Below, piece by piece: positions 1 to 52,910 of a DNA stretch of 52,910 nt. Both the position numbers and the translations under genes were made by a program. The stretch is from Myxococcota bacterium (GTDB taxonomy: Bacteria; Myxococcota_A; UBA796; CAJQPC01). The stretch spans positions 1 through 52,910 of the forward strand of contig DASCPX010000053.1 of the NCBI GenBank assembly GCA_036012755.1. Direction: 5' to 3'. The notes below the pieces were generated by a model. That model had not been told where the DNA came from and did not search any database. It was given only the letters and a program-made list of their open reading frames with translations. Positions within the stretch are counted from its first letter, which is position 1. Every line of letters starts with the position of its first letter.

Positions 1-201
1 AAGGCCCCGAGCTCCGCTGACTCGCCCGATGACGCCGCGTAGATCGACCACTGGGAGTCGATGACGAACTCGTCCCCCGGGCAGTCTCCACTGACCAGCT
101 CGACCCGGTACCTCCGAGGGGTATCAGCCCTCGAGAGCCCTCCCCCCAATTGTCGAAATAATCAGCATCAACGCCGTATATCGCCGAACAGCGCCCCACA
201 T
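1..201 (-). pseudogene. Probable secreted protein, frameshifted in a G6 run, running off the left edge
   Basis: Near-perfect SD (AGGAGGTGATC) precedes ATG 201. MWGAVRRYTALMLIISTIGG stops at 124, but removing one G from the run at 142-147 gives ...IGGGLSRA-DTPRRYRVELVSGDCPGDEFVIDSQW with GC3-rich codons. Confidence 0.55.
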
Positions 202-307
202 GATCACCTCCTCTGGGGTCCACCCAGGTGGGCAGAGGATCGCCCCGTGGGCTCCAGGGATCAAGCGAATCGGGGCGGGTTCGTCCACCAGGGACACATC
301 ATGCGAC

Positions 308-1870
308 TCAGTACACGAAGCAGGTGCCACCGTTCACCTGCCCGATCTCGTCGGCGGTCAACAGCTCCAGGTACTCGTCGAAGGGTGTGCCCTTTGCGCT
401 CACCGCCGTGACGGGCTCGCTGTCGGGGTCCTCGTCGCCGTCGTAGTCGACCGCCGCGTCCCAGATGTGCTCGCCGCCGTCGACGGTCACGACGCCGTGG
501 CTGTTGAAGCTCCAGCGCTGCCAGTCCTCCGTGCCCGCGGCTCGGGTCAGGTGGGTCTGGAAGTTGTAGGCCAGCGTCACGTACTCGGCCGGCAGGCCCA
601 GGTGGTTGGCTTCGGAGCTCAGGACACAGGCCAGCGAGTGGCAGTAGAGGTGCACACCGCTGGACCGCGCCAGCCAGTCGCTCATCTCCACCCAGGTGTA
701 GTCCCAGGTGATGTAGCTGCCCTCGAAGCTCGAGTAGGCGGAGTCGGAGGGGTCGTAGACCAGGAAGGGATCCTCGTGGAGCTGGTCCCGCAGATTGTCC
801 ATGAGGGCGAAGTGGTCGTCCGCGGGCAAGCCGGCGACGGCCTCGTTGACCTCGTCCAACACCCCGATCCAGGCCACGTCGGCGGAGGCGTCGATCCAGG
901 CGCCGTCGGGCACGGTGGGCTGACCGGCGAGCACGTAGCGGGCGTGCGTCGTCGTCTCGGAGCCGATGAGAACCGGCGCGCCGTCGATGAGCGCGTAGTA
1001 CTCCAGCGACAGCGAGAACTCCTCGCGCCCGACCACATCCGGGACGGACGAGGTCATCGACCAGGTGCGGGTCTCGCCGGGCTCCCAGGTCTGCAGCCCC
1101 TCGAGCTCCGGACCGCCGACGAGCACGATGGGCGGCTCCAAACCGCCCGCGGTCAGTGCGAGCCCCGTGACCTGGGAGACCGCCTCTGCCCCGAAGCTGA
1201 CGGTCACGTGCGGGACGGTCCCGTAGACCTGCCCCGCCGGCACGTTGTGGCGCTTGCCCGGCGCTTCGGCGCCCCAGGGTGGGACGTCGGGATCGAGCCA
1301 CACCTCCGGCGCTTCCCTGGGCTCTCCCCAGTCATCGTCGAGATCGGCCAGCTCCTCGTCGAAGACGCGCCCGTTTCGGTACTCGGGGATGCCGTCGAGC
1401 TCGGTGATGCCGGGCTGGCCGAGCCCAACCGAGTGGTAGGCCAGCGGCACGCTGTCGGGCCCGCCGAAGTCGATCGCGACGGCTCCGAGGCGAACGACCG
1501 AGACGGGCTGGAGGTTCACGGCGGCGCCGAGCTCTCCACAGTCCACCGTCGCGACGAGGTCGATGCGGCCCGGGTCGAAGGCCAGGCCGTCATCGTCGAG
1601 CCCGTCGAACTCGAACTCTCGGGCCTCTCGCCACTCGGCGTCCTCTTCGAGGATGGTGCGAGTGCGACCGATGTGGTCCTGTGCGTTCAGCTCGTGGGAG
1701 CAGTCCTGGATGGGTCCGCCCGTGAGCAGCACGTCTCCCTCGATGAGCCCACCGAGCTTGGGGTCGAGCACGGTCGTGCTCGGCAGGTTCACGTAGACCG
1801 CGCCCTCCACCAGCGTGGTGCGGATGACCGGGTCGTCGCTGGGCGAGCAGGACAACAGCGCGAAGATCAC
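308..1870 (-). CDS. Lipoprotein with C-terminal putative transglutaminase/papain-like (Cys-His-Asp) domain
   Basis: MIFALLS-C lipobox; start overlaps the upstream stop (GTGA). C-terminal LYCHSLA...FNSHGVV...IWDAA follows the C-H-D order. Confidence 0.65.
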   Translation of the reverse strand: MIFALLSCSPSDDPVIRTTLVEGAVYVNLPSTTVLDPKLGGLIEGDVLLTGGPIQDCSHELNAQDHIGRTRTILEEDAEWREAREFEFDGLDDDGLAFDPGRIDLVATVDCGELGAAVNLQPVSVVRLGAVAIDFGGPDSVPLAYHSVGLGQPGITELDGIPEYRNGRVFDEELADLDDDWGEPREAPEVWLDPDVPPWGAEAPGKRHNVPAGQVYGTVPHVTVSFGAEAVSQVTGLALTAGGLEPPIVLVGGPELEGLQTWEPGETRTWSMTSSVPDVVGREEFSLSLEYYALIDGAPVLIGSETTTHARYVLAGQPTVPDGAWIDASADVAWIGVLDEVNEAVAGLPADDHFALMDNLRDQLHEDPFLVYDPSDSAYSSFEGSYITWDYTWVEMSDWLARSSGVHLYCHSLACVLSSEANHLGLPAEYVTLAYNFQTHLTRAAGTEDWQRWSFNSHGVVTVDGGEHIWDAAVDYDGDEDPDSEPVTAVSAKGTPFDEYLELLTADEIGQVNGGTCFVY

Positions 1871-2982
1871 CGCTCACCTCTGCGGCGCATCCACAACAGC
1901 GCGATGAGCCAGGCGGCGCCTGCCTGAAGTGGGGTGCCGCAGCCGGAGGGTACGGCTTCGTTCTCCGTGATGAGCTCGTCGATGACGCTGGCGTCCGGCC
2001 GCTCGGCTTCGGGGCAGTCGGTGACGTCCGGGTCCCCGTCGTCACAGTCGCCGTCAGCCTCCGTGAGCCCGTCCCCGTCGTCGTCCGAGACCGAGGTGTC
2101 CTCGTCGATCTCGCCGTCGCAGTCGTTGTCGAGGCCGTCCGGGTACTCCGAGAGGTGTCCTCCGACCCAGGGATCACGGTCGTCGCAGTCCCCCTTCTGC
2201 GCGGCCAGGCCGTCGCCGTCGATGTCCTGCCAGGCCGCCGCCTCCTCGGCCAGCGCCACCGCCTCGTCGACTCCAGCGCCGAAGCCGTAGACGAAGACGA
2301 CCTCGACGGTGTCCCCGGCGGAGAGCGAGCCCACAGCGGTCGCCACGCCGATGACGTAGTCCCCTTCGAGCTCTCCGGTGCTCCCGGCGAGCACGCCCGC
2401 TGGATCGAGGCACCAGCTGCAGATGCCACCCTGCCCACCCTCGGATGCCACCGCCAGCGCCTTGTCCATCAGCAGCGAGCCAGACCAGGCGACCCCGGCC
2501 TCCGCCCCGTTGGCGGTCCCGAAGGAACCGTCGAAGAGGTAGTCGGTGTCAGCGTCGACGGTCCGGGACAAGCGCACGTCCTGGAGGTCCTCTGTGGCTG
2601 TCAGGACGAAGGTCGTGTAGAGCACCGGGTGATCGGCGGGCAGGTCGAGCACCAGCTCCAGCGTGGCGCCTGGGAGCTCCACGGAGCCACGCAGGGTCTG
2701 GACGAAGCCGTTGTCTTCGAGACCCGCCCAGGTGACCTCCAGACCGTCACCGTCAGGGATCGAGTTCGTCGCAGAGAAGCTCGAGGCGGTGATCGCCCAG
2801 CTCTCGAAGGCGCGCCCGGGCAAGAGCAGATCAGTGCCGATGGGGTCGCCACCAGGACCGTCCGGGTCGTGGAGGATGCCCAGGGAAGCCTCCTGGTCGA
2901 CCAGGGACCCATCGGAAGCAACACCGACGGCGATCTGGTCACCCCAGAGGGTCGTTGCAGAGGCGAGGGAGAACAACAGCAC
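1867..2982 (-). CDS. Secreted protein with MopE-like Cys/Asp repeats and MYXO-CTERM-like tail
   Basis: MLLFSLASA signal; GDCDDRD..PDGLDNDCDGEIDE repeat; C-terminus SGC-GTPLQAGAAWLIALLWMRRR. Confidence 0.75.
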   Translation of the reverse strand: MLLFSLASATTLWGDQIAVGVASDGSLVDQEASLGILHDPDGPGGDPIGTDLLLPGRAFESWAITASSFSATNSIPDGDGLEVTWAGLEDNGFVQTLRGSVELPGATLELVLDLPADHPVLYTTFVLTATEDLQDVRLSRTVDADTDYLFDGSFGTANGAEAGVAWSGSLLMDKALAVASEGGQGGICSWCLDPAGVLAGSTGELEGDYVIGVATAVGSLSAGDTVEVVFVYGFGAGVDEAVALAEEAAAWQDIDGDGLAAQKGDCDDRDPWVGGHLSEYPDGLDNDCDGEIDEDTSVSDDDGDGLTEADGDCDDGDPDVTDCPEAERPDASVIDELITENEAVPSGCGTPLQAGAAWLIALLWMRRRGER

Positions 2983-2994
2983 GAGGGCGAGAGC

Positions 2995-3879
2995 CTACCC
3001 TCGATCTCGCCTCCACCGCCGCTCGTCTCGGCGGTCCTTGCCCTTCTCGAGGCGACGCTCCAGCCAGGGCAACTCGTCCAGCGCCAGCTCACGCTCGACC
3101 AGCTCCGTGGGATCGGCGAGCGGGTCCTCTTCGTCGAAGTCGGCCTCCGCCATGCCCTCGTCGACCAGGACGAAGTCGAGGCGGACCGGCTCCCCACGGC
3201 GAAGGACCTCTACCCACAGCACACGCTTGGCGCGCAGCCGCATGTAGGCCGTGACCCCATCGGCGTAGCTGCGGATCGTCAGCCCGTTGACGCTCACGAT
3301 GATGTCGCCGTTCTTGAAGCCCGCCTGGTGGAGCACGCTGCCGCACTTCATGCGACCGAGCTTGAAGCCGTAGCGTTCCCCCTCCTCGTCCTTGTTCCAC
3401 CAGGTCGCGGCGAGCTTGTTCGCCTCTGGGACGTGGTTCGCGTAGAAGTAGACGAGGCGATCCTCGACCCGGAAGGCCGTGTCGGCGACCTCGCCGATGT
3501 CGTCGCGATCCGGCTCGCAGGCCCGCTTGGAGCGCCGCCTGGTGCTGCGCCTGGTGCGCTCGATCGCGACCCGCGGAGCTTCGGGCGGGGCCACGGCGTC
3601 GACCAGGACAGGCTCGATGGTCAGCGGCGAGGCGTCGATCGCCACCGCGAGGGTCTCGCCCCTGGCCCCCGAGACCTCGACGATCTCCACCGGAGGCGGC
3701 TCGGGCTCGGGCTCGGGCGGCGGGTAGAGCATCCGGACCTGGCGCTCCGGCTCGGCCTGGACGTCCATGCCCACCACGTCCGCTCCGCTGCCCCACGTGC
3801 TCAGCGCCCAAGGGGCGAAGTAGCCCGACGCGCAGATCGCGACAGCGAAGACAGCTGAGATCGGCCGTGGGGTGTGCAT
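2995..3879 (-). CDS. GspC-like membrane-anchored PDZ protein
   Basis: N-terminal TM, Pro-rich linker, then GFKLGRMKCGSVLHQAGFKNGDIIVSVNG...VEVLRRGEP PDZ signature. TACAAT -10 box at 3896-3901 (minus strand). Confidence 0.7.
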   Translation of the reverse strand: MHTPRPISAVFAVAICASGYFAPWALSTWGSGADVVGMDVQAEPERQVRMLYPPPEPEPEPPPVEIVEVSGARGETLAVAIDASPLTIEPVLVDAVAPPEAPRVAIERTRRSTRRRSKRACEPDRDDIGEVADTAFRVEDRLVYFYANHVPEANKLAATWWNKDEEGERYGFKLGRMKCGSVLHQAGFKNGDIIVSVNGLTIRSYADGVTAYMRLRAKRVLWVEVLRRGEPVRLDFVLVDEGMAEADFDEEDPLADPTELVERELALDELPWLERRLEKGKDRRDERRWRRDRG

Positions 3880-3941
3880 CGGAGGACGAGTGTGGATTGT
3901 ACGAGGATGCCTAAAGTGGAATTCATTGTCAGCATCGAATC

Positions 3942-4475
3942 GTGGCACCGGAGCGCAGCGACGAGCAGTTGATGGACGACTGGCGGTCCGGACGGGACCC
4001 CGCGGCCTTCGAGCACCTCTTCCGGCGGCACGCGCCCCGCATGCGCGGCTACTTCATCAGAAACGGCGTGCGCGGAGAGACCGCCGGCGATCTCGTCCAG
4101 CAGACCTTCCTCCATCTCCACCGCGCCCGAGCCGACTTCCGGGCCGGCAACAAGCTCCGCCCGTGGTTCTACACGATCGCGGCGAACGTCCGGCGAATGC
4201 ACTTCCGGCGAGCAGGACGAAAGCCCGAGGCCGAGTGGAACCCGGACTCACACGGCGAGCCCAGCGTCGGTCCGCTGTCGTCCACGCCGGAGCAGCGCAC
4301 GCTGCGGCGGGCGTTGGACCAGCTCAGAGCCAATCAGCGGGATGTCCTCGTCCTCCACTACTACGAGGAGCTGTCATTCTCAGAGGTCGCCGAGGTCCTC
4401 GGCATCTCCACCTCCGCAGCGAAGGGCCGCGCCCACCGGGCCTACAAGCTGCTCCGCGCACTGTTGGACGAATGA
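3942..4475 (+). CDS. ECF RNA polymerase sigma factor (sigma-70 family)
   Basis: SDEQLM...AFEHLFRRH, DLVQQTFLHL, PWFYTIAAN (region 2); LVLHYYEELSFSEVAEVLGISTSAAKGRAHRA (region 4 HTH). Confidence 0.92.
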   Translation: MAPERSDEQLMDDWRSGRDPAAFEHLFRRHAPRMRGYFIRNGVRGETAGDLVQQTFLHLHRARADFRAGNKLRPWFYTIAANVRRMHFRRAGRKPEAEWNPDSHGEPSVGPLSSTPEQRTLRRALDQLRANQRDVLVLHYYEELSFSEVAEVLGISTSAAKGRAHRAYKLLRALLDE

Positions 4476-4487
4476 AACGATGAGGCC

Positions 4488-5177
4488 ATGCCCGGCATAG
4501 ACAAGGACATGCTCGCCAAGCTCGAGGTCCAGCCTCAAAGCGAGGCCGAGGTCCAGGCCGCCTTCGACGCGGTCCTGGCCAAGGCCCAGCGAGCGCCGAC
4601 CAGGCTGGAGAGACTCCGCCGTCTCCCAGCCCCGATCCGCCTGGGGTTGTGCCTCGCCGTCGGCATCGGCGCGGCCGTGATGATGGTCGCGGTCGCGGGT
4701 GTTCGAGTGGACATCGGCGACATCGATCCGGTCGTGCTGGGCATCGGGGTCACGACCCTGGTCGCCGGCTCCATCCTGGCGATGATCGTCGCCATGAGGG
4801 GGCCCCACCAGCCCGAGCTCGGCAGGCGGGCCTGGATGATCGCCGCGGCGCTGATCGTGGTGCCCGGGCTCAGCCCGCTCGTACCCGGGCTCTGGGAGGG
4901 CATGCCGGGCTCCCCGCCGATCGCCCTGGCCTGCCTTGGCATGGGCTTCGCAGCGGCCTGCCTCGGTGCCGGCGCGCTGTTGCTACTCTCTCGCTGGCAT
5001 GGCACGAGCCTGTCTCGGGTGGTCCTCGTCGGGTCCAGCGGAGGGCTCATGGGCTTCGCCGCCCAGGCGCTCTTCTGCCCCGCCGGGGGCCTCGCCCACC
5101 AGCTGATCCAGCACTCCAGCCTCGCTCTGCTGGCAGCGATCGCCCTGCTCGCAGCCCGGAAGGTGCTCATCCGCTAG
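4488..5177 (+). CDS. Multi-TM anti-sigma factor, NrsF/DUF1109-like
   Basis: Directly after the ECF gene; about 6 TM helices; ACL...LFCP...H...QH Cys/His pattern. Confidence 0.7.
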   Translation: MPGIDKDMLAKLEVQPQSEAEVQAAFDAVLAKAQRAPTRLERLRRLPAPIRLGLCLAVGIGAAVMMVAVAGVRVDIGDIDPVVLGIGVTTLVAGSILAMIVAMRGPHQPELGRRAWMIAAALIVVPGLSPLVPGLWEGMPGSPPIALACLGMGFAAACLGAGALLLLSRWHGTSLSRVVLVGSSGGLMGFAAQALFCPAGGLAHQLIQHSSLALLAAIALLAARKVLIR

Positions 5178-5265
5178 CACATTGGACTATTTAGATCTCT
5201 TGACTTGATTTCGACGCGGCACGATCCGATGACCTCTACGTTCTCATCCCACTTGGAGGACGTGG

Positions 5266-5451
5266 ATGCTCCGGCTCTTGATCGTCGTTGTCTGCAGTTG
5301 GCTCTCACCCGTTGAAGAGGTGGCCACAGACCACGGCTGCAACGTCGTCGACATCAGCGGCTTCGACCGAAACCACGACGGCCGGATCGACCGGGTCGAG
5401 GAGCGCAGCCGGAGCCGCCGCTGTGAAGAGGGCATCGTCCCCTACGCCTGA
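5266..5451 (+). CDS. Small putative exported protein with EF-hand-like DRNHDGRID motif
   Basis: GGAGG SD 6 nt upstream; hydrophobic N-terminus; DxNxDGxID loop. Confidence 0.5.
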   Translation: MLRLLIVVVCSWLSPVEEVATDHGCNVVDISGFDRNHDGRIDRVEERSRSRRCEEGIVPYA

Positions 5452-5525
5452 ACCCGGCGTCCCATCGAGACATCCGTGTCGTGCATCAACAGCGCGCATC
5501 ACGTGATCTCGGCAACTTGGAAGCA

Positions 5526-5541
5526 TGGCACGAGTCCTGCT
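5526..5541 (+). promoter_or_regulatory. Sigma54 (-24/-12) promoter
   Basis: TGGCACG-AGTC-CTGCT with GG-N10-GC spacing, about 40 nt before ATG 5580. Confidence 0.6.
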
Positions 5542-5579
5542 TCCTCTCGGCAGCACAACGCGCAACCTGAGGAGACTCC

Positions 5580-5951
5580 ATGCGCCATCTCACCGCCGCC
5601 GCCCTCTTTCTTACCTCCCTCGCCACGCTGACCGCCTGCGGACCGGCCATCTGCACGGAGATCGCGGTCAGCTCCGTCACCCTCGAACTCTACGACCTCG
5701 ACACGGGCGAGGGAGTCGTCGGCGCCGACGTCCAGTACGCAGTCGACGGTGGCGACTTCGGCCCCTGCAGGAGCTGGGGCGAGGACCACATCTACAACTG
5801 CGGCGTCGAAGAGCCTGGCGCATTCGAGATCGCCGTCGACGCAGAGGGCTACGAGCTGCTCGAGGTCGCCGCCGATGTCGACGAGGACGAGTGCCACGTC
5901 ATCACAGAGGTGCTCGTCGAGGACCTCGTCCCGCTCGCAGAGGCCCGCTAG
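5580..5951 (+). CDS. Lipoprotein, carboxypeptidase-regulatory-like (prealbumin-like) domain
   Basis: GAGGAG SD; canonical MRHLTAAALFLTSLATLTA-C; DLDTGEGVVGADV...PGAFEIAVDAEGYE. Confidence 0.7.
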   Translation: MRHLTAAALFLTSLATLTACGPAICTEIAVSSVTLELYDLDTGEGVVGADVQYAVDGGDFGPCRSWGEDHIYNCGVEEPGAFEIAVDAEGYELLEVAADVDEDECHVITEVLVEDLVPLAEAR

Positions 5952-5966
5952 TGCTAGCCTCCGGGG

Positions 5967-6905
5967 ATGCTGGAGGCGCTGCTCGCCGAGTTCGAGGATC
6001 TCGCTGACGGCCCGGTGCCCTTCTCCCACTGTCAGGAGGGCGAACGCCACGACGTGCACCTGGTGCTCGGTGGCCTCATCCACGGGAACGAGACCGGCTC
6101 GCTGCCCTCCCTGGTCGAGCTCCTGCGCGATCTGCGCTCCGGAGAGCTCGACTTTGGAGGGCGGCTCTCGCTCTTCGTCGGCAACCCCTGGGCAGCGCGA
6201 GCGGGAACCCGCTTCCTGGAAGCCGACCTCAACCGCGTCTTCGTCGACTCCGACCTCGACACGCTGGAGCACCGGCGCGCGAGACAGCTGATGCGCATCC
6301 TCGAGGACGCCGACGTATTCGTCGACCTCCACCAGACCATCCTCCCGACCGAGCAGGCCTTCTACATCTTCCCCTGGGACCAGGAGGGCTGGCGCTGGGC
6401 TCGGGCGCTGGCCGGGGCGCCGGTCTGGGTCACCCGGCCGCCGGGGCGGGCCTTCTCGAGCGGCACGTGCTGCTCGGACGAGTTCGTGCGCAACCGAGGC
6501 GGCGTCGGGCTCACGCTCGAGCTCGGCCAGATGGGCTTCCAGGACGAGGCCGCCTCTCGGGCAGGGCGGGTCATGCGACGGGCGATCGCGCTGGTGGACG
6601 CGGTCGCAGCCGGGACCACGAGCATGGTGGAAGCCAGCGAGGGCATGCCGGAGCTGGACTTCTACAAGACGGTCTTCGCGCCCCCCTTCCCCGACCGCTC
6701 CTGGAGCCTGCGCCCAGGGCTGGTGAACTTCCGCGCCGTGAGCCGCGCCGAGCTCCTCACCGGCCCGGACTCCCCAGAGCTGCGCGCCCCGTGCGACGGC
6801 GTCCTGCTGTTCCCCAAGTACCCCCCGGCGGATCAGCCCCTACCTGGCGAGATCGTTCGGGTTCTGGAGCTGATGGACCAGCATCCGCTGGAGCTATGGG
6901 GCTAG
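5967..6905 (+). CDS. Succinylglutamate desuccinylase/aspartoacylase family (M14-like)
   Basis: GGLIHGNETGS, GNPWA...RFLEADLNRVF, FVDLHQT, TLELGQ motifs. Confidence 0.88.
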   Translation: MLEALLAEFEDLADGPVPFSHCQEGERHDVHLVLGGLIHGNETGSLPSLVELLRDLRSGELDFGGRLSLFVGNPWAARAGTRFLEADLNRVFVDSDLDTLEHRRARQLMRILEDADVFVDLHQTILPTEQAFYIFPWDQEGWRWARALAGAPVWVTRPPGRAFSSGTCCSDEFVRNRGGVGLTLELGQMGFQDEAASRAGRVMRRAIALVDAVAAGTTSMVEASEGMPELDFYKTVFAPPFPDRSWSLRPGLVNFRAVSRAELLTGPDSPELRAPCDGVLLFPKYPPADQPLPGEIVRVLELMDQHPLELWG

Positions 6906-9140
6906 CGCCTCCGCGACGAGCCGCTGCACCAGCTCCGGATCGGCCTGGCCGCGGGTCGCCCTGAGGACCTGTCCGACGAAGAACCCGGCGAGCCCCGTTC
7001 GGCCAGCACGGTAGGCCTCGACCTTGGCCGGATTCTGGGCCACGAGATCCTCGATGATGGGCTGCAAGATCGCGAGATCGGTGATCTTCTTCCAACCGCG
7101 CTCGGCGACGACCGCGTCGGGCTCGATGTCTTCTGCGAGGCACACGCCGAAGAGCTTGCGGGCCAGCTTCGAAGACAGGGTGCCGTCGTCATGCAGCGCC
7201 ACCACCCGCGCCAGGCGCGCCGGGGTGATCGGCAGCTCCTCGATCGGCGTGTCCTTGACGGCCCGCATCAGCTCTCCGGTGACCAGCGAAGCGATGCCCT
7301 TCGGGCTGTCGTGGGCGGCCAGGGCAGCCTCGAAGAAGGCGAGCATCTGGCCGCTCTGGGCGAGGATCTCGGCCTGCTCCCGGGGGAGCCCGCGAGCCTC
7401 CAGCGCCGCGGCGCGCTTGTCCTCGACCGCGCTCAGCGAGCGGGCCTTGGCCTCGCCGGCCTTTCCGACCTTGCGAAGACCAGAGGAGGCCTTCTTCTTG
7501 AAGCTGTCCCGCAGCGGCACGATGCGGTTGAAGACCCCTTCGTCCGGGTCCTTGGCGAAGTAGCCCAGGCGCTCGAACTGGTAGCGGGATCCTGGCTCTA
7601 CGTCGCGGAGGAAGGGCTCGAGCCTGGCCGCGACCACCACCAGGGCGTCGGGGTTGAGGACCTCGAGGAAGTCCTCTTCGGCGTCCGGGCGATCCACCGT
7701 GAACAAGGGCTCGTAGAGGCGGACCTCCGCCGCCACAGCGGTCTCGGCGCTGACCCAGTGCAGGGTGCCGGAGACCTTGCGTCCGTCCGGGGCGTTTCCT
7801 CCCCTGGAGGCGGGGTCGTAGCTGCAGCGCAGCTCGGTCACGACCCCGTCTGCCTCGACGACCTCGTCACAGCGCACCAGGTAGCCATAGCGGAGCCGCA
7901 CTTCGGCGCCGGGGGCCAGTCGCCGCCACTTCTTGGGGGGCTCCTTGGCGAAGTCGGAGCGCTCGATGTAGAGCGTGCCGGAGAACGGCACCCGGCGTGT
8001 CTCGTCCTTTGGCACGTCGTGGGGCCACAGGGGCGCATCCAGCCAGTCGACCTCGCTTGTGGGCCAGTTCGTGATGGTGACCTTCAGCGGGTCGAGCACA
8101 GCCATCACCCGTGGGGCCTCGTGGTTCAGCGCGTCGCGGACGCAGGCATCCAGAGAGGCGGGGTCGACGAGGTTGTCGGCCTTGGCGACTCCGACCCGGG
8201 CGACCCACTCGCGGATGGCCTCCGGGGGAACGCCCTTGCGCCGATATCCGGAGATCGTCGGCATGCGCGGGTCGTCCCAGCCGTCGACGACTCCCTCGTC
8301 CACGAGCCGGATGAGGCGACGCTTCGACAGCATCGTGCCCGCGAGACAGAGCCGCGCCATCTCGTACTGACGCGGAGGCCAGGCGGGGATCGGGCAGTTC
8401 TCGACGAGCCAGTCGTAGATCGCCCGGTTGTCCTGGAACTCCAGGGTGCAGATCGAGTGCGTGATGCGCTCGAAGGCGTCAGAGAGCGGGTGGGCGTAGT
8501 CGTAGAAGGGGTAGATGCACCAGTCGTCGCCCGTGCGCTGGTGGGTCTCGCGGCGGATGCGGTACAGGGGCGGGTCCCGCAGCTTCATGTTCGGGTTCGC
8601 CATGTCGATCTTCGCCCGGAGCGTGCAGTGACCATCCGGGTAGGCGCCTGCGCGCATCTGGTGGAGCTCGCGGAGGTTGTCCTCCGGGCTGGCGTCCCGG
8701 GTCGGGCTCGGGCGACCGGGGGCGTCGATGCCCCCGCGGTACTCGCGGACCTCTGCCTCGTCGAGGAAGCAGACATAGGCCTTGCCCTCGCGAACGAGGT
8801 GCTCGGCGCACTCGAAGAGCCGCTCGAAGTAGTCGCTGGCGTGGAAGAAGTCGTCTCCCCAGTCGAAGCCGAGCCAGCGCACGTCGCGCAGGATTCCGTC
8901 GACGTACTCCTGCTCCTCCTTCTCGGGGTTCGTGTCGTCCATGCGGAGGTGGCACTTGCCGCCGAACTCCGCCGCCATGCCGAAGTCGACGCAGATGGCC
9001 TTGGCGTGGCCGATGTGGAGGTGGCCGTTGGGCTCGGGCGGGAAGCGCGTGATGACCGCGCCTCCGTGCGCCTCGGTGCGGAGGTCCTCGCGGATGACGT
9101 CACGGATGAAGTTCGAACACTCGGTGGTCTTCGGGCTCAC
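6894..9140 (-). CDS. glnS: Glutamine--tRNA ligase with C-terminal GatB/YqeY-like domain
   Basis: TRFPPEPNGHLHIGHAK, DDTNPEKE, THSICTLEF, MLSKR, GWDDPRMPTISG, YQFERLGYF; C-terminal GFFVGQVLRATRGQADP. Confidence 0.96.
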   Translation of the reverse strand: MSPKTTECSNFIRDVIREDLRTEAHGGAVITRFPPEPNGHLHIGHAKAICVDFGMAAEFGGKCHLRMDDTNPEKEEQEYVDGILRDVRWLGFDWGDDFFHASDYFERLFECAEHLVREGKAYVCFLDEAEVREYRGGIDAPGRPSPTRDASPEDNLRELHQMRAGAYPDGHCTLRAKIDMANPNMKLRDPPLYRIRRETHQRTGDDWCIYPFYDYAHPLSDAFERITHSICTLEFQDNRAIYDWLVENCPIPAWPPRQYEMARLCLAGTMLSKRRLIRLVDEGVVDGWDDPRMPTISGYRRKGVPPEAIREWVARVGVAKADNLVDPASLDACVRDALNHEAPRVMAVLDPLKVTITNWPTSEVDWLDAPLWPHDVPKDETRRVPFSGTLYIERSDFAKEPPKKWRRLAPGAEVRLRYGYLVRCDEVVEADGVVTELRCSYDPASRGGNAPDGRKVSGTLHWVSAETAVAAEVRLYEPLFTVDRPDAEEDFLEVLNPDALVVVAARLEPFLRDVEPGSRYQFERLGYFAKDPDEGVFNRIVPLRDSFKKKASSGLRKVGKAGEAKARSLSAVEDKRAAALEARGLPREQAEILAQSGQMLAFFEAALAAHDSPKGIASLVTGELMRAVKDTPIEELPITPARLARVVALHDDGTLSSKLARKLFGVCLAEDIEPDAVVAERGWKKITDLAILQPIIEDLVAQNPAKVEAYRAGRTGLAGFFVGQVLRATRGQADPELVQRLVAEALAP

Positions 9141-9267
9141 GGCTCACCTCGGCCCGTGGACCTAGCTCCCCGGTCGGTCTCCGGCAACGCCTCGCGCTGG
9201 AGATCACAGCGCCCGATCCGCGCTCATGTAGGGCAGGCACGAGCAATCGCAACGAAAGGGAAGAGCC

Positions 9268-10257
9268 ATGCAACACATCCCAACGGTCAAGGTCGGAGAG
9301 CAGCTCCACGCCACCATCAACCTGGCCTTCGACGCCCACGAGCCGCTCCTGGTCTGGGGCGCCCACGGCATCGGCAAGTCGATGATCTTCGCCCAGGCCG
9401 CCGTCGAGCTCGGGGTCGGGCTGGTCACACGGGATCTCTCCCTGATGGAGCCCCACGACCTCGTCGGTCTTCCGCGATTCGTAGACGGAACGACGGAGTA
9501 TGCCCAGCCGGGCTACCTGCCGACCGAGGGCGCCGGGCTCTTCCTCCTCGAAGAGGCGAACCGCTGCAGCGAGCTGATGATCAGCTGCAGCCTGGAGTTC
9601 CTCACCTCGCGCAGGCTGCACCTCAGCGACTACGTGCTCCCCGACGACTGGGTCCTGTGCGCGGCCGCGAACCCCTCCAACTCCGGGTACCACGTGCAGG
9701 AGCTGGACCCGGCCTTCCGCGACCGCTTCATCGAGGTCCTCGCCGTCGCCGATCAAGCATGCTGGCTCCAGTGGGCTCGGGCAGAGGGCCTCCACGCGGC
9801 AGTGCTCACCTACGTGGCGGACAACCCGCGCATCTTCGACAGCCCCCTGTCGACGCCACGAGCCTGGCACAAGGCCTCGCAAGTGCTCGTCGCCTTCGAG
9901 CGCGGCGAACACGGCGACGAGACCCTCGGCTCCGTGCTGGGCGGACTCGTCGGCACGCAGTCGGCCCTCGCCTTCGTCCAGTCATACGCCGGCGGTCTCC
10001 GCCCGCTCCTTCCAGACGACATCCTGAGCACCTACGGCGCCAAGCGAACGAGCGTTCATGAGTGGGGGCGGAGAAAGCGCCTCGATCTGCTGCTCGCCAG
10101 CCTCGAGAGTCTCCGAAAGGAGCTCGAGCGGCGCGGAGGGGTTGCCAACCTGTCGAAGAAGATGAGCTCGAACGTAGAGACCTTCGTCGGGGACCTCCCC
10201 GCCGAGTTCCGCCGCAAGGCCCGTGACTGGGCGGTGGTCACGGAGGCTGCAAAGTGA
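9268..10257 (+). CDS. MoxR/dynein-related AAA+ ATPase
   Basis: Walker A GAHGIGKS; DLVGLP; Walker B variant FLLEEANR; AAAN; LDPAFRDRF Arg finger; TPRAW sensor 2. Confidence 0.88.
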   Translation: MQHIPTVKVGEQLHATINLAFDAHEPLLVWGAHGIGKSMIFAQAAVELGVGLVTRDLSLMEPHDLVGLPRFVDGTTEYAQPGYLPTEGAGLFLLEEANRCSELMISCSLEFLTSRRLHLSDYVLPDDWVLCAAANPSNSGYHVQELDPAFRDRFIEVLAVADQACWLQWARAEGLHAAVLTYVADNPRIFDSPLSTPRAWHKASQVLVAFERGEHGDETLGSVLGGLVGTQSALAFVQSYAGGLRPLLPDDILSTYGAKRTSVHEWGRRKRLDLLLASLESLRKELERRGGVANLSKKMSSNVETFVGDLPAEFRRKARDWAVVTEAAK

Positions 10258-11417
10258 CCATCGAAGCACGCTTGACGAAGGCCCTGTGCCGCTTCATCAC
10301 CACCTACCCCTACTACGTCCCGATCATGCAGATGGCCCGAATCCAGCTCTCCGACGACGTGCCCACGATGGGCCTCACCATCCGCACCGACATCATCTAC
10401 CTCCTCGTCGGACGCACCTTCGCCGAGCGCTGCTCCGACGACGAGCTGGTGGGCGTGCTCCACCACGAGATCAACCACATCGTCCTCGACCACCTCTACT
10501 TCGACCCAGCCGCGTACCCGGACCGCCGAGCCAGGATGATCGCCGAAGAGGTGACCGCGAACGAGGCCATCCCAGAGGGCGAGCCCCTGCCCGGCGAGCC
10601 AGTCACCCTCTGCCAGTTCCCGATGCTGCCCTCCGACGAGGACACCCACGTGCGCTACGAGCGCCTCGAGGGCCTGCCCGGTCCCGAGCCCGGCAGAGGC
10701 GGTGGAGGAGAGGGAGGACAAGGAGACCCATCGCGCACCCAGTGCGACTGCTCCCAGCGCCCCTCGATGAAGGAGTCGATGCGCCAGGAACTCCTTCGGA
10801 GGATGGCCCAGGGCTTCGACCCTGCTCGGGTCAAGCGGGCGCTGGGCAAGCCCGGCTGCGGGGACGAGGCCGCGAAGAACCTCATCCGTCTCCAGAAGGT
10901 GGTCCGCGAGCCGAAGAACTGGCGATCCATCTTGAAGCCCTATGCCCGCCGCCAGAAGCCGCGGTCGGTCCTTCATCGCCCCAACCGTCGCTTCCCCGAG
11001 CTCGTCGGGATCATCCCCGGTCGGACCCGGGAGCGCCAGGCAAAGGTGAGGGTCCTCGCGGCGATCGACACCTCGGGCTCGATGGACGGCGACAGCCTGA
11101 GCGTCGTGAACAGGGAGGTCTCGGAGATGTCCCGCTTCGCGAAGGTCATGGTCGTGGAGTGCGACGAGAGGATCCAGCACATCCACAACTGGGCCGGTCC
11201 GCTCGACGCCGTCCACGGTGGAGGCGGCACCGATCTACGCCCTCCCCTGTCACCGAAGCTCCTCGCCGAGCACCGCCCCGACATCATCGTCTACTTCACG
11301 GACGGGCAGGCCAACAGCAAGGTGCCACGCAACAAACCCGGCACCGCGCCGGTGATCTGGTGCCTCACCCCCGGCGGAATACGGCCAGCCTCCTGGGGCA
11401 CCATCGTCAATCTGTGA
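10254..11417 (+). CDS. HExxH metallopeptidase-like + vWA domain protein (DUF2201-like)
   Basis: GTGA overlap with the AAA gene; LHHEINHIVLDH; MIDAS IDTSGSM, GGGGTD, YFTDG. Confidence 0.88.
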   Translation: MTIEARLTKALCRFITTYPYYVPIMQMARIQLSDDVPTMGLTIRTDIIYLLVGRTFAERCSDDELVGVLHHEINHIVLDHLYFDPAAYPDRRARMIAEEVTANEAIPEGEPLPGEPVTLCQFPMLPSDEDTHVRYERLEGLPGPEPGRGGGGEGGQGDPSRTQCDCSQRPSMKESMRQELLRRMAQGFDPARVKRALGKPGCGDEAAKNLIRLQKVVREPKNWRSILKPYARRQKPRSVLHRPNRRFPELVGIIPGRTRERQAKVRVLAAIDTSGSMDGDSLSVVNREVSEMSRFAKVMVVECDERIQHIHNWAGPLDAVHGGGGTDLRPPLSPKLLAEHRPDIIVYFTDGQANSKVPRNKPGTAPVIWCLTPGGIRPASWGTIVNL

Positions 11418-12270
11418 CCAGCGCCTCCTCGATGGCCCGGGCGATCTCGTCGGTCACAGAAGCGTTCGGGTGGACGTGGTCGAGCCACTGGTCCGAGTTC
11501 CACTGGGCTCCGACCGGGACCAGCGCCTCCAGGTCTACCAGCGCGAGGTCGTACTCGCGCGCCGCGTGCCTGATCGAGGCGTTCACGACCGCCTGGGCAA
11601 GGCGAACCTCCTCGACGAGCGCCGCGGCCTCCGGATCGAGGGCTTCTGGTGTGCCGGGGACGAGGTAGGTCAGCAGCACGACATCGCCGCCGCGAGCCCT
11701 GGCGGCCCCAACGATCTCGGGTAGGTGGAGCGCCCAGGCCTCGCGAAGCCAGTCCGCCCCTGCCCGCTCGATGCTGCCGTCGCTGCCTGCCCAGCGAACC
11801 AGCCGGAGCAGCCTGGGCCCCTTCCAGCCAGACGTCGTCTCGCCGAGCTCCTCGAAGCGGTGCTTCCTCAGCTCCGTGCCGCTGCCGGGCTCGAAGCGGA
11901 CCTCGTCGTTGTGGCCGAGCATGAGGAGCACCAGCGGCGTGGACTCCTCCGGCACCTCGTCGAGCCAGGCGACGCCCTCCTCCGCCGCGAAGGCGATCCT
12001 GGCGCCCGGGACTGCGTGCCGCACGACGGGAATGCGCCGGGTGGACAGCCGCTTCTCGAGTCGCTCCGGCCAGCTCTGACCGACCCCGAGTCCGACACCA
12101 GCCGTCACCGAGTCACCGAGGCAGAGGATGAAGTCGCCTTCGGGTGGGGCGGCGCTCGGCCCGTAGAGCCGCGGGAGGAGCGCCAGCCCCCCCTCGACCA
12201 GCAGCAGGAAGAGGATGAAGACACCAACCGAGTAGAGCGCCTTCCTGGGAGCGCTTAGGCTTCTGGCCAT
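11407..12270 (-). CDS. SGNH/GDSL hydrolase, N-terminally anchored
   Basis: CLGDSVTAG, GHND, DHVHPN; GAGGAGG SD before ATG 12270. Confidence 0.85.
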   Translation of the reverse strand: MARSLSAPRKALYSVGVFILFLLLVEGGLALLPRLYGPSAAPPEGDFILCLGDSVTAGVGLGVGQSWPERLEKRLSTRRIPVVRHAVPGARIAFAAEEGVAWLDEVPEESTPLVLLMLGHNDEVRFEPGSGTELRKHRFEELGETTSGWKGPRLLRLVRWAGSDGSIERAGADWLREAWALHLPEIVGAARARGGDVVLLTYLVPGTPEALDPEAAALVEEVRLAQAVVNASIRHAAREYDLALVDLEALVPVGAQWNSDQWLDHVHPNASVTDEIARAIEEALVTD

Positions 12271-13525
12271 GCTGCTCCTCCTCGCCTGCTCGACAAAGCC
12301 GGAGACTCCACCGGCCCCGGCGTCCAGGCCGACCATCGTAGTCGTCGTGCTCGACACGGTGCGCGCCGACCACATGGGGGCATGCGGCTACGAGCGGCCG
12401 ACCACGCCGGTCTTCGACGAGCTCGCCAGGACCGCGAGCTTCAGCTGCACCGCGATCAGCAGCGGGGACTGGACACTGCCCGCCCATGCCTCACTCTTCA
12501 CCGGCAAGCCGACCAGCGTGCACGGCGCCCACTCCCTCCCAGAGGGCAACGAGCTCCTGGGCTTGATGCGCATACGACCACTGGGCCCCACCCTCCCGAC
12601 CCTCGCAGAGGTCCTCGGCGAGCAGGGCTACCAGACGATCGCGCTCTCCGGAAACCCGGTCGTCGCGGCGGAGACCGGGCTCTTCCGGGGCTTCGACCAG
12701 TCCAAGAGCGCAGGGGTGATGGGCGAGCTGTGGGGCCGCAGCCTGGTCGCGGCGCTCGAGGAGAGCCTGGCAGCTGCCGATGACCGGCCGCTGTTCCTCT
12801 TCGCCAACATCGCGGACGCCCACCAGCCCTGGCAGCCGATCCCCGAGTCCTTTCCGTGGCTTCCAGCGCGCGAGGGCCACCGGCCCCTGATGCCAGAGGT
12901 CTACACCGGCCGCTTCGACGAGGAGGAGCTGGCCGAGCACTTCGCCCACGTGACAGATGTCTACGACTTCGGCATCTGGCGAGCCGACCTGGTGATGGGT
13001 CAGCTGCTGGCCACGCTGGAGACCGCTGGGCGCACGGACGACCTGCGACTGATCGTCCTGAGTGATCACGGCGAGTTCCTCGGAGAGCACGGCCTCGTCG
13101 ACCACGGACGCTACCTCTGGGAGCCCAACCAGCGAGTCGCGGTGCTGACCACCGACTCGGTGAAGATCCCGAACGATCTGCCAACCCTGCACGTCTTCGA
13201 CCTCGCCCAGGGGGGCCTGCCCGAAGAGCTCGCCCCGGCCGAGACCGTGGCCTACCCGGATCTCCTGTGGTCCACGCTCTCGAAGGGCCGCTACGGCGTC
13301 CACACATCGGTCGCATCCTGGCAGGGATCCACCAAGCTGATCTGGCAGGACGGCAGCTGCGCGAAGTACGATCTCGCCGCCGATCCTGGTGAGATCGTTC
13401 CGCTTGTCGACGACTGTTCCAGCATCCAGCACCTGGTGGAGCGCGCAGCCACCTCCGCCGAAGCCCCGGTCGAGATGGACCCGGCCCTCCTGGAGCGCCT
13501 TCGGGCCGCTGGCTACCTCGAATAG
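12269..13525 (+). CDS. Sulfatase-like (alkaline phosphatase superfamily) lipoprotein
   Basis: MLLLLA-C; LDTVRADH, WTLPAHASLFTG, SDHGE, DHG; C-terminal ERLRAAGYL. Confidence 0.85.
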   Translation: MLLLLACSTKPETPPAPASRPTIVVVVLDTVRADHMGACGYERPTTPVFDELARTASFSCTAISSGDWTLPAHASLFTGKPTSVHGAHSLPEGNELLGLMRIRPLGPTLPTLAEVLGEQGYQTIALSGNPVVAAETGLFRGFDQSKSAGVMGELWGRSLVAALEESLAAADDRPLFLFANIADAHQPWQPIPESFPWLPAREGHRPLMPEVYTGRFDEEELAEHFAHVTDVYDFGIWRADLVMGQLLATLETAGRTDDLRLIVLSDHGEFLGEHGLVDHGRYLWEPNQRVAVLTTDSVKIPNDLPTLHVFDLAQGGLPEELAPAETVAYPDLLWSTLSKGRYGVHTSVASWQGSTKLIWQDGSCAKYDLAADPGEIVPLVDDCSSIQHLVERAATSAEAPVEMDPALLERLRAAGYLE

Positions 13526-13546
13526 GGGCCGCCGGAAGCGCGAGAC

Positions 13547-13879
13547 TTCATGGACACCTCGAGCGCGGCGGCGGAGTGCGTGACGCTCCAGGCGGCCTCG
13601 GGTGCGGTGGTGCACCTGTTCCCGACGGGACAGGGGAACGTCGTCGGGCATCCGATCATGCCGGTGATCAAGCTGACGGCGAACCCCCGCACGGCCAGAG
13701 AGATGAACGAGCACATCGACCTCGACGTCAGCGGGCTCCTGCAGCGAGAGATGAACCTCGACCAAGCCGGCGACGCGCTGATCGAGATGACTGTGCGCAC
13801 CTGCAACGGCCGACACACGGCCGCCGAGGTCCTGGGCCACAGGGAGTTCGTGCTGACGAAACTGTACCCGAGCGCCTGA
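13547..13879 (+). pseudogene. C-terminal remnant of a UxaA-family lyase (SuyB-like sulfolactate sulfo-lyase beta)
   Basis: [62 protein letters not shown] matches only the last ~110 aa. There is no room for the N-terminus after the sulfatase stop. Confidence 0.75.
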
Positions 13880-13982
13880 CCCGCCAGCGGTCAGCCATGG
13901 GTGCGGCTCTCCTGGGACCACGGTCCCCTCGAGCCAGCACCAACCTGCTGGCAACCCTCACGGGCGCGATATGCAGCAGTAG

Positions 13983-15350
13983 ATGCTCTTCCTGCTCGCC
14001 TGCGCTCCCTCCGCGGAGCTCCAGACCCTCGAGGCCTCCAGCTTCGGCCACGAGACCATCGAGATCCTCGTCGAGCCCGACGTAGAGGTCCTGGGGGTCA
14101 CCGTCGGCGGGCTGAACACCTACGACCTGCAGCGCTCGGACGACCGCCTGACCGTCACGGTCCAGGGCATCGGCGAGGCTGGCCCCGCCACGGTGCTGGT
14201 GTTGACGCCAGAGGCCGAGGTAGACGCGGGCGAGCTCGACTACTTCCCGGCCGCGGACCCGCTCTTCGACCGCGTGGTCGGGATAGGCGCGTCCCTGACC
14301 CAGGGCGTCCAGGATGGCGTGCCCACCTTTCACGCCAACCTCATGTCACCAGGCGCCCAGATGGCCCGGCAAGCAGGCGCCAACTACGGCATCCCGCTGT
14401 TGGTCGAGGACCTCTTCCCCACGATCGAGATCGAGCACATCGGCCCCGCCCCCGAGTGCGAGAGCCCGCCGGTGGTCGCCCACGTCACCAACGCAGCGCT
14501 CGAGGTGCTCAACAAGCTCAACGACGACGAGGGCAACTTCCGCTACGACTTCGGTCGGGTCGATCCCGATCTGCCCGTCTACGACGCGGCGGTCGGCGGC
14601 TTCATGGTGGGCCACCTCACAGAGGGGCTCTACAACGACTTCACCCGCGGCTTCCTCGCCCACATGGTGCTCGACCCCTACGCCGAGCTGAACGAAGGCA
14701 TCACCTTCTCCCAGGTCGATCTCGTGCTGGAGCGGGACCCGACCCTGGTCCTGTGCTTCGACACCTTCGGCAACGATCTCATCGGCGCCATCGTGCTCGG
14801 CAAGAGCGTGGACCTCGGCGCCATCACTCCAGAGGATGAGTTCATCGAGGACGTGGAGCTTCTCTTCGAGGAACTCGGCGCCAGCGACGCAGAGGTCTTC
14901 GTCGCGAACTCGCCGCGACCCGGGCTCCTCCCCGCCGCGCGCAACCAGGTGCTCCGGGCGGACGACCCAGAGGCCGAGCAGGCGAAGATCGACGAGGCCG
15001 ACGAGATCGCCCTCCGCTACAACGCGCTGTTCTCCGGGCTCGCAGAGGGCTACCCGAACATCCACGTGGTCGACGCCTACAGCCACACGGAGCGCCTCAG
15101 CGAGGACGGCCTGGTGGCCAACGGAGAGACCCTCGACGCCCGCATGTTCGGGGGACTGCTCAGCCTCGACGGCGTGCACTTCACCGACACGGGCTACGCG
15201 GAGTTCGCGAACCTCTTCCTCGACGCCATCGAGGACGACCTCGGCGTGGACATGGAGCGCGTGGACATCGACGCGGTGGCGGCGGCCGACCTGCGAACAC
15301 CCTCGGCCCTGCGAGATGCAGGCCTCGACGTCGACGCCTGCGACCGCTGA
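13983..15350 (+). CDS. SGNH/GDSL hydrolase lipoprotein
   Basis: MLFLLA-C; IGASLTQG, FGND, SLDGVHFT. Confidence 0.8.
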   Translation: MLFLLACAPSAELQTLEASSFGHETIEILVEPDVEVLGVTVGGLNTYDLQRSDDRLTVTVQGIGEAGPATVLVLTPEAEVDAGELDYFPAADPLFDRVVGIGASLTQGVQDGVPTFHANLMSPGAQMARQAGANYGIPLLVEDLFPTIEIEHIGPAPECESPPVVAHVTNAALEVLNKLNDDEGNFRYDFGRVDPDLPVYDAAVGGFMVGHLTEGLYNDFTRGFLAHMVLDPYAELNEGITFSQVDLVLERDPTLVLCFDTFGNDLIGAIVLGKSVDLGAITPEDEFIEDVELLFEELGASDAEVFVANSPRPGLLPAARNQVLRADDPEAEQAKIDEADEIALRYNALFSGLAEGYPNIHVVDAYSHTERLSEDGLVANGETLDARMFGGLLSLDGVHFTDTGYAEFANLFLDAIEDDLGVDMERVDIDAVAAADLRTPSALRDAGLDVDACDR

Positions 15351-15377
15351 GTCTTCCAGGGCGCATAGAATCGCCGC

Positions 15378-15599
15378 GTGCTGTGGCTCCTGAGCCAGGT
15401 GGCGTTCGCGCGCTGTCCAGACATCGAGGTCTCCGCGGACACGACCGCAGAGGCCCTCCTCCATGCCAACACGCTGTATTGGTGGGCACGAGCCAGCGGC
15501 GACGACCTCGCGCTCCACTGTCGGGCCCAGGCCTACCTGGAGCTGGCCCTGGGCGCGGACACGGAGTGGCGACAGCGGATGGAGGGACTGCTGGTGTGA
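15378..15599 (+). CDS. Small hypothetical secreted protein
   Basis: TAGAAT 6 nt upstream of GTG; MLWLLSQVAFA signal; two Cys; stop overlaps the next start. Confidence 0.6.
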   Translation: MLWLLSQVAFARCPDIEVSADTTAEALLHANTLYWWARASGDDLALHCRAQAYLELALGADTEWRQRMEGLLV

Positions 15600-16627
15600 G
15601 ACGACTCGCGGTCCTCGCCGCCGTCCTCCTCGTCGCGGTGCTGGGTGGCCTGGCCGCGCTGGAGGCCCACTACCGCGGCCTGGAGTCCGGCCTGCGCCTG
15701 CGCATCGCCCCGCCTGATGAGCCCGGGCGCAAGTTCGTCTTGAACGGCCCCAGCCTGAACGCAGAGGGCTTCCGCGAGCGGGACCTGGAGCTCGACAAGC
15801 CAGAGCGGCTCTACCGCATCGTCGTGCTCGGCGACTCGGTGACCTTCGGCTCGGGGGTCCGCATCCACGAGGCCTGGCCGCGCTACGCGGAGCAGGTCCT
15901 CGCAGAGGAGCGCCGGGTGCAGCTCGTGAACCTCGCGGTGTTCAGCTACGACGCCGAGCAGATCGTCGCGACGCTGGAGCACCGTGGGCAGCGCTGGAGC
16001 CCCGACCTGGTGGTCTACGCCGCCTACACCAACGACCACATCCCGACGGATCTGCTCTACACGGAGACCGGTCCGATCTACGTGGGCTCGGACCTCGACG
16101 AGCAGCTGTCCGGACCGGGCTTCCTCCTGCCGCACTCGGCCCTGGCGCGTCGCTACTTCGGAGCCAAGGCGACGCGCCAGGTGAGCCTGCGCCGGGAGCA
16201 GTGGGGAGGGGACCTGGGCTGGTACCGACAGCAGCTGGAGGCCTTGCACGCAGCGGCCGGGGAGCTCTTCATCTACGCCCTGTTGCCCCACAACCGGGAA
16301 CACGAAGAGATGCACAGGCGCTACCTCGACCTCTACGAGGAGCTCGGCATCCCTCACGCCAGCGCCCTGCCCTACCTCGCAGGCTCGGGCGAAGACGACT
16401 TCTACATCGCGGACCGCAAGGGCGACGACATCGCCCACCCCAACCCGACCGGCCAGCGGGTGCTCGGGTGGGGCTTCGCCGACGCGCTCCGCCGCCACCA
16501 GGCCTCAGAGGCGGTGCTGGGTGTCGATGAGGCCGCGACGATCCCCGCTCACGTGATGGAATCACCAGATGACGTTGCTCCTGGGGTGCGCCGCCCCCGC
16601 GCTGGACTCGAGCGCCGGGACCGATAG
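15596..16627 (+). CDS. SGNH/GDSL hydrolase
   Basis: GTGA-coupled start MRRLAVLAAV; NAEGFRE, RIVVLGDSVTFG, PDLVV..TND, DIAHPNPTG. Confidence 0.85.
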   Translation: MRRLAVLAAVLLVAVLGGLAALEAHYRGLESGLRLRIAPPDEPGRKFVLNGPSLNAEGFRERDLELDKPERLYRIVVLGDSVTFGSGVRIHEAWPRYAEQVLAEERRVQLVNLAVFSYDAEQIVATLEHRGQRWSPDLVVYAAYTNDHIPTDLLYTETGPIYVGSDLDEQLSGPGFLLPHSALARRYFGAKATRQVSLRREQWGGDLGWYRQQLEALHAAAGELFIYALLPHNREHEEMHRRYLDLYEELGIPHASALPYLAGSGEDDFYIADRKGDDIAHPNPTGQRVLGWGFADALRRHQASEAVLGVDEAATIPAHVMESPDDVAPGVRRPRAGLERRDR

Positions 16628-16699
16628 CGCCGAGTACGCCGACGAGTGCTGACCCCATGGCGCTCGGTGTTAGCTTGCCGGCACCCCAAGGCGCCCCCC

Positions 16700-17023
16700 A
16701 TGCTGTCCCTGCTCTTCGCCCTGACCGTCAACTCCGCGGACGCCTGCCCGATGGCCGATGCCGAGGCTGCGGCTGCGGCCCGCGCCAAGGTCGAGGCGGC
16801 AGAAGGCGACAAGGTCACCTTCAGCGTCGAGGGCATGTCCTGCGGAAGCTGCAGCGCCAAGATCACGGCGGCGCTGGAGGGCGTCGAAGGGGTCGTGGCT
16901 GCCGCGGTCGACTACCAGGAGGGCACCGCCGTGGTGGCCTATGACGCCGCAAAGGTAGACCAGGACAAGCTCCTCGCTGCCATCACCGACCTCGGGTTCG
17001 CGGCCCGGGCGCCCAAGAGCTGA
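16700..17023 (+). CDS. Exported heavy-metal-associated (HMA, MerP/CopZ-like) protein
   Basis: Signal peptide, then VEGMSCGSC...LEGVEGV...ITDLGF. Confidence 0.9.
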   Translation: MLSLLFALTVNSADACPMADAEAAAAARAKVEAAEGDKVTFSVEGMSCGSCSAKITAALEGVEGVVAAAVDYQEGTAVVAYDAAKVDQDKLLAAITDLGFAARAPKS

Positions 17024-17067
17024 TCCAGGGGGTCTCGCGTCTCGTCCTGGATTCCGATCCAGGGGAC

Positions 17068-17280
17068 ATGAACACGCAGACGCCCAACCAGATCACATAC
17101 GCCCTCTGGAATCCCTACCGGGCCGCCATGCCTCCGAGGGAGGACTACGAGCGCTACCTGCGAGCGATCGAGACGGCGATGATGCTGCCGGACATCGACG
17201 AGCGCACCCGTCACATCCGCGCCGCGAACCGCTGGTGGGAGCTCTTGCTGATCGAGCACTCGGACCAGGCCTGGGCCTGA
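17068..17280 (+). CDS. Small hypothetical protein
   Basis: 70 aa ORF with GC3-rich codons, filling the gap between the HMA and TetR genes. Confidence 0.55.
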   Translation: MNTQTPNQITYALWNPYRAAMPPREDYERYLRAIETAMMLPDIDERTRHIRAANRWWELLLIEHSDQAWA

Positions 17281-17295
17281 TGCCTTGAGGCGAGA

Positions 17296-17329
17296 CGTGA
17301 ATCGTGTTCACATGTGAACGTGATTCACG
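17296..17329. promoter_or_regulatory. Tandem palindromic operators GTGAA-N5-TTCAC x2 (likely TetR autoregulation)
   Basis: GTGAATCGTGTTCAC (17297-17311) and GTGAACGTGATTCAC (17314-17328); the second begins at the TetR start codon. Confidence 0.75.
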
Positions 17330-17913
17330 AAACCGGACGCCAAGCGAAGACCAGAAAGCGACGCGGTCGGCGCCGGGAGCAGATCCTCGACTCGGCCGCG
17401 GCGATCCTGTCCCGTGGACGGGAGCTCACGATGGTGAGCCTGGCGAATGAGTGCGAGGCCTCCGTAGGCGCGGTCTACCGCTACTTCCCGGGCAAGGAAG
17501 CCCTGATGACCGGCCTGCAGATCCGCGCCATCGGAGCCCTGGAGGCTCACCTGGTGGTCCGGCTGTCGAGGCAGAAGGACCCGGTGGCGAGGATCGAGGT
17601 CGCCGCGAAGAGCTGGTCGACCTTCGCTGTAGCTCACCCCGCGCTCTTCGAACTGGTGGACGAGACCCTCTCCGGCCCTCCCTCCGAGGGGGTCGAGGCG
17701 AGCCTGGAGTCGCTGCTGTCGCGCATGGCCGGCCTCTTCGACGAAGCAGAAGGCAGCGGTCTGCTCCGTCCTGGCGACTCCCGCCTCCGTACCCAGGCCC
17801 TCTTCTCGGCGGTCCACGGCGCCGGCCACATCCGGGGACGCGACATCCCACCGACCCAGGCAGAGGTCGAGGCCGAGCTGATCTCGGCGCTCCTCGCCGG
17901 TTGGCGCCAGTGA
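17314..17913 (+). CDS. TetR/AcrR family transcriptional regulator
   Basis: RREQILDSAAAIL..LTMVSLANECEASVGAVYRYFPGKEAL HTH; C-terminal AVHG. Confidence 0.92.
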   Translation: MNVIHETGRQAKTRKRRGRRREQILDSAAAILSRGRELTMVSLANECEASVGAVYRYFPGKEALMTGLQIRAIGALEAHLVVRLSRQKDPVARIEVAAKSWSTFAVAHPALFELVDETLSGPPSEGVEASLESLLSRMAGLFDEAEGSGLLRPGDSRLRTQALFSAVHGAGHIRGRDIPPTQAEVEAELISALLAGWRQ

Positions 17914-17979
17914 GCAAAGCCTGACAAAGCCTGGACGATCCAGCCAACACATCGCCGCCGATGAGGGCACTCTCTTGGC

Positions 17980-19506
17980 ATGACGCTACTGCTGCTGCCC
18001 GCCTGCCAGCCGACGCTGCCCCTGCAGCCCCCTCCAGATCAGATCGGCGAGCACGACACAGGCGACACAGGCGACACCGCCGACACCGGCGAGCCCGAGG
18101 TCCTCGCCGAGTACATGAACGAGGACGACCTGTGGACCCACCTCGAGGCCCTCGCCGAGATCGCTCGGGAAAACGGAGACACCCGGGCCTGGACGAGCCC
18201 CGGGCACATCGACTCCACCGCCTACGTGCTCGGACAGCTCGAGGGTGCTGGCTACACGCCCTGGATGGATCTCCACACCTACGAGAAACAGGTCAACGAA
18301 GAGGTCGGGCTCGCGATCGCCGGCGAGGAGCCCTGGGTCTACACAGAAGACTACGCAGTCATGTCCGGATCCGGATCCGGCGAGCTCATCTCGACCCTCA
18401 CCGGCGTCGATCTCACCATCCCGCCGGGCGAGGAGGCCAACACGAGCGACAGCGGCTGCGAAGCAGAGGACTTCGCGGGCTTCCCCGCTGGCGACATCGC
18501 GCTCATCCAGCGCGGCACCTGCAGCTTCGCCGACAAGGTCCAAAACGCCCTCGACGCTGGCGCGGTCGCAGTCCTCATCTTCAACGAGGGCCAGCCAGGC
18601 CGCCGGGAGCCGGTGAAAGGCAGCCTCGGGCGGCACTTCGACGTCCCCGTCCTCGGCCTCTCCTACGAGCTCGGGGCCGAGCTGGCCGAGACCACCGCCG
18701 AGCTCGACATCGTCCTGGAGCTGGGCGTCGAGGAGTTCCAGCTCTCCAACGTCATCGCCGAGCTACCCGGCGACGACAGGGTCGTGCTCATCGGCGCTCA
18801 CCTCGACTCCGTCTCGGCCGGGCCCGGCCTCAACGACAACGCCAGCGGCTCGGTGGTGGTGCTGGAGCTCGCGCTGCAGCTCGCCAGGCTCGAAGTCGAG
18901 GACCGTCCGACCGTGCGCTTCGCCTGGTGGGACGGCGAGGAGTACGGACTGCTCGGCAGCTACGCCTACGTCGAGTCTGCCGGAGACGAGCTGCCGGATG
19001 CCTACTTCAACTACGACATGGTGGCCTCTCCCAACGGCGCGCCCTTCATCTACGACGGCGACGGCAGCGCCGACGAGGGCCTGGCCCCCAGCGGCAGCGC
19101 GGTGCTCGAGTACGCCCTGCAGGAAGGCTACGAGGTCCAACAGCTGCAGTGGGAGGAGACGGGACCCTACGTGCCGACCGACTCGTGGTTCTTCCTGGAG
19201 GCGGGGGTCGCCAGCTCCGGCATCTTCACCGGCGCTCACGAGGGCCTCCGCCAGAGCCTCGCCGAGACCTACGGCGGGGACGCGGCAGAGGCCATGGACC
19301 CCTGCTACCACCAGCTCTGCGACGACCTCGACAACATCCACATGCCCCGCATGTTGGAGGCCACCAAGGCAGCCGCCCACGCGCTGCAGGTGGTGCTCGA
19401 AGACCCCAGCGCCATCGGCGAGCGAGGACAGCCGGGCCCCGAGCTGGCCCCGGTCCTGCCCGGAGACCTGCCACACTGCGGAGAGGAGGGCATGGCGAAG
19501 CGCTGA
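17980..19506 (+). CDS. M28 aminopeptidase with PA domain, lipoprotein
   Basis: ALIQRGTCSFADK (PA); GAHLDSV..GPGLNDNASG, WDGEEYGLLGS, NYDM, DPCYH. Confidence 0.92.
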   Translation: MTLLLLPACQPTLPLQPPPDQIGEHDTGDTGDTADTGEPEVLAEYMNEDDLWTHLEALAEIARENGDTRAWTSPGHIDSTAYVLGQLEGAGYTPWMDLHTYEKQVNEEVGLAIAGEEPWVYTEDYAVMSGSGSGELISTLTGVDLTIPPGEEANTSDSGCEAEDFAGFPAGDIALIQRGTCSFADKVQNALDAGAVAVLIFNEGQPGRREPVKGSLGRHFDVPVLGLSYELGAELAETTAELDIVLELGVEEFQLSNVIAELPGDDRVVLIGAHLDSVSAGPGLNDNASGSVVVLELALQLARLEVEDRPTVRFAWWDGEEYGLLGSYAYVESAGDELPDAYFNYDMVASPNGAPFIYDGDGSADEGLAPSGSAVLEYALQEGYEVQQLQWEETGPYVPTDSWFFLEAGVASSGIFTGAHEGLRQSLAETYGGDAAEAMDPCYHQLCDDLDNIHMPRMLEATKAAAHALQVVLEDPSAIGERGQPGPELAPVLPGDLPHCGEEGMAKR

Positions 19507-19823
19507 TGCTGCTCGTTGTCTCGAACCTGATCGTCAATGGACCCCGCAGCATCGAGGAGGTCGAGCCGATCCTGGCCGCCTCGGGCATCGAGTCCTGCTC
19601 CCAGAGCCCCATCGAGTTCGACCTCGAGTTCTACGTCGCCGGCAAGCTCGACCGGGTCCACCTCGAGAGAACCGATGAAGTCGACGAGGCCCTGCACGAC
19701 TGCCTCTCAGGGAAGCTCGAGGCCCTGAGCTTCCCAAAGCTGGAGACCCACGCGAAGACCCGCGTCCAGGTCCATGTCGCCCTCGAGTCACCTGCTCCGC
19801 CAGAGGATGTGACGAAGGACTGA
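19506..19823 (+). CDS. Small AgmX/PglI-C (TonB-C-like) domain protein
   Basis: TGATG-coupled start; C...LHDCL..L..LSFPK pattern, as in the C-terminus of 49154..50479. Confidence 0.5.
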   Translation: MLLVVSNLIVNGPRSIEEVEPILAASGIESCSQSPIEFDLEFYVAGKLDRVHLERTDEVDEALHDCLSGKLEALSFPKLETHAKTRVQVHVALESPAPPEDVTKD

Positions 19824-19899
19824 GTCAGGGATTCAGGGCTTTCCGCGACCCCCCCCCGTGCACATGTACTCTACAGCTGTAGGGCCATAGAGGAGTTCG

Positions 19900-19965
19900 A
19901 TGCTGCGGGATCAGCTGATCACGCTCGGCATCATCGTGACGGCGCTGCTCGTCATCATGAGCTGA
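19900..19965 (+). CDS. 21-aa single-TM small protein MLRDQLITLGIIVTALLVIMS
   Basis: AGAGGAG SD 4 nt upstream; nearly all codons end in G/C; hydrophobic core. Not in the ORF track. Confidence 0.6.
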   Translation: MLRDQLITLGIIVTALLVIMS

Positions 19966-20839
19966 GGCGACCCCGAATCAAGCCACCGCGCTGCAAAGCC
20001 TCCAGTGCGCCCGACCGAGAATCGAAGACAGCGATGAAGCGGTTCTTGTGACAGAACTTCGCTCCTGGAACACCGCAGACCTCCGCTAGCTCCTCGTCGA
20101 CCAGCCCGGCCCAGGCCTCTGGCAGCGGCCGCTTCTTGTCGAAGCTCCCGCGCTCCGGCGGGATGGCGACCGTCCGCCAGGTCTCGCCGTTGAGGTCCGG
20201 TTGGAGCACGAACTCGGTGGGGTGCTCGCGCCCGCCGAGGTCGTAGTAGGGCGGCTTCCAGTCGAACCAGTGCGACAGGAGGATGAGGTTGCTCCCGCGC
20301 TCGACGGCGTCGGCCATGGCGGCGGACATCCAGCGCCGGTTGCGCCTGCGGGCTTCGTGCTCTGCCACCAGACCGCGGAGCACGTCCCGAGCCATGTCCG
20401 CCGCGCGGTGGAAGGCTTCGTCGAACTCGGCAAGGGTCTCGCAGCGCTTGTTGTGGGCGTCGACGAGCACCGCGAAGCAGGGGACCGAGCGCTCGGGCTG
20501 ACGTCGTCCCGTGTCCACGTCGTCGACGTAGTCCACCAGCGAGGCCCGGAGGTTCGAGGCGAGCGACTCGTCGACGTCGCCCCCTGCCTCGAGCCAGTCC
20601 AGGATCATGCCGGCAGAGGAGCGACTCCCTCCGTATGCCTGCTGGTGATGGTCGAAGCGACGCGCGCCCACGTCGAAGACGCCGCCCACGTCGAAGACGA
20701 TGTCCGCCTCGGCGAGCACGCCGGGGTCCCGAGTGCGCACCAAGGTGGCCGCCGGGTCCCAAAACAGCGACAGCATCGCCCAGGCCAGAACGTCGTCGGC
20801 GTGAAAGGTGCCGTAGTGCGTCGCGCCCCGAAGTCCCAC
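19955..20839 (-). CDS. MYG1 family (DHH-like) exonuclease
   Basis: THYGTFHADD, VRTRD, FDVGG..RFDHHQ, SSAG, RPLPEAWAGL, FCHKNRFI; GTG overlaps the upstream TAG. Confidence 0.92.
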   Translation of the reverse strand: MGLRGATHYGTFHADDVLAWAMLSLFWDPAATLVRTRDPGVLAEADIVFDVGGVFDVGARRFDHHQQAYGGSRSSAGMILDWLEAGGDVDESLASNLRASLVDYVDDVDTGRRQPERSVPCFAVLVDAHNKRCETLAEFDEAFHRAADMARDVLRGLVAEHEARRRNRRWMSAAMADAVERGSNLILLSHWFDWKPPYYDLGGREHPTEFVLQPDLNGETWRTVAIPPERGSFDKKRPLPEAWAGLVDEELAEVCGVPGAKFCHKNRFIAVFDSRSGALEALQRGGLIRGRLSS

Positions 20840-22911
20840 TACAGCTCCGTGACCCCCACCCGGATCCGGTAGGGGCCGGCCACGCTGGAGTCGTAGTCCA
20901 GGCTGTTGGAGGCAGTGGTCGACAAGACGGTCGCGTAGCTGTCCTCGACCGCCGAGCCGATGGCCGTGCCGAAGCCGCCGTCCGTCGCTGGGGATGTCGT
21001 CGAGTCCACGTCCGCTGTCGAGCAGTTCTGGAAGCCGACGCCGACGGCGTAGTAGGTGCCGGAGCTCACCAGGATGCCGATGTCGTCCGAGGTGTTCCAG
21101 CCCGGAGAAGCGGAGGCATCCGCGCTCTCGCTGTTGCCCCAGACCATGGTCCAGGAGGTCGGCCCCTCCGTCACCGCAGAGGCCTCGAGCGCGTAGAAGT
21201 CCAGCTGGCAGCTGGAGTCGGCCTGGGCGTAGATCTCGATGCGGTTCAAGGTCGCGTCGGTGTCGGCGAGGATGACATCGAAGACCGCCATGTCGACGGC
21301 GTCGGTGGAGTCGTCGCTGCCCCCGAGCTCGTACTCGGTCTCGCTGCCGCACTCGGAGGCGTCACAGGAGAAGGAGGCGTCGTCGCCTGCCTCGTAGGAC
21401 CAGCCGTTGTCTCCGTCGTTGAGGTAGACATCCGCGGTGGAGTTGTCGTCGCCGTCCTCTCCAAAGTCCACGACGTCGAAGGTGACCTCTGCGTTGGCGA
21501 GGAAGAGGCCGCCGTCGACCTCGCTGTCGGTGTTGCCGTGCATGCCGCTGTCGGTGCTCGAGGTGCCGGACCACTCCACCGAGGCGTCGGTGAAGGCCGC
21601 CGCCCCGCCCAGATCGGCGGCTACGTTCCCGCTGAAGTAGACCGTGTCCAGCGCTGCCTCGATGGTCGTGTCGTAGCCGTAGAGGTGCACCCCGCCGACG
21701 TCCTTGCCGCTGTAGTTGTCCTCGACGAGGACCGAGCTCCAGTCGTGCGTTCCGTCGAGCAACAGCGCCGCTCCTCCGAGGGTGTCCGCGGCGTTGTCGG
21801 AGAAGGTGACATCCACGAAGGTCGTGTCACAGCCATAGCTCGCGAAGCCACCCCCGAGGACGGCCTCGCTGTCTTGGACCACGACGCCGCTGAGCGTCAG
21901 ATCCGTGCCGTCCGAGCCGCCGATGCAGAGGATGCCACCGCCGGCCTCGTCGCTGAAGAGGTCCGTGTTCCCGACCCCGTTCTGGAGGGTGATGTCCTCC
22001 AGATCGACGTCGAGCCCGCCGCCGACATTGACGACCGGGTCCTCGCCCGCGCCGTCGAGCACGACCAGGGAGGCATCGCCTGAGAGGGAAGCCAGGGTCA
22101 CGTCCGCCGCGATGCTCAGGTTCACCGAGTAGCTGCCATCGCAGATCCAGACCGCGCCGTCCGTGGACACCGTCGGCGTCGCCGGGGCCCCGGTCCACTC
22201 CGCCGTCAGGTCCGTGCCGTCGGAGTGCATCACCATCCCGTCTTCGGCGGTCGAGGCATCGCAGTCGTCGTCGACGCCGTTGCAGACCTCTGTGCCCCCG
22301 GGGTTCACGTCGGGGTCGGAGTCGTCGCAGTCCCCCGCGTCCTCCACGCTGCCCTTGGGCTGGGAGCAACCCCTCAGAGCGTTGTCGGGATCTCCGTAGC
22401 CGTCGCCGTCGAGGTCCGCGAACCAGGTCCCGATCTCGCCAGCGTCCTCGTCGACGGTGCCATCGCAGTCGTCGTCGACGCCGTTGCACTCCTCGTCGGC
22501 GCCGGGGTGGATGTCCTCGTCGCCGTCGTCGCAGTCCTCGTCGTTGTCCGACTCGAGCGCATCAGCGCAGTCGAGATCCTCGCTGTCTACGATCGACTCG
22601 CTGCCGTAGGTGTCCCCGTCGAGATCCTCGTAGCAGCTCTCGTAGCCATCGCAGTCGTTGTCCTCGCCGTCAGCGGGGACCTCGCTCGCGCCGGGATGCT
22701 GAGCGGCGTCGGTGTCATCGCAGTCGAGGTTGTTGTCGACGTTGGCGTAGGGCGCCACGCAGGCCTCGACCCCGCTGCCGACGCGGCCATAGCCGTCGCC
22801 GTCGATGTCGGCGTACCAGGTGATCGGCGTGCAGGGCACGTCGCTGTCGTCGCCTAGGCCCGAGTCCGACACCCGGTTGAACTTCGAGCAGGCGAAGACG
22901 AAGAACAGCAC
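20839..22911 (-). CDS. Lipoprotein with MopE-like Cys/Asp repeats and beta-helix region
   Basis: GGAGG SD; MLFFVFA-C; three DCDD..PG..E..G.D.DCD units; GGG/GGA..F..N.A beta-helix repeats. Confidence 0.8.
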   Translation of the reverse strand: MLFFVFACSKFNRVSDSGLGDDSDVPCTPITWYADIDGDGYGRVGSGVEACVAPYANVDNNLDCDDTDAAQHPGASEVPADGEDNDCDGYESCYEDLDGDTYGSESIVDSEDLDCADALESDNDEDCDDGDEDIHPGADEECNGVDDDCDGTVDEDAGEIGTWFADLDGDGYGDPDNALRGCSQPKGSVEDAGDCDDSDPDVNPGGTEVCNGVDDDCDASTAEDGMVMHSDGTDLTAEWTGAPATPTVSTDGAVWICDGSYSVNLSIAADVTLASLSGDASLVVLDGAGEDPVVNVGGGLDVDLEDITLQNGVGNTDLFSDEAGGGILCIGGSDGTDLTLSGVVVQDSEAVLGGGFASYGCDTTFVDVTFSDNAADTLGGAALLLDGTHDWSSVLVEDNYSGKDVGGVHLYGYDTTIEAALDTVYFSGNVAADLGGAAAFTDASVEWSGTSSTDSGMHGNTDSEVDGGLFLANAEVTFDVVDFGEDGDDNSTADVYLNDGDNGWSYEAGDDASFSCDASECGSETEYELGGSDDSTDAVDMAVFDVILADTDATLNRIEIYAQADSSCQLDFYALEASAVTEGPTSWTMVWGNSESADASASPGWNTSDDIGILVSSGTYYAVGVGFQNCSTADVDSTTSPATDGGFGTAIGSAVEDSYATVLSTTASNSLDYDSSVAGPYRIRVGVTEL

Positions 22912-22935
22912 GGAGCCTCCAACCGGAGGCAGAAA

Positions 22936-23250
22936 CTACCGCGTGGCGAGGGCCTCTGCCGTCGAAGCCGTCTGGGCTTCCATGGCATCGACCTCCATCT
23001 CGAGCATGCCGAGGCGGGTGTCGATCGCCTCCAGCGTGCCCTGCTGGGCGTCGATCAGCGTCGACTGCTCCAGCCGCGCCTGGTCCATGTTCGTGATCAT
23101 GTCCTCGTGGACCTTGTTCGTCATCCACATGTTCGCGCCGAGCATTCCGAAGATGACGGAGAGCAGGAGTGTGCGCGCGACGAAGGTACGACGAGCCTCC
23201 CTGCGCTGGTAGTACTCGAGGCGCTTGAGGTCGGCGCTCAGTTCCTGCAT
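22936..23250 (-). CDS. Hypothetical single-TM coiled-coil protein
   Basis: GGGAG SD; TM LLLSVIFGMLGANMW; heptad-like C-terminus. Confidence 0.7.
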   Translation of the reverse strand: MQELSADLKRLEYYQRREARRTFVARTLLLSVIFGMLGANMWMTNKVHEDMITNMDQARLEQSTLIDAQQGTLEAIDTRLGMLEMEVDAMEAQTASTAEALATR

Positions 23251-23284
23251 CGGTGCTCCCAGGTCGCCACTGGTTTCCCACGGA

Positions 23285-23323
23285 TGTCAGGCAAATGTCA
23301 AGCGGAAGTCAACCGGTCGTCAA
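23285..23323. promoter_or_regulatory. Four GTCA(A/G) direct repeats at exact 11-bp period (PhoB/OmpR-type array)
   Basis: GTCA at 23286, 23297, 23308 and 23319, about 35 bp upstream of ATG 23250. Confidence 0.65.
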
Positions 23324-23327
23324 CAAA

Positions 23328-24095
23328 CTAGAAACACCAGTCGTTCTCTACCCCTGGGTTCCCGGAGTCCCCGGAGCTCAACACGCCCCACTGGCCGCAC
23401 CAGTGGTCGAGGTCGTCGTTGAGGCCGACAGTGGCCTCGTCGGGGTCGACACCCATCGCCTCACCGACCTCTGCCCAGTCCGCGTCGTCCCATTCGATCC
23501 GGTCGAGCACCGAGCCGTCGGGCTCCGTGAAGAGGACCTCGTCTTCGCTGTTGGAGAGGGCAAAGCCCCCGCCCCAGGTCTCGTAGACGTAGTTGCCGTC
23601 GCAGTCGACGCCGCCGTTTTCCCACCGCGAGGGGTTGGCACAGAGGACGACGAAGTCTCCGGGCTCGACGACGAGGTCTCCCAGGATCTCCACACCATCC
23701 ACGCCATCGTCGGCGAGCATGTGGCCGGCGAGATCGACCCAGGCGTCCCCCCGGTTCCAGAGCTCGACCCACTCGCCTTCGGAGTCCGCGACCGCGGAGG
23801 GGTCGACCATGAGCTCGGAGATCACGAGCTCGCCGTGCTTGGGGGCGCGGGCCGACTCCCGCGACGATCCTGGCTCCTCTGTGTCATCGGGATCGTCCGT
23901 GTCACCGGGATCGTCGGTGTCGTCGGTGTCGTCGGTGTCGTCATCGCCGGACTGGTTGCCGCCACCGTCGTCGGCCTCTCCGGTGTCGTCCTCGTCGGAG
24001 ACGCCGGTCCAGTGCGAGAGACCGCCGGTGTCCTCGGAGCGCTCTGGCTTCCAGGTCACGCCGTAGTCCATGCAGCCCAGGGCGAGGAGGATCAT
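23328..24095 (-). CDS. Lamin-tail-domain lipoprotein
   Basis: MILLALG-C; DTDD low-complexity linker; LVISELMVDP..DSEGEWVELWN..DLAG..LSNSED..GNPG. Confidence 0.85.
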   Translation of the reverse strand: MILLALGCMDYGVTWKPERSEDTGGLSHWTGVSDEDDTGEADDGGGNQSGDDDTDDTDDTDDPGDTDDPDDTEEPGSSRESARAPKHGELVISELMVDPSAVADSEGEWVELWNRGDAWVDLAGHMLADDGVDGVEILGDLVVEPGDFVVLCANPSRWENGGVDCDGNYVYETWGGGFALSNSEDEVLFTEPDGSVLDRIEWDDADWAEVGEAMGVDPDEATVGLNDDLDHWCGQWGVLSSGDSGNPGVENDWCF

Positions 24096-24141
24096 GGCCG
24101 ATTCATAGAGGCCTCCGATCCCGAGCGCCCGTGACGAGCAG

Positions 24142-24157
24142 CGCACAATTCATGCCA
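24142..24157 (-). promoter_or_regulatory. Sigma54-type promoter
   Basis: Minus strand TGGCATG-AATT-GTGCG, GG-N10-GC, upstream of 24095. Confidence 0.5.
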
Positions 24158-24220
24158 CATCGAAGGTAGCGACCCCCTGCTCCGTAGGTGTCGAAAGGGA
24201 CGGGAAGAGTAGGAGGCCCC

Positions 24221-24949
24221 ATGTTGTTCGCACTGATCGCCGTCGCCGCGAGCCAGACCGTTCGCACACTGCCGGCGGACATACCCACGCTGAACCTCGT
24301 CGCGGACCACGCCAGCGTGACCTTGCGCACCGTCCCGGGAGCAACCGAGACCGTCGTCACGGCGACACCTGTGCGCTGGTCGGAGGGCTGCATGCTGGAC
24401 TTCACCGGCTCCAGCGAAGAAGCCAACGTCACGGTCGTGGTGCCCGAGACCTTCGGCGCCCACTGCAAGACCGAGATCGACGTGGCGATGGCCGGGTACA
24501 CGAAGGTCACCACCGACATCGGCCGCGGAGCCGTGAGGCTCGAAGATCTCGCCGCGAACGCGGACATCGCGCTCGGAGGCGGCCGGGTGTCCGGCACGAC
24601 CAGGGCCAACTTCACGCGGATCGAGCTCCAGCGCGGCCGGGTGGTGCTGAAGGAGCTCGCCGTGCCCGTCGACGTCGATGTCGCCGTCGGCAGCGTGCTG
24701 CTGGAGTTCGACGAGGCCATCGCCGGCACCGTCGCCTCCCGCGTCGGCCTCGGCCGCAACCGGGTCCGCTTCCCCTACGGCGTCTGGTTGGACAAGGAGG
24801 TCGACACCGTCGTCGGGCGGACCTTCACGGCCATCCCGACCCGCACCTCCAGCGACACCCACCTCGTCGCTCGCGCCGGCCTTGGCAGCGTGCGCGTCGA
24901 GACGGTCCTGACCGACGAGCTGGGCGACAGCGTGGCCGACTCGGACTGA
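24221..24949 (+). CDS. Secreted DUF4097/adhesin-like beta-strand repeat protein
   Basis: AGGAGG SD; repeated (I/V)GxGxV(R/L) units. Confidence 0.6.
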   Translation: MLFALIAVAASQTVRTLPADIPTLNLVADHASVTLRTVPGATETVVTATPVRWSEGCMLDFTGSSEEANVTVVVPETFGAHCKTEIDVAMAGYTKVTTDIGRGAVRLEDLAANADIALGGGRVSGTTRANFTRIELQRGRVVLKELAVPVDVDVAVGSVLLEFDEAIAGTVASRVGLGRNRVRFPYGVWLDKEVDTVVGRTFTAIPTRTSSDTHLVARAGLGSVRVETVLTDELGDSVADSD

Positions 24950-24970
24950 GGAGCCGGGTATAGGCGAGGG

Positions 24971-26377
24971 GTGCTCATCTTCGCCATCGCCTGTACCGAC
25001 CCAGCACCGGATGCGCCGGACTCCGAGCAAGAGGTCCTCGACTCGGCCGACAGCTCGGTCGACACGGGCGAGCCCCCCTCCGAACCGGTCCTGCCCGAGT
25101 GGGACCCGGAGACCTTCCTCAGCGTCCTCGAGGTCGGCCCGGGCCAGGACTACGAGAGCCCTGGCGACGTTCCATGGGAGGGCATCGGCGGCGGGACGCT
25201 GGTCCGCATCCACTGGAGGGACGACCACTATCGGGACAAGTGGGTCATCGACGTGCCCGGGACAGAGGAGCTGCCAGTGGTCGTGGTCGGCGTGCCCAAC
25301 GACAAGGGCGAGCTGCCCGTCATCCAGGGCAAGGACGCCACCACGCGCACAGCGGTCGACTACTGGAACGAAAACCGCAGCGTCATCAAGGTCGGTGGCA
25401 GCAGGAACCCGGGGCTCGGAGCGAGCTGGGTATGGATCCAGCAGCTGGAGATCCGCGGCGCCTACTCCCAGTACGGCTTCACCGACGACCAGGAGCTCGC
25501 GGCCACCTACGGCGACAACGCCGCCGCCGTCCACATCGAGGCCGGCGAGAACATCCACGTCGTCGGCTGCGTGTTGACCGACAGCGGAAACGGGCTCTTC
25601 GTCTCCAGCGGGGCCTCGGACGTGCTCGTACGGGCGAACCACGTCTACGGCAACGGCAACGTGGGCTCCGCCTACGAGCACAACAGCTACACGGAGAGCG
25701 AGGGCATCGTCTTCGAGTACAACTGGTACGAGGGCCTGCGCGAAGGCGCCGACGGCAACAACCTGAAGGACCGTAGCGCCGGTCTCGTCGTACGCTACAA
25801 CTGGATCGAGGACGCCAACCGCCAGCTCGACCTGGTCGACACGAGCGAGTTGTCGGGGCACGAGGACTACGGCGACGCCTGGGTCTACGGCAACGTGCTC
25901 GTCGAGGGCGAAGACGAGGGCAACTCCCAGATCGTGCACTTCGGCGGCGACTCCGGAGACACGGAGCGCTACCGCAACGGCACGCTGTATTTCTGGCACA
26001 ACACGGTCCACAGCAAGCGACCTGGCAACACTACGCTGCTGCGCTTGTCCAGCTCCGGCGAGTCCGCAGATGTCGTCAACAACATCGTGTGGGCAGAGGG
26101 CGCGCTCGGCATCCTGAACGGCGACGGCAGCGTGCGCCTGGAGGGGAACTGGCTGTCGACGTGGACCGACGGCTTCGAGGCAGGCGGCCCGGTCACCGAC
26201 GATGGAAACTCGAGCTCGGACGAGGACCCGGCGCTCGACGAGCGCTACCACCCCACGGAACCCATCGAGGGCGCGGTGGTCTACGAGGTCGATGGCCACC
26301 CCGTACAGTGGCAGTACCGGCGCCACCAGGACCGCGAAGCACGCACCGACACAGAGGACGCCGGTGCCTACAACTGA
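24971..26377 (+). CDS. Right-handed beta-helix polysaccharide-lyase-like lipoprotein
   Basis: MLIFAIA-C; VPW, YRDK, GNG..EHNSYTE, FEYN, GNNLKDRSAG.VVRYNWIE, HFGGD. Confidence 0.75.
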   Translation: MLIFAIACTDPAPDAPDSEQEVLDSADSSVDTGEPPSEPVLPEWDPETFLSVLEVGPGQDYESPGDVPWEGIGGGTLVRIHWRDDHYRDKWVIDVPGTEELPVVVVGVPNDKGELPVIQGKDATTRTAVDYWNENRSVIKVGGSRNPGLGASWVWIQQLEIRGAYSQYGFTDDQELAATYGDNAAAVHIEAGENIHVVGCVLTDSGNGLFVSSGASDVLVRANHVYGNGNVGSAYEHNSYTESEGIVFEYNWYEGLREGADGNNLKDRSAGLVVRYNWIEDANRQLDLVDTSELSGHEDYGDAWVYGNVLVEGEDEGNSQIVHFGGDSGDTERYRNGTLYFWHNTVHSKRPGNTTLLRLSSSGESADVVNNIVWAEGALGILNGDGSVRLEGNWLSTWTDGFEAGGPVTDDGNSSSDEDPALDERYHPTEPIEGAVVYEVDGHPVQWQYRRHQDREARTDTEDAGAYN

Positions 26378-26392
26378 GCCCCGAGTCTCTGC

Positions 26393-27190
26393 ATGAAGAA
26401 GCCTGGCACCAACCACGACACCGGCATCGCGCCCAGCGTCTGGGCGGCCAGGGCTTTCAGCTGGATCCTGGGAGTTCCGTTCTGCCTGTGGATGCTCCTG
26501 TGGGGCATGGAGATCTCGGCGCTGGTCGGCGCGGTGCTGCTCGTGCCCTTTCGGCGGCGCTGGATCGGCTTCGCTCTCTTGCCTCTGTTCATCTGGAACG
26601 TCTCACTCGGGGAGTTCTCGGACGGGATGCGGCAGAAGGCCGCGGCAGAGGAGCTCGGACCACGTGATCGCGCCGCGGTGAGCGGTTTCAACATCTACAT
26701 GGCGGTGCTCGGCTTCCCGCTCTTCCCCGAGGTCGCCCGGGAGACCATCTGGCTGACCCGCGGCGAGACCGACACCTCGGGTCTGTCTCGTGCCCAGCGT
26801 CTGGCCCGGTGCTCGGCCTCGGTCTCGGAGCCGGTGATCCGGCGCAACAGCGACTTCATCCTGCGTGACGACATGGCGCTGGCCGCGGCCGAGCGCGCCT
26901 GGGCCACCGGCGAGCCGCAGCGGCTGACCTGGGCGAACTACGAGCAGGCCGACTCGGTCCGCGTGGCCCTCGCCCTCTGGACTCCCGACGCGATGGTGAG
27001 CCGCGAAGGGGATCAGCTCGTGGCCAGCGCCACGATCCGCTACCCGGCCTCTGGGGCCTTCTACGTCCAGGTGCCGACACTCTTCGGCCCGGTCCCCGTC
27101 GGCCTCGACGAGGGCATCTTCTGCCACATGCAGGCCCAGGGACACTGGAATCCCTACCGCGTGGAGTGGGTCTTCGACGGACCTCCCTGA
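26393..27190 (+). CDS. Hypothetical membrane protein
   Basis: Several N-terminal hydrophobic segments; GC3-rich; fills the gap. Confidence 0.65.
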   Translation: MKKPGTNHDTGIAPSVWAARAFSWILGVPFCLWMLLWGMEISALVGAVLLVPFRRRWIGFALLPLFIWNVSLGEFSDGMRQKAAAEELGPRDRAAVSGFNIYMAVLGFPLFPEVARETIWLTRGETDTSGLSRAQRLARCSASVSEPVIRRNSDFILRDDMALAAAERAWATGEPQRLTWANYEQADSVRVALALWTPDAMVSREGDQLVASATIRYPASGAFYVQVPTLFGPVPVGLDEGIFCHMQAQGHWNPYRVEWVFDGPP

Positions 27191-27197
27191 GCGCTCC

Positions 27198-27213
27198 TGG
27201 CACGGGTCTTGCG
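27198..27213 (+). promoter_or_regulatory. Sigma54 (-24/-12) promoter
   Basis: TGGCACG-GGTC-TTGCG, near-consensus, about 67 nt before ATG 27280. Confidence 0.75.
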
Positions 27214-27279
27214 GATCGCGATCGTGGCGAGAACCCCGTTTGTATGCGACTTGGCGGCGTCACGACCGAGGGTCCCACC

Positions 27280-28938
27280 ATGCTCCTCCTCCTCGCCATC
27301 GCCTGTCTCTCCGAGAACCAGCTCCACGCGGACCAGGAACGTCCGCCCGAGCCGTCGATCGCCGTCACCTCTCCGGCCAGCGGCAGTTGGCTCGCCGAGG
27401 GCACCGCAGAGGTCCAGGGCAGCTTCGCCAACCTCTACCAGCTCGACGTCAACAACTCGACCGTGACCCCCAACCCCGCGGAGGGCACCTTCGCCAGCAC
27501 CATCGAGCTGCGCCGGGGCATCAACACCATCCAGGCATACGGCGAGACCCAGGACGGCGAGGGCTGGCGCTACGACCGCGTCGCCGTGCTCGCTGGCGAC
27601 TACGCCGATCCCGGCTACCCGGTCGAGGACGCCGTCGGCATCCGCTTGAACCAGAGCGGCCTCGACGCCGCGGTCGACTTCGTGGCCGGCATGGTCGACG
27701 ACGAGACCGTCGCCGAAACCGCCATGGGCATGAACCCCATCTACGAGGACAGCTACGGCGTGCTCGGCTGGGACGCGGTCGACATCGAGGCTCGCATCGA
27801 CGACCTCACCTTCGACGACCTCCGGATCGCGGCCACCCCGAGCGAGGACGAGCTCGAGCTCAGGGTCGTCATCCCCGACTTGTTCGTCGACCTCCAGGCG
27901 GTCGGCGAGATCGTCTGGATCGACTTCGACGTGGACGCCTCTATCTGGGCGGACCAGGCGGTCATCACTCTCGGCCTCGGCGTCGACACGGACGACGGTG
28001 ACCTCGTCGTCGATCTCCTCTCCAGCGAGGTGGACCTCGTCGGCTTCGGCTACGACACGTCCCTGTTGCCCGGGGATGTCGAGTCCTACCTCTTCGTCTC
28101 GACCATCAGCGAAAAGCTCGAGGGCATGCTGCTCGAGCAGACCGAAGAGCAGGTCCCCCCCCTGTTGGCCTCCACGCTGGGCGACCTCGATCTGTCCACC
28201 GAGCTCGAGCTCATGGACACCCCCGTCTCCCTGGCCGCGACCTTCGCCTCCGCGTCGATCGACGACGACGGCATCCAGCTCTTCGCCGACGTCGACGTCC
28301 ACAGCCCGACCAGCGGCAGCCACACCTACGCTGGCTACCTCTCCGCCCCCGTCGACCTCGCCGTCGACCACGACGCCGCGCTCTCGATGGCGATGGGCGA
28401 CGACATCCTCAACCGCCTCTTCTTCGAGCTGTGGAAGGGCGGTCTGATGGACATCAGCCTCTCGACGGACGACGGCACGATGAAGCCCGAGTTCCTCGCC
28501 GGTCTCAAGGCCGAAGAGGGCACCGTCACCCTGAACCCGCTCCTCCCGCCGGTCCTGGTGCAGCACGACGAGGGCATGGAAGTCCAGATCGGCGCCTGCG
28601 AGGTCACGGTGTCGACTCCTGGCGGCGACCTCGGCGAGCGCCTCGTGGCCGACCTGAGCATCACGATCCACGCCGCCCTGGCCTACAGCGACGGCAAGGT
28701 GGTGCTGGAGCTCACCGACCCGCAGATGGACCTCATGGTCAAGGAGTCCGACTGGGGCGCCATGCCGGAGACCGTGACTCAGATCCTCGAGCAGCTCATC
28801 CCTGTCGGCGAGCTCACCAGCGCCTTGGGTGACATCGCCATCGACGTGCCGGAGATGGACGGCATCGCGATCGACGGCGCCACCGTCAAGCGCGACGACA
28901 GCCGCCTCGGCACCCACGTCGAAGTCGACCTGGACTGA
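27280..28938 (+). CDS. Lipoprotein with Ig-like domain and probable BPI/LBP (TULIP) lipid-binding fold
   Basis: MLLLLAIA-C; IAVTSP..GTF..ELRRGINTI (Ig-like); AVGIRLNQSGLD (BPI N-like); MAMGDDILNRLFFELWKGGLM..LLPPV (BPI C-like). Confidence 0.6.
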   Translation: MLLLLAIACLSENQLHADQERPPEPSIAVTSPASGSWLAEGTAEVQGSFANLYQLDVNNSTVTPNPAEGTFASTIELRRGINTIQAYGETQDGEGWRYDRVAVLAGDYADPGYPVEDAVGIRLNQSGLDAAVDFVAGMVDDETVAETAMGMNPIYEDSYGVLGWDAVDIEARIDDLTFDDLRIAATPSEDELELRVVIPDLFVDLQAVGEIVWIDFDVDASIWADQAVITLGLGVDTDDGDLVVDLLSSEVDLVGFGYDTSLLPGDVESYLFVSTISEKLEGMLLEQTEEQVPPLLASTLGDLDLSTELELMDTPVSLAATFASASIDDDGIQLFADVDVHSPTSGSHTYAGYLSAPVDLAVDHDAALSMAMGDDILNRLFFELWKGGLMDISLSTDDGTMKPEFLAGLKAEEGTVTLNPLLPPVLVQHDEGMEVQIGACEVTVSTPGGDLGERLVADLSITIHAALAYSDGKVVLELTDPQMDLMVKESDWGAMPETVTQILEQLIPVGELTSALGDIAIDVPEMDGIAIDGATVKRDDSRLGTHVEVDLD

Positions 28939-28940
28939 GC

Positions 28941-30314
28941 ATGCACGCCCTCATCGCGCTGGCCTCCGCCGCCAGCCTGGACCAGCTCGAGGTCGGCGGG
29001 CTCTACGGCACACCGACCGACACCGGCGCCACCGCCGTGTGGTGGAGCCCAGGGGCTCTCGCCGGCGACACCGGCTTCCGCAGCCACATCGAGGTCGCGG
29101 GTCTAGACGCCACGATGAGCTTCACCCGCTCGGGCCCGGGCGGCGGACAGGACATCTACCTCGAGCGCGGCGCCCTCCCCTACGCCGGGCTCGCCTGGGG
29201 CAAGGACCTCGGAGGAGCCGGTCACCTCGGCATCGGCGCGGCGCTCGTCGTGCCCCAGGTCCGAGGTGGGACCAGCACGGTCGAGAACGGCCCCGGCCGC
29301 TGGGCCATGGAGAAGGGCCGCATCCAGGCGCTCTACGGCCTCGGCGCCATCGCCTACCGGCCCCACCCGGCCATCGGCGTCGGCCTGATCGGCGGCGTCA
29401 TCGACTCCTCGTGGACCGCCCGCAGCGACAAGGACACGATGCCGGACCTCGGCCACGCCATCGAGCGGGAAGGCGGGACGAACACCTACACCGACGAGAT
29501 GTTGGAGGACGACGACTACGCGGTCCAGCTCGACTTCCAGCTGAAGGACACGGCGCTGACCGGCGGCTTCGGCGTCTGGGTCCAGCCCCACGATCGCGTG
29601 CGCATCTCGGCCACCTACATCCACGGCGCCAGGGTGGACAACACCGGCCCCGTGACGATGCGCTTCAACTGCCCGACGCAGACCGACACCGTCGGACGCT
29701 TCGCCACGGAGAAGCAGGGTCTCTGCGACGCCGACGTCAACAGCACCGCTTCGGTGAGCTACCGCCTGCCTCCTCGGGTGCACGGCGGAGTCTCCTTCGA
29801 CGCCACCGAGACCCTTCGCATCGAGGCCCTTGGCGGTTGGGTCGGCTGGAGCCGCTACGACGACTTCGACATCGCCGTGACCGACCCGGTCAGCGAAAAC
29901 AGCGAGCTCTCCGAGTCCGCCGTCGAGTCCATCACAGAGGCCCACCCCTGGGCCCGCGACAACAAGGACGCCGCCTGGGGCGCCATCGACATCAAGGGTC
30001 AGCCGATTCCATGGATCACCCTGGGTGGCCGAGTCGCCTACGACAGCGCCGCGGTCCCCACTCACGCGCTGTCACCGAACAACTACGACGCCAACACCTG
30101 GATGCTGTCGGGGCTCGTGGCCGGTCATCCCGGTCGCTGGACTGTCGGCCTGTCCTACACCCACTTCCTGGCACAGGACCGCACGGTCACCGACAGCAGC
30201 TACTACAACAGCATCGAGTCACCGCCGGAGACCCGCTGGAACTACTCCCAGTCCGCCGGGACCTACGAAGGCGACATCAGGCGCGCGGCGCTGGTGGTCC
30301 GCTTCGAGCAGTAG
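28941..30314 (+). CDS. FadL/OmpP1/TodX-family outer-membrane transport protein
   Basis: DTGATAVWWSPGALA hatch motif; amphipathic beta-strands; LPPRVHGG, WVGWS, GGRVAYDSAAVP; ends in VRFEQ. Confidence 0.8.
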   Translation: MHALIALASAASLDQLEVGGLYGTPTDTGATAVWWSPGALAGDTGFRSHIEVAGLDATMSFTRSGPGGGQDIYLERGALPYAGLAWGKDLGGAGHLGIGAALVVPQVRGGTSTVENGPGRWAMEKGRIQALYGLGAIAYRPHPAIGVGLIGGVIDSSWTARSDKDTMPDLGHAIEREGGTNTYTDEMLEDDDYAVQLDFQLKDTALTGGFGVWVQPHDRVRISATYIHGARVDNTGPVTMRFNCPTQTDTVGRFATEKQGLCDADVNSTASVSYRLPPRVHGGVSFDATETLRIEALGGWVGWSRYDDFDIAVTDPVSENSELSESAVESITEAHPWARDNKDAAWGAIDIKGQPIPWITLGGRVAYDSAAVPTHALSPNNYDANTWMLSGLVAGHPGRWTVGLSYTHFLAQDRTVTDSSYYNSIESPPETRWNYSQSAGTYEGDIRRAALVVRFEQ

Positions 30315-30731
30315 TCAGCGCGCGTAGACAGAGGTCTTGAACCTGGCTCGCCCGCCCTTGCACTGGCCGGCTCGGCAGACCTTGAACTTCACCTTGCCCG
30401 AGACCCCGTAGTCGCCCATCTTGCCGGCTCGGTAGGGCACCTCGACCGTGTAGACGGTGCCGTCCTCGTTGAGCGACCCGTCTTCCCGGTGCATCGTCGA
30501 CTGCCCCCACTGCACGTCCTTGGGCGGGGACCTCATCGACACCTTGATGTCGTACTCGTTGTCGAGGCGGTAGCCGTCGGTGGCGTAGATCACGATCCTC
30601 ACGTGGCCGCGCTCCCCGATGGCCGCCCTGCCGGAGTAGACCTGCACCTCGTAGCCCTCCTTGGCGACGGTCGTGCCGAACTCGTTGTCGTTCCGACCGC
30701 CGAACGAAAGGGCGATGAGGGTGAGAAGCAT
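30315..30731 (-). CDS. Small secreted Ig-like protein (DsbD-N-like)
   Basis: GGAGG SD; GYRLDNEY, VSGKVKFKVC...C C-terminal motif. Confidence 0.6.
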   Translation of the reverse strand: MLLTLIALSFGGRNDNEFGTTVAKEGYEVQVYSGRAAIGERGHVRIVIYATDGYRLDNEYDIKVSMRSPPKDVQWGQSTMHREDGSLNEDGTVYTVEVPYRAGKMGDYGVSGKVKFKVCRAGQCKGGRARFKTSVYAR

Positions 30732-30763
30732 GGGACCTCCGGTTGCGCATGATAGCGACACGC

Positions 30764-32563
30764 ATGCTGTTGACCCTGTTCCTTGCCTGCCCGAAACCTG
30801 CCGAACCCGAGCTCCCCGCTGCGCCGCCCCCGATCGGCGATGTCGCCCAGTCCTACATCGACTCCTACCAGTCGCGCATGGCGCCCTTGGCGCTCGAGGC
30901 CCAGGAAGCCGAGTGGGCCGCCAACACCCGCATCGTCGAGGGCGACGAGACCAACAGCCAGCGCGTGGTCGCCGCCTGGGAGGCTGTCTCCGAGCTCGGC
31001 GGCAGCGTCGAGACCGTCAAGACCACGAGGGACCTGCTGAGCCACCGGGACGAGCTCGATCCGCTGGTCGTCAAGCAGCTCGAGGCCATCCTGCGCGGGG
31101 CCGCCTACGCACCGCAGACCCGCCCGGAGCTCGTGAGCCGGAAGATCGCCGCAGAGGCCGCCCACAATGAGAAGCTCTACGGCTTCGAGTTCAGGCTCGA
31201 CGGCGAACCCATCACCCCCAACGAGATCGACAGGCTGTTGGCCGAGAGCACTGACCTCGCCGAGCGCCAGGCGGTCTGGGAGGCAAGCAAGGAGGTTGGC
31301 CCGGAGCTGAAGGAGGGACTCGCAGAGCTGCGCGACATGCGCAACGAGACCGTCGCGGAGCTGGGCTACGACGACTTCTATGCCTTCCAGGTGGCCGACT
31401 ACCGGATGTCATCGGAGGAGATGCTGGAGATGATGGACCGCCTCAACACAGAGGTGCGTCCGCTCTACAGGGAGCTCCACACCTGGGCCCGCTACGAGCT
31501 CGCCGAGCGCTACGGCGTCGACGAGGTCCCCGACCAGCTCCCGGCCCACTGGGTGCCCAATCGCTGGGGCCAGTCCTGGGCGCCGATGGTGGAGGTCGAG
31601 GGGCGAGATCTCGACAGCGCCTTCGCCGAGAAATCCCCCGAGTGGATCCTCGAGGAGTCAGAGGCGTTCTATGTCTCGATGGGCTTCTCGCCCTTGCCGG
31701 CGACCTTCTGGGAGCGCTCGAGCATGTACCCGGTGCCAGAGGGCGCCGAGTACAAGAAGAACACCCACGCCAGCGCCTGGCACGTCGACCTGGACCAGGA
31801 CGTCCGCTGCCTGATGAGCGTCGAGCCCAACGCCCAGTGGTACGGCACCTCGATGCACGAGCTCGGACACATCTACTACTTCATCGAGTACAGCAACGAC
31901 GAGGTGCCCATCGCTCTCCGAGAGGGCGCCAACCGGGCCTTCCACGAGGCGGTCGGCTCGCTGATCGGCCTCGCCGCGAAGCAGCAGCCCTTCCTCGAGG
32001 GCCGGGGCCTGATCGCCGAGGGGGCGGAGCCGGATCCCGTGCAGATGCTGCTCGCAGAGGCCCTGGACATGATCGTGTTCATCCCCTTCGCGGCGGGGAC
32101 GATGTCCAACTTCGAGCACGACCTCTACGCCGAGCCCCTGTCGCCCGAGATGTTCAACGCCCGATGGTGGAGCTACGTAGAGAAGTACCAGGGCATCGCG
32201 CCACCCACGGATCGCGGCGAGGAGTGGGCCGACGCGCTCACCAAGACCCACATCAACGACGACCCCGCCCAGTACTACGACTACGCCCTGTCGAACATCC
32301 TGCTGATGCAGCTCCACACGCACATCGCCAACGAGATCCTCCACATGGACCCGCGGGCCACGAACTACTGGGGCAGCACCGAGACCGGGGACTTCCTCAA
32401 GGGGATCCTGCGTCCAGGCGCCACCCGCGACTGGCGGGGGCTGCTCGTCGAGTCCACTGGATCCGACCTCAGCGCGACGCCGCTCTTGGACTACTTCGAG
32501 CCGCTGATGGAGTGGTTGAAGGCCGAGAACGAGGGCCGGACACACACCCTTACAGAAATCTAA
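30764..32563 (+). CDS. M2 family peptidyl-dipeptidase A (ACE-like) lipoprotein
   Basis: LPAHW..NRWGQSW, HASAW, HELGHIYY, REGANRAFHEAVG, YQGI.PP..R, YFEPL..WL. Confidence 0.93.
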   Translation: MLLTLFLACPKPAEPELPAAPPPIGDVAQSYIDSYQSRMAPLALEAQEAEWAANTRIVEGDETNSQRVVAAWEAVSELGGSVETVKTTRDLLSHRDELDPLVVKQLEAILRGAAYAPQTRPELVSRKIAAEAAHNEKLYGFEFRLDGEPITPNEIDRLLAESTDLAERQAVWEASKEVGPELKEGLAELRDMRNETVAELGYDDFYAFQVADYRMSSEEMLEMMDRLNTEVRPLYRELHTWARYELAERYGVDEVPDQLPAHWVPNRWGQSWAPMVEVEGRDLDSAFAEKSPEWILEESEAFYVSMGFSPLPATFWERSSMYPVPEGAEYKKNTHASAWHVDLDQDVRCLMSVEPNAQWYGTSMHELGHIYYFIEYSNDEVPIALREGANRAFHEAVGSLIGLAAKQQPFLEGRGLIAEGAEPDPVQMLLAEALDMIVFIPFAAGTMSNFEHDLYAEPLSPEMFNARWWSYVEKYQGIAPPTDRGEEWADALTKTHINDDPAQYYDYALSNILLMQLHTHIANEILHMDPRATNYWGSTETGDFLKGILRPGATRDWRGLLVESTGSDLSATPLLDYFEPLMEWLKAENEGRTHTLTEI

Positions 32564-32593
32564 AGTCGGCGTTGTACGTGCCGATTGGGGGGC

Positions 32594-33175
32594 ATGCTCA
32601 GCCTGATTATCGCCTGCTCGACCGCTCCGGAGACCGCCTCGGTGGTGGACGCCTGCCCAAGCTACAGCGGCCTTGGTGCACCCGGTAGCTGGCGCCGCTG
32701 GGAACAGGACGACGGCAGCCGGATGGAGACGATGGTCTCGGCCCGGCACATGAACCGCCTGGGCTTCGAAGACCTCCTCGTCGACACGGTCCTGGAGACG
32801 GACGACGCCCGCATCGATCTGCACGTCGTGGCGCGCTGCGATGAGCAGGGCATGCACCACCTCGGGGCGGAGGTGACCACCTCATCCGACGGCGAGGTCG
32901 TGCTCAACGACGTCGCGCTCGGAGAGCTGGTGTTGCCACACGACGTCGGGCTCGGTGACGAGCTCCCGGACGGCGGGCTCGTCGTCGGTTCCGGGACTCA
33001 ACCTGCCGGTGACCTGCTCGTCGACGCGCTCGAGGTCCACTACGAGCAGACCGGGGCTGCGTGTTCGGACACCACGGTCTGGTTGAACTCGGAGCTGGGG
33101 ATGGTGCGCAGCGAGGGTGACCCGGACTGTGACGGCGAGACCGACGTGACGGAGCTGGTCCGCTTCGGGGACTGA
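32594..33175 (+). CDS. Hypothetical lipoprotein
   Basis: MLSLIIA-C; C-terminal WLNSELGMVR beta-hairpin motif. Confidence 0.65.
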   Translation: MLSLIIACSTAPETASVVDACPSYSGLGAPGSWRRWEQDDGSRMETMVSARHMNRLGFEDLLVDTVLETDDARIDLHVVARCDEQGMHHLGAEVTTSSDGEVVLNDVALGELVLPHDVGLGDELPDGGLVVGSGTQPAGDLLVDALEVHYEQTGAACSDTTVWLNSELGMVRSEGDPDCDGETDVTELVRFGD

Positions 33176-33231
33176 GCACTTCCGAGCCCCGGACAGGCTA
33201 CGCTGCTTGGCCCCGGAGGAAGCCCGCGGCC

Positions 33232-34428
33232 ATGTCGAGCGAGGAGGTCTGCGCCACAGGGGCCTTGTGGAACCGACAAGGCGTGCCTCGCCATCGGTGG
33301 GTGATCTGGATGAGCGCGTGGCTGTTCTTGCGCCTGACGCTGACGCCGCTGATGAGGGTGAAGGTGGGCGGCGAGGAGCACGTCCCCGAGACCGGCGGGG
33401 CGATGCTGCTGGCGAACCACGCTACCTTCTTCGACTTCCTCCTCTGCTTCTGGGGGGTGGGCCGACCAACCTCCGGCATCGGCAGCGAGCAGGTCTTCCG
33501 CCTGCCCGTGGCGGGCTGGGTGCTGAAGCAGCTCAACGGCATCCCCTTCTCCAAGGGCGCCAAGGACAGCGCCGCGGTGCGCGCCCTGGCCGAGGCATAC
33601 GAAGGTGGCGCCATCATCGGCATGTTCCCAGAGGGCATGCGCTCCTGGACCGGGGAGCCCCTTCCCATCAAGCGCGGCACCGGGCGGCTGGTGAAGAGCC
33701 TCGGATGCCCCGTGATCTACTGCCGCGTCATCACGGGCTTCCTGCAGCATCCTCGCTGGGCGACCTGGCCGCGCCTGGTGCCCTGGCACATGGAGTACGC
33801 CTACGAGGAGTTCCCACCGGAGGCCACTGCAGAGGAGATCAACGCTGCTATCGCGAGGGGGCTGGCCATCGACCCAGAGGCCGTCGAGCTCCCTCCGGGA
33901 TCCTGGGGGTTCCGCCTCGCAGAGGGCCTGCCCGAGTTCCTCTGGGCCTGCCCCAGCTGCTTCGCCACGGAGACCCTGTCAGTTCCGTCCGACAAGGACT
34001 GCGTGGTGTGTTCGGCCTGCTCCCACCGCTGGCGCATCGATCTGCGCTGCCAGATGCTCGGGGACACGCCCGAGACGCCGACCTTCAGCGTGGCCGAGGC
34101 TCGCCATCGACTCAGCGCGCACTTCCCCCTCGACGCAGAGGTCGTCTGCGACGACATGCACGTCACAGGTGTACAGCGCGGGCGGCTGCGAGAGGAGCAC
34201 GTCGCCAGCGGAGCGGCCCGGCTCACCGACGAGGGCTTGGAGGTGCACGACGGTGACGAGATCCTGTGGACCCTCCCCTACACCGAAATGACAGCGGTCC
34301 TGCTCCAATTCCGAAACGCCCTGCAGATCCGCACAGAGGACGCGAACTACCAGCTGGATCCCCGCGGCCAGAGCCGCCTCCGCTGGTACCACTTCCTCGG
34401 GCTGCGCACGACTGACATCGCGGGATAG
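33232..34428 (+). CDS. Lysophospholipid acyltransferase (PlsC-like) with C-terminal Zn-ribbon
   Basis: NHATFFD (HX4D), FPEGMRS, KRG; CPSC...CSAC. Confidence 0.88.
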   Translation: MSSEEVCATGALWNRQGVPRHRWVIWMSAWLFLRLTLTPLMRVKVGGEEHVPETGGAMLLANHATFFDFLLCFWGVGRPTSGIGSEQVFRLPVAGWVLKQLNGIPFSKGAKDSAAVRALAEAYEGGAIIGMFPEGMRSWTGEPLPIKRGTGRLVKSLGCPVIYCRVITGFLQHPRWATWPRLVPWHMEYAYEEFPPEATAEEINAAIARGLAIDPEAVELPPGSWGFRLAEGLPEFLWACPSCFATETLSVPSDKDCVVCSACSHRWRIDLRCQMLGDTPETPTFSVAEARHRLSAHFPLDAEVVCDDMHVTGVQRGRLREEHVASGAARLTDEGLEVHDGDEILWTLPYTEMTAVLLQFRNALQIRTEDANYQLDPRGQSRLRWYHFLGLRTTDIAG

Positions 34429-34479
34429 CATCGCCCCCCCGACGGACGGTACTGATTCACTTCCTCCCCCACACCAGGT

Positions 34480-34595
34480 AGTGGAGTCGGCCAGTCCGGG
34501 GCGGGATTACGCACGAACTCGGCCGCTGTCGAGCCAAAGTTGTTGGGCTCGGCGGCCAGGAACAGACCCCCTGGACGAAGCATGTGATTGACTCC
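34480..34595 (-). pseudogene. Possible fragment of a class I SAM methyltransferase
   Basis: HMLRPGGLFLAAEPNN resembles the post-motif LxPGG..EP strand; no start or upstream domain. Confidence 0.35.
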
Positions 34596-34614
34596 GCGTC
34601 GCCTGCTGGCGGCG

Positions 34615-36287
34615 TCAGCTGGGGAGACGGTCGAGCACCGCGCCGACCGCCTCGGCGTCGCGGATCCGACCGAGCCCAAGGTACTGGTCCTGCGCGAAGC
34701 CGTAGATCCGCCGGGCCCGATCCAGCTTTCCGGCAGCCAGGGTGAGGTCCCCGGAGAGCTCGGCCACCCTAGCGTTGTCGATGTCGACGTAGGAGGTACG
34801 CCGGATGACCTCGGTGGCCTTGCGGAGGTGGCGGTCCCAGGCGTCCCAGTCGCGCTCGACCGCCGAACAGGCCGTCAACGCGATGTGGAGGTGGGAACCC
34901 AAGAGGGGGCTCAGGCCCCGCCTGATCTCGCCGAGGATGCCGATGAAGGTGCGCTTGGCCTCGGTGTACCGCTCGCGCTCCAGCAGCACGAAGCCGAGGT
35001 TGGCCCGGGCGATGGCGGTGGAGGGCTTTCCGACCGCGGTGAGGGCCTCCAGAGAGCGCCTGCTTGAGCATGAAGCGACCACGCTGGGCCCGACCCTGGA
35101 TGCAGTGGGCCTGGCCAAGGCTGCGGCGGCACTTGGCGCGCATGCGGTCGTCGGTGGCACAAGCGAGCGCGTCCTCCAGGAAGCCCTGGGACTCGCTGAC
35201 GCGGCCCTCTCGCAGAGCGTGGCGAGAGCGGAGGTGCAGCGCAACAGAGCGCATGTCGTCCCACTCGTTCTGCACCGAGACGCGAACGAGCCTCAGCAGC
35301 GACTCCTTCGACTCGTCGTAGCGGCCAGCCATGTAGAGCTGCTCGGCCTGCAGAGCCCAGCCCGCGGCCCAGCGTCGGTCGGTGCCCGGCAGGTCGAGGA
35401 CTCGGAGCGCACGCTCCCGGTACTCGAGCAGTCGCCCGGCCCGCCCCGCGTCTCCCTCGGTGAGGGCGGCACCCGCAGCCTCGAGCAGCACCTCCAAGGC
35501 CTCGTCGGTCTGCCCAGCCAGGAGCAGGTGGCGACCGAGGCGCTCGGAGCGCTCCCCTGCTGCCTCGAAGACGGCGGCACAGGCCCGGTTGTGCCGATGC
35601 AGCCGGCGCCGGTCCCGGGCGTGTCGAACGAGGGCCTCTCGGAACATGGCGTGGGCGAAGACGTAGCCGTCTTCCGTGGCTCGAAGGAGTCGCTCGTCGA
35701 GCAGTCGACCGACGAGCAATGGGCTGGGCCGAACGCCACTGAGCCTGCAGACCTGGTGCCAGAGGTCCCGCTCGAGCCGCATGCCGAGAACCGCCGCGAT
35801 CTCGATCGCCTTGGCCTCCTCTCCACGGAAGAGGCCGAGGACGCGGTCGACCTTGTCACGCCAGACCTCGTGGAGGTCCGCGGGCAGCTCGACTTTGGCG
35901 CCCTGGCGGAGCCTGAAGCCCCCTTTGCCGACCTCGAGCAGGCCCCGATCCCACGAGAGCTTGCCCTTGTAGCTGTGGAGAGAAGCCCCTCGGATGAGCT
36001 CCATCACGAGGTAGGGCGCACCTGGCGTCAACGGAGGCGGCCCGGCGGTCTCGACGAGCCCGTGGTCGAGCACCGGCACGATGCCGGGGTGGTTCAGCCC
36101 CGACGAAGCGCGGACCTCGTTCTCGAAGAACTCGACCGCCCAGTCCTCGCGCATGCGGGCGGCGAGTGAGGAACTTGATTGCGACCTCGGCCGACTGCCC
36201 GAGATGCCGGGCCTTCCACACCTGTCCCATGGCCCCTTCTCCAATGGGCTCTTCCAGGACGAACGGGCCGATTCCGAGAACGGACAC
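34615..36287 (-). pseudogene. Degraded Ser/Thr kinase-(ATPase)-TPR gene
   Basis: GEGAMGQVW..VAIK; frameshift ~36164; NHPGIV..YLVMELI, then a jump at ~35950 with no HRD/DFG and no P-loop; second frameshift ~35052. Confidence 0.8.
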
Positions 36288-36331
36288 GACCCGATGGTAC
36301 CTACCCGAGACGCCTCGGATACAGTTGTCGT

Positions 36332-37459
36332 GTGCCGTTGATCCTGCTCGCCTGCCTGCCCTCCCTCCCGTCAGCGTCGGATGAACCCTGCAAGGCCTTC
36401 GAGCTGTGCAACGACCTCGACGACGACTGCGACGGCGCGATCGACGAGTCTCCAGAGGACGGGATCTGGTGGGGGCTCGACGAGGACGAAGACGGCTACG
36501 GCTCCGCCGAGGACCCTGTGCTCGCCTGCTCGGCGCCCCCGACCCGTGTCCCGTCCACCTCCGACTGCGATGACAGCGACCCGGAGGTCAACCCGGGCGC
36601 GGAAGAACACTGCAACGACCTCGACGACGACTGCGACGACGAGATCGACGAGGACGCCATCGACGCGCCGATCTGGTACGTCGATGACGACGGCGACGAT
36701 TGGGGGGCCGCGGAGGACGTGATCTACGACTGCGCCGAGCCCTGGGGCTACACCGACAGGGCCGGGGACTGCGAGGACCACAGCTCCTCGATCCACCCGG
36801 AGGCCGACGAGTACTGCAACGGGATCGACGACGACTGCGACGAAGCGGTCGACGAGGACGCCGTCGACGCGGACAGCTGGTGGGTGGACGCTGACGGAGA
36901 CGGCTACGGCGACCCCGACAAGGAGCTGCTGTCCTGCTCGATGCCGACAGCGACCGTGGACAACGACGAAGACTGCGACGACGGGGACAAGGCGGTCAAC
37001 CCTGGCACCACAGAAGAGTGCAACGCCGTGGACGACGACTGCTCCGGCTGGATCGACGACAACGACGCCTGCAGCTGCGACACCCACTGGAACGACGACG
37101 GCGACCCCTATCTCTTCTGCATCGACCTGAGTTGGGAGTGGTTCGCCGCGCAGAAGGGCTGCGCATCGGTCGGCTACCACCTCGTCACGATCGACGACGG
37201 GGACGAGAACGACTGGGTGACCGACGTGCTGGAGACCAAGAGGCAGGACGACTGGTGGAGCGGCTACAACGACCGCGACAAGGAGGACCACTGGGTGTGG
37301 GAGGACGGCTCGTCGTCGACCTACACCAACTGGGCGGACGACCAGCCGAACGACTGGGGCCTGGGCCAGGACTGCATGGAGCTCTTCTCCTCCTGGACCG
37401 ACACCTGGAACGACGCCGACTGCGACAGCGACAAGCGCTTCATCTGCGAGCTGGACTGA
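36332..37459 (+). CDS. Lipoprotein with MopE-like repeats and C-terminal C-type lectin domain
   Basis: VPLILLA-C; ~4 repeats; YLFC..W..A...C...GYHLVTIDD..EN, WSGYND, NW..DQPND, DC, WNDADC..RFICE. Confidence 0.88.
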   Translation: MPLILLACLPSLPSASDEPCKAFELCNDLDDDCDGAIDESPEDGIWWGLDEDEDGYGSAEDPVLACSAPPTRVPSTSDCDDSDPEVNPGAEEHCNDLDDDCDDEIDEDAIDAPIWYVDDDGDDWGAAEDVIYDCAEPWGYTDRAGDCEDHSSSIHPEADEYCNGIDDDCDEAVDEDAVDADSWWVDADGDGYGDPDKELLSCSMPTATVDNDEDCDDGDKAVNPGTTEECNAVDDDCSGWIDDNDACSCDTHWNDDGDPYLFCIDLSWEWFAAQKGCASVGYHLVTIDDGDENDWVTDVLETKRQDDWWSGYNDRDKEDHWVWEDGSSSTYTNWADDQPNDWGLGQDCMELFSSWTDTWNDADCDSDKRFICELD

Positions 37460-38185
37460 TCAGCGCAGGTTGAAGCGTAGCTGCCGGGAGGAGCCGTCCT
37501 TGCGCGTGAGGTTCACCTTCAGGGTGTCCTTGCGCTTGACCTTGCGGTAGGCGCGCATCGCGTCAGGGATGCTCTGGATCTCGCGACCGTTGACGCTGTG
37601 CACGACGTCACCGTTGCGGAAGCCAGCCTCGTGCAGGGGGCTCCCGCAGCGGATGCGGCGCACGGAGAAGCCATCGATCTCGCCCGCGGCGTCGTTGTGC
37701 CAGGCGGTCCAGGCCAGCCGCGCTGCGGCGTCGAGGTCGTCGACGTAGGTGTCGATGAGGGCCTTGTCCACGTCGTAGGTGTTCGTCTTGGTCTCTTCGA
37801 TCAGGCCGCTGGGCTCCACGCACGCGCGCCCCTTCTTCTTCTTCTCGGTGGTGGTCCCGCCCTTGTACATCTGGCCCCGCGGGGACATCGTCACCATCGT
37901 GCCGCCCTCGGCGGTGGCGAACTCCGGCGCCGAAGCGCGCTGCGACGAGGGCCCGCTGCCTTCGATGGGCTGCTGCTCCTCGGGCTGCTCGGCGAGGGTC
38001 TTCTTCTCCCTGCCGTCCGGACTGCCATCGGGCACGAAGGCCAGGAAGGAGGCCTGACGATCGGAGGGCATCTCGATGTCGACACCGCTGTCACCCTGGG
38101 CTGTCGTGGCCAACAGCCCGATCATCACGGCGAAGGCGCCAGCGGCGAAGCCCCCGCAGACCAGCTTCTCGAGGTGGTGTCGCAT
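37460..38185 (-). CDS. GspC-like membrane-anchored PDZ protein (paralog of 2995..3879)
   Basis: TM; ACVEP; GFSVRRIRCGSPLHEAGFRNGDVVHSVNG. Confidence 0.75.
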   Translation of the reverse strand: MRHHLEKLVCGGFAAGAFAVMIGLLATTAQGDSGVDIEMPSDRQASFLAFVPDGSPDGREKKTLAEQPEEQQPIEGSGPSSQRASAPEFATAEGGTMVTMSPRGQMYKGGTTTEKKKKGRACVEPSGLIEETKTNTYDVDKALIDTYVDDLDAAARLAWTAWHNDAAGEIDGFSVRRIRCGSPLHEAGFRNGDVVHSVNGREIQSIPDAMRAYRKVKRKDTLKVNLTRKDGSSRQLRFNLR

Positions 38186-38230
38186 GGCTGCTTCGACGAC
38201 GTGGCCTGCGGGTCATTCACTCCAGGCGCC

Positions 38231-39856
38231 TCACATCAGCTTCCGCACGTGGTGGAAGACACCCCACGGCTCGGCCGCCGCCGCCGCGAGCACACCGCCC
38301 ATCATCGCGCCCATGACGCCGACGGTGGTGACCTCTGAGCCCGAGAAGTAGAGGTCACCGATCGGACAGCGGGGCTTCAACCGGTCGTTGGCGAAGCGCT
38401 CCGGCGTCGGCTCGATGCCGTAGATGCTGCCGGACATCGGGCGGCAGAAGTACTCGGTCGACAGCGGCGTGGAGAGCTCGACGTAGTCGATGTACCCGCG
38501 CAACTGAGGCATATCGCTCAAGAAATCCTCGAGCAGAGCGTCCTGCAGGCGCTGCTTGAAGGCCAGGTAGTCGTCCCCACGCTTTCGCCAGGCAGTGCCC
38601 GACCAGCGCTCGAAGGCCTCCCAGGGCACGAAGGTGACGACCTCGCCCGTGTGTCGGAGCTCCGGACCGGGGTCATGCTCCGGGTCCTTCAGCGAGGGGA
38701 ACGAGCAGTAGAGGCAGAGGGCTCGCTCGAACTCCTCCTGCTCCGGCGCGACCATCCAGGCGTCATCATCAGAGGACCAGACCCTGTAGAACCACTTGTT
38801 GGCGGCGCTCGCCCCCGCCTTGGTGATGTCGCCCTTGAAGCCGATGTAGAGGCAGAGATGGGCAGAGGCCGGCGCGACGCCTTCCAGGGCCTCCGTCACC
38901 CAGTCCTGCCCTCGGATCTGCTCCGGCAGCAGGCGACGAAGCGTGGCCACGATCCCAGCGGCGGAGACGACCTTCTCGGCGCGGATCTCCTCGCCGTCAG
39001 CCAAGCGCACACCGACAGCCCGGTCGTCCTCGACGAGGATCTGATCGACGCTTGCGACGACACGCGTCCAGCCTCCAGCGTCCGCCACGGTGTGGAGCAG
39101 TCCCCGTGCGATCTCGGCCGAGCCACCGACCGGGTAGTACCCGCCCCACAGGAAGTGGCGGACCACCAGGGCCTGGATCGCGAAGCTGGAGCGGTGTGGC
39201 AGGCTGCCGTAGTAGCCCCACTGGGCAGCGAACACCGCCTTGAGCTGCGGGTCGTCCGTGAGCTCGTCGATGACCTCTTGCGTGCTCCTCTCGAACCACT
39301 CGCGGGCCTTTCGGGCGAACAGCCACTCTGCCGGCGTCGAGGCCATCTCCGGCACGATGCGGGCGAGGTAGTAGCCCTTCATGTGGCCGCCGACCTCGCG
39401 CACATGGCGGAGGTAGGTGTCGATGGCCTCGACCTCGTTCGGGAAGGCGGCGATGAGGTTGTCGCGGAACTTCTCCGGCGTGTCGGGGAAGTCGATCCGG
39501 AAGCCCCCTGGCCAGTAGAACTCGTCGTAGACCTCGCCCAGCGGGGCCCACTCGAGCTCGCCCCTGGTCAGGTCCTTCAGGAGCCGGCCGGAGAGCGAGT
39601 GCGTCGTGACCTCGCCGACGGCGTGCACGCCGACATCCCAGGTGTAGCCCTTGCGCGAGAAGACGTGGGTGAAGCCCCCTGGGACGTAGTGCTGCTCGAG
39701 CACCAGGACCTTCTGCCCCAGGCGGGCCATCAGCGCGGCCGTCGTCATTCCGCCGATGCCAGAGCCGATGACGACGGCATCCCATCGGGTGTCCTGCAGC
39801 TCGGCGGGGAGACGCTTGGACCAGTAGCGGGGCGGCCTGGGGTTTCGAGTCTTCAC
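38231..39856 (-). CDS. FAD-dependent oxidoreductase, phytoene desaturase/retinol saturase-like
   Basis: VIGSGIGG, LEQHYVPGGFTH.F.RKGY.WDVGVH, GGYYPVGG, ELSTPLST, GVMGAMMGG. Confidence 0.9.
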   Translation of the reverse strand: MKTRNPRPPRYWSKRLPAELQDTRWDAVVIGSGIGGMTTAALMARLGQKVLVLEQHYVPGGFTHVFSRKGYTWDVGVHAVGEVTTHSLSGRLLKDLTRGELEWAPLGEVYDEFYWPGGFRIDFPDTPEKFRDNLIAAFPNEVEAIDTYLRHVREVGGHMKGYYLARIVPEMASTPAEWLFARKAREWFERSTQEVIDELTDDPQLKAVFAAQWGYYGSLPHRSSFAIQALVVRHFLWGGYYPVGGSAEIARGLLHTVADAGGWTRVVASVDQILVEDDRAVGVRLADGEEIRAEKVVSAAGIVATLRRLLPEQIRGQDWVTEALEGVAPASAHLCLYIGFKGDITKAGASAANKWFYRVWSSDDDAWMVAPEQEEFERALCLYCSFPSLKDPEHDPGPELRHTGEVVTFVPWEAFERWSGTAWRKRGDDYLAFKQRLQDALLEDFLSDMPQLRGYIDYVELSTPLSTEYFCRPMSGSIYGIEPTPERFANDRLKPRCPIGDLYFSGSEVTTVGVMGAMMGGVLAAAAAEPWGVFHHVRKLM

Positions 39857-39965
39857 GAGCGTGAAATAGCCCACCAGCCTTCCCCGTAGAGGTCGCCATT
39901 GCGTGAAGATCCCGGGTCCCTGCAGTGGCCGCGAAAGCGGATAGGGACGCCAGGGAGAACGACAC

Positions 39966-40511
39966 ATGGCACGCCAGATCGCGGTGACCCTCGATGGGGT
40001 CACGACCTGCTTCGACTTCAAGAAGGTAGACCGGAGCAAGCTCTACGGTCGCCGCGTCCGCGTGCCGCTCGACGGTGACGGCGAGCCCTGCACCCGGGCC
40101 TCGCTGACGGCGGACGGCTCGACGCTGATCCGCGTGGGCATGACAGCCCAGGGCTACTTCGACGAAGACGGAACCTGGGTGGCCGTCTGCCCGATGAACG
40201 GTGTGTCGATCCTCCACCCTGTGTTCTCCCGCCGCCGCGAGGACAAGGCCATCGACAGGATGGACGTTCGGGCCTCTCAGGTGCTCGAGCGCTGCCTGCT
40301 CGCGGTGCGCAAGCTCCTGATCTGGAAGACGAACAAGGAGCAGGCGGACCCCAGCTACCCGGCCTTCGTCGTGCACTGGACCGACTACAGCCCCGGCCGC
40401 AAGGCCCCACTCAAGCGCGAGGTCCGCCTGGCCCCGACCCTGGCGCAGGCAAACGACCTCGCGGAAGTCATGATCGTCAAGGGAGTGAAGCGTGGCTGGA
40501 ATGCTGTCTGA
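39966..40511 (+). CDS. Hypothetical, apparently chimeric (Ku-like N-part + DNA-ligase-associated C-part)
   Basis: GGGAG SD; KKVDRSKLYG...QGYFDEDGTWV joined to HPVFSRRREDK..DVRASQ and VRKLLIWKTNK..FVVHWTDYSPGRK.PL.RE..VKRGW. Confidence 0.5.
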   Translation: MARQIAVTLDGVTTCFDFKKVDRSKLYGRRVRVPLDGDGEPCTRASLTADGSTLIRVGMTAQGYFDEDGTWVAVCPMNGVSILHPVFSRRREDKAIDRMDVRASQVLERCLLAVRKLLIWKTNKEQADPSYPAFVVHWTDYSPGRKAPLKREVRLAPTLAQANDLAEVMIVKGVKRGWNAV

Positions 40512-42348
40512 CAACGACCGGGTCGACCAGCTCGTCGAGCTGCTCACCCGCTACAACGAGAGCTACCGGGCAGGAACGCCGGAGGTCACGGACCTCGAGT
40601 ACGACGAGCTGACCGAGGAGCTCCGCGGTCTCAGCCCGCAGCACCCCTTCCTCCACGCGGTGGAGCCCGAGGCGGGCTTCGGAGAGGGCAGGGTCCGTCA
40701 CGCCGAGCCGATGCTGTCGACGGAGAAGGCCTACACCATCGAGGCCCTACAGGCCTGGGTGGACCGGGTGCACAAGGCCGCCGCGGAGATCGGACTGGAG
40801 GCCGTCGCCGTCCGGGTCACGCCGAAGCTCGACGGGCTCGCCGGACGTGACCTTGGAGGAGTCTTCGCCACGCGCGGGAACGGGCGGGTAGGCAACGACA
40901 TCACCTACGCCTTCGAGCGCGGGATCGTGCCCGTCGGTGGTCGCGGCCAGGGTGTCGGCGAGATCGTGATGGTCAAGTCCTGGTTCGAGGCCAACCTCGC
41001 GACCGTGTTCGATCATCCGCGCAACACCTGCGTCGGGATCGTCTCCGCGGATGTCGTCGGCCAGCACGCACAGAGAGCCCTCGACGCTGGCGTCGTCCAC
41101 TTCGTCCCTTACAGCACCCTCGCGAAGTGGACCGGCGACGCCAGCGAGCTCGTGGAGCAGGCAGCTGCGATCACGGCGTCGCTGAAGGGCCAGGTCGACT
41201 ACGCCTTGGATGGAATGGTCGCCGAGGCGCTGGACGACGCGCTCAGAAAGCACATGGGGGCGACCAGCCACCACCACCGCTGGATGATCGCCCTGAAGGA
41301 GCGTGGCGAGACCGCTGAGACGACCGTCGTCGACATCGCCTGGCAGACCGGCCGCACCGGAAACGTGACGCCGGTGATGCTCGTCGAGGCGGTAAAGGTC
41401 AGCGGCGCGACCATTCGCCGAGTCACCGCCCACAACGCCGGCATGGTGCGTGATCTGGACATCGGTCCGGGGGCGCGAATCCAGATCATCCGCTCCGGAG
41501 AGGTCATCCCCAAGCTCGAGGAGGTGTTGCAACCGGCGAAGAGCGTTCAGCTTCCCGGCGAATGCCTCTCCTGCGGCGCAGAGCTCCAGTGGCTCAAGGA
41601 CTTTCTGAACTGCGGCAACCACAGCAGCTGTCCAGCCCAGGTCGAGACCGGCATCCGCCACTGGTTCCGCACGCTGCGGACGGCTGACCACTTCGGTCCC
41701 GCCACGATCAAGCGTCTCGTCGCCGGCGGCTTCGTGTCGCTGGAGGCGATCTACGCCCTGACAGAGGCGGATCTGCTCGGGCTCGAGTTCGGCCCCGGAC
41801 AGACCGCGAACCTCGTCGCCGCCCTGGGTGTGTCCCAGCGCCAGATGGTGGAAGACGCCCGCTTCCTCGCCGCCTTCGGGATCCCCGACCTCGGCGTCGG
41901 CGACTCGCGCAAGCTGCTCGCGGCCTTCCCGCTGGAGAGCCTCGAGGGGTTGACGGCGGATCAGCTCGTCGAGGTGAAGGGCTTCGGCGACAAGACCTCT
42001 GTGAGCATCGTGTCCGGGCTCCAGGCGCGCTGGCCGACGATCCGCCACATGCTCGAGCTCGGCTTCAGCCTGGAGCGCACGCCACTGGCCACAGACGCCG
42101 TGAAGGTCGAGTCCCCCATCGCCGGGCTCTCCGTGCTGTTCACCGGCAAGATGGTGCTCGGGACGAGGGATGACATGAAGAAAAGGGCCAGGGGACTGGG
42201 CGCAAAGCTGGCGTCCTCGATCTCGAAGAAGCTGGACCTGCTCGTCATCGGAGACAAACCCAGCCCAGCCAAGATCAAGAAGGCCGAGGCAGCAGGTGTG
42301 CGAGTCCTGACGGAAGCCGACTACAACGCCCTCATCGGGCCGGGCTAA
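40492..42348 (+). CDS. NAD-dependent DNA ligase, compact atypical LigA-like
   Basis: Domain Ia (Y..G.P..TDLEYD), HAEPMLS, KLDG, TRGNG, WQTGRTG.VTPV, RSGEVIPK, C4 Zn finger, HhH repeats, BRCT (VLFTGKM). Confidence 0.88.
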   Translation: MAGMLSDNDRVDQLVELLTRYNESYRAGTPEVTDLEYDELTEELRGLSPQHPFLHAVEPEAGFGEGRVRHAEPMLSTEKAYTIEALQAWVDRVHKAAAEIGLEAVAVRVTPKLDGLAGRDLGGVFATRGNGRVGNDITYAFERGIVPVGGRGQGVGEIVMVKSWFEANLATVFDHPRNTCVGIVSADVVGQHAQRALDAGVVHFVPYSTLAKWTGDASELVEQAAAITASLKGQVDYALDGMVAEALDDALRKHMGATSHHHRWMIALKERGETAETTVVDIAWQTGRTGNVTPVMLVEAVKVSGATIRRVTAHNAGMVRDLDIGPGARIQIIRSGEVIPKLEEVLQPAKSVQLPGECLSCGAELQWLKDFLNCGNHSSCPAQVETGIRHWFRTLRTADHFGPATIKRLVAGGFVSLEAIYALTEADLLGLEFGPGQTANLVAALGVSQRQMVEDARFLAAFGIPDLGVGDSRKLLAAFPLESLEGLTADQLVEVKGFGDKTSVSIVSGLQARWPTIRHMLELGFSLERTPLATDAVKVESPIAGLSVLFTGKMVLGTRDDMKKRARGLGAKLASSISKKLDLLVIGDKPSPAKIKKAEAAGVRVLTEADYNALIGPG

Positions 42349-43256
42349 CCCTCCTGTTCGATGTCCCTGTTGCCGTAGTCGATGTACTTCACGAAGATGT
42401 AGGTGCCCGGCTGCGGCACGGCCCCCCCGTGGAAGACGATCGCGTTGAGCGCCGCCTCGTATGTCCAGCCGTCGTCCTCGTCCATCTCGACGCTGAGCCC
42501 CTCGACGCGAACCTGGAGGGACTCCGGTGCCGGGATCGCCTGGAGCGGGAAGGTGTCCGACATGCCAGCCGCGCCGAGCCCGATGCCGCGCATGACCGGC
42601 TCGAAGTCCGCTGCGCAGATCGAGCGGAACTGGCCCTCGGAGCGCTCGACCGTCTCCAGCAGGCGCTCGGCGGCCACTGCGTTGGCGAGGGCGCTGCTGC
42701 AGCCCTCTGGCAGGCCGCCCGCGACAACGTAGAGGCCGAAGTCGTGGCCGAGGGACTCCAGATCGTCGAGGTAGTCGGTGACCGGCCCCTCGCTGTGGTC
42801 GTCCTCGTCGGTCACCACGACGACCGCGAGGTAGCTGACCTCGCGCACCAGATCGGCGTTGTCCGTCGAGGCCCAGGGCTCGGATGTCGCGAGGGAAGCG
42901 GCGTACAGGGGCTGCTCGTCCCGTGAACCCTGGACGCCCACGAGGACCTGCTCGGCGAAGTCGTCCACCAAATCAGCGTCACCAGCCTTCAGGACCGGTC
43001 CGCGCAAGGCGCCGGCGTCGGCGTCGACGTCCGTGGTGGTGACGCCGACCTGGAAGTCGACGCCGGCCTCGTCCAGCGCCTGCACGAAGGCATCGGCGTG
43101 ATCCGCCAGCTGATCCTGCTCCTCGAACATCGTCGCAGAGTCGTCGACGACCCAGAGCACGTCGATGGGAGAGCGGGCGTCGCCTTGGGTCCACGAGTCT
43201 GTGGCGTAGAGCTGATGGACACCCTGGTCCATGCAAGCGGAAAGGAGGAGCAGCAT
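42345..43256 (-). CDS. vWA-like lipoprotein (myxobacterial CglD-like family)
   Basis: MLLLLSA-C; DVLWVVDDSATMFEEQ, GVTTTD, VVVVTDEDD, SICA.DF, GWTY...NAIVF. Confidence 0.7.
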   Translation of the reverse strand: MLLLLSACMDQGVHQLYATDSWTQGDARSPIDVLWVVDDSATMFEEQDQLADHADAFVQALDEAGVDFQVGVTTTDVDADAGALRGPVLKAGDADLVDDFAEQVLVGVQGSRDEQPLYAASLATSEPWASTDNADLVREVSYLAVVVVTDEDDHSEGPVTDYLDDLESLGHDFGLYVVAGGLPEGCSSALANAVAAERLLETVERSEGQFRSICAADFEPVMRGIGLGAAGMSDTFPLQAIPAPESLQVRVEGLSVEMDEDDGWTYEAALNAIVFHGGAVPQPGTYIFVKYIDYGNRDIEQEG

Positions 43257-43287
43257 GACGCGTCATCCTTCTCTATCATCGGGCCCC

Positions 43288-44946
43288 ATGCAAGCGCTCC
43301 TGCTCCTTGCCTGCAACGGCGGGCCCCAGTCGAACCCCTACGGCGCCATCGTGGCGCTCTCGGTGGAGCCCGCCTCCGTCGAGCTGACCACGACATCGAC
43401 GGAGCAGGAGACCGTCGACTATGTCGCCATCGCAGAGTTCGAGAGCGGACACGTCGAGGAGCTCAGCGGCGTGGTGGGCTGGAGCCTCTCCAACGAGTCC
43501 GTCGGGATCATCCTCCAGGACGGCCACTTCACCACGAGCGCAGAGGCCGGGGGCCGCACCCTGGTCCAGGCGAACGCCGGCGGCATCCTGGCCACGGCAG
43601 ACGTGATCGTGGTCTTCACCGAATCGGTCATCGACGGCGGCGCCTCCGAGGTCGACCTCGACGAGGACGCCCCGGTGGACGGAGCCCTGAGGTGGCTCTA
43701 CCCAGAGGACGGCGCTGCCCTCCCGCTCAACGTGCCGTCGATGACCTTCATGTGGGACGACGCCTGGGGGGCCGACCTGTACCGCTTGCGCTTCCGCTCC
43801 GCGACGACCGAGGTCGAGGTCTGGACCACCTCGAACGAGTACGAGGTCGTCCAGGACATCTGGCGCGTCATCACCGCGACCAACGCCGGAGGCGAGGTCG
43901 AGGTCCGTCTCGACGCCGTGAAGCTCGTGGACGGCGAGGTCGCGGACCAGGTCACCGCAGAGGACATGAGCTTCCTGGTCAATCGCTTCGACGCCTTCGG
44001 GGCGATCACCTACTTCGCCACGAACAAACAGGGCATCATTCGCTCCCCGGTGGACCAGGTCGCTCCTGTGGAGTGGTTCTCGCGCGAGACAGAGAACACC
44101 AACAGCTACTGTGTCGGATGCCACGTCGTCTCGCCCGACGGAGAGCGGCTCGGGTACAGCTGGCAGGTGAACACCGACGCTGACGAGCAGGTCGGGCTCG
44201 CGAGCATCACAGAGGACATCGAGCCCGAGCCGCTGATCCCCATGGACTCGAGCGCCGACTACGGGAGCTTCGCCACCTTCTCGTCAGACGGCGACTACAT
44301 CGTCTTTTCCGAGGACAACGAGCTCCACTTCTATGACGGACGCACGGGCGACTACGCATCCACGCTGGACTCCGATCTGTACCTGACCATGCCCCACTGG
44401 TCCGCGGACGACTCGATGCTCGTCGCCGTCTCGGGCATGGGGAACAACGACAACACCCGCTTCGCGCGCTCGGCCCTCGTGATCTTCGACCACCTGGGCG
44501 ACGGGGTGTTCGGACCGCCTCGGACGCTCCTGCCCGAGGCCACCGACTACAACTACTACTACCCGATGTTCAGCCCGGACTCGCAGTGGGTGGCCTACAA
44601 CCGCTCGTCGACCGGGAGGACCGCCTTCACAGAGGACGCTGCCCTGTGGCTGGTGGCCGCGGACGGCACAGGCGAGGAGATCGAGCTCGTCACGGCGAAT
44701 CGCTCCGACGTCGGGAACGCCTCGTGGCCGCGCTGGGGCCCGATCCCCGACGACGACATCCTCTGGCTGGCGTTCGCGTCGAACCGTCCATACGGGCACT
44801 ACCAGCCCGAAGACTCCCAGATCTGGATCACCGGCATCGACACGACGGTCGCCGAGACCGGAGAAGACCCGAGCCTGCCCGCCTACCGACTGCCTCAGCA
44901 GTCCCTGGAGACATCGAACCACGCACCCTTCTGGTCGATGTACTGA
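43288..44946 (+). CDS. Ig-like + TolB/PD40 beta-propeller lipoprotein with CxxCH
   Basis: MQALLLLA-C; LYPEDG; CVGCHVVSPDG; PHWS, YYPMFSPDSQWVAYN, SWPRW, WLAFASNR. Confidence 0.8.
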   Translation: MQALLLLACNGGPQSNPYGAIVALSVEPASVELTTTSTEQETVDYVAIAEFESGHVEELSGVVGWSLSNESVGIILQDGHFTTSAEAGGRTLVQANAGGILATADVIVVFTESVIDGGASEVDLDEDAPVDGALRWLYPEDGAALPLNVPSMTFMWDDAWGADLYRLRFRSATTEVEVWTTSNEYEVVQDIWRVITATNAGGEVEVRLDAVKLVDGEVADQVTAEDMSFLVNRFDAFGAITYFATNKQGIIRSPVDQVAPVEWFSRETENTNSYCVGCHVVSPDGERLGYSWQVNTDADEQVGLASITEDIEPEPLIPMDSSADYGSFATFSSDGDYIVFSEDNELHFYDGRTGDYASTLDSDLYLTMPHWSADDSMLVAVSGMGNNDNTRFARSALVIFDHLGDGVFGPPRTLLPEATDYNYYYPMFSPDSQWVAYNRSSTGRTAFTEDAALWLVAADGTGEEIELVTANRSDVGNASWPRWGPIPDDDILWLAFASNRPYGHYQPEDSQIWITGIDTTVAETGEDPSLPAYRLPQQSLETSNHAPFWSMY

Positions 44947-45081
44947 CGGCTCGGAGGGGCATAGTCCCGGACGACGGTGTCTCGAAGCGTGACGCTGTCG
45001 AGATAGGAGCCATGTTGGAGGAGGAAGTCGGACATCGGGTTCTCCGAATGCAATTGGATGTCTACGAGGCTTGCAGTGTGG

Positions 45082-45972
45082 CTATTGCAAGAGCCCTTCG
45101 GCCGTGAGGACGGCCTCGATTCCCTCCGCGATGACCTCGTGCCCCTGCTCCGAGGGATGCACCACATCGAGGAGGAGCCCGTCGGCGGACTGACCGCTGG
45201 CCTGGGCGATGGCTGGGAGGTCGATCAGCGGCACCTCGCTGGACTCGGCGACCCGTCGCATGGCCTCGCGGTAGGGAAGCAGGTGGGCCACGCGCGGATC
45301 GTGCCAGCTCGTCGGGCCGCCGAGATCGCCCTCCTCGAGGGGCACGACGACGACCGCCGCAGGCACCGAGTCGACGAGTTCCGCCAGGCAGACCTCGAAG
45401 TCCCCAGGAGAGACCCTGACCCGGCCGAGACTTCGCTTCGTCGCGACCACCAGCAGCAGCCGCCCGATCCCCGTGGTCCTGATCCGCTCCAGCCCAGCCG
45501 GCAAGGCGACCTGGTCCTTGCCCTCGATGATGAAGGAGTCCGAGATCCCCGGGTACAGCACCGCGACGTCCACATCGACCGGGACCCGCCCCAGCGCCCC
45601 AAGGACCTGCGGGCAGGTGTAGCCCGGCACGCCTGCGTTCAGGACCTGCACCTCCTCGCCAAGGAGCACCCCCAGGCGCGCGCTGAAGTGCTCGTCGTCC
45701 TCGACGCCGTGGCCGAAGACCGACGAATCCCCAAGCGATATCACGGTCTTGACGCCGCCACGTGGGGCCGGGCTCCGCATCCGCCAGGCATTGGTCTGGA
45801 CGCTCTGGCCTCCAAAGTCGAAGCGAGCCGCCGCTGGCAGGACCCATCCGAGCTCCGGGTCGTCGTCGAAGGTGTGCGCAGGACGCGGCGTCTCGAGCAT
45901 CAACCGCCCGAGCCCTTCCACGAGAGCGAGGAACAGGCCGAGGACGACGACCGCGAAGATGGAACGCTTCAC
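45082..45972 (-). CDS. SGNH/GDSL hydrolase
   Basis: TM; DPELGW, TNAWRMR, LGDSSVFG, NAGVPGY, DVVHPSEQGH. Confidence 0.87.
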   Translation of the reverse strand: MKRSIFAVVVLGLFLALVEGLGRLMLETPRPAHTFDDDPELGWVLPAAARFDFGGQSVQTNAWRMRSPAPRGGVKTVISLGDSSVFGHGVEDDEHFSARLGVLLGEEVQVLNAGVPGYTCPQVLGALGRVPVDVDVAVLYPGISDSFIIEGKDQVALPAGLERIRTTGIGRLLLVVATKRSLGRVRVSPGDFEVCLAELVDSVPAAVVVVPLEEGDLGGPTSWHDPRVAHLLPYREAMRRVAESSEVPLIDLPAIAQASGQSADGLLLDVVHPSEQGHEVIAEGIEAVLTAEGLLQ

Positions 45973-46042
45973 GTTCGATGCCTATCGAAGCTGTGCGCGC
46001 CCTGCACACCAATGCCACAATCGCGCGCAATAGGAGGCTCCC

Positions 46043-47977
46043 ATGCTGCTGCTCCTGACGGCCCTCGGCTGTCGCAACAAGGACTACGTCGTCGATAGCG
46101 CACCCCTGGTCACGGAAGACACGGGCCCCTTCGACGACGACGGCGACGGCTTCGTCGCCAGCGTCGACTGCGACGACGCGAACCCCGCCGTGTACCCGGG
46201 CGCGGTCGAGCTCTGCAACGGCCTCGACGACGACTGCGACGAGGACATCGACGAGGAAGCCGTGGACGCGAGCACGTGGTACGCCGACACCGACACCGAC
46301 GGCTACGGCGCGGGGGATGCCATCAGCTCCTGTGAGCAGCCCGACGGGACCTCTGCGGTCGACGGCGACTGCGACGACGCGGACACCGCCTACCACCCCG
46401 GCGCCGAGGAGTCTGACTGCACAGACCCGAACGACTACAACTGTGACGGGGCGGTGGGGTACGCCGACAATGACGCCGACGGCTTCCCGGCCTGCGAGGA
46501 CTGTGACGACTTCGACGACGACGTGAACCCGGACGCCGAAGAGGTCTGCAACGGTGAGGACGACGACTGCGACGGAAGCATCGATGTCGGGGCCAGCGAC
46601 GCGGACACCTGGTACGCCGACACCGACGCCGACGGCTACGGCGACGCGACGATGACAAGCGAGGCCTGCGACCAGCCCTCCGGCTATGTCGCAGATGCGA
46701 CCGACTGCGACGACTCGAGCGCTGAGACCAACCCTGCGGGGACAGAGATCTGCAACGACATCGACGACGACTGCGACGATGACATCGACGAGGAGGCCAC
46801 CGACGCACCGACCTGGTACGCGGACACCGACGCCGACGGCTACGGTGACGCAGCGTCGAGCACAGACTCCTGCGACGCGCCGACCGGGTCCGTGTCCGAC
46901 GACACGGACTGTGACGACGCGGACGGGGACGTGAACCCGGGCGCGACCGAGATCTGCAACGACATCGACGACGACTGCGACGGCGACATCGACGGCGGCG
47001 CCACGGACGCCACGACCTGGTACGAGGACGCTGACTGCGACGGCTACGGCGACGCCGCCAGCAGCACCGATGCCTGCGACAGCCCCGGAGACGACTACAC
47101 GACCGACGACACCGACTGCGACGACAGCGATCCCCTCGCCTTCCCCTCCGGGACCGAGGTGTGTACGTCCGTCGACAACGACTGCGACGGCACCGTCGAC
47201 AACGACTGCACCGACACCAACGTGATCTCCTCGCCGACCCATGACGCCATCGACAGCCCCACCGGTGCCCAGGCGTGCGCGCTCATAGGAGAGATGGACA
47301 CCTCGCCCGGGGACGCGCACTACACCACGAACCTCAGCAGCTTCATGAGCGTGCTCACAGGCTCCAGCAGCGGCCTCGCCTCGAGCACCGACCAGGCTGT
47401 GTACGAGCTCGACTGGAGCAACCGCTGCAGCACGGCGTACACCGCGAGCGACGGCAACTACACCACGACCACGAACTCCTGGCCCGTGCTCTCCAGCACT
47501 GGCAGCTACGGCGCCGCCCGCTTCCGCGGCTACATGAACATCGGCTGCGGCGAGGAGCTCCACCGGACCATGGGTCTCCTGGGCAACGACGCGCTCAGCT
47601 TCAGCATCGAAGGCACCGAGATCATCAAGGTGAACTGGTCGGACGGGCAGTGGAAGAAGTTCCGCTACGTCACGTTCCCAGAGCCCGGTCTGTATGCCTT
47701 CGAGGTCCAGTGGAGCACGAACCTGAACTGCAACATCGACCCCTTCGAGATCGTCTGGGCTGAAGGGTTCGTGAGCGGGTACGAGGACTACGACACCATG
47801 TGCAGCTACTCGAGCTGCACCTACGGCACCGGGACACCCATCCCGAGCTTCAGCATCGTCACGGACGACAACCTCGTAGCCACGACCGATGGGACCGCCA
47901 GCGACTGCGCACAGTGCGAGTCGGACACAGGGTGCGACTCGGGAGAGAGCTGCAACGACGCGGGAATCTGCGAGTGA
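46043..47977 (+). CDS. Lipoprotein with ~6 MopE-like repeats and PA14-like C-terminal domain
   Basis: AGGAGG SD; MLLLLTALG-C; repeated DCDD..PG.E.CN..DDDCDG..TWYAD.D.DGYG; ARFRGYMNI...NDAL...PGLYAFEVQW. Confidence 0.82.
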   Translation: MLLLLTALGCRNKDYVVDSAPLVTEDTGPFDDDGDGFVASVDCDDANPAVYPGAVELCNGLDDDCDEDIDEEAVDASTWYADTDTDGYGAGDAISSCEQPDGTSAVDGDCDDADTAYHPGAEESDCTDPNDYNCDGAVGYADNDADGFPACEDCDDFDDDVNPDAEEVCNGEDDDCDGSIDVGASDADTWYADTDADGYGDATMTSEACDQPSGYVADATDCDDSSAETNPAGTEICNDIDDDCDDDIDEEATDAPTWYADTDADGYGDAASSTDSCDAPTGSVSDDTDCDDADGDVNPGATEICNDIDDDCDGDIDGGATDATTWYEDADCDGYGDAASSTDACDSPGDDYTTDDTDCDDSDPLAFPSGTEVCTSVDNDCDGTVDNDCTDTNVISSPTHDAIDSPTGAQACALIGEMDTSPGDAHYTTNLSSFMSVLTGSSSGLASSTDQAVYELDWSNRCSTAYTASDGNYTTTTNSWPVLSSTGSYGAARFRGYMNIGCGEELHRTMGLLGNDALSFSIEGTEIIKVNWSDGQWKKFRYVTFPEPGLYAFEVQWSTNLNCNIDPFEIVWAEGFVSGYEDYDTMCSYSSCTYGTGTPIPSFSIVTDDNLVATTDGTASDCAQCESDTGCDSGESCNDAGICE

Positions 47978-49062
47978 TCCTCCTCCTCATGACCGGCTGT
48001 TTCAGCGACTTCGGCTCCAACTACACGTCGTGGATCCCGGATTTGTCCGTCTCGACGCAAGTACCGCGCGCGACCAACAGTGACGTCCAACGAGTCGAGA
48101 AGTACCTCCTGCCGTCCTACATCGCGGACTGGGACCCGGAGGTGCAGCAGCGCTGCGCCGATGGAGAGGACATGCGGGCCCACTTCGGGACCCAGTACGC
48201 GATGATCGAGGTCCAGCGCTGGGGAGTGCTGCTCAACGGCGTGTACACGACGTCGCTGAACGACGGGGTCCTCGACACCTCGGGATACCGCGGTCTCCTC
48301 CTCCCCTTGCTCTACGACGCGCTCCTCGCCATGCGCCTGAACGCCGAGGCCACCATGTCCGGCCTGGCCTGCTGGTCCGGCTCCCAGAAGCGCCTCCTCG
48401 TCGTCGCCGAGCCGGCCACGGACTGGGGGCTCGTCCAGCGGATCGTGTACACAGCCCACCAGGCAGGCTTTCCGGACGTGGACCTCCTCGTGGACGACGC
48501 TGCCGCCGTCGCCGACGCGACCGCGAGCCCGCCCTATCCCCTGTTCTCAGGTAGCGAGCAGGAAGAGAGAGAGGCCCTGCCACGCCTCTCGGAGGAGGAG
48601 ATCGACAAGGCCAGGGAGATGCTGGCACGAGGTCAGCGGGTCCGGGAGACCGGAGCGCGGTGCTCGGATCGACTCGAAGCGTTCTTCTCGGCCAATGGCA
48701 CACGGACTCTCTCTGGACAGTCCTCGTTCGGGTACGCCCTGGACGCCGACCATCCCTCCGACCCGGCCCTCATCGACCCGGCTGGCAGCCTCGACATCGT
48801 AGTCGCCGCCCAACCCGACACCGAGTACGGCGATCTCGTCGACGGGATCGTGTCACTCCGAGGCGACAACCCGAGCGCCTCGCTGATGTTCGACGAGAGC
48901 ACCTCTGCCAACCCCTCCTTCCAGGCGCTGGGGGTGGTGGCGAGCACCCACTACAAGTCGTTCTCGAAGGAGACCTGGATCCCGGTCATCGAGATCGAGC
49001 CGGAGCGCATCGGACAGACCCTGTCCTGCATCGACGACGAAGGGAACCTGCACGAGCTCTGA
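47974..49062 (+). CDS. Hypothetical lipoprotein with ExbD/AglS-like segments
   Basis: GTGA-coupled; MILLLMTG-C; LLVVAEPATDWGLVQRIVYTAHQAGF and IVVAAQPDTEYGDLVDGI. Confidence 0.5.
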   Translation: MILLLMTGCFSDFGSNYTSWIPDLSVSTQVPRATNSDVQRVEKYLLPSYIADWDPEVQQRCADGEDMRAHFGTQYAMIEVQRWGVLLNGVYTTSLNDGVLDTSGYRGLLLPLLYDALLAMRLNAEATMSGLACWSGSQKRLLVVAEPATDWGLVQRIVYTAHQAGFPDVDLLVDDAAAVADATASPPYPLFSGSEQEEREALPRLSEEEIDKAREMLARGQRVRETGARCSDRLEAFFSANGTRTLSGQSSFGYALDADHPSDPALIDPAGSLDIVVAAQPDTEYGDLVDGIVSLRGDNPSASLMFDESTSANPSFQALGVVASTHYKSFSKETWIPVIEIEPERIGQTLSCIDDEGNLHEL

Positions 49063-49153
49063 GGGCGCCTGGACATGGGGCCCACGGAGATGTGCAAGCG
49101 AAGAGGAAGAAGAACGTCGGAACACCCCAGCGGAGGTGTTGTCGTGACCCGAC

Positions 49154-50479
49154 ATGACAAAGCTCCCCGACAAGGTCCTCCGCATCGGCGTCATCGTCGA
49201 TGGTCGCATCGCACACGAACGCCTCATCCGTCCCGGCACGGACGTCAGCATAGGTGAGTCCGCTCGAAACACCTTCGTCCTGCCGCCGATCGAGGGACTC
49301 CCCAAGAGAACGCTGGTCTTCCCCAAGCGAAGAGGCGGCTGGAGCCTCCGCTTCACACACGAGATGGACGGCAAGATCGCCCACAGGAAGTCGGTGGTTC
49401 CCCTCGAGACGCTCTCCTCTGAGGCCACGCAGCGAGACGGCGGGTTCGTCGTGCCGCTCTCCGAGCACCACCGCGGGAAGCTGCTGGTGCACCCCCGCGT
49501 CGCAGTGCTCTTCCAGTTCGTGCCGACTCCGCCGGAGGCAGCCCGCATCGCCGATGCGCACTTCCGTCCCCAGCTCCTCGACGACGACGACCCTGTCTAC
49601 CTCGGCTTCCTGGGCCTCTTCAGCGCTGTGGCCACCGTCGCGATGATCTGGGTCTGGGGCCAGACGCCGATCGACCGGATCGGCTTCGAGGGCATCGAGG
49701 ATCGCTTCGTTCACGACGTGCTCATCGTGCAGGCGCCGGAGCCTGAGCCGGTCGTGATCGACCCCATCATCAGCGACGACGCGCCCCCGGAGCCCATCGA
49801 CGATGGCGTGGTGGCGACCATCCACGACGACGGCCCCCCAGCGCCTCTCTTCGACGGCTCGGTGAACGGACGGACCGAGGACGCCCTGGCGCTGGTCAAC
49901 GCGAACCCGCTCATCGCCACCCTCGGCACCTCGACCTACGATGTCGGCCGCGACTCGATCTTCGACCCCAAGGACGAGGCCTTCGACCGCATGATGGCTG
50001 GACTCGCGACCGTCGACGGCGGTGAGTACGCGTCACAGACAGGTCCGGGCCTCATGGGCTGCCAGGACTGCCAGGGCGGCGACGACAGCATCGGGGCTCT
50101 GGGCCCCGTCGAGCGCGACGGACAGGTCCGCGTCCACGACCGCGGCTCCGTGCAGATCGACCCCGACCGGACCTCGATCGTCACGCCGCCCGGCCAGCCG
50201 ACCGGCGGGCCGGACATCAGCGGGCTGATCCGGGCCTATGGCCCCCACATCCGCACCTGCTACGAGCAGGCCCTGAACCGCTCCCCCTCCGTCCGCGGCC
50301 GGGTTGAGCTGGCCCTCGGCATCGACGACGGCACGACCTACGGCGTCGACGTCATCATGAACACCACCGGTGACGCCAAGCTGGAGCAGTGCATCGAGGC
50401 CAAGGCGGGCCGCTGGAAGTTCCCGGTGGAGGTCGAAGCCGACATCGTCTGGCCCTACGTGCTGACGCCCCAGGAATAG
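49154..50479 (+). CDS. GltG/AgmX-like protein with TonB-C-like C-terminus
   Basis: KVLRIGVIVDGRI..ERL..VSIG..LRFT..MDG..RGK..VLFQFV; TM; IRTCYEQAL..P..RGRV..CI..RWKFP..PY. Confidence 0.75.
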   Translation: MTKLPDKVLRIGVIVDGRIAHERLIRPGTDVSIGESARNTFVLPPIEGLPKRTLVFPKRRGGWSLRFTHEMDGKIAHRKSVVPLETLSSEATQRDGGFVVPLSEHHRGKLLVHPRVAVLFQFVPTPPEAARIADAHFRPQLLDDDDPVYLGFLGLFSAVATVAMIWVWGQTPIDRIGFEGIEDRFVHDVLIVQAPEPEPVVIDPIISDDAPPEPIDDGVVATIHDDGPPAPLFDGSVNGRTEDALALVNANPLIATLGTSTYDVGRDSIFDPKDEAFDRMMAGLATVDGGEYASQTGPGLMGCQDCQGGDDSIGALGPVERDGQVRVHDRGSVQIDPDRTSIVTPPGQPTGGPDISGLIRAYGPHIRTCYEQALNRSPSVRGRVELALGIDDGTTYGVDVIMNTTGDAKLEQCIEAKAGRWKFPVEVEADIVWPYVLTPQE

Positions 50480-50538
50480 CCGACAAAGCACCCGCGTAGC
50501 TGCACGGGATCTCCCGACGACGAGGTTCCAATACGACC

Positions 50539-50955
50539 GTGAGACGGCTCGCGCTGCTGCTACTGATCCCGGGCTTGCTGGCCCTGTCCTACGAGCCGGC
50601 GACCTGGCTGGTCAAGACCTGGGTCCACGCTGGCTACGACAGCGTCGGCGCCTGGGTCTTCGCCCTCTGCGTGGCCCTGACGCTTCGCAGCGTCCTGTCC
50701 GGTCCGGCGGACCAGGACAACACCTCCAGCTCCCGAGCGACGTGGCTGCTCCTGGGCGCCGCCGGCATCCGGCTCGCCGGGTGCCTGCTCGAGGTCAACC
50801 ACATCGGCGCAGTCGCCCTGGCGCTGGACGCCTGGGCCCTGGGCCTGGCCCTGCGGCTGCACGCGCGCCCGTGGCCGGTGAACCCGGGGAGGCTGGCGGC
50901 GCTCTTCGCGCTGTCGCTGCCGATCAAGCAGCTCCTGCAACACTTCTTCGGCTTC
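50539..50955 (+). pseudogene. 5' remnant of an exosortase T-like protein
   Basis: YEPATWLVKTW..GYDS.G..RLAG..VNHIGA.ALALD..FALSLP..QHFFGF, then the frame runs into unrelated sequence. Confidence 0.6.
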
Positions 50956-51548
50956 TCGGCGAGGGCCTGGAGACCCCCTTCCTCACGGACGTCGAGGTGG
51001 ACTGGGGGAGCGCTCCCGTCCACGACGCGACCCCACGCGCGCTGCCAGATCTCTTCCTCGGGGACTCGCTGCGCGTGATGGCGCTCTACGACGCACCCGG
51101 CGACTACCCGGTGGTCGTCAAGGGCAAGGTCGCCGGCAAGGACGCAGCGCTGCCGGTGGTCCTGTCACTGCCCGAGAAGACCGAGGGCTCGGAGGCCCTG
51201 CCGGTGTTGTGGGCACGTGGCCAGGTGAAGGACCGCATGATCGACTGGGCCTCGCCACGCACCGAGCCCAGCGAGAAGGAGGCCCTGGTAGAGGAGATCA
51301 CGGGCTTGGGCCTGGAGCACCGACTGGTGACCCAGTGGACGAGCTTCGTGGCGGTGGCAAAGGACCGCAAGGTGGCCACGGCCGAGGGCGAGGCCTATGT
51401 CCCGACTCCCGCGCCTGCCAGCACCGCGATGAACACCGGCGCCCACTTCGGCGGGAGCTCCGCGCCCGAGCCGGCGACGTGGGCGGTGCTCGGCTGTCTC
51501 ACGCTCCTCGGCTTCGCCGTCCTGGGTCGGAGACGGACCCTGGGGTAG
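50956..51548 (+). pseudogene. 3' remnant of a VIT/vWA protein with PEP-CTERM-like sorting signal
   Basis: TPFLTDVEVDW..TP..LPDLF.G, LWAR, ITGLGLEHRLVTQWTSFVAV; APEPATW + TM + RRR. No start codon or vWA core. Confidence 0.72.
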
Positions 51549-51557
51549 CCTCCTCGG

Positions 51558-52910
51558 ATGTCCGACTCCACCAAGAAGCGCTGGGAGCGCTTGCTCGGAT
51601 ACCGCGGCGCACCGATTCACCAGGGCTCCTTCGTCCAGGGCCACGCCCCGAAGACGGAGGCCCTGACGCCGGAGTTCCCGGCCCCAGACGACGCCACCTC
51701 CCCGGCCGAGCCGGCGCCGACGCAGATCGTGGAGGGCAAGAAAGCCAGCTACCTGCTGGACCGCTCGCTGGGTCAAGGTGGCTCTGGCTCGGTGCACCGC
51801 GCGGTCTGCCTCGACGAGGACAAGGGCATCCCGAAGTGGGTCGCGGTCAAGGCCCTGGTCGGCCTCGACGACCGGGTGTCCAACATCACGCTCAAGCGCG
51901 AGCTCAGCTCCCTGCTGGCCATCAAGTCGGACCGCGTGCCGCGAGTCTGGGACTGGCGGGTGAAGGGGCCCGGACGCTTCGTGGTGCTGGAGTACTTCCC
52001 CATCGGGAGCCTCAACCGGCTGCTGGCGAAGGTCGGGCGGCTGGAGATGGAGCAGTGCTGGGCGCTCTTCGAGGACCTGCTGAGAGCCCTGGGCGCCGCC
52101 CACGCCGCCAGCGTGCTGCACCTGGACATCAAGCCGGGCAACGTGCTGGTCGACGGGGACGGCCGCTACGTGCTCACGGACTTCGGGATCTCCCAGGGTG
52201 CCCTGATGAACTCCTCCCCGCGCGTCCCGACAGGTCTGGGCACGCGGGGCTACCAGGCTCCAGAGCAGCGCTGGCGCGCCCCGGCGCTCTACGACATGCG
52301 CACCGACCTCTACTCGGTGGGCGCGACGATGTGGGCCGCGTGCACCGGCGTCAACCTGGCCTCGCAGAAGGCTTCGGGGCTGTGGGCGAAGACCCGCGAC
52401 GAGCCCCTCGGCCTGCCACCGCTGTCGGACTTCCTCCAGTTCTGCCCGAGCGAGTTCGAGGAGCTGGTGATGGAGCTCTTGCGTCAGAACCCGCGAGAGC
52501 GCCCTGGCAGCTCGGCCGAAGTGCTCAAGCGGGTCCAGGACGCCCAGCGGGGCCTCTCGACGCTCCAGGCCACCCCCGGGGACGCCGTCACCCCAGAGGA
52601 GCGCAAGGCCATCGCCGCAGAGCTCCTCGACCCGGTCTGGTCGACCGTCTTCAGCGCTCAACAAGCCGGACAGTGCCTGTGCTTCCCGGCGGGCGAGGTC
52701 ATCGCGACCGAGGGCGAAGAGAGCTACAACACCTACATCCTGCTGCGTGGCTCGGTGGGCATCTACCACGGCGAGATCCTGCTCGCGACGGAGTCCCGGG
52801 AGGGCACCTTCCTGGGCGAGGTGGCCGCGCTCACCGGAGGGACGCGCACGGCCACGATGAAGGCGGAGACCGAGGTCATCGCCCACGCGCTGAACGCCTC
52901 GCAGCTGGAG
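51558..52910 (+). CDS. Ser/Thr protein kinase with cNMP-binding domain (runs off the right edge; not in ORF track)
   Basis: Manual translation: LGQGGSGSV, VAVK, LHLDIKPGN, TDFG, GTRGYQAPE, TDLYSVG; then FPAGEVI..EGE..FLGEVAALTGGTRTAT. Confidence 0.9.
   Translation, partial: MSDSTKKRWERLLGYRGAPIHQGSFVQGHAPKTEALTPEFPAPDDATSPAEPAPTQIVEGKKASYLLDRSLGQGGSGSVHRAVCLDEDKGIPKWVAVKALVGLDDRVSNITLKRELSSLLAIKSDRVPRVWDWRVKGPGRFVVLEYFPIGSLNRLLAKVGRLEMEQCWALFEDLLRALGAAHAASVLHLDIKPGNVLVDGDGRYVLTDFGISQGALMNSSPRVPTGLGTRGYQAPEQRWRAPALYDMRTDLYSVGATMWAACTGVNLASQKASGLWAKTRDEPLGLPPLSDFLQFCPSEFEELVMELLRQNPRERPGSSAEVLKRVQDAQRGLSTLQATPGDAVTPEERKAIAAELLDPVWSTVFSAQQAGQCLCFPAGEVIATEGEESYNTYILLRGSVGIYHGEILLATESREGTFLGEVAALTGGTRTATMKAETEVIAHALNASQLE

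Follow-up and report, generated by a model that had tools for sequence, protein, structure and literature searches.

Hundreds of proteins of an uncultured bacterium with two membranes, and of certain relatives, appear to be exported and lipid-anchored by means of uncharged, hydrophobic signals of six to nine residues, under half the textbook length and too short to span the membrane; judged from sequence, export signals here seem not to follow the rules known from other bacteria. A description of such stub leaders was not found in the literature that we searched. In the window, the whole stretch of 52,910 nucleotides analysed, a sequence-only reading had picked out 15 lipobox leaders with the cysteine at residues 7-10 and four similarly clipped leaders of the signal peptidase I (SPI) type, at 2982, 28941, 24221 and 30731. 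All 15 and all four proved correct in position and in lacking lysine or arginine, and two further SPI-type leaders, at 15378 and 16700, had been missed. Its remark that only 5580 is canonical holds for lipoproteins but not overall, since 15596 and 45972 have basic n-regions before a hydrophobic stretch. The features of the window are:

308..1870, minus strand: stub lipoprotein MIFALLS-C, Cys 8; no Pfam family; GTG overlaps the TGA of the upstream gene
1867..2982, minus strand: clipped SPI-type leader MLLFSLASA on a MopE-type repeat protein
5580..5951, plus strand: canonical lipoprotein leader, Arg at residue 2, Cys 20; internal control
12256..12261, plus strand: TAGGCT, a hexamer resembling a -10 box, 7 nt upstream of the 12269 ATG
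12269..13525, plus strand: stub lipoprotein MLLLLA-C, Cys 7; sulfatase domain
13983..15350, plus strand: stub lipoprotein MLFLLA-C, Cys 7; weak GDSL match; an in-frame TAG immediately precedes the ATG
15378..15599, plus strand: clipped SPI-type leader MLWLLSQVAFA, newly added
16700..17023, plus strand: clipped SPI-type leader MLSLLFALTVNSADA, HMA domain, newly added
17980..19506, plus strand: stub lipoprotein MTLLLLPA-C, Cys 9; PA and peptidase M28 domains
20839..22911, minus strand: stub lipoprotein MLFFVFA-C, Cys 8; MopE-type repeats; GGAGG Shine-Dalgarno (SD) sequence
23328..24095, minus strand: stub lipoprotein MILLALG-C, Cys 8; lamin-tail domain
24221..24949, plus strand: clipped SPI-type leader MLFALIAVAA; AGGAGG SD
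24971..26377, plus strand: stub lipoprotein MLIFAIA-C, Cys 8; beta-helix
27280..28938, plus strand: stub lipoprotein MLLLLAIA-C, Cys 9; in-frame upstream starts at -12 and -38 codons
28941..30314, plus strand: clipped SPI-type leader MHALIALASA; no upstream in-frame start
30315..30731, minus strand: clipped SPI-type leader MLLTLIALSFG; divergent from 30764, with 32 bp between
30764..32563, plus strand: stub lipoprotein MLLTLFLA-C, Cys 9; peptidase M2; homologs from other phyla have long lipobox leaders
32594..33175, plus strand: stub lipoprotein MLSLIIA-C, Cys 8
36320..36325, plus strand: TACAGT, a hexamer resembling a -10 box, 6 nt upstream of the 36332 GTG
36332..37459, plus strand: stub lipoprotein MPLILLA-C, Cys 8; MopE-type repeats and C-type lectin
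42345..43256, minus strand: stub lipoprotein MLLLLSA-C, Cys 8; its family has stub, short-with-Arg and canonical leaders on one Cys
43257..43287, no strand: gap of 31 bp between divergent stub genes; TATCAT lies 8 nt before 43288
43288..44946, plus strand: stub lipoprotein MQALLLLA-C, Cys 9; weak PD40 match
46043..47977, plus strand: stub lipoprotein MLLLLTALG-C, Cys 10; MopE-type repeats; AGGAGG SD; in-frame TAG 3 codons upstream
47974..49062, plus strand: stub lipoprotein MILLLMTG-C, Cys 9; GTG overlaps the TGA of the 46043 gene

Judged from their sequence context, the stub starts are real. For eight window stubs (1870, 12269, 13983, 17980, 22911, 24971, 43256 and 46043) there is no in-frame ATG, GTG or TTG between the previous stop and the start, so that no upstream start of these three kinds, named earlier as a refuting finding if it added a basic n-region, is available there; the other seven of the 15 do have an upstream in-frame start codon. 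At 30764 an alternative start, five codons further up, would extend the leader to 13 residues, one of them Arg; the closest ortholog, L064, carries the stub form. The start signals read earlier beside several genes are indeed present, namely the SD sequences at 22911 and 46043, a stop and start that overlap as GTGA at 1870 and 47974, and TAnnnT hexamers 6-8 nt upstream of 12269, 36332 and 43288. The 12269 transcript is probably leaderless or nearly so, and scanning the gap between 43256 and 43288 for sigma-70 promoters yielded no complete one. Genome-wide, with gene calls from our own hexamer model, Met followed by an uncharged stub and [AGS]-Cys opens 406 of 2766 start-bounded genes versus 66 of 42,501 internal start codons, an excess that is therefore not chance; a Cys likewise follows M[LIVFMW]{4-6}[AG] at 111/169 N-termini versus 1/534 internal matches. 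The tally of first-Cys position and n-region charge that had been proposed as a check, run in this genome, bears the pattern out: the Cys peaks sharply at residues 7-10 (359/406), and K/R is present in 4 of the 360 leaders whose Cys lies at residue 10 or before versus 23 of 28 with Cys at 16-20.

The stubs are constrained at their end and at their beginning. The residue at -1, for which no selection was made, is small (A/G/S) in 310/321 stubs versus 224/461 controls. The strict lipobox [LV][ASTVI][GAS]C, as given in the accessible text of PMC8689077, is matched by just 52/321 stubs versus 15/24 canonical leaders of the same genome; Leu occupies -2 in 221/321 stubs, shifting the box to LL[AG]C. 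At residue 2, which is mostly large and hydrophobic (206/259), K/R is found three times and D/E never among 259 stubs, with polar uncharged residues at about 49-50; relative to background, K/R is 5-fold rarer than polar uncharged residues (p 8e-4). Charges of both signs are thus excluded beyond what hydrophobicity needs, which points to a buried stub. The proposal that the N-terminal Met stands in for the n-region fares badly here, because an extra K/R should then be harmless, yet K/R and D/E are both kept out of residue 2.

The stub proteins are very probably exported and lipidated, as had been supposed, judging from cysteine parity, canonical homologs and the leader of BamA. The number of cysteines after the lipobox Cys is even in 203/300 stubs versus 320/702 cytoplasmic-like proteins (p 1e-10), and with the lipobox Cys included the even count drops to 97/342; indirectly, this supports export together with a lipobox Cys that would be free and not disulfide-bonded. 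For SPI-type stubs, parity was not significant (70/132, p 0.13). Net charge per 100 residues of the mature part is -14 for stubs, -13 for canonical lipoproteins and -3 for cytoplasmic-like proteins; the mature N-termini of stub and canonical lipoproteins do not differ in charge (p 0.77), and thus no compensating signal was found there. Comparing homolog N-termini, as the sequence-only reading had advised, places normal lipoprotein leaders on the very Cys that the stubs use: 21 of the 24 M2-peptidase relatives shown carry long lipobox leaders at the same position, as judged by eye, and in the 43256 family every leader length sits on one shared Cys.

Clipping extends to SPI-type substrates. For BamA a single ATG/GTG/TTG start is possible; it overlaps the stop codon of lolD and leaves a leader of 13 uncharged residues; 11-12-residue leaders without K/R occur on 5/10 TonB-dependent receptors, and OmpA-domain and CxxCH proteins are likewise clipped. 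With guessed cleavage sites, SPI-like leaders would mostly be 8-13 residues long, 124 of the 154 assignable ones being 8-12, with Ala peaking at residues 9-11; these leaders and that of BamA thus fall short of the tripartite n-h-c form of at least 15 residues. BamD was dropped as a lipoprotein test because most of 30 loci have SPI-type leaders.

The machinery looks standard. Sec, SRP, Lgt, LspA, Lnt, Lol (LolA/CDE), Fmt, Def and LepB are all encoded; searches with E. coli queries turned up no SecB, Skp or DsbA. There are two Def genes, five Lgt paralogs, one of which alone has the His of the HGGL motif, and two LspA copies that both retain the two catalytic-Asp motifs. LspA cleaves inside the membrane, according to the part of PMC9360617 available to us. 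The earlier idea of a modified export and lipidation code is therefore not borne out in the machinery, since standard parts are present, canonical leaders coexist with stubs in the same genome, and, across some 24 genomes of the order, no residue of SecY, SecA or Ffh cleanly divides stub-rich from stub-poor members; the few candidate residues are conservative or common to the outgroup. The lineage-specific changes that were to be looked for do exist order-wide, in SecY 187 and in SecA, but none tracks stub abundance. Those in SecA include a Tyr where E. coli has Leu372, a position which we take to be linked to signal binding; a literature search for that link found nothing. Lgt copy number was rejected as a driver: it ranges from 2 to 6 in 81/81 genomes of the order without any link to stub abundance, being five in stub-poor G056, G111, G141 and G166 and three in stub-rich G321.

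SecY Ile187, presumably part of the six-residue pore ring, is replaced by Ala or Ser in 29/29 genomes of the order versus 1/29 outside, and the main four ring residues (86, 191, 278 and 408) are retained in G000. The change is also present in order members with almost no stubs and is therefore at most permissive. In a different class, a genome whose SecY has Ile187 already carries leaders of 12-14 residues, with K/R. Substitutions in the pore ring give rise to prl phenotypes, as stated in the accessible parts of PMC3164448 and PMC13537251; that of the latter gives log2 fold changes of 0.47 for I187M, the sole variant at 187 among its rows, and 0.28 for F192S, and I187A/S are absent from those rows. 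A literature search for SecY I187 found nothing.

Starts, lipobox constraint, exported character of the mature parts and a standard pathway can be read off the sequence, and the best full explanation, to which we give moderate credence, is that Sec exports them as true pre-lipoproteins, or as SPase I substrates, with a signal that has shrunk to Met, four or five strongly hydrophobic residues and the Leu-rich lipobox LL[AG]-C. The stub would engage the lateral gate of SecY as well as SRP or SecA, with much of the targeting information perhaps residing in the strongly acidic mature domain. The order-wide change of Ile187 in SecY TM5 may loosen proof-reading as prl alleles do, and a looser SecY may have permitted repeated shortening of leaders in several branches. 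Six to nine residues would be too short for the bilayer, so that placing the Cys at the outer-leaflet sites of Lgt and LspA would pull the N-terminus into the membrane or gate, which would account for the exclusion of both charge signs and would suit a formylated Met better than a free amine. The later steps, by Lgt, LspA, Lnt and Lol, would be the usual ones. This route through a buried stub and a permissive SecY is plausible, though we lean slightly against it. More speculative, and rather doubtful, is the scenario in which a natural prl-like translocon arose in the order, as did, more than once, a second kind of export signal: a non-spanning, charge-free, possibly formylated stub of 6-9 residues, acting as a lateral-gate wedge and minimal Lgt/LspA handle on about one gene in seven, with a 13-residue form on BamA.

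It is possible, but unlikely, that the free amine of Met1, after deformylation, replaces the charge of the n-region and that the cell treats the stub like an ordinary signal peptide in miniature. Eukaryotic signal peptides probably rely on their free amine, two Def genes are at hand, and the large, hydrophobic residue 2 would ensure that Met is kept. However, a stand-in does not predict the depletion of K/R relative to polar uncharged residues at residue 2, Fmt is present, and six to nine residues could hardly hold a charged end in the cytoplasm with the Cys at the outer leaflet. Quite unlikely is a dedicated route, with YidC, a specialised Lgt paralog or some unknown adaptor handling the stubs instead of a relaxed SecYEG. 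While the multiple Lgt and LspA copies, the single HGGL His, the shifted lipobox and the failure to find SecB, Skp and DsbA with E. coli queries would fit, Lgt copy number is unrelated to stub abundance, and clipped substrates up to the size of BamA need a general translocase. That the Cys is diacylated and the stub stays uncleaved as an additional membrane anchor is very unlikely: its shortness would make it tolerable and the Leu at -2 deviates from the usual box, but -1 is nearly always small, both LspA copies look catalytically intact, and Lnt and LolA/CDE are present.

The two remaining alternatives deny the stubs themselves. It is extremely unlikely that starts are mis-assigned and that true N-termini lie upstream, reached by alternative or non-canonical starts or by read-through and bearing normal signal peptides. 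Beyond the seven window genes with an upstream in-frame start, near-cognate starts could supply a K/R extension for 109/406 stubs; however, an in-frame stop within 14 codons of the Cys bounds 132/406 (73 TAG, 43 TGA, 16 TAA), which refutes the idea for this third. TAG is a normal stop in this genome (1124/4193 genes) and all three kinds bound stubs, so stop-codon recoding was rejected too. The sharp Cys peak, the peak of TAnnnT 6-7 nt before the start (146/922, and 14 or fewer at any other gap), the divergent pairs just 31-32 bp apart and the identical N-termini that public gene callers give to close homologs also argue against it. Scarcely credible is that the motif serves some other purpose, in proteins that stay in the cytoplasm or receive no lipid, given Cys parity, homologous canonical lipoproteins and clipped leaders on BamA, TonB receptors, OmpA-domain and CxxCH proteins.

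Taken as shrunken Sec signals, the stubs resemble canonical Sec/SPase II leaders of the E. coli Lpp type in their hydrophobic stretch, small residue and Cys, in the low-complexity tether that follows, in the Lgt, LspA, Lnt and Lol encoded beside them, and in the Cys shared with canonical homologs. They differ in having 6-9 residues before the Cys versus an average of 16-26 (accessible text of PMC8689077), in excluding both charge signs and lacking a positive n-region, and in a -2 Leu instead of A/S/T/V/I. The clipped SPI-type leaders share with canonical Sec/SPase I leaders a hydrophobic core, a putative AxA-type end, apparent outer-membrane and periplasmic cargo and the presence of LepB, but are putatively mostly 8-13 residues long without a basic n-region, whereas E. 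coli SPase I signal peptides have a median of 22 and a minimum of 15-16 residues (accessible part of PMC5963308). As in prl SecY/Sec61 alleles, laboratory mutants that export defective signals, a bulky TM5 Ile is lost beside ring residue 191 in the company of defective-looking signals. Unlike those alleles, the change at 187 is natural, order-wide and away from the tested prl sites 191, 278 and 408, it does not track stub abundance, and its prl-like effect is putative. Comparison samples from outgroup genomes and from four order members were of 34-140 kb. Many lipoprotein leaders of G239, from the same phylum, are also shorter than the E. coli minimum, at 12-14 residues, but retain K/R near the N-terminus; uncharged stubs make up 1 of 304 genes there versus 24-38 of about 330 in G000 samples. 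The trait is lineage-specific, as had been surmised, being patchy within one Myxococcota-like order and requiring at least three changes on the tree.

If seven-residue export and lipidation tags function in laboratory hosts, they could serve protein engineering, and the system makes testable the roles of the n-region and the N-formyl group, the minimal needs of Lgt and LspA, and proof-reading by SecY. The natural lower bound of bacterial signal peptides would lie below half of the minimum seen in E. coli, and at stub length the basic n-region would be dispensable and even counter-selected. Annotation rules that require K/R and a Cys at residue 15 or beyond would overlook most envelope proteins of these uncultured bacteria.

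The very short lipoprotein leaders of the window (stubs: Met, a short uncharged hydrophobic stretch and [AGS]-Cys, mostly at residue 7-10) recur throughout the genome from which it comes (G000; 6.73 Mb, 96% complete, the window being its contig C53). Our own hexamer caller gave 5836 genes at 91% coding, from which we counted the 2766 genes of at least 100 aa whose first possible start lies no more than 3 codons from the best coding start. The genome-wide histogram proposed in the sequence-only reading places an uncharged stub with [AGS]-Cys on 406 of these 2766, with the Cys at residue 6 in 3 genes, 7 in 66, 8 in 141, 9 in 89, 10 in 63, 11 in 31 and 12 in 13. At internal start codons, taken as a control, the pattern occurs 66 times in 42,501, and under a looser criterion 922 of 5705 genes have a stub option. 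When leaders are not filtered for charge, the n-region is as uncharged as had been proposed, K or R being present in 1/210 leaders when the Cys is at residues 6-8, 3/150 at 9-10, 5/45 at 11-12, 5/16 at 13-15 and 23/28 at 16-20 (for reference, 22% of all genes have K/R at residues 2-3). Thus, canonical leaders form a small class alongside a large class of short uncharged ones.

Within the window, all 20 leaders described earlier translate as given, and the Shine-Dalgarno, stop/start overlap and -10-like features cited for them are present in the sequence. The statement that only the protein at 5580 has a canonical leader holds for lipoproteins but not overall, since 15596 and 45972 have basic n-regions; 15378 and 16700 add to the clipped leaders of SPase I type. 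Ten of the 15 genes with a lipobox have Pfam matches of a kind common in envelope proteins (sulfatase, M28 and M2 peptidases, MopE-type repeats, lectin, lamin-tail, beta-helix), 2 of them weak. The M2 peptidase (30764-32563) resembles angiotensin-converting enzyme and has relatives patchily distributed in several unrelated phyla.

It is very unlikely that the stubs are misplaced starts hiding a basic n-region upstream. For 7 of the 15 lipobox genes an upstream in-frame ATG, GTG or TTG does exist, and at 30764 an alternative start 5 codons upstream would add one Arg; the nearest relative of this protein (L064, 72% identical) has the leader MTFFYLIA-C. In the other 8 the previous in-frame stop is reached without any such codon, and the divergent pairs 43256(-)/43288(+) and 30731(-)/30764(+) are separated by 31 and 32 bp. 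Genome-wide, a near-cognate start could supply a basic extension in 109 of the 406 stubs, and an in-frame stop lies within 14 codons of the Cys in 132 (73 TAG, 43 TGA, 16 TAA). As TAG is an ordinary stop (1124 of 4193 long genes end in it), these 132 cannot be explained away by a start further upstream or by read-through. In 146 of 922 stub genes a TAnnnT hexamer precedes the start by 6-7 nt, no other distance accounting for more than 14, and non-stub genes show a peak at the same distance (217/2360). Near-leaderless transcription thus appears to be a habit of the genome that would fix starts but leaves the stubs unexplained. The hexamer, found at this position in about 9-16% of genes (12256-12261 and 36320-36325 in the window, for example), points to leaderless or near-leaderless mRNAs being frequent in the lineage.

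Four indirect tests bear on whether the stub proteins are exported and lipidated. The strict lipobox [LV][ASTVI][GAS]C (PMC8689077) is present in 52 of 321 stubs versus 15 of 24 canonical leaders. Residue -1, left unselected, is A, G or S in 310 of 321 stubs versus 224 of 461 controls, and residue -2 is Leu in 221 of the 321. A further test comes from the disulfide literature: the number of Cys after the lipobox Cys is even in 203 of 300 stub proteins versus 320 of 702 cytoplasmic-like ones (p 1e-10, DCDD-repeat proteins excluded), and parity reverses once the lipobox Cys is included (even in 97/342), as expected of exported proteins that form disulfide bonds and have a single Cys, at the N-terminus, left unpaired. 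For SPase I-type stubs parity is not significant (70/132). The comparison of homolog N-termini suggested earlier, read by eye for the M2 peptidase at 24 of 25 loci (one partial omitted), shows a long leader with a lipobox in the corresponding position in 21. Among the 120 homologs listed for the 43256 protein, stub, short Arg-containing and canonical leaders share one terminal Cys; an automatic first-Cys count, blurred by leaders with extra Cys, gives 27 short leaders free of K/R, 24 short ones that contain K/R, 66 long ones and 3 without Cys.

Proteins such as BamA and TonB-dependent receptors must cross the inner membrane, and their clipped leaders therefore count as an export test. BamA has a single ATG/GTG/TTG start, which overlaps the lolD stop, and the leader MIHLLLAFWIALA. 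Five of ten TonB-dependent receptors have leaders of 11-12 residues without K/R (3 canonical, 1 intermediate, 1 fusion). Many of the 19 proteins with an OmpA domain have clipped leaders, as have several proteins with CxxCH. A fusion in which the receptor plug follows in frame after more than 300 residues with membrane segments is seen in two genomes (L229, G000:C127; L235, G020). BamD is a lipoprotein in E. coli; most of 30 BamD loci in the order (L015-L044) have an SPase I-type leader, the lipobox Cys being absent.

By the source names of its homologs, the lineage is akin to Myxococcota. ATG-(NTN)5-GSN-TGY has 48 matches in G000. Two family members have 59 and 91, each of the 5 genomes of family f6 has 14-41, the remaining genomes of the order have 0-17, and the 257 genomes outside it have at most 7. 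A pattern one residue shorter gives 50 in G000, 47 in its congener, 34 in G014 and only 5-8 in the genus with 59-91 longer matches, so that modal stub length varies by genus. In sampled DNA (34-400 kb, single pipeline, farthest start always used), stubs remain in 24-38 per 320-335 genes of three overlapping G000 samples, 12/73, 8/67, 5/67 and 4/53 in four relatives, 2/66 in the f6 sample, 0-2 in each of eleven further samples from the order, 0/57 in a class outgroup, 1/304 in G239 (another class) and 1/105 in E. coli. Many lipoprotein leaders of G239 (L344-L363) are 12-14 residues long and retain K/R, so that stubs form the extreme end of a phylum trend; the SecY Ile187 of this genome is intact. 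BamA leaders point the same way: read by eye, with five starts unreadable or ambiguous, their n-region lacks K/R in 7 of the 9 stub-rich relatives that could be read versus 1 of 11 readable stub-poor or mixed ones. A tree built from SecA, Ffh and SecY of 30 genomes (G308 dropped) shows 4 changes of the rich/poor label that we assigned from pattern counts; starred branches force at least 3 of them, and each may be a gain or a loss.

G000 encodes five Lgt, two LspA, Lnt, two LolA and LolC/D/E; one SecA, SecY, SecD/F, YajC, YidC, Ffh, FtsY, three LepB, TatC and trigger factor; and Fmt, two Def and Map. E. coli queries for SecB, Skp, DsbA and TatA found no match in it at E 1e-4. Lgt copy number (2-6 in 81/81 genomes of the order) is unrelated to stubs. 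A tandem lspA-lspA-lgt-lgt cluster lies at G000:C59:100000-102591 (L001, L003, L006, L007), and the HGGL motif retains its His in only one of the five copies of Lgt.

The sequence-only reading had proposed a modified export and lipidation code and suggested inspecting the machinery for lineage-specific changes. Inspection of SecY does find the E. coli Ile187 position altered to Ala (17) or Ser (12) in 29/29 genomes of the order, versus Ile 26, Met 2 and Ser 1 in 29 outside it (the Ser in G114, L127), with residues 86, 191, 278 and 408 conserved in G000. About ten columns, this among them, are diagnostic for the order; stub-poor genomes share the change, and no SecY, SecA or Ffh residue cleanly splits rich from poor. 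SecA (L008, G000:C23) has order-wide changes of its own, including Tyr at the E. coli Leu372 position (26/26 vs 0/5 class outgroups). Among the SecY variants listed in PMC13537251, I187M scores 0.47, I191S 2.45 and F192S 0.28 (log2 over wild type). A loosened SecY would admit stubs much as prl alleles let defective signals through (PMC3164448).

Stubs hold 4-5 strongly hydrophobic residues independent of length (mean hydropathy 2.8, canonical leaders 1.5). At residue 2, chosen blind in 259 stubs, K/R occurs 3 times, D/E never and S/T/G/P/N/Q/H 49 times, K/R and D/E being depleted against polar uncharged residues after background correction (p 8e-4, 7e-4). Ala is found there once in 259 (background 9.1%), while Ser, Thr, Gly and Pro are tolerated. 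By geometry, a 6-9-residue helix spans about 9-14 Å, less than half a bilayer, and LspA is described as cleaving within the membrane, close to its outer side (PMC9360617). The stub may be drawn entirely into the membrane or lateral gate, and charge would be excluded because it is wholly buried there; a formyl group, if retained, would suit this arrangement better than a free amine on the Met proposed earlier to stand in for the n-region.

By length and n-region, stubs fall outside the Sec/SPase II and SPase I families; E. coli signal peptides are given a median of 22 and a minimum of 15-16 residues (PMC5963308). Searches of the openly available literature listed no paper that, as judged from the listings, describes such leaders. 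As judged from the genomes, stubs are evidently a real, genome-wide and lineage-restricted class that appears to act like Sec/SPase II or SPase I signals.
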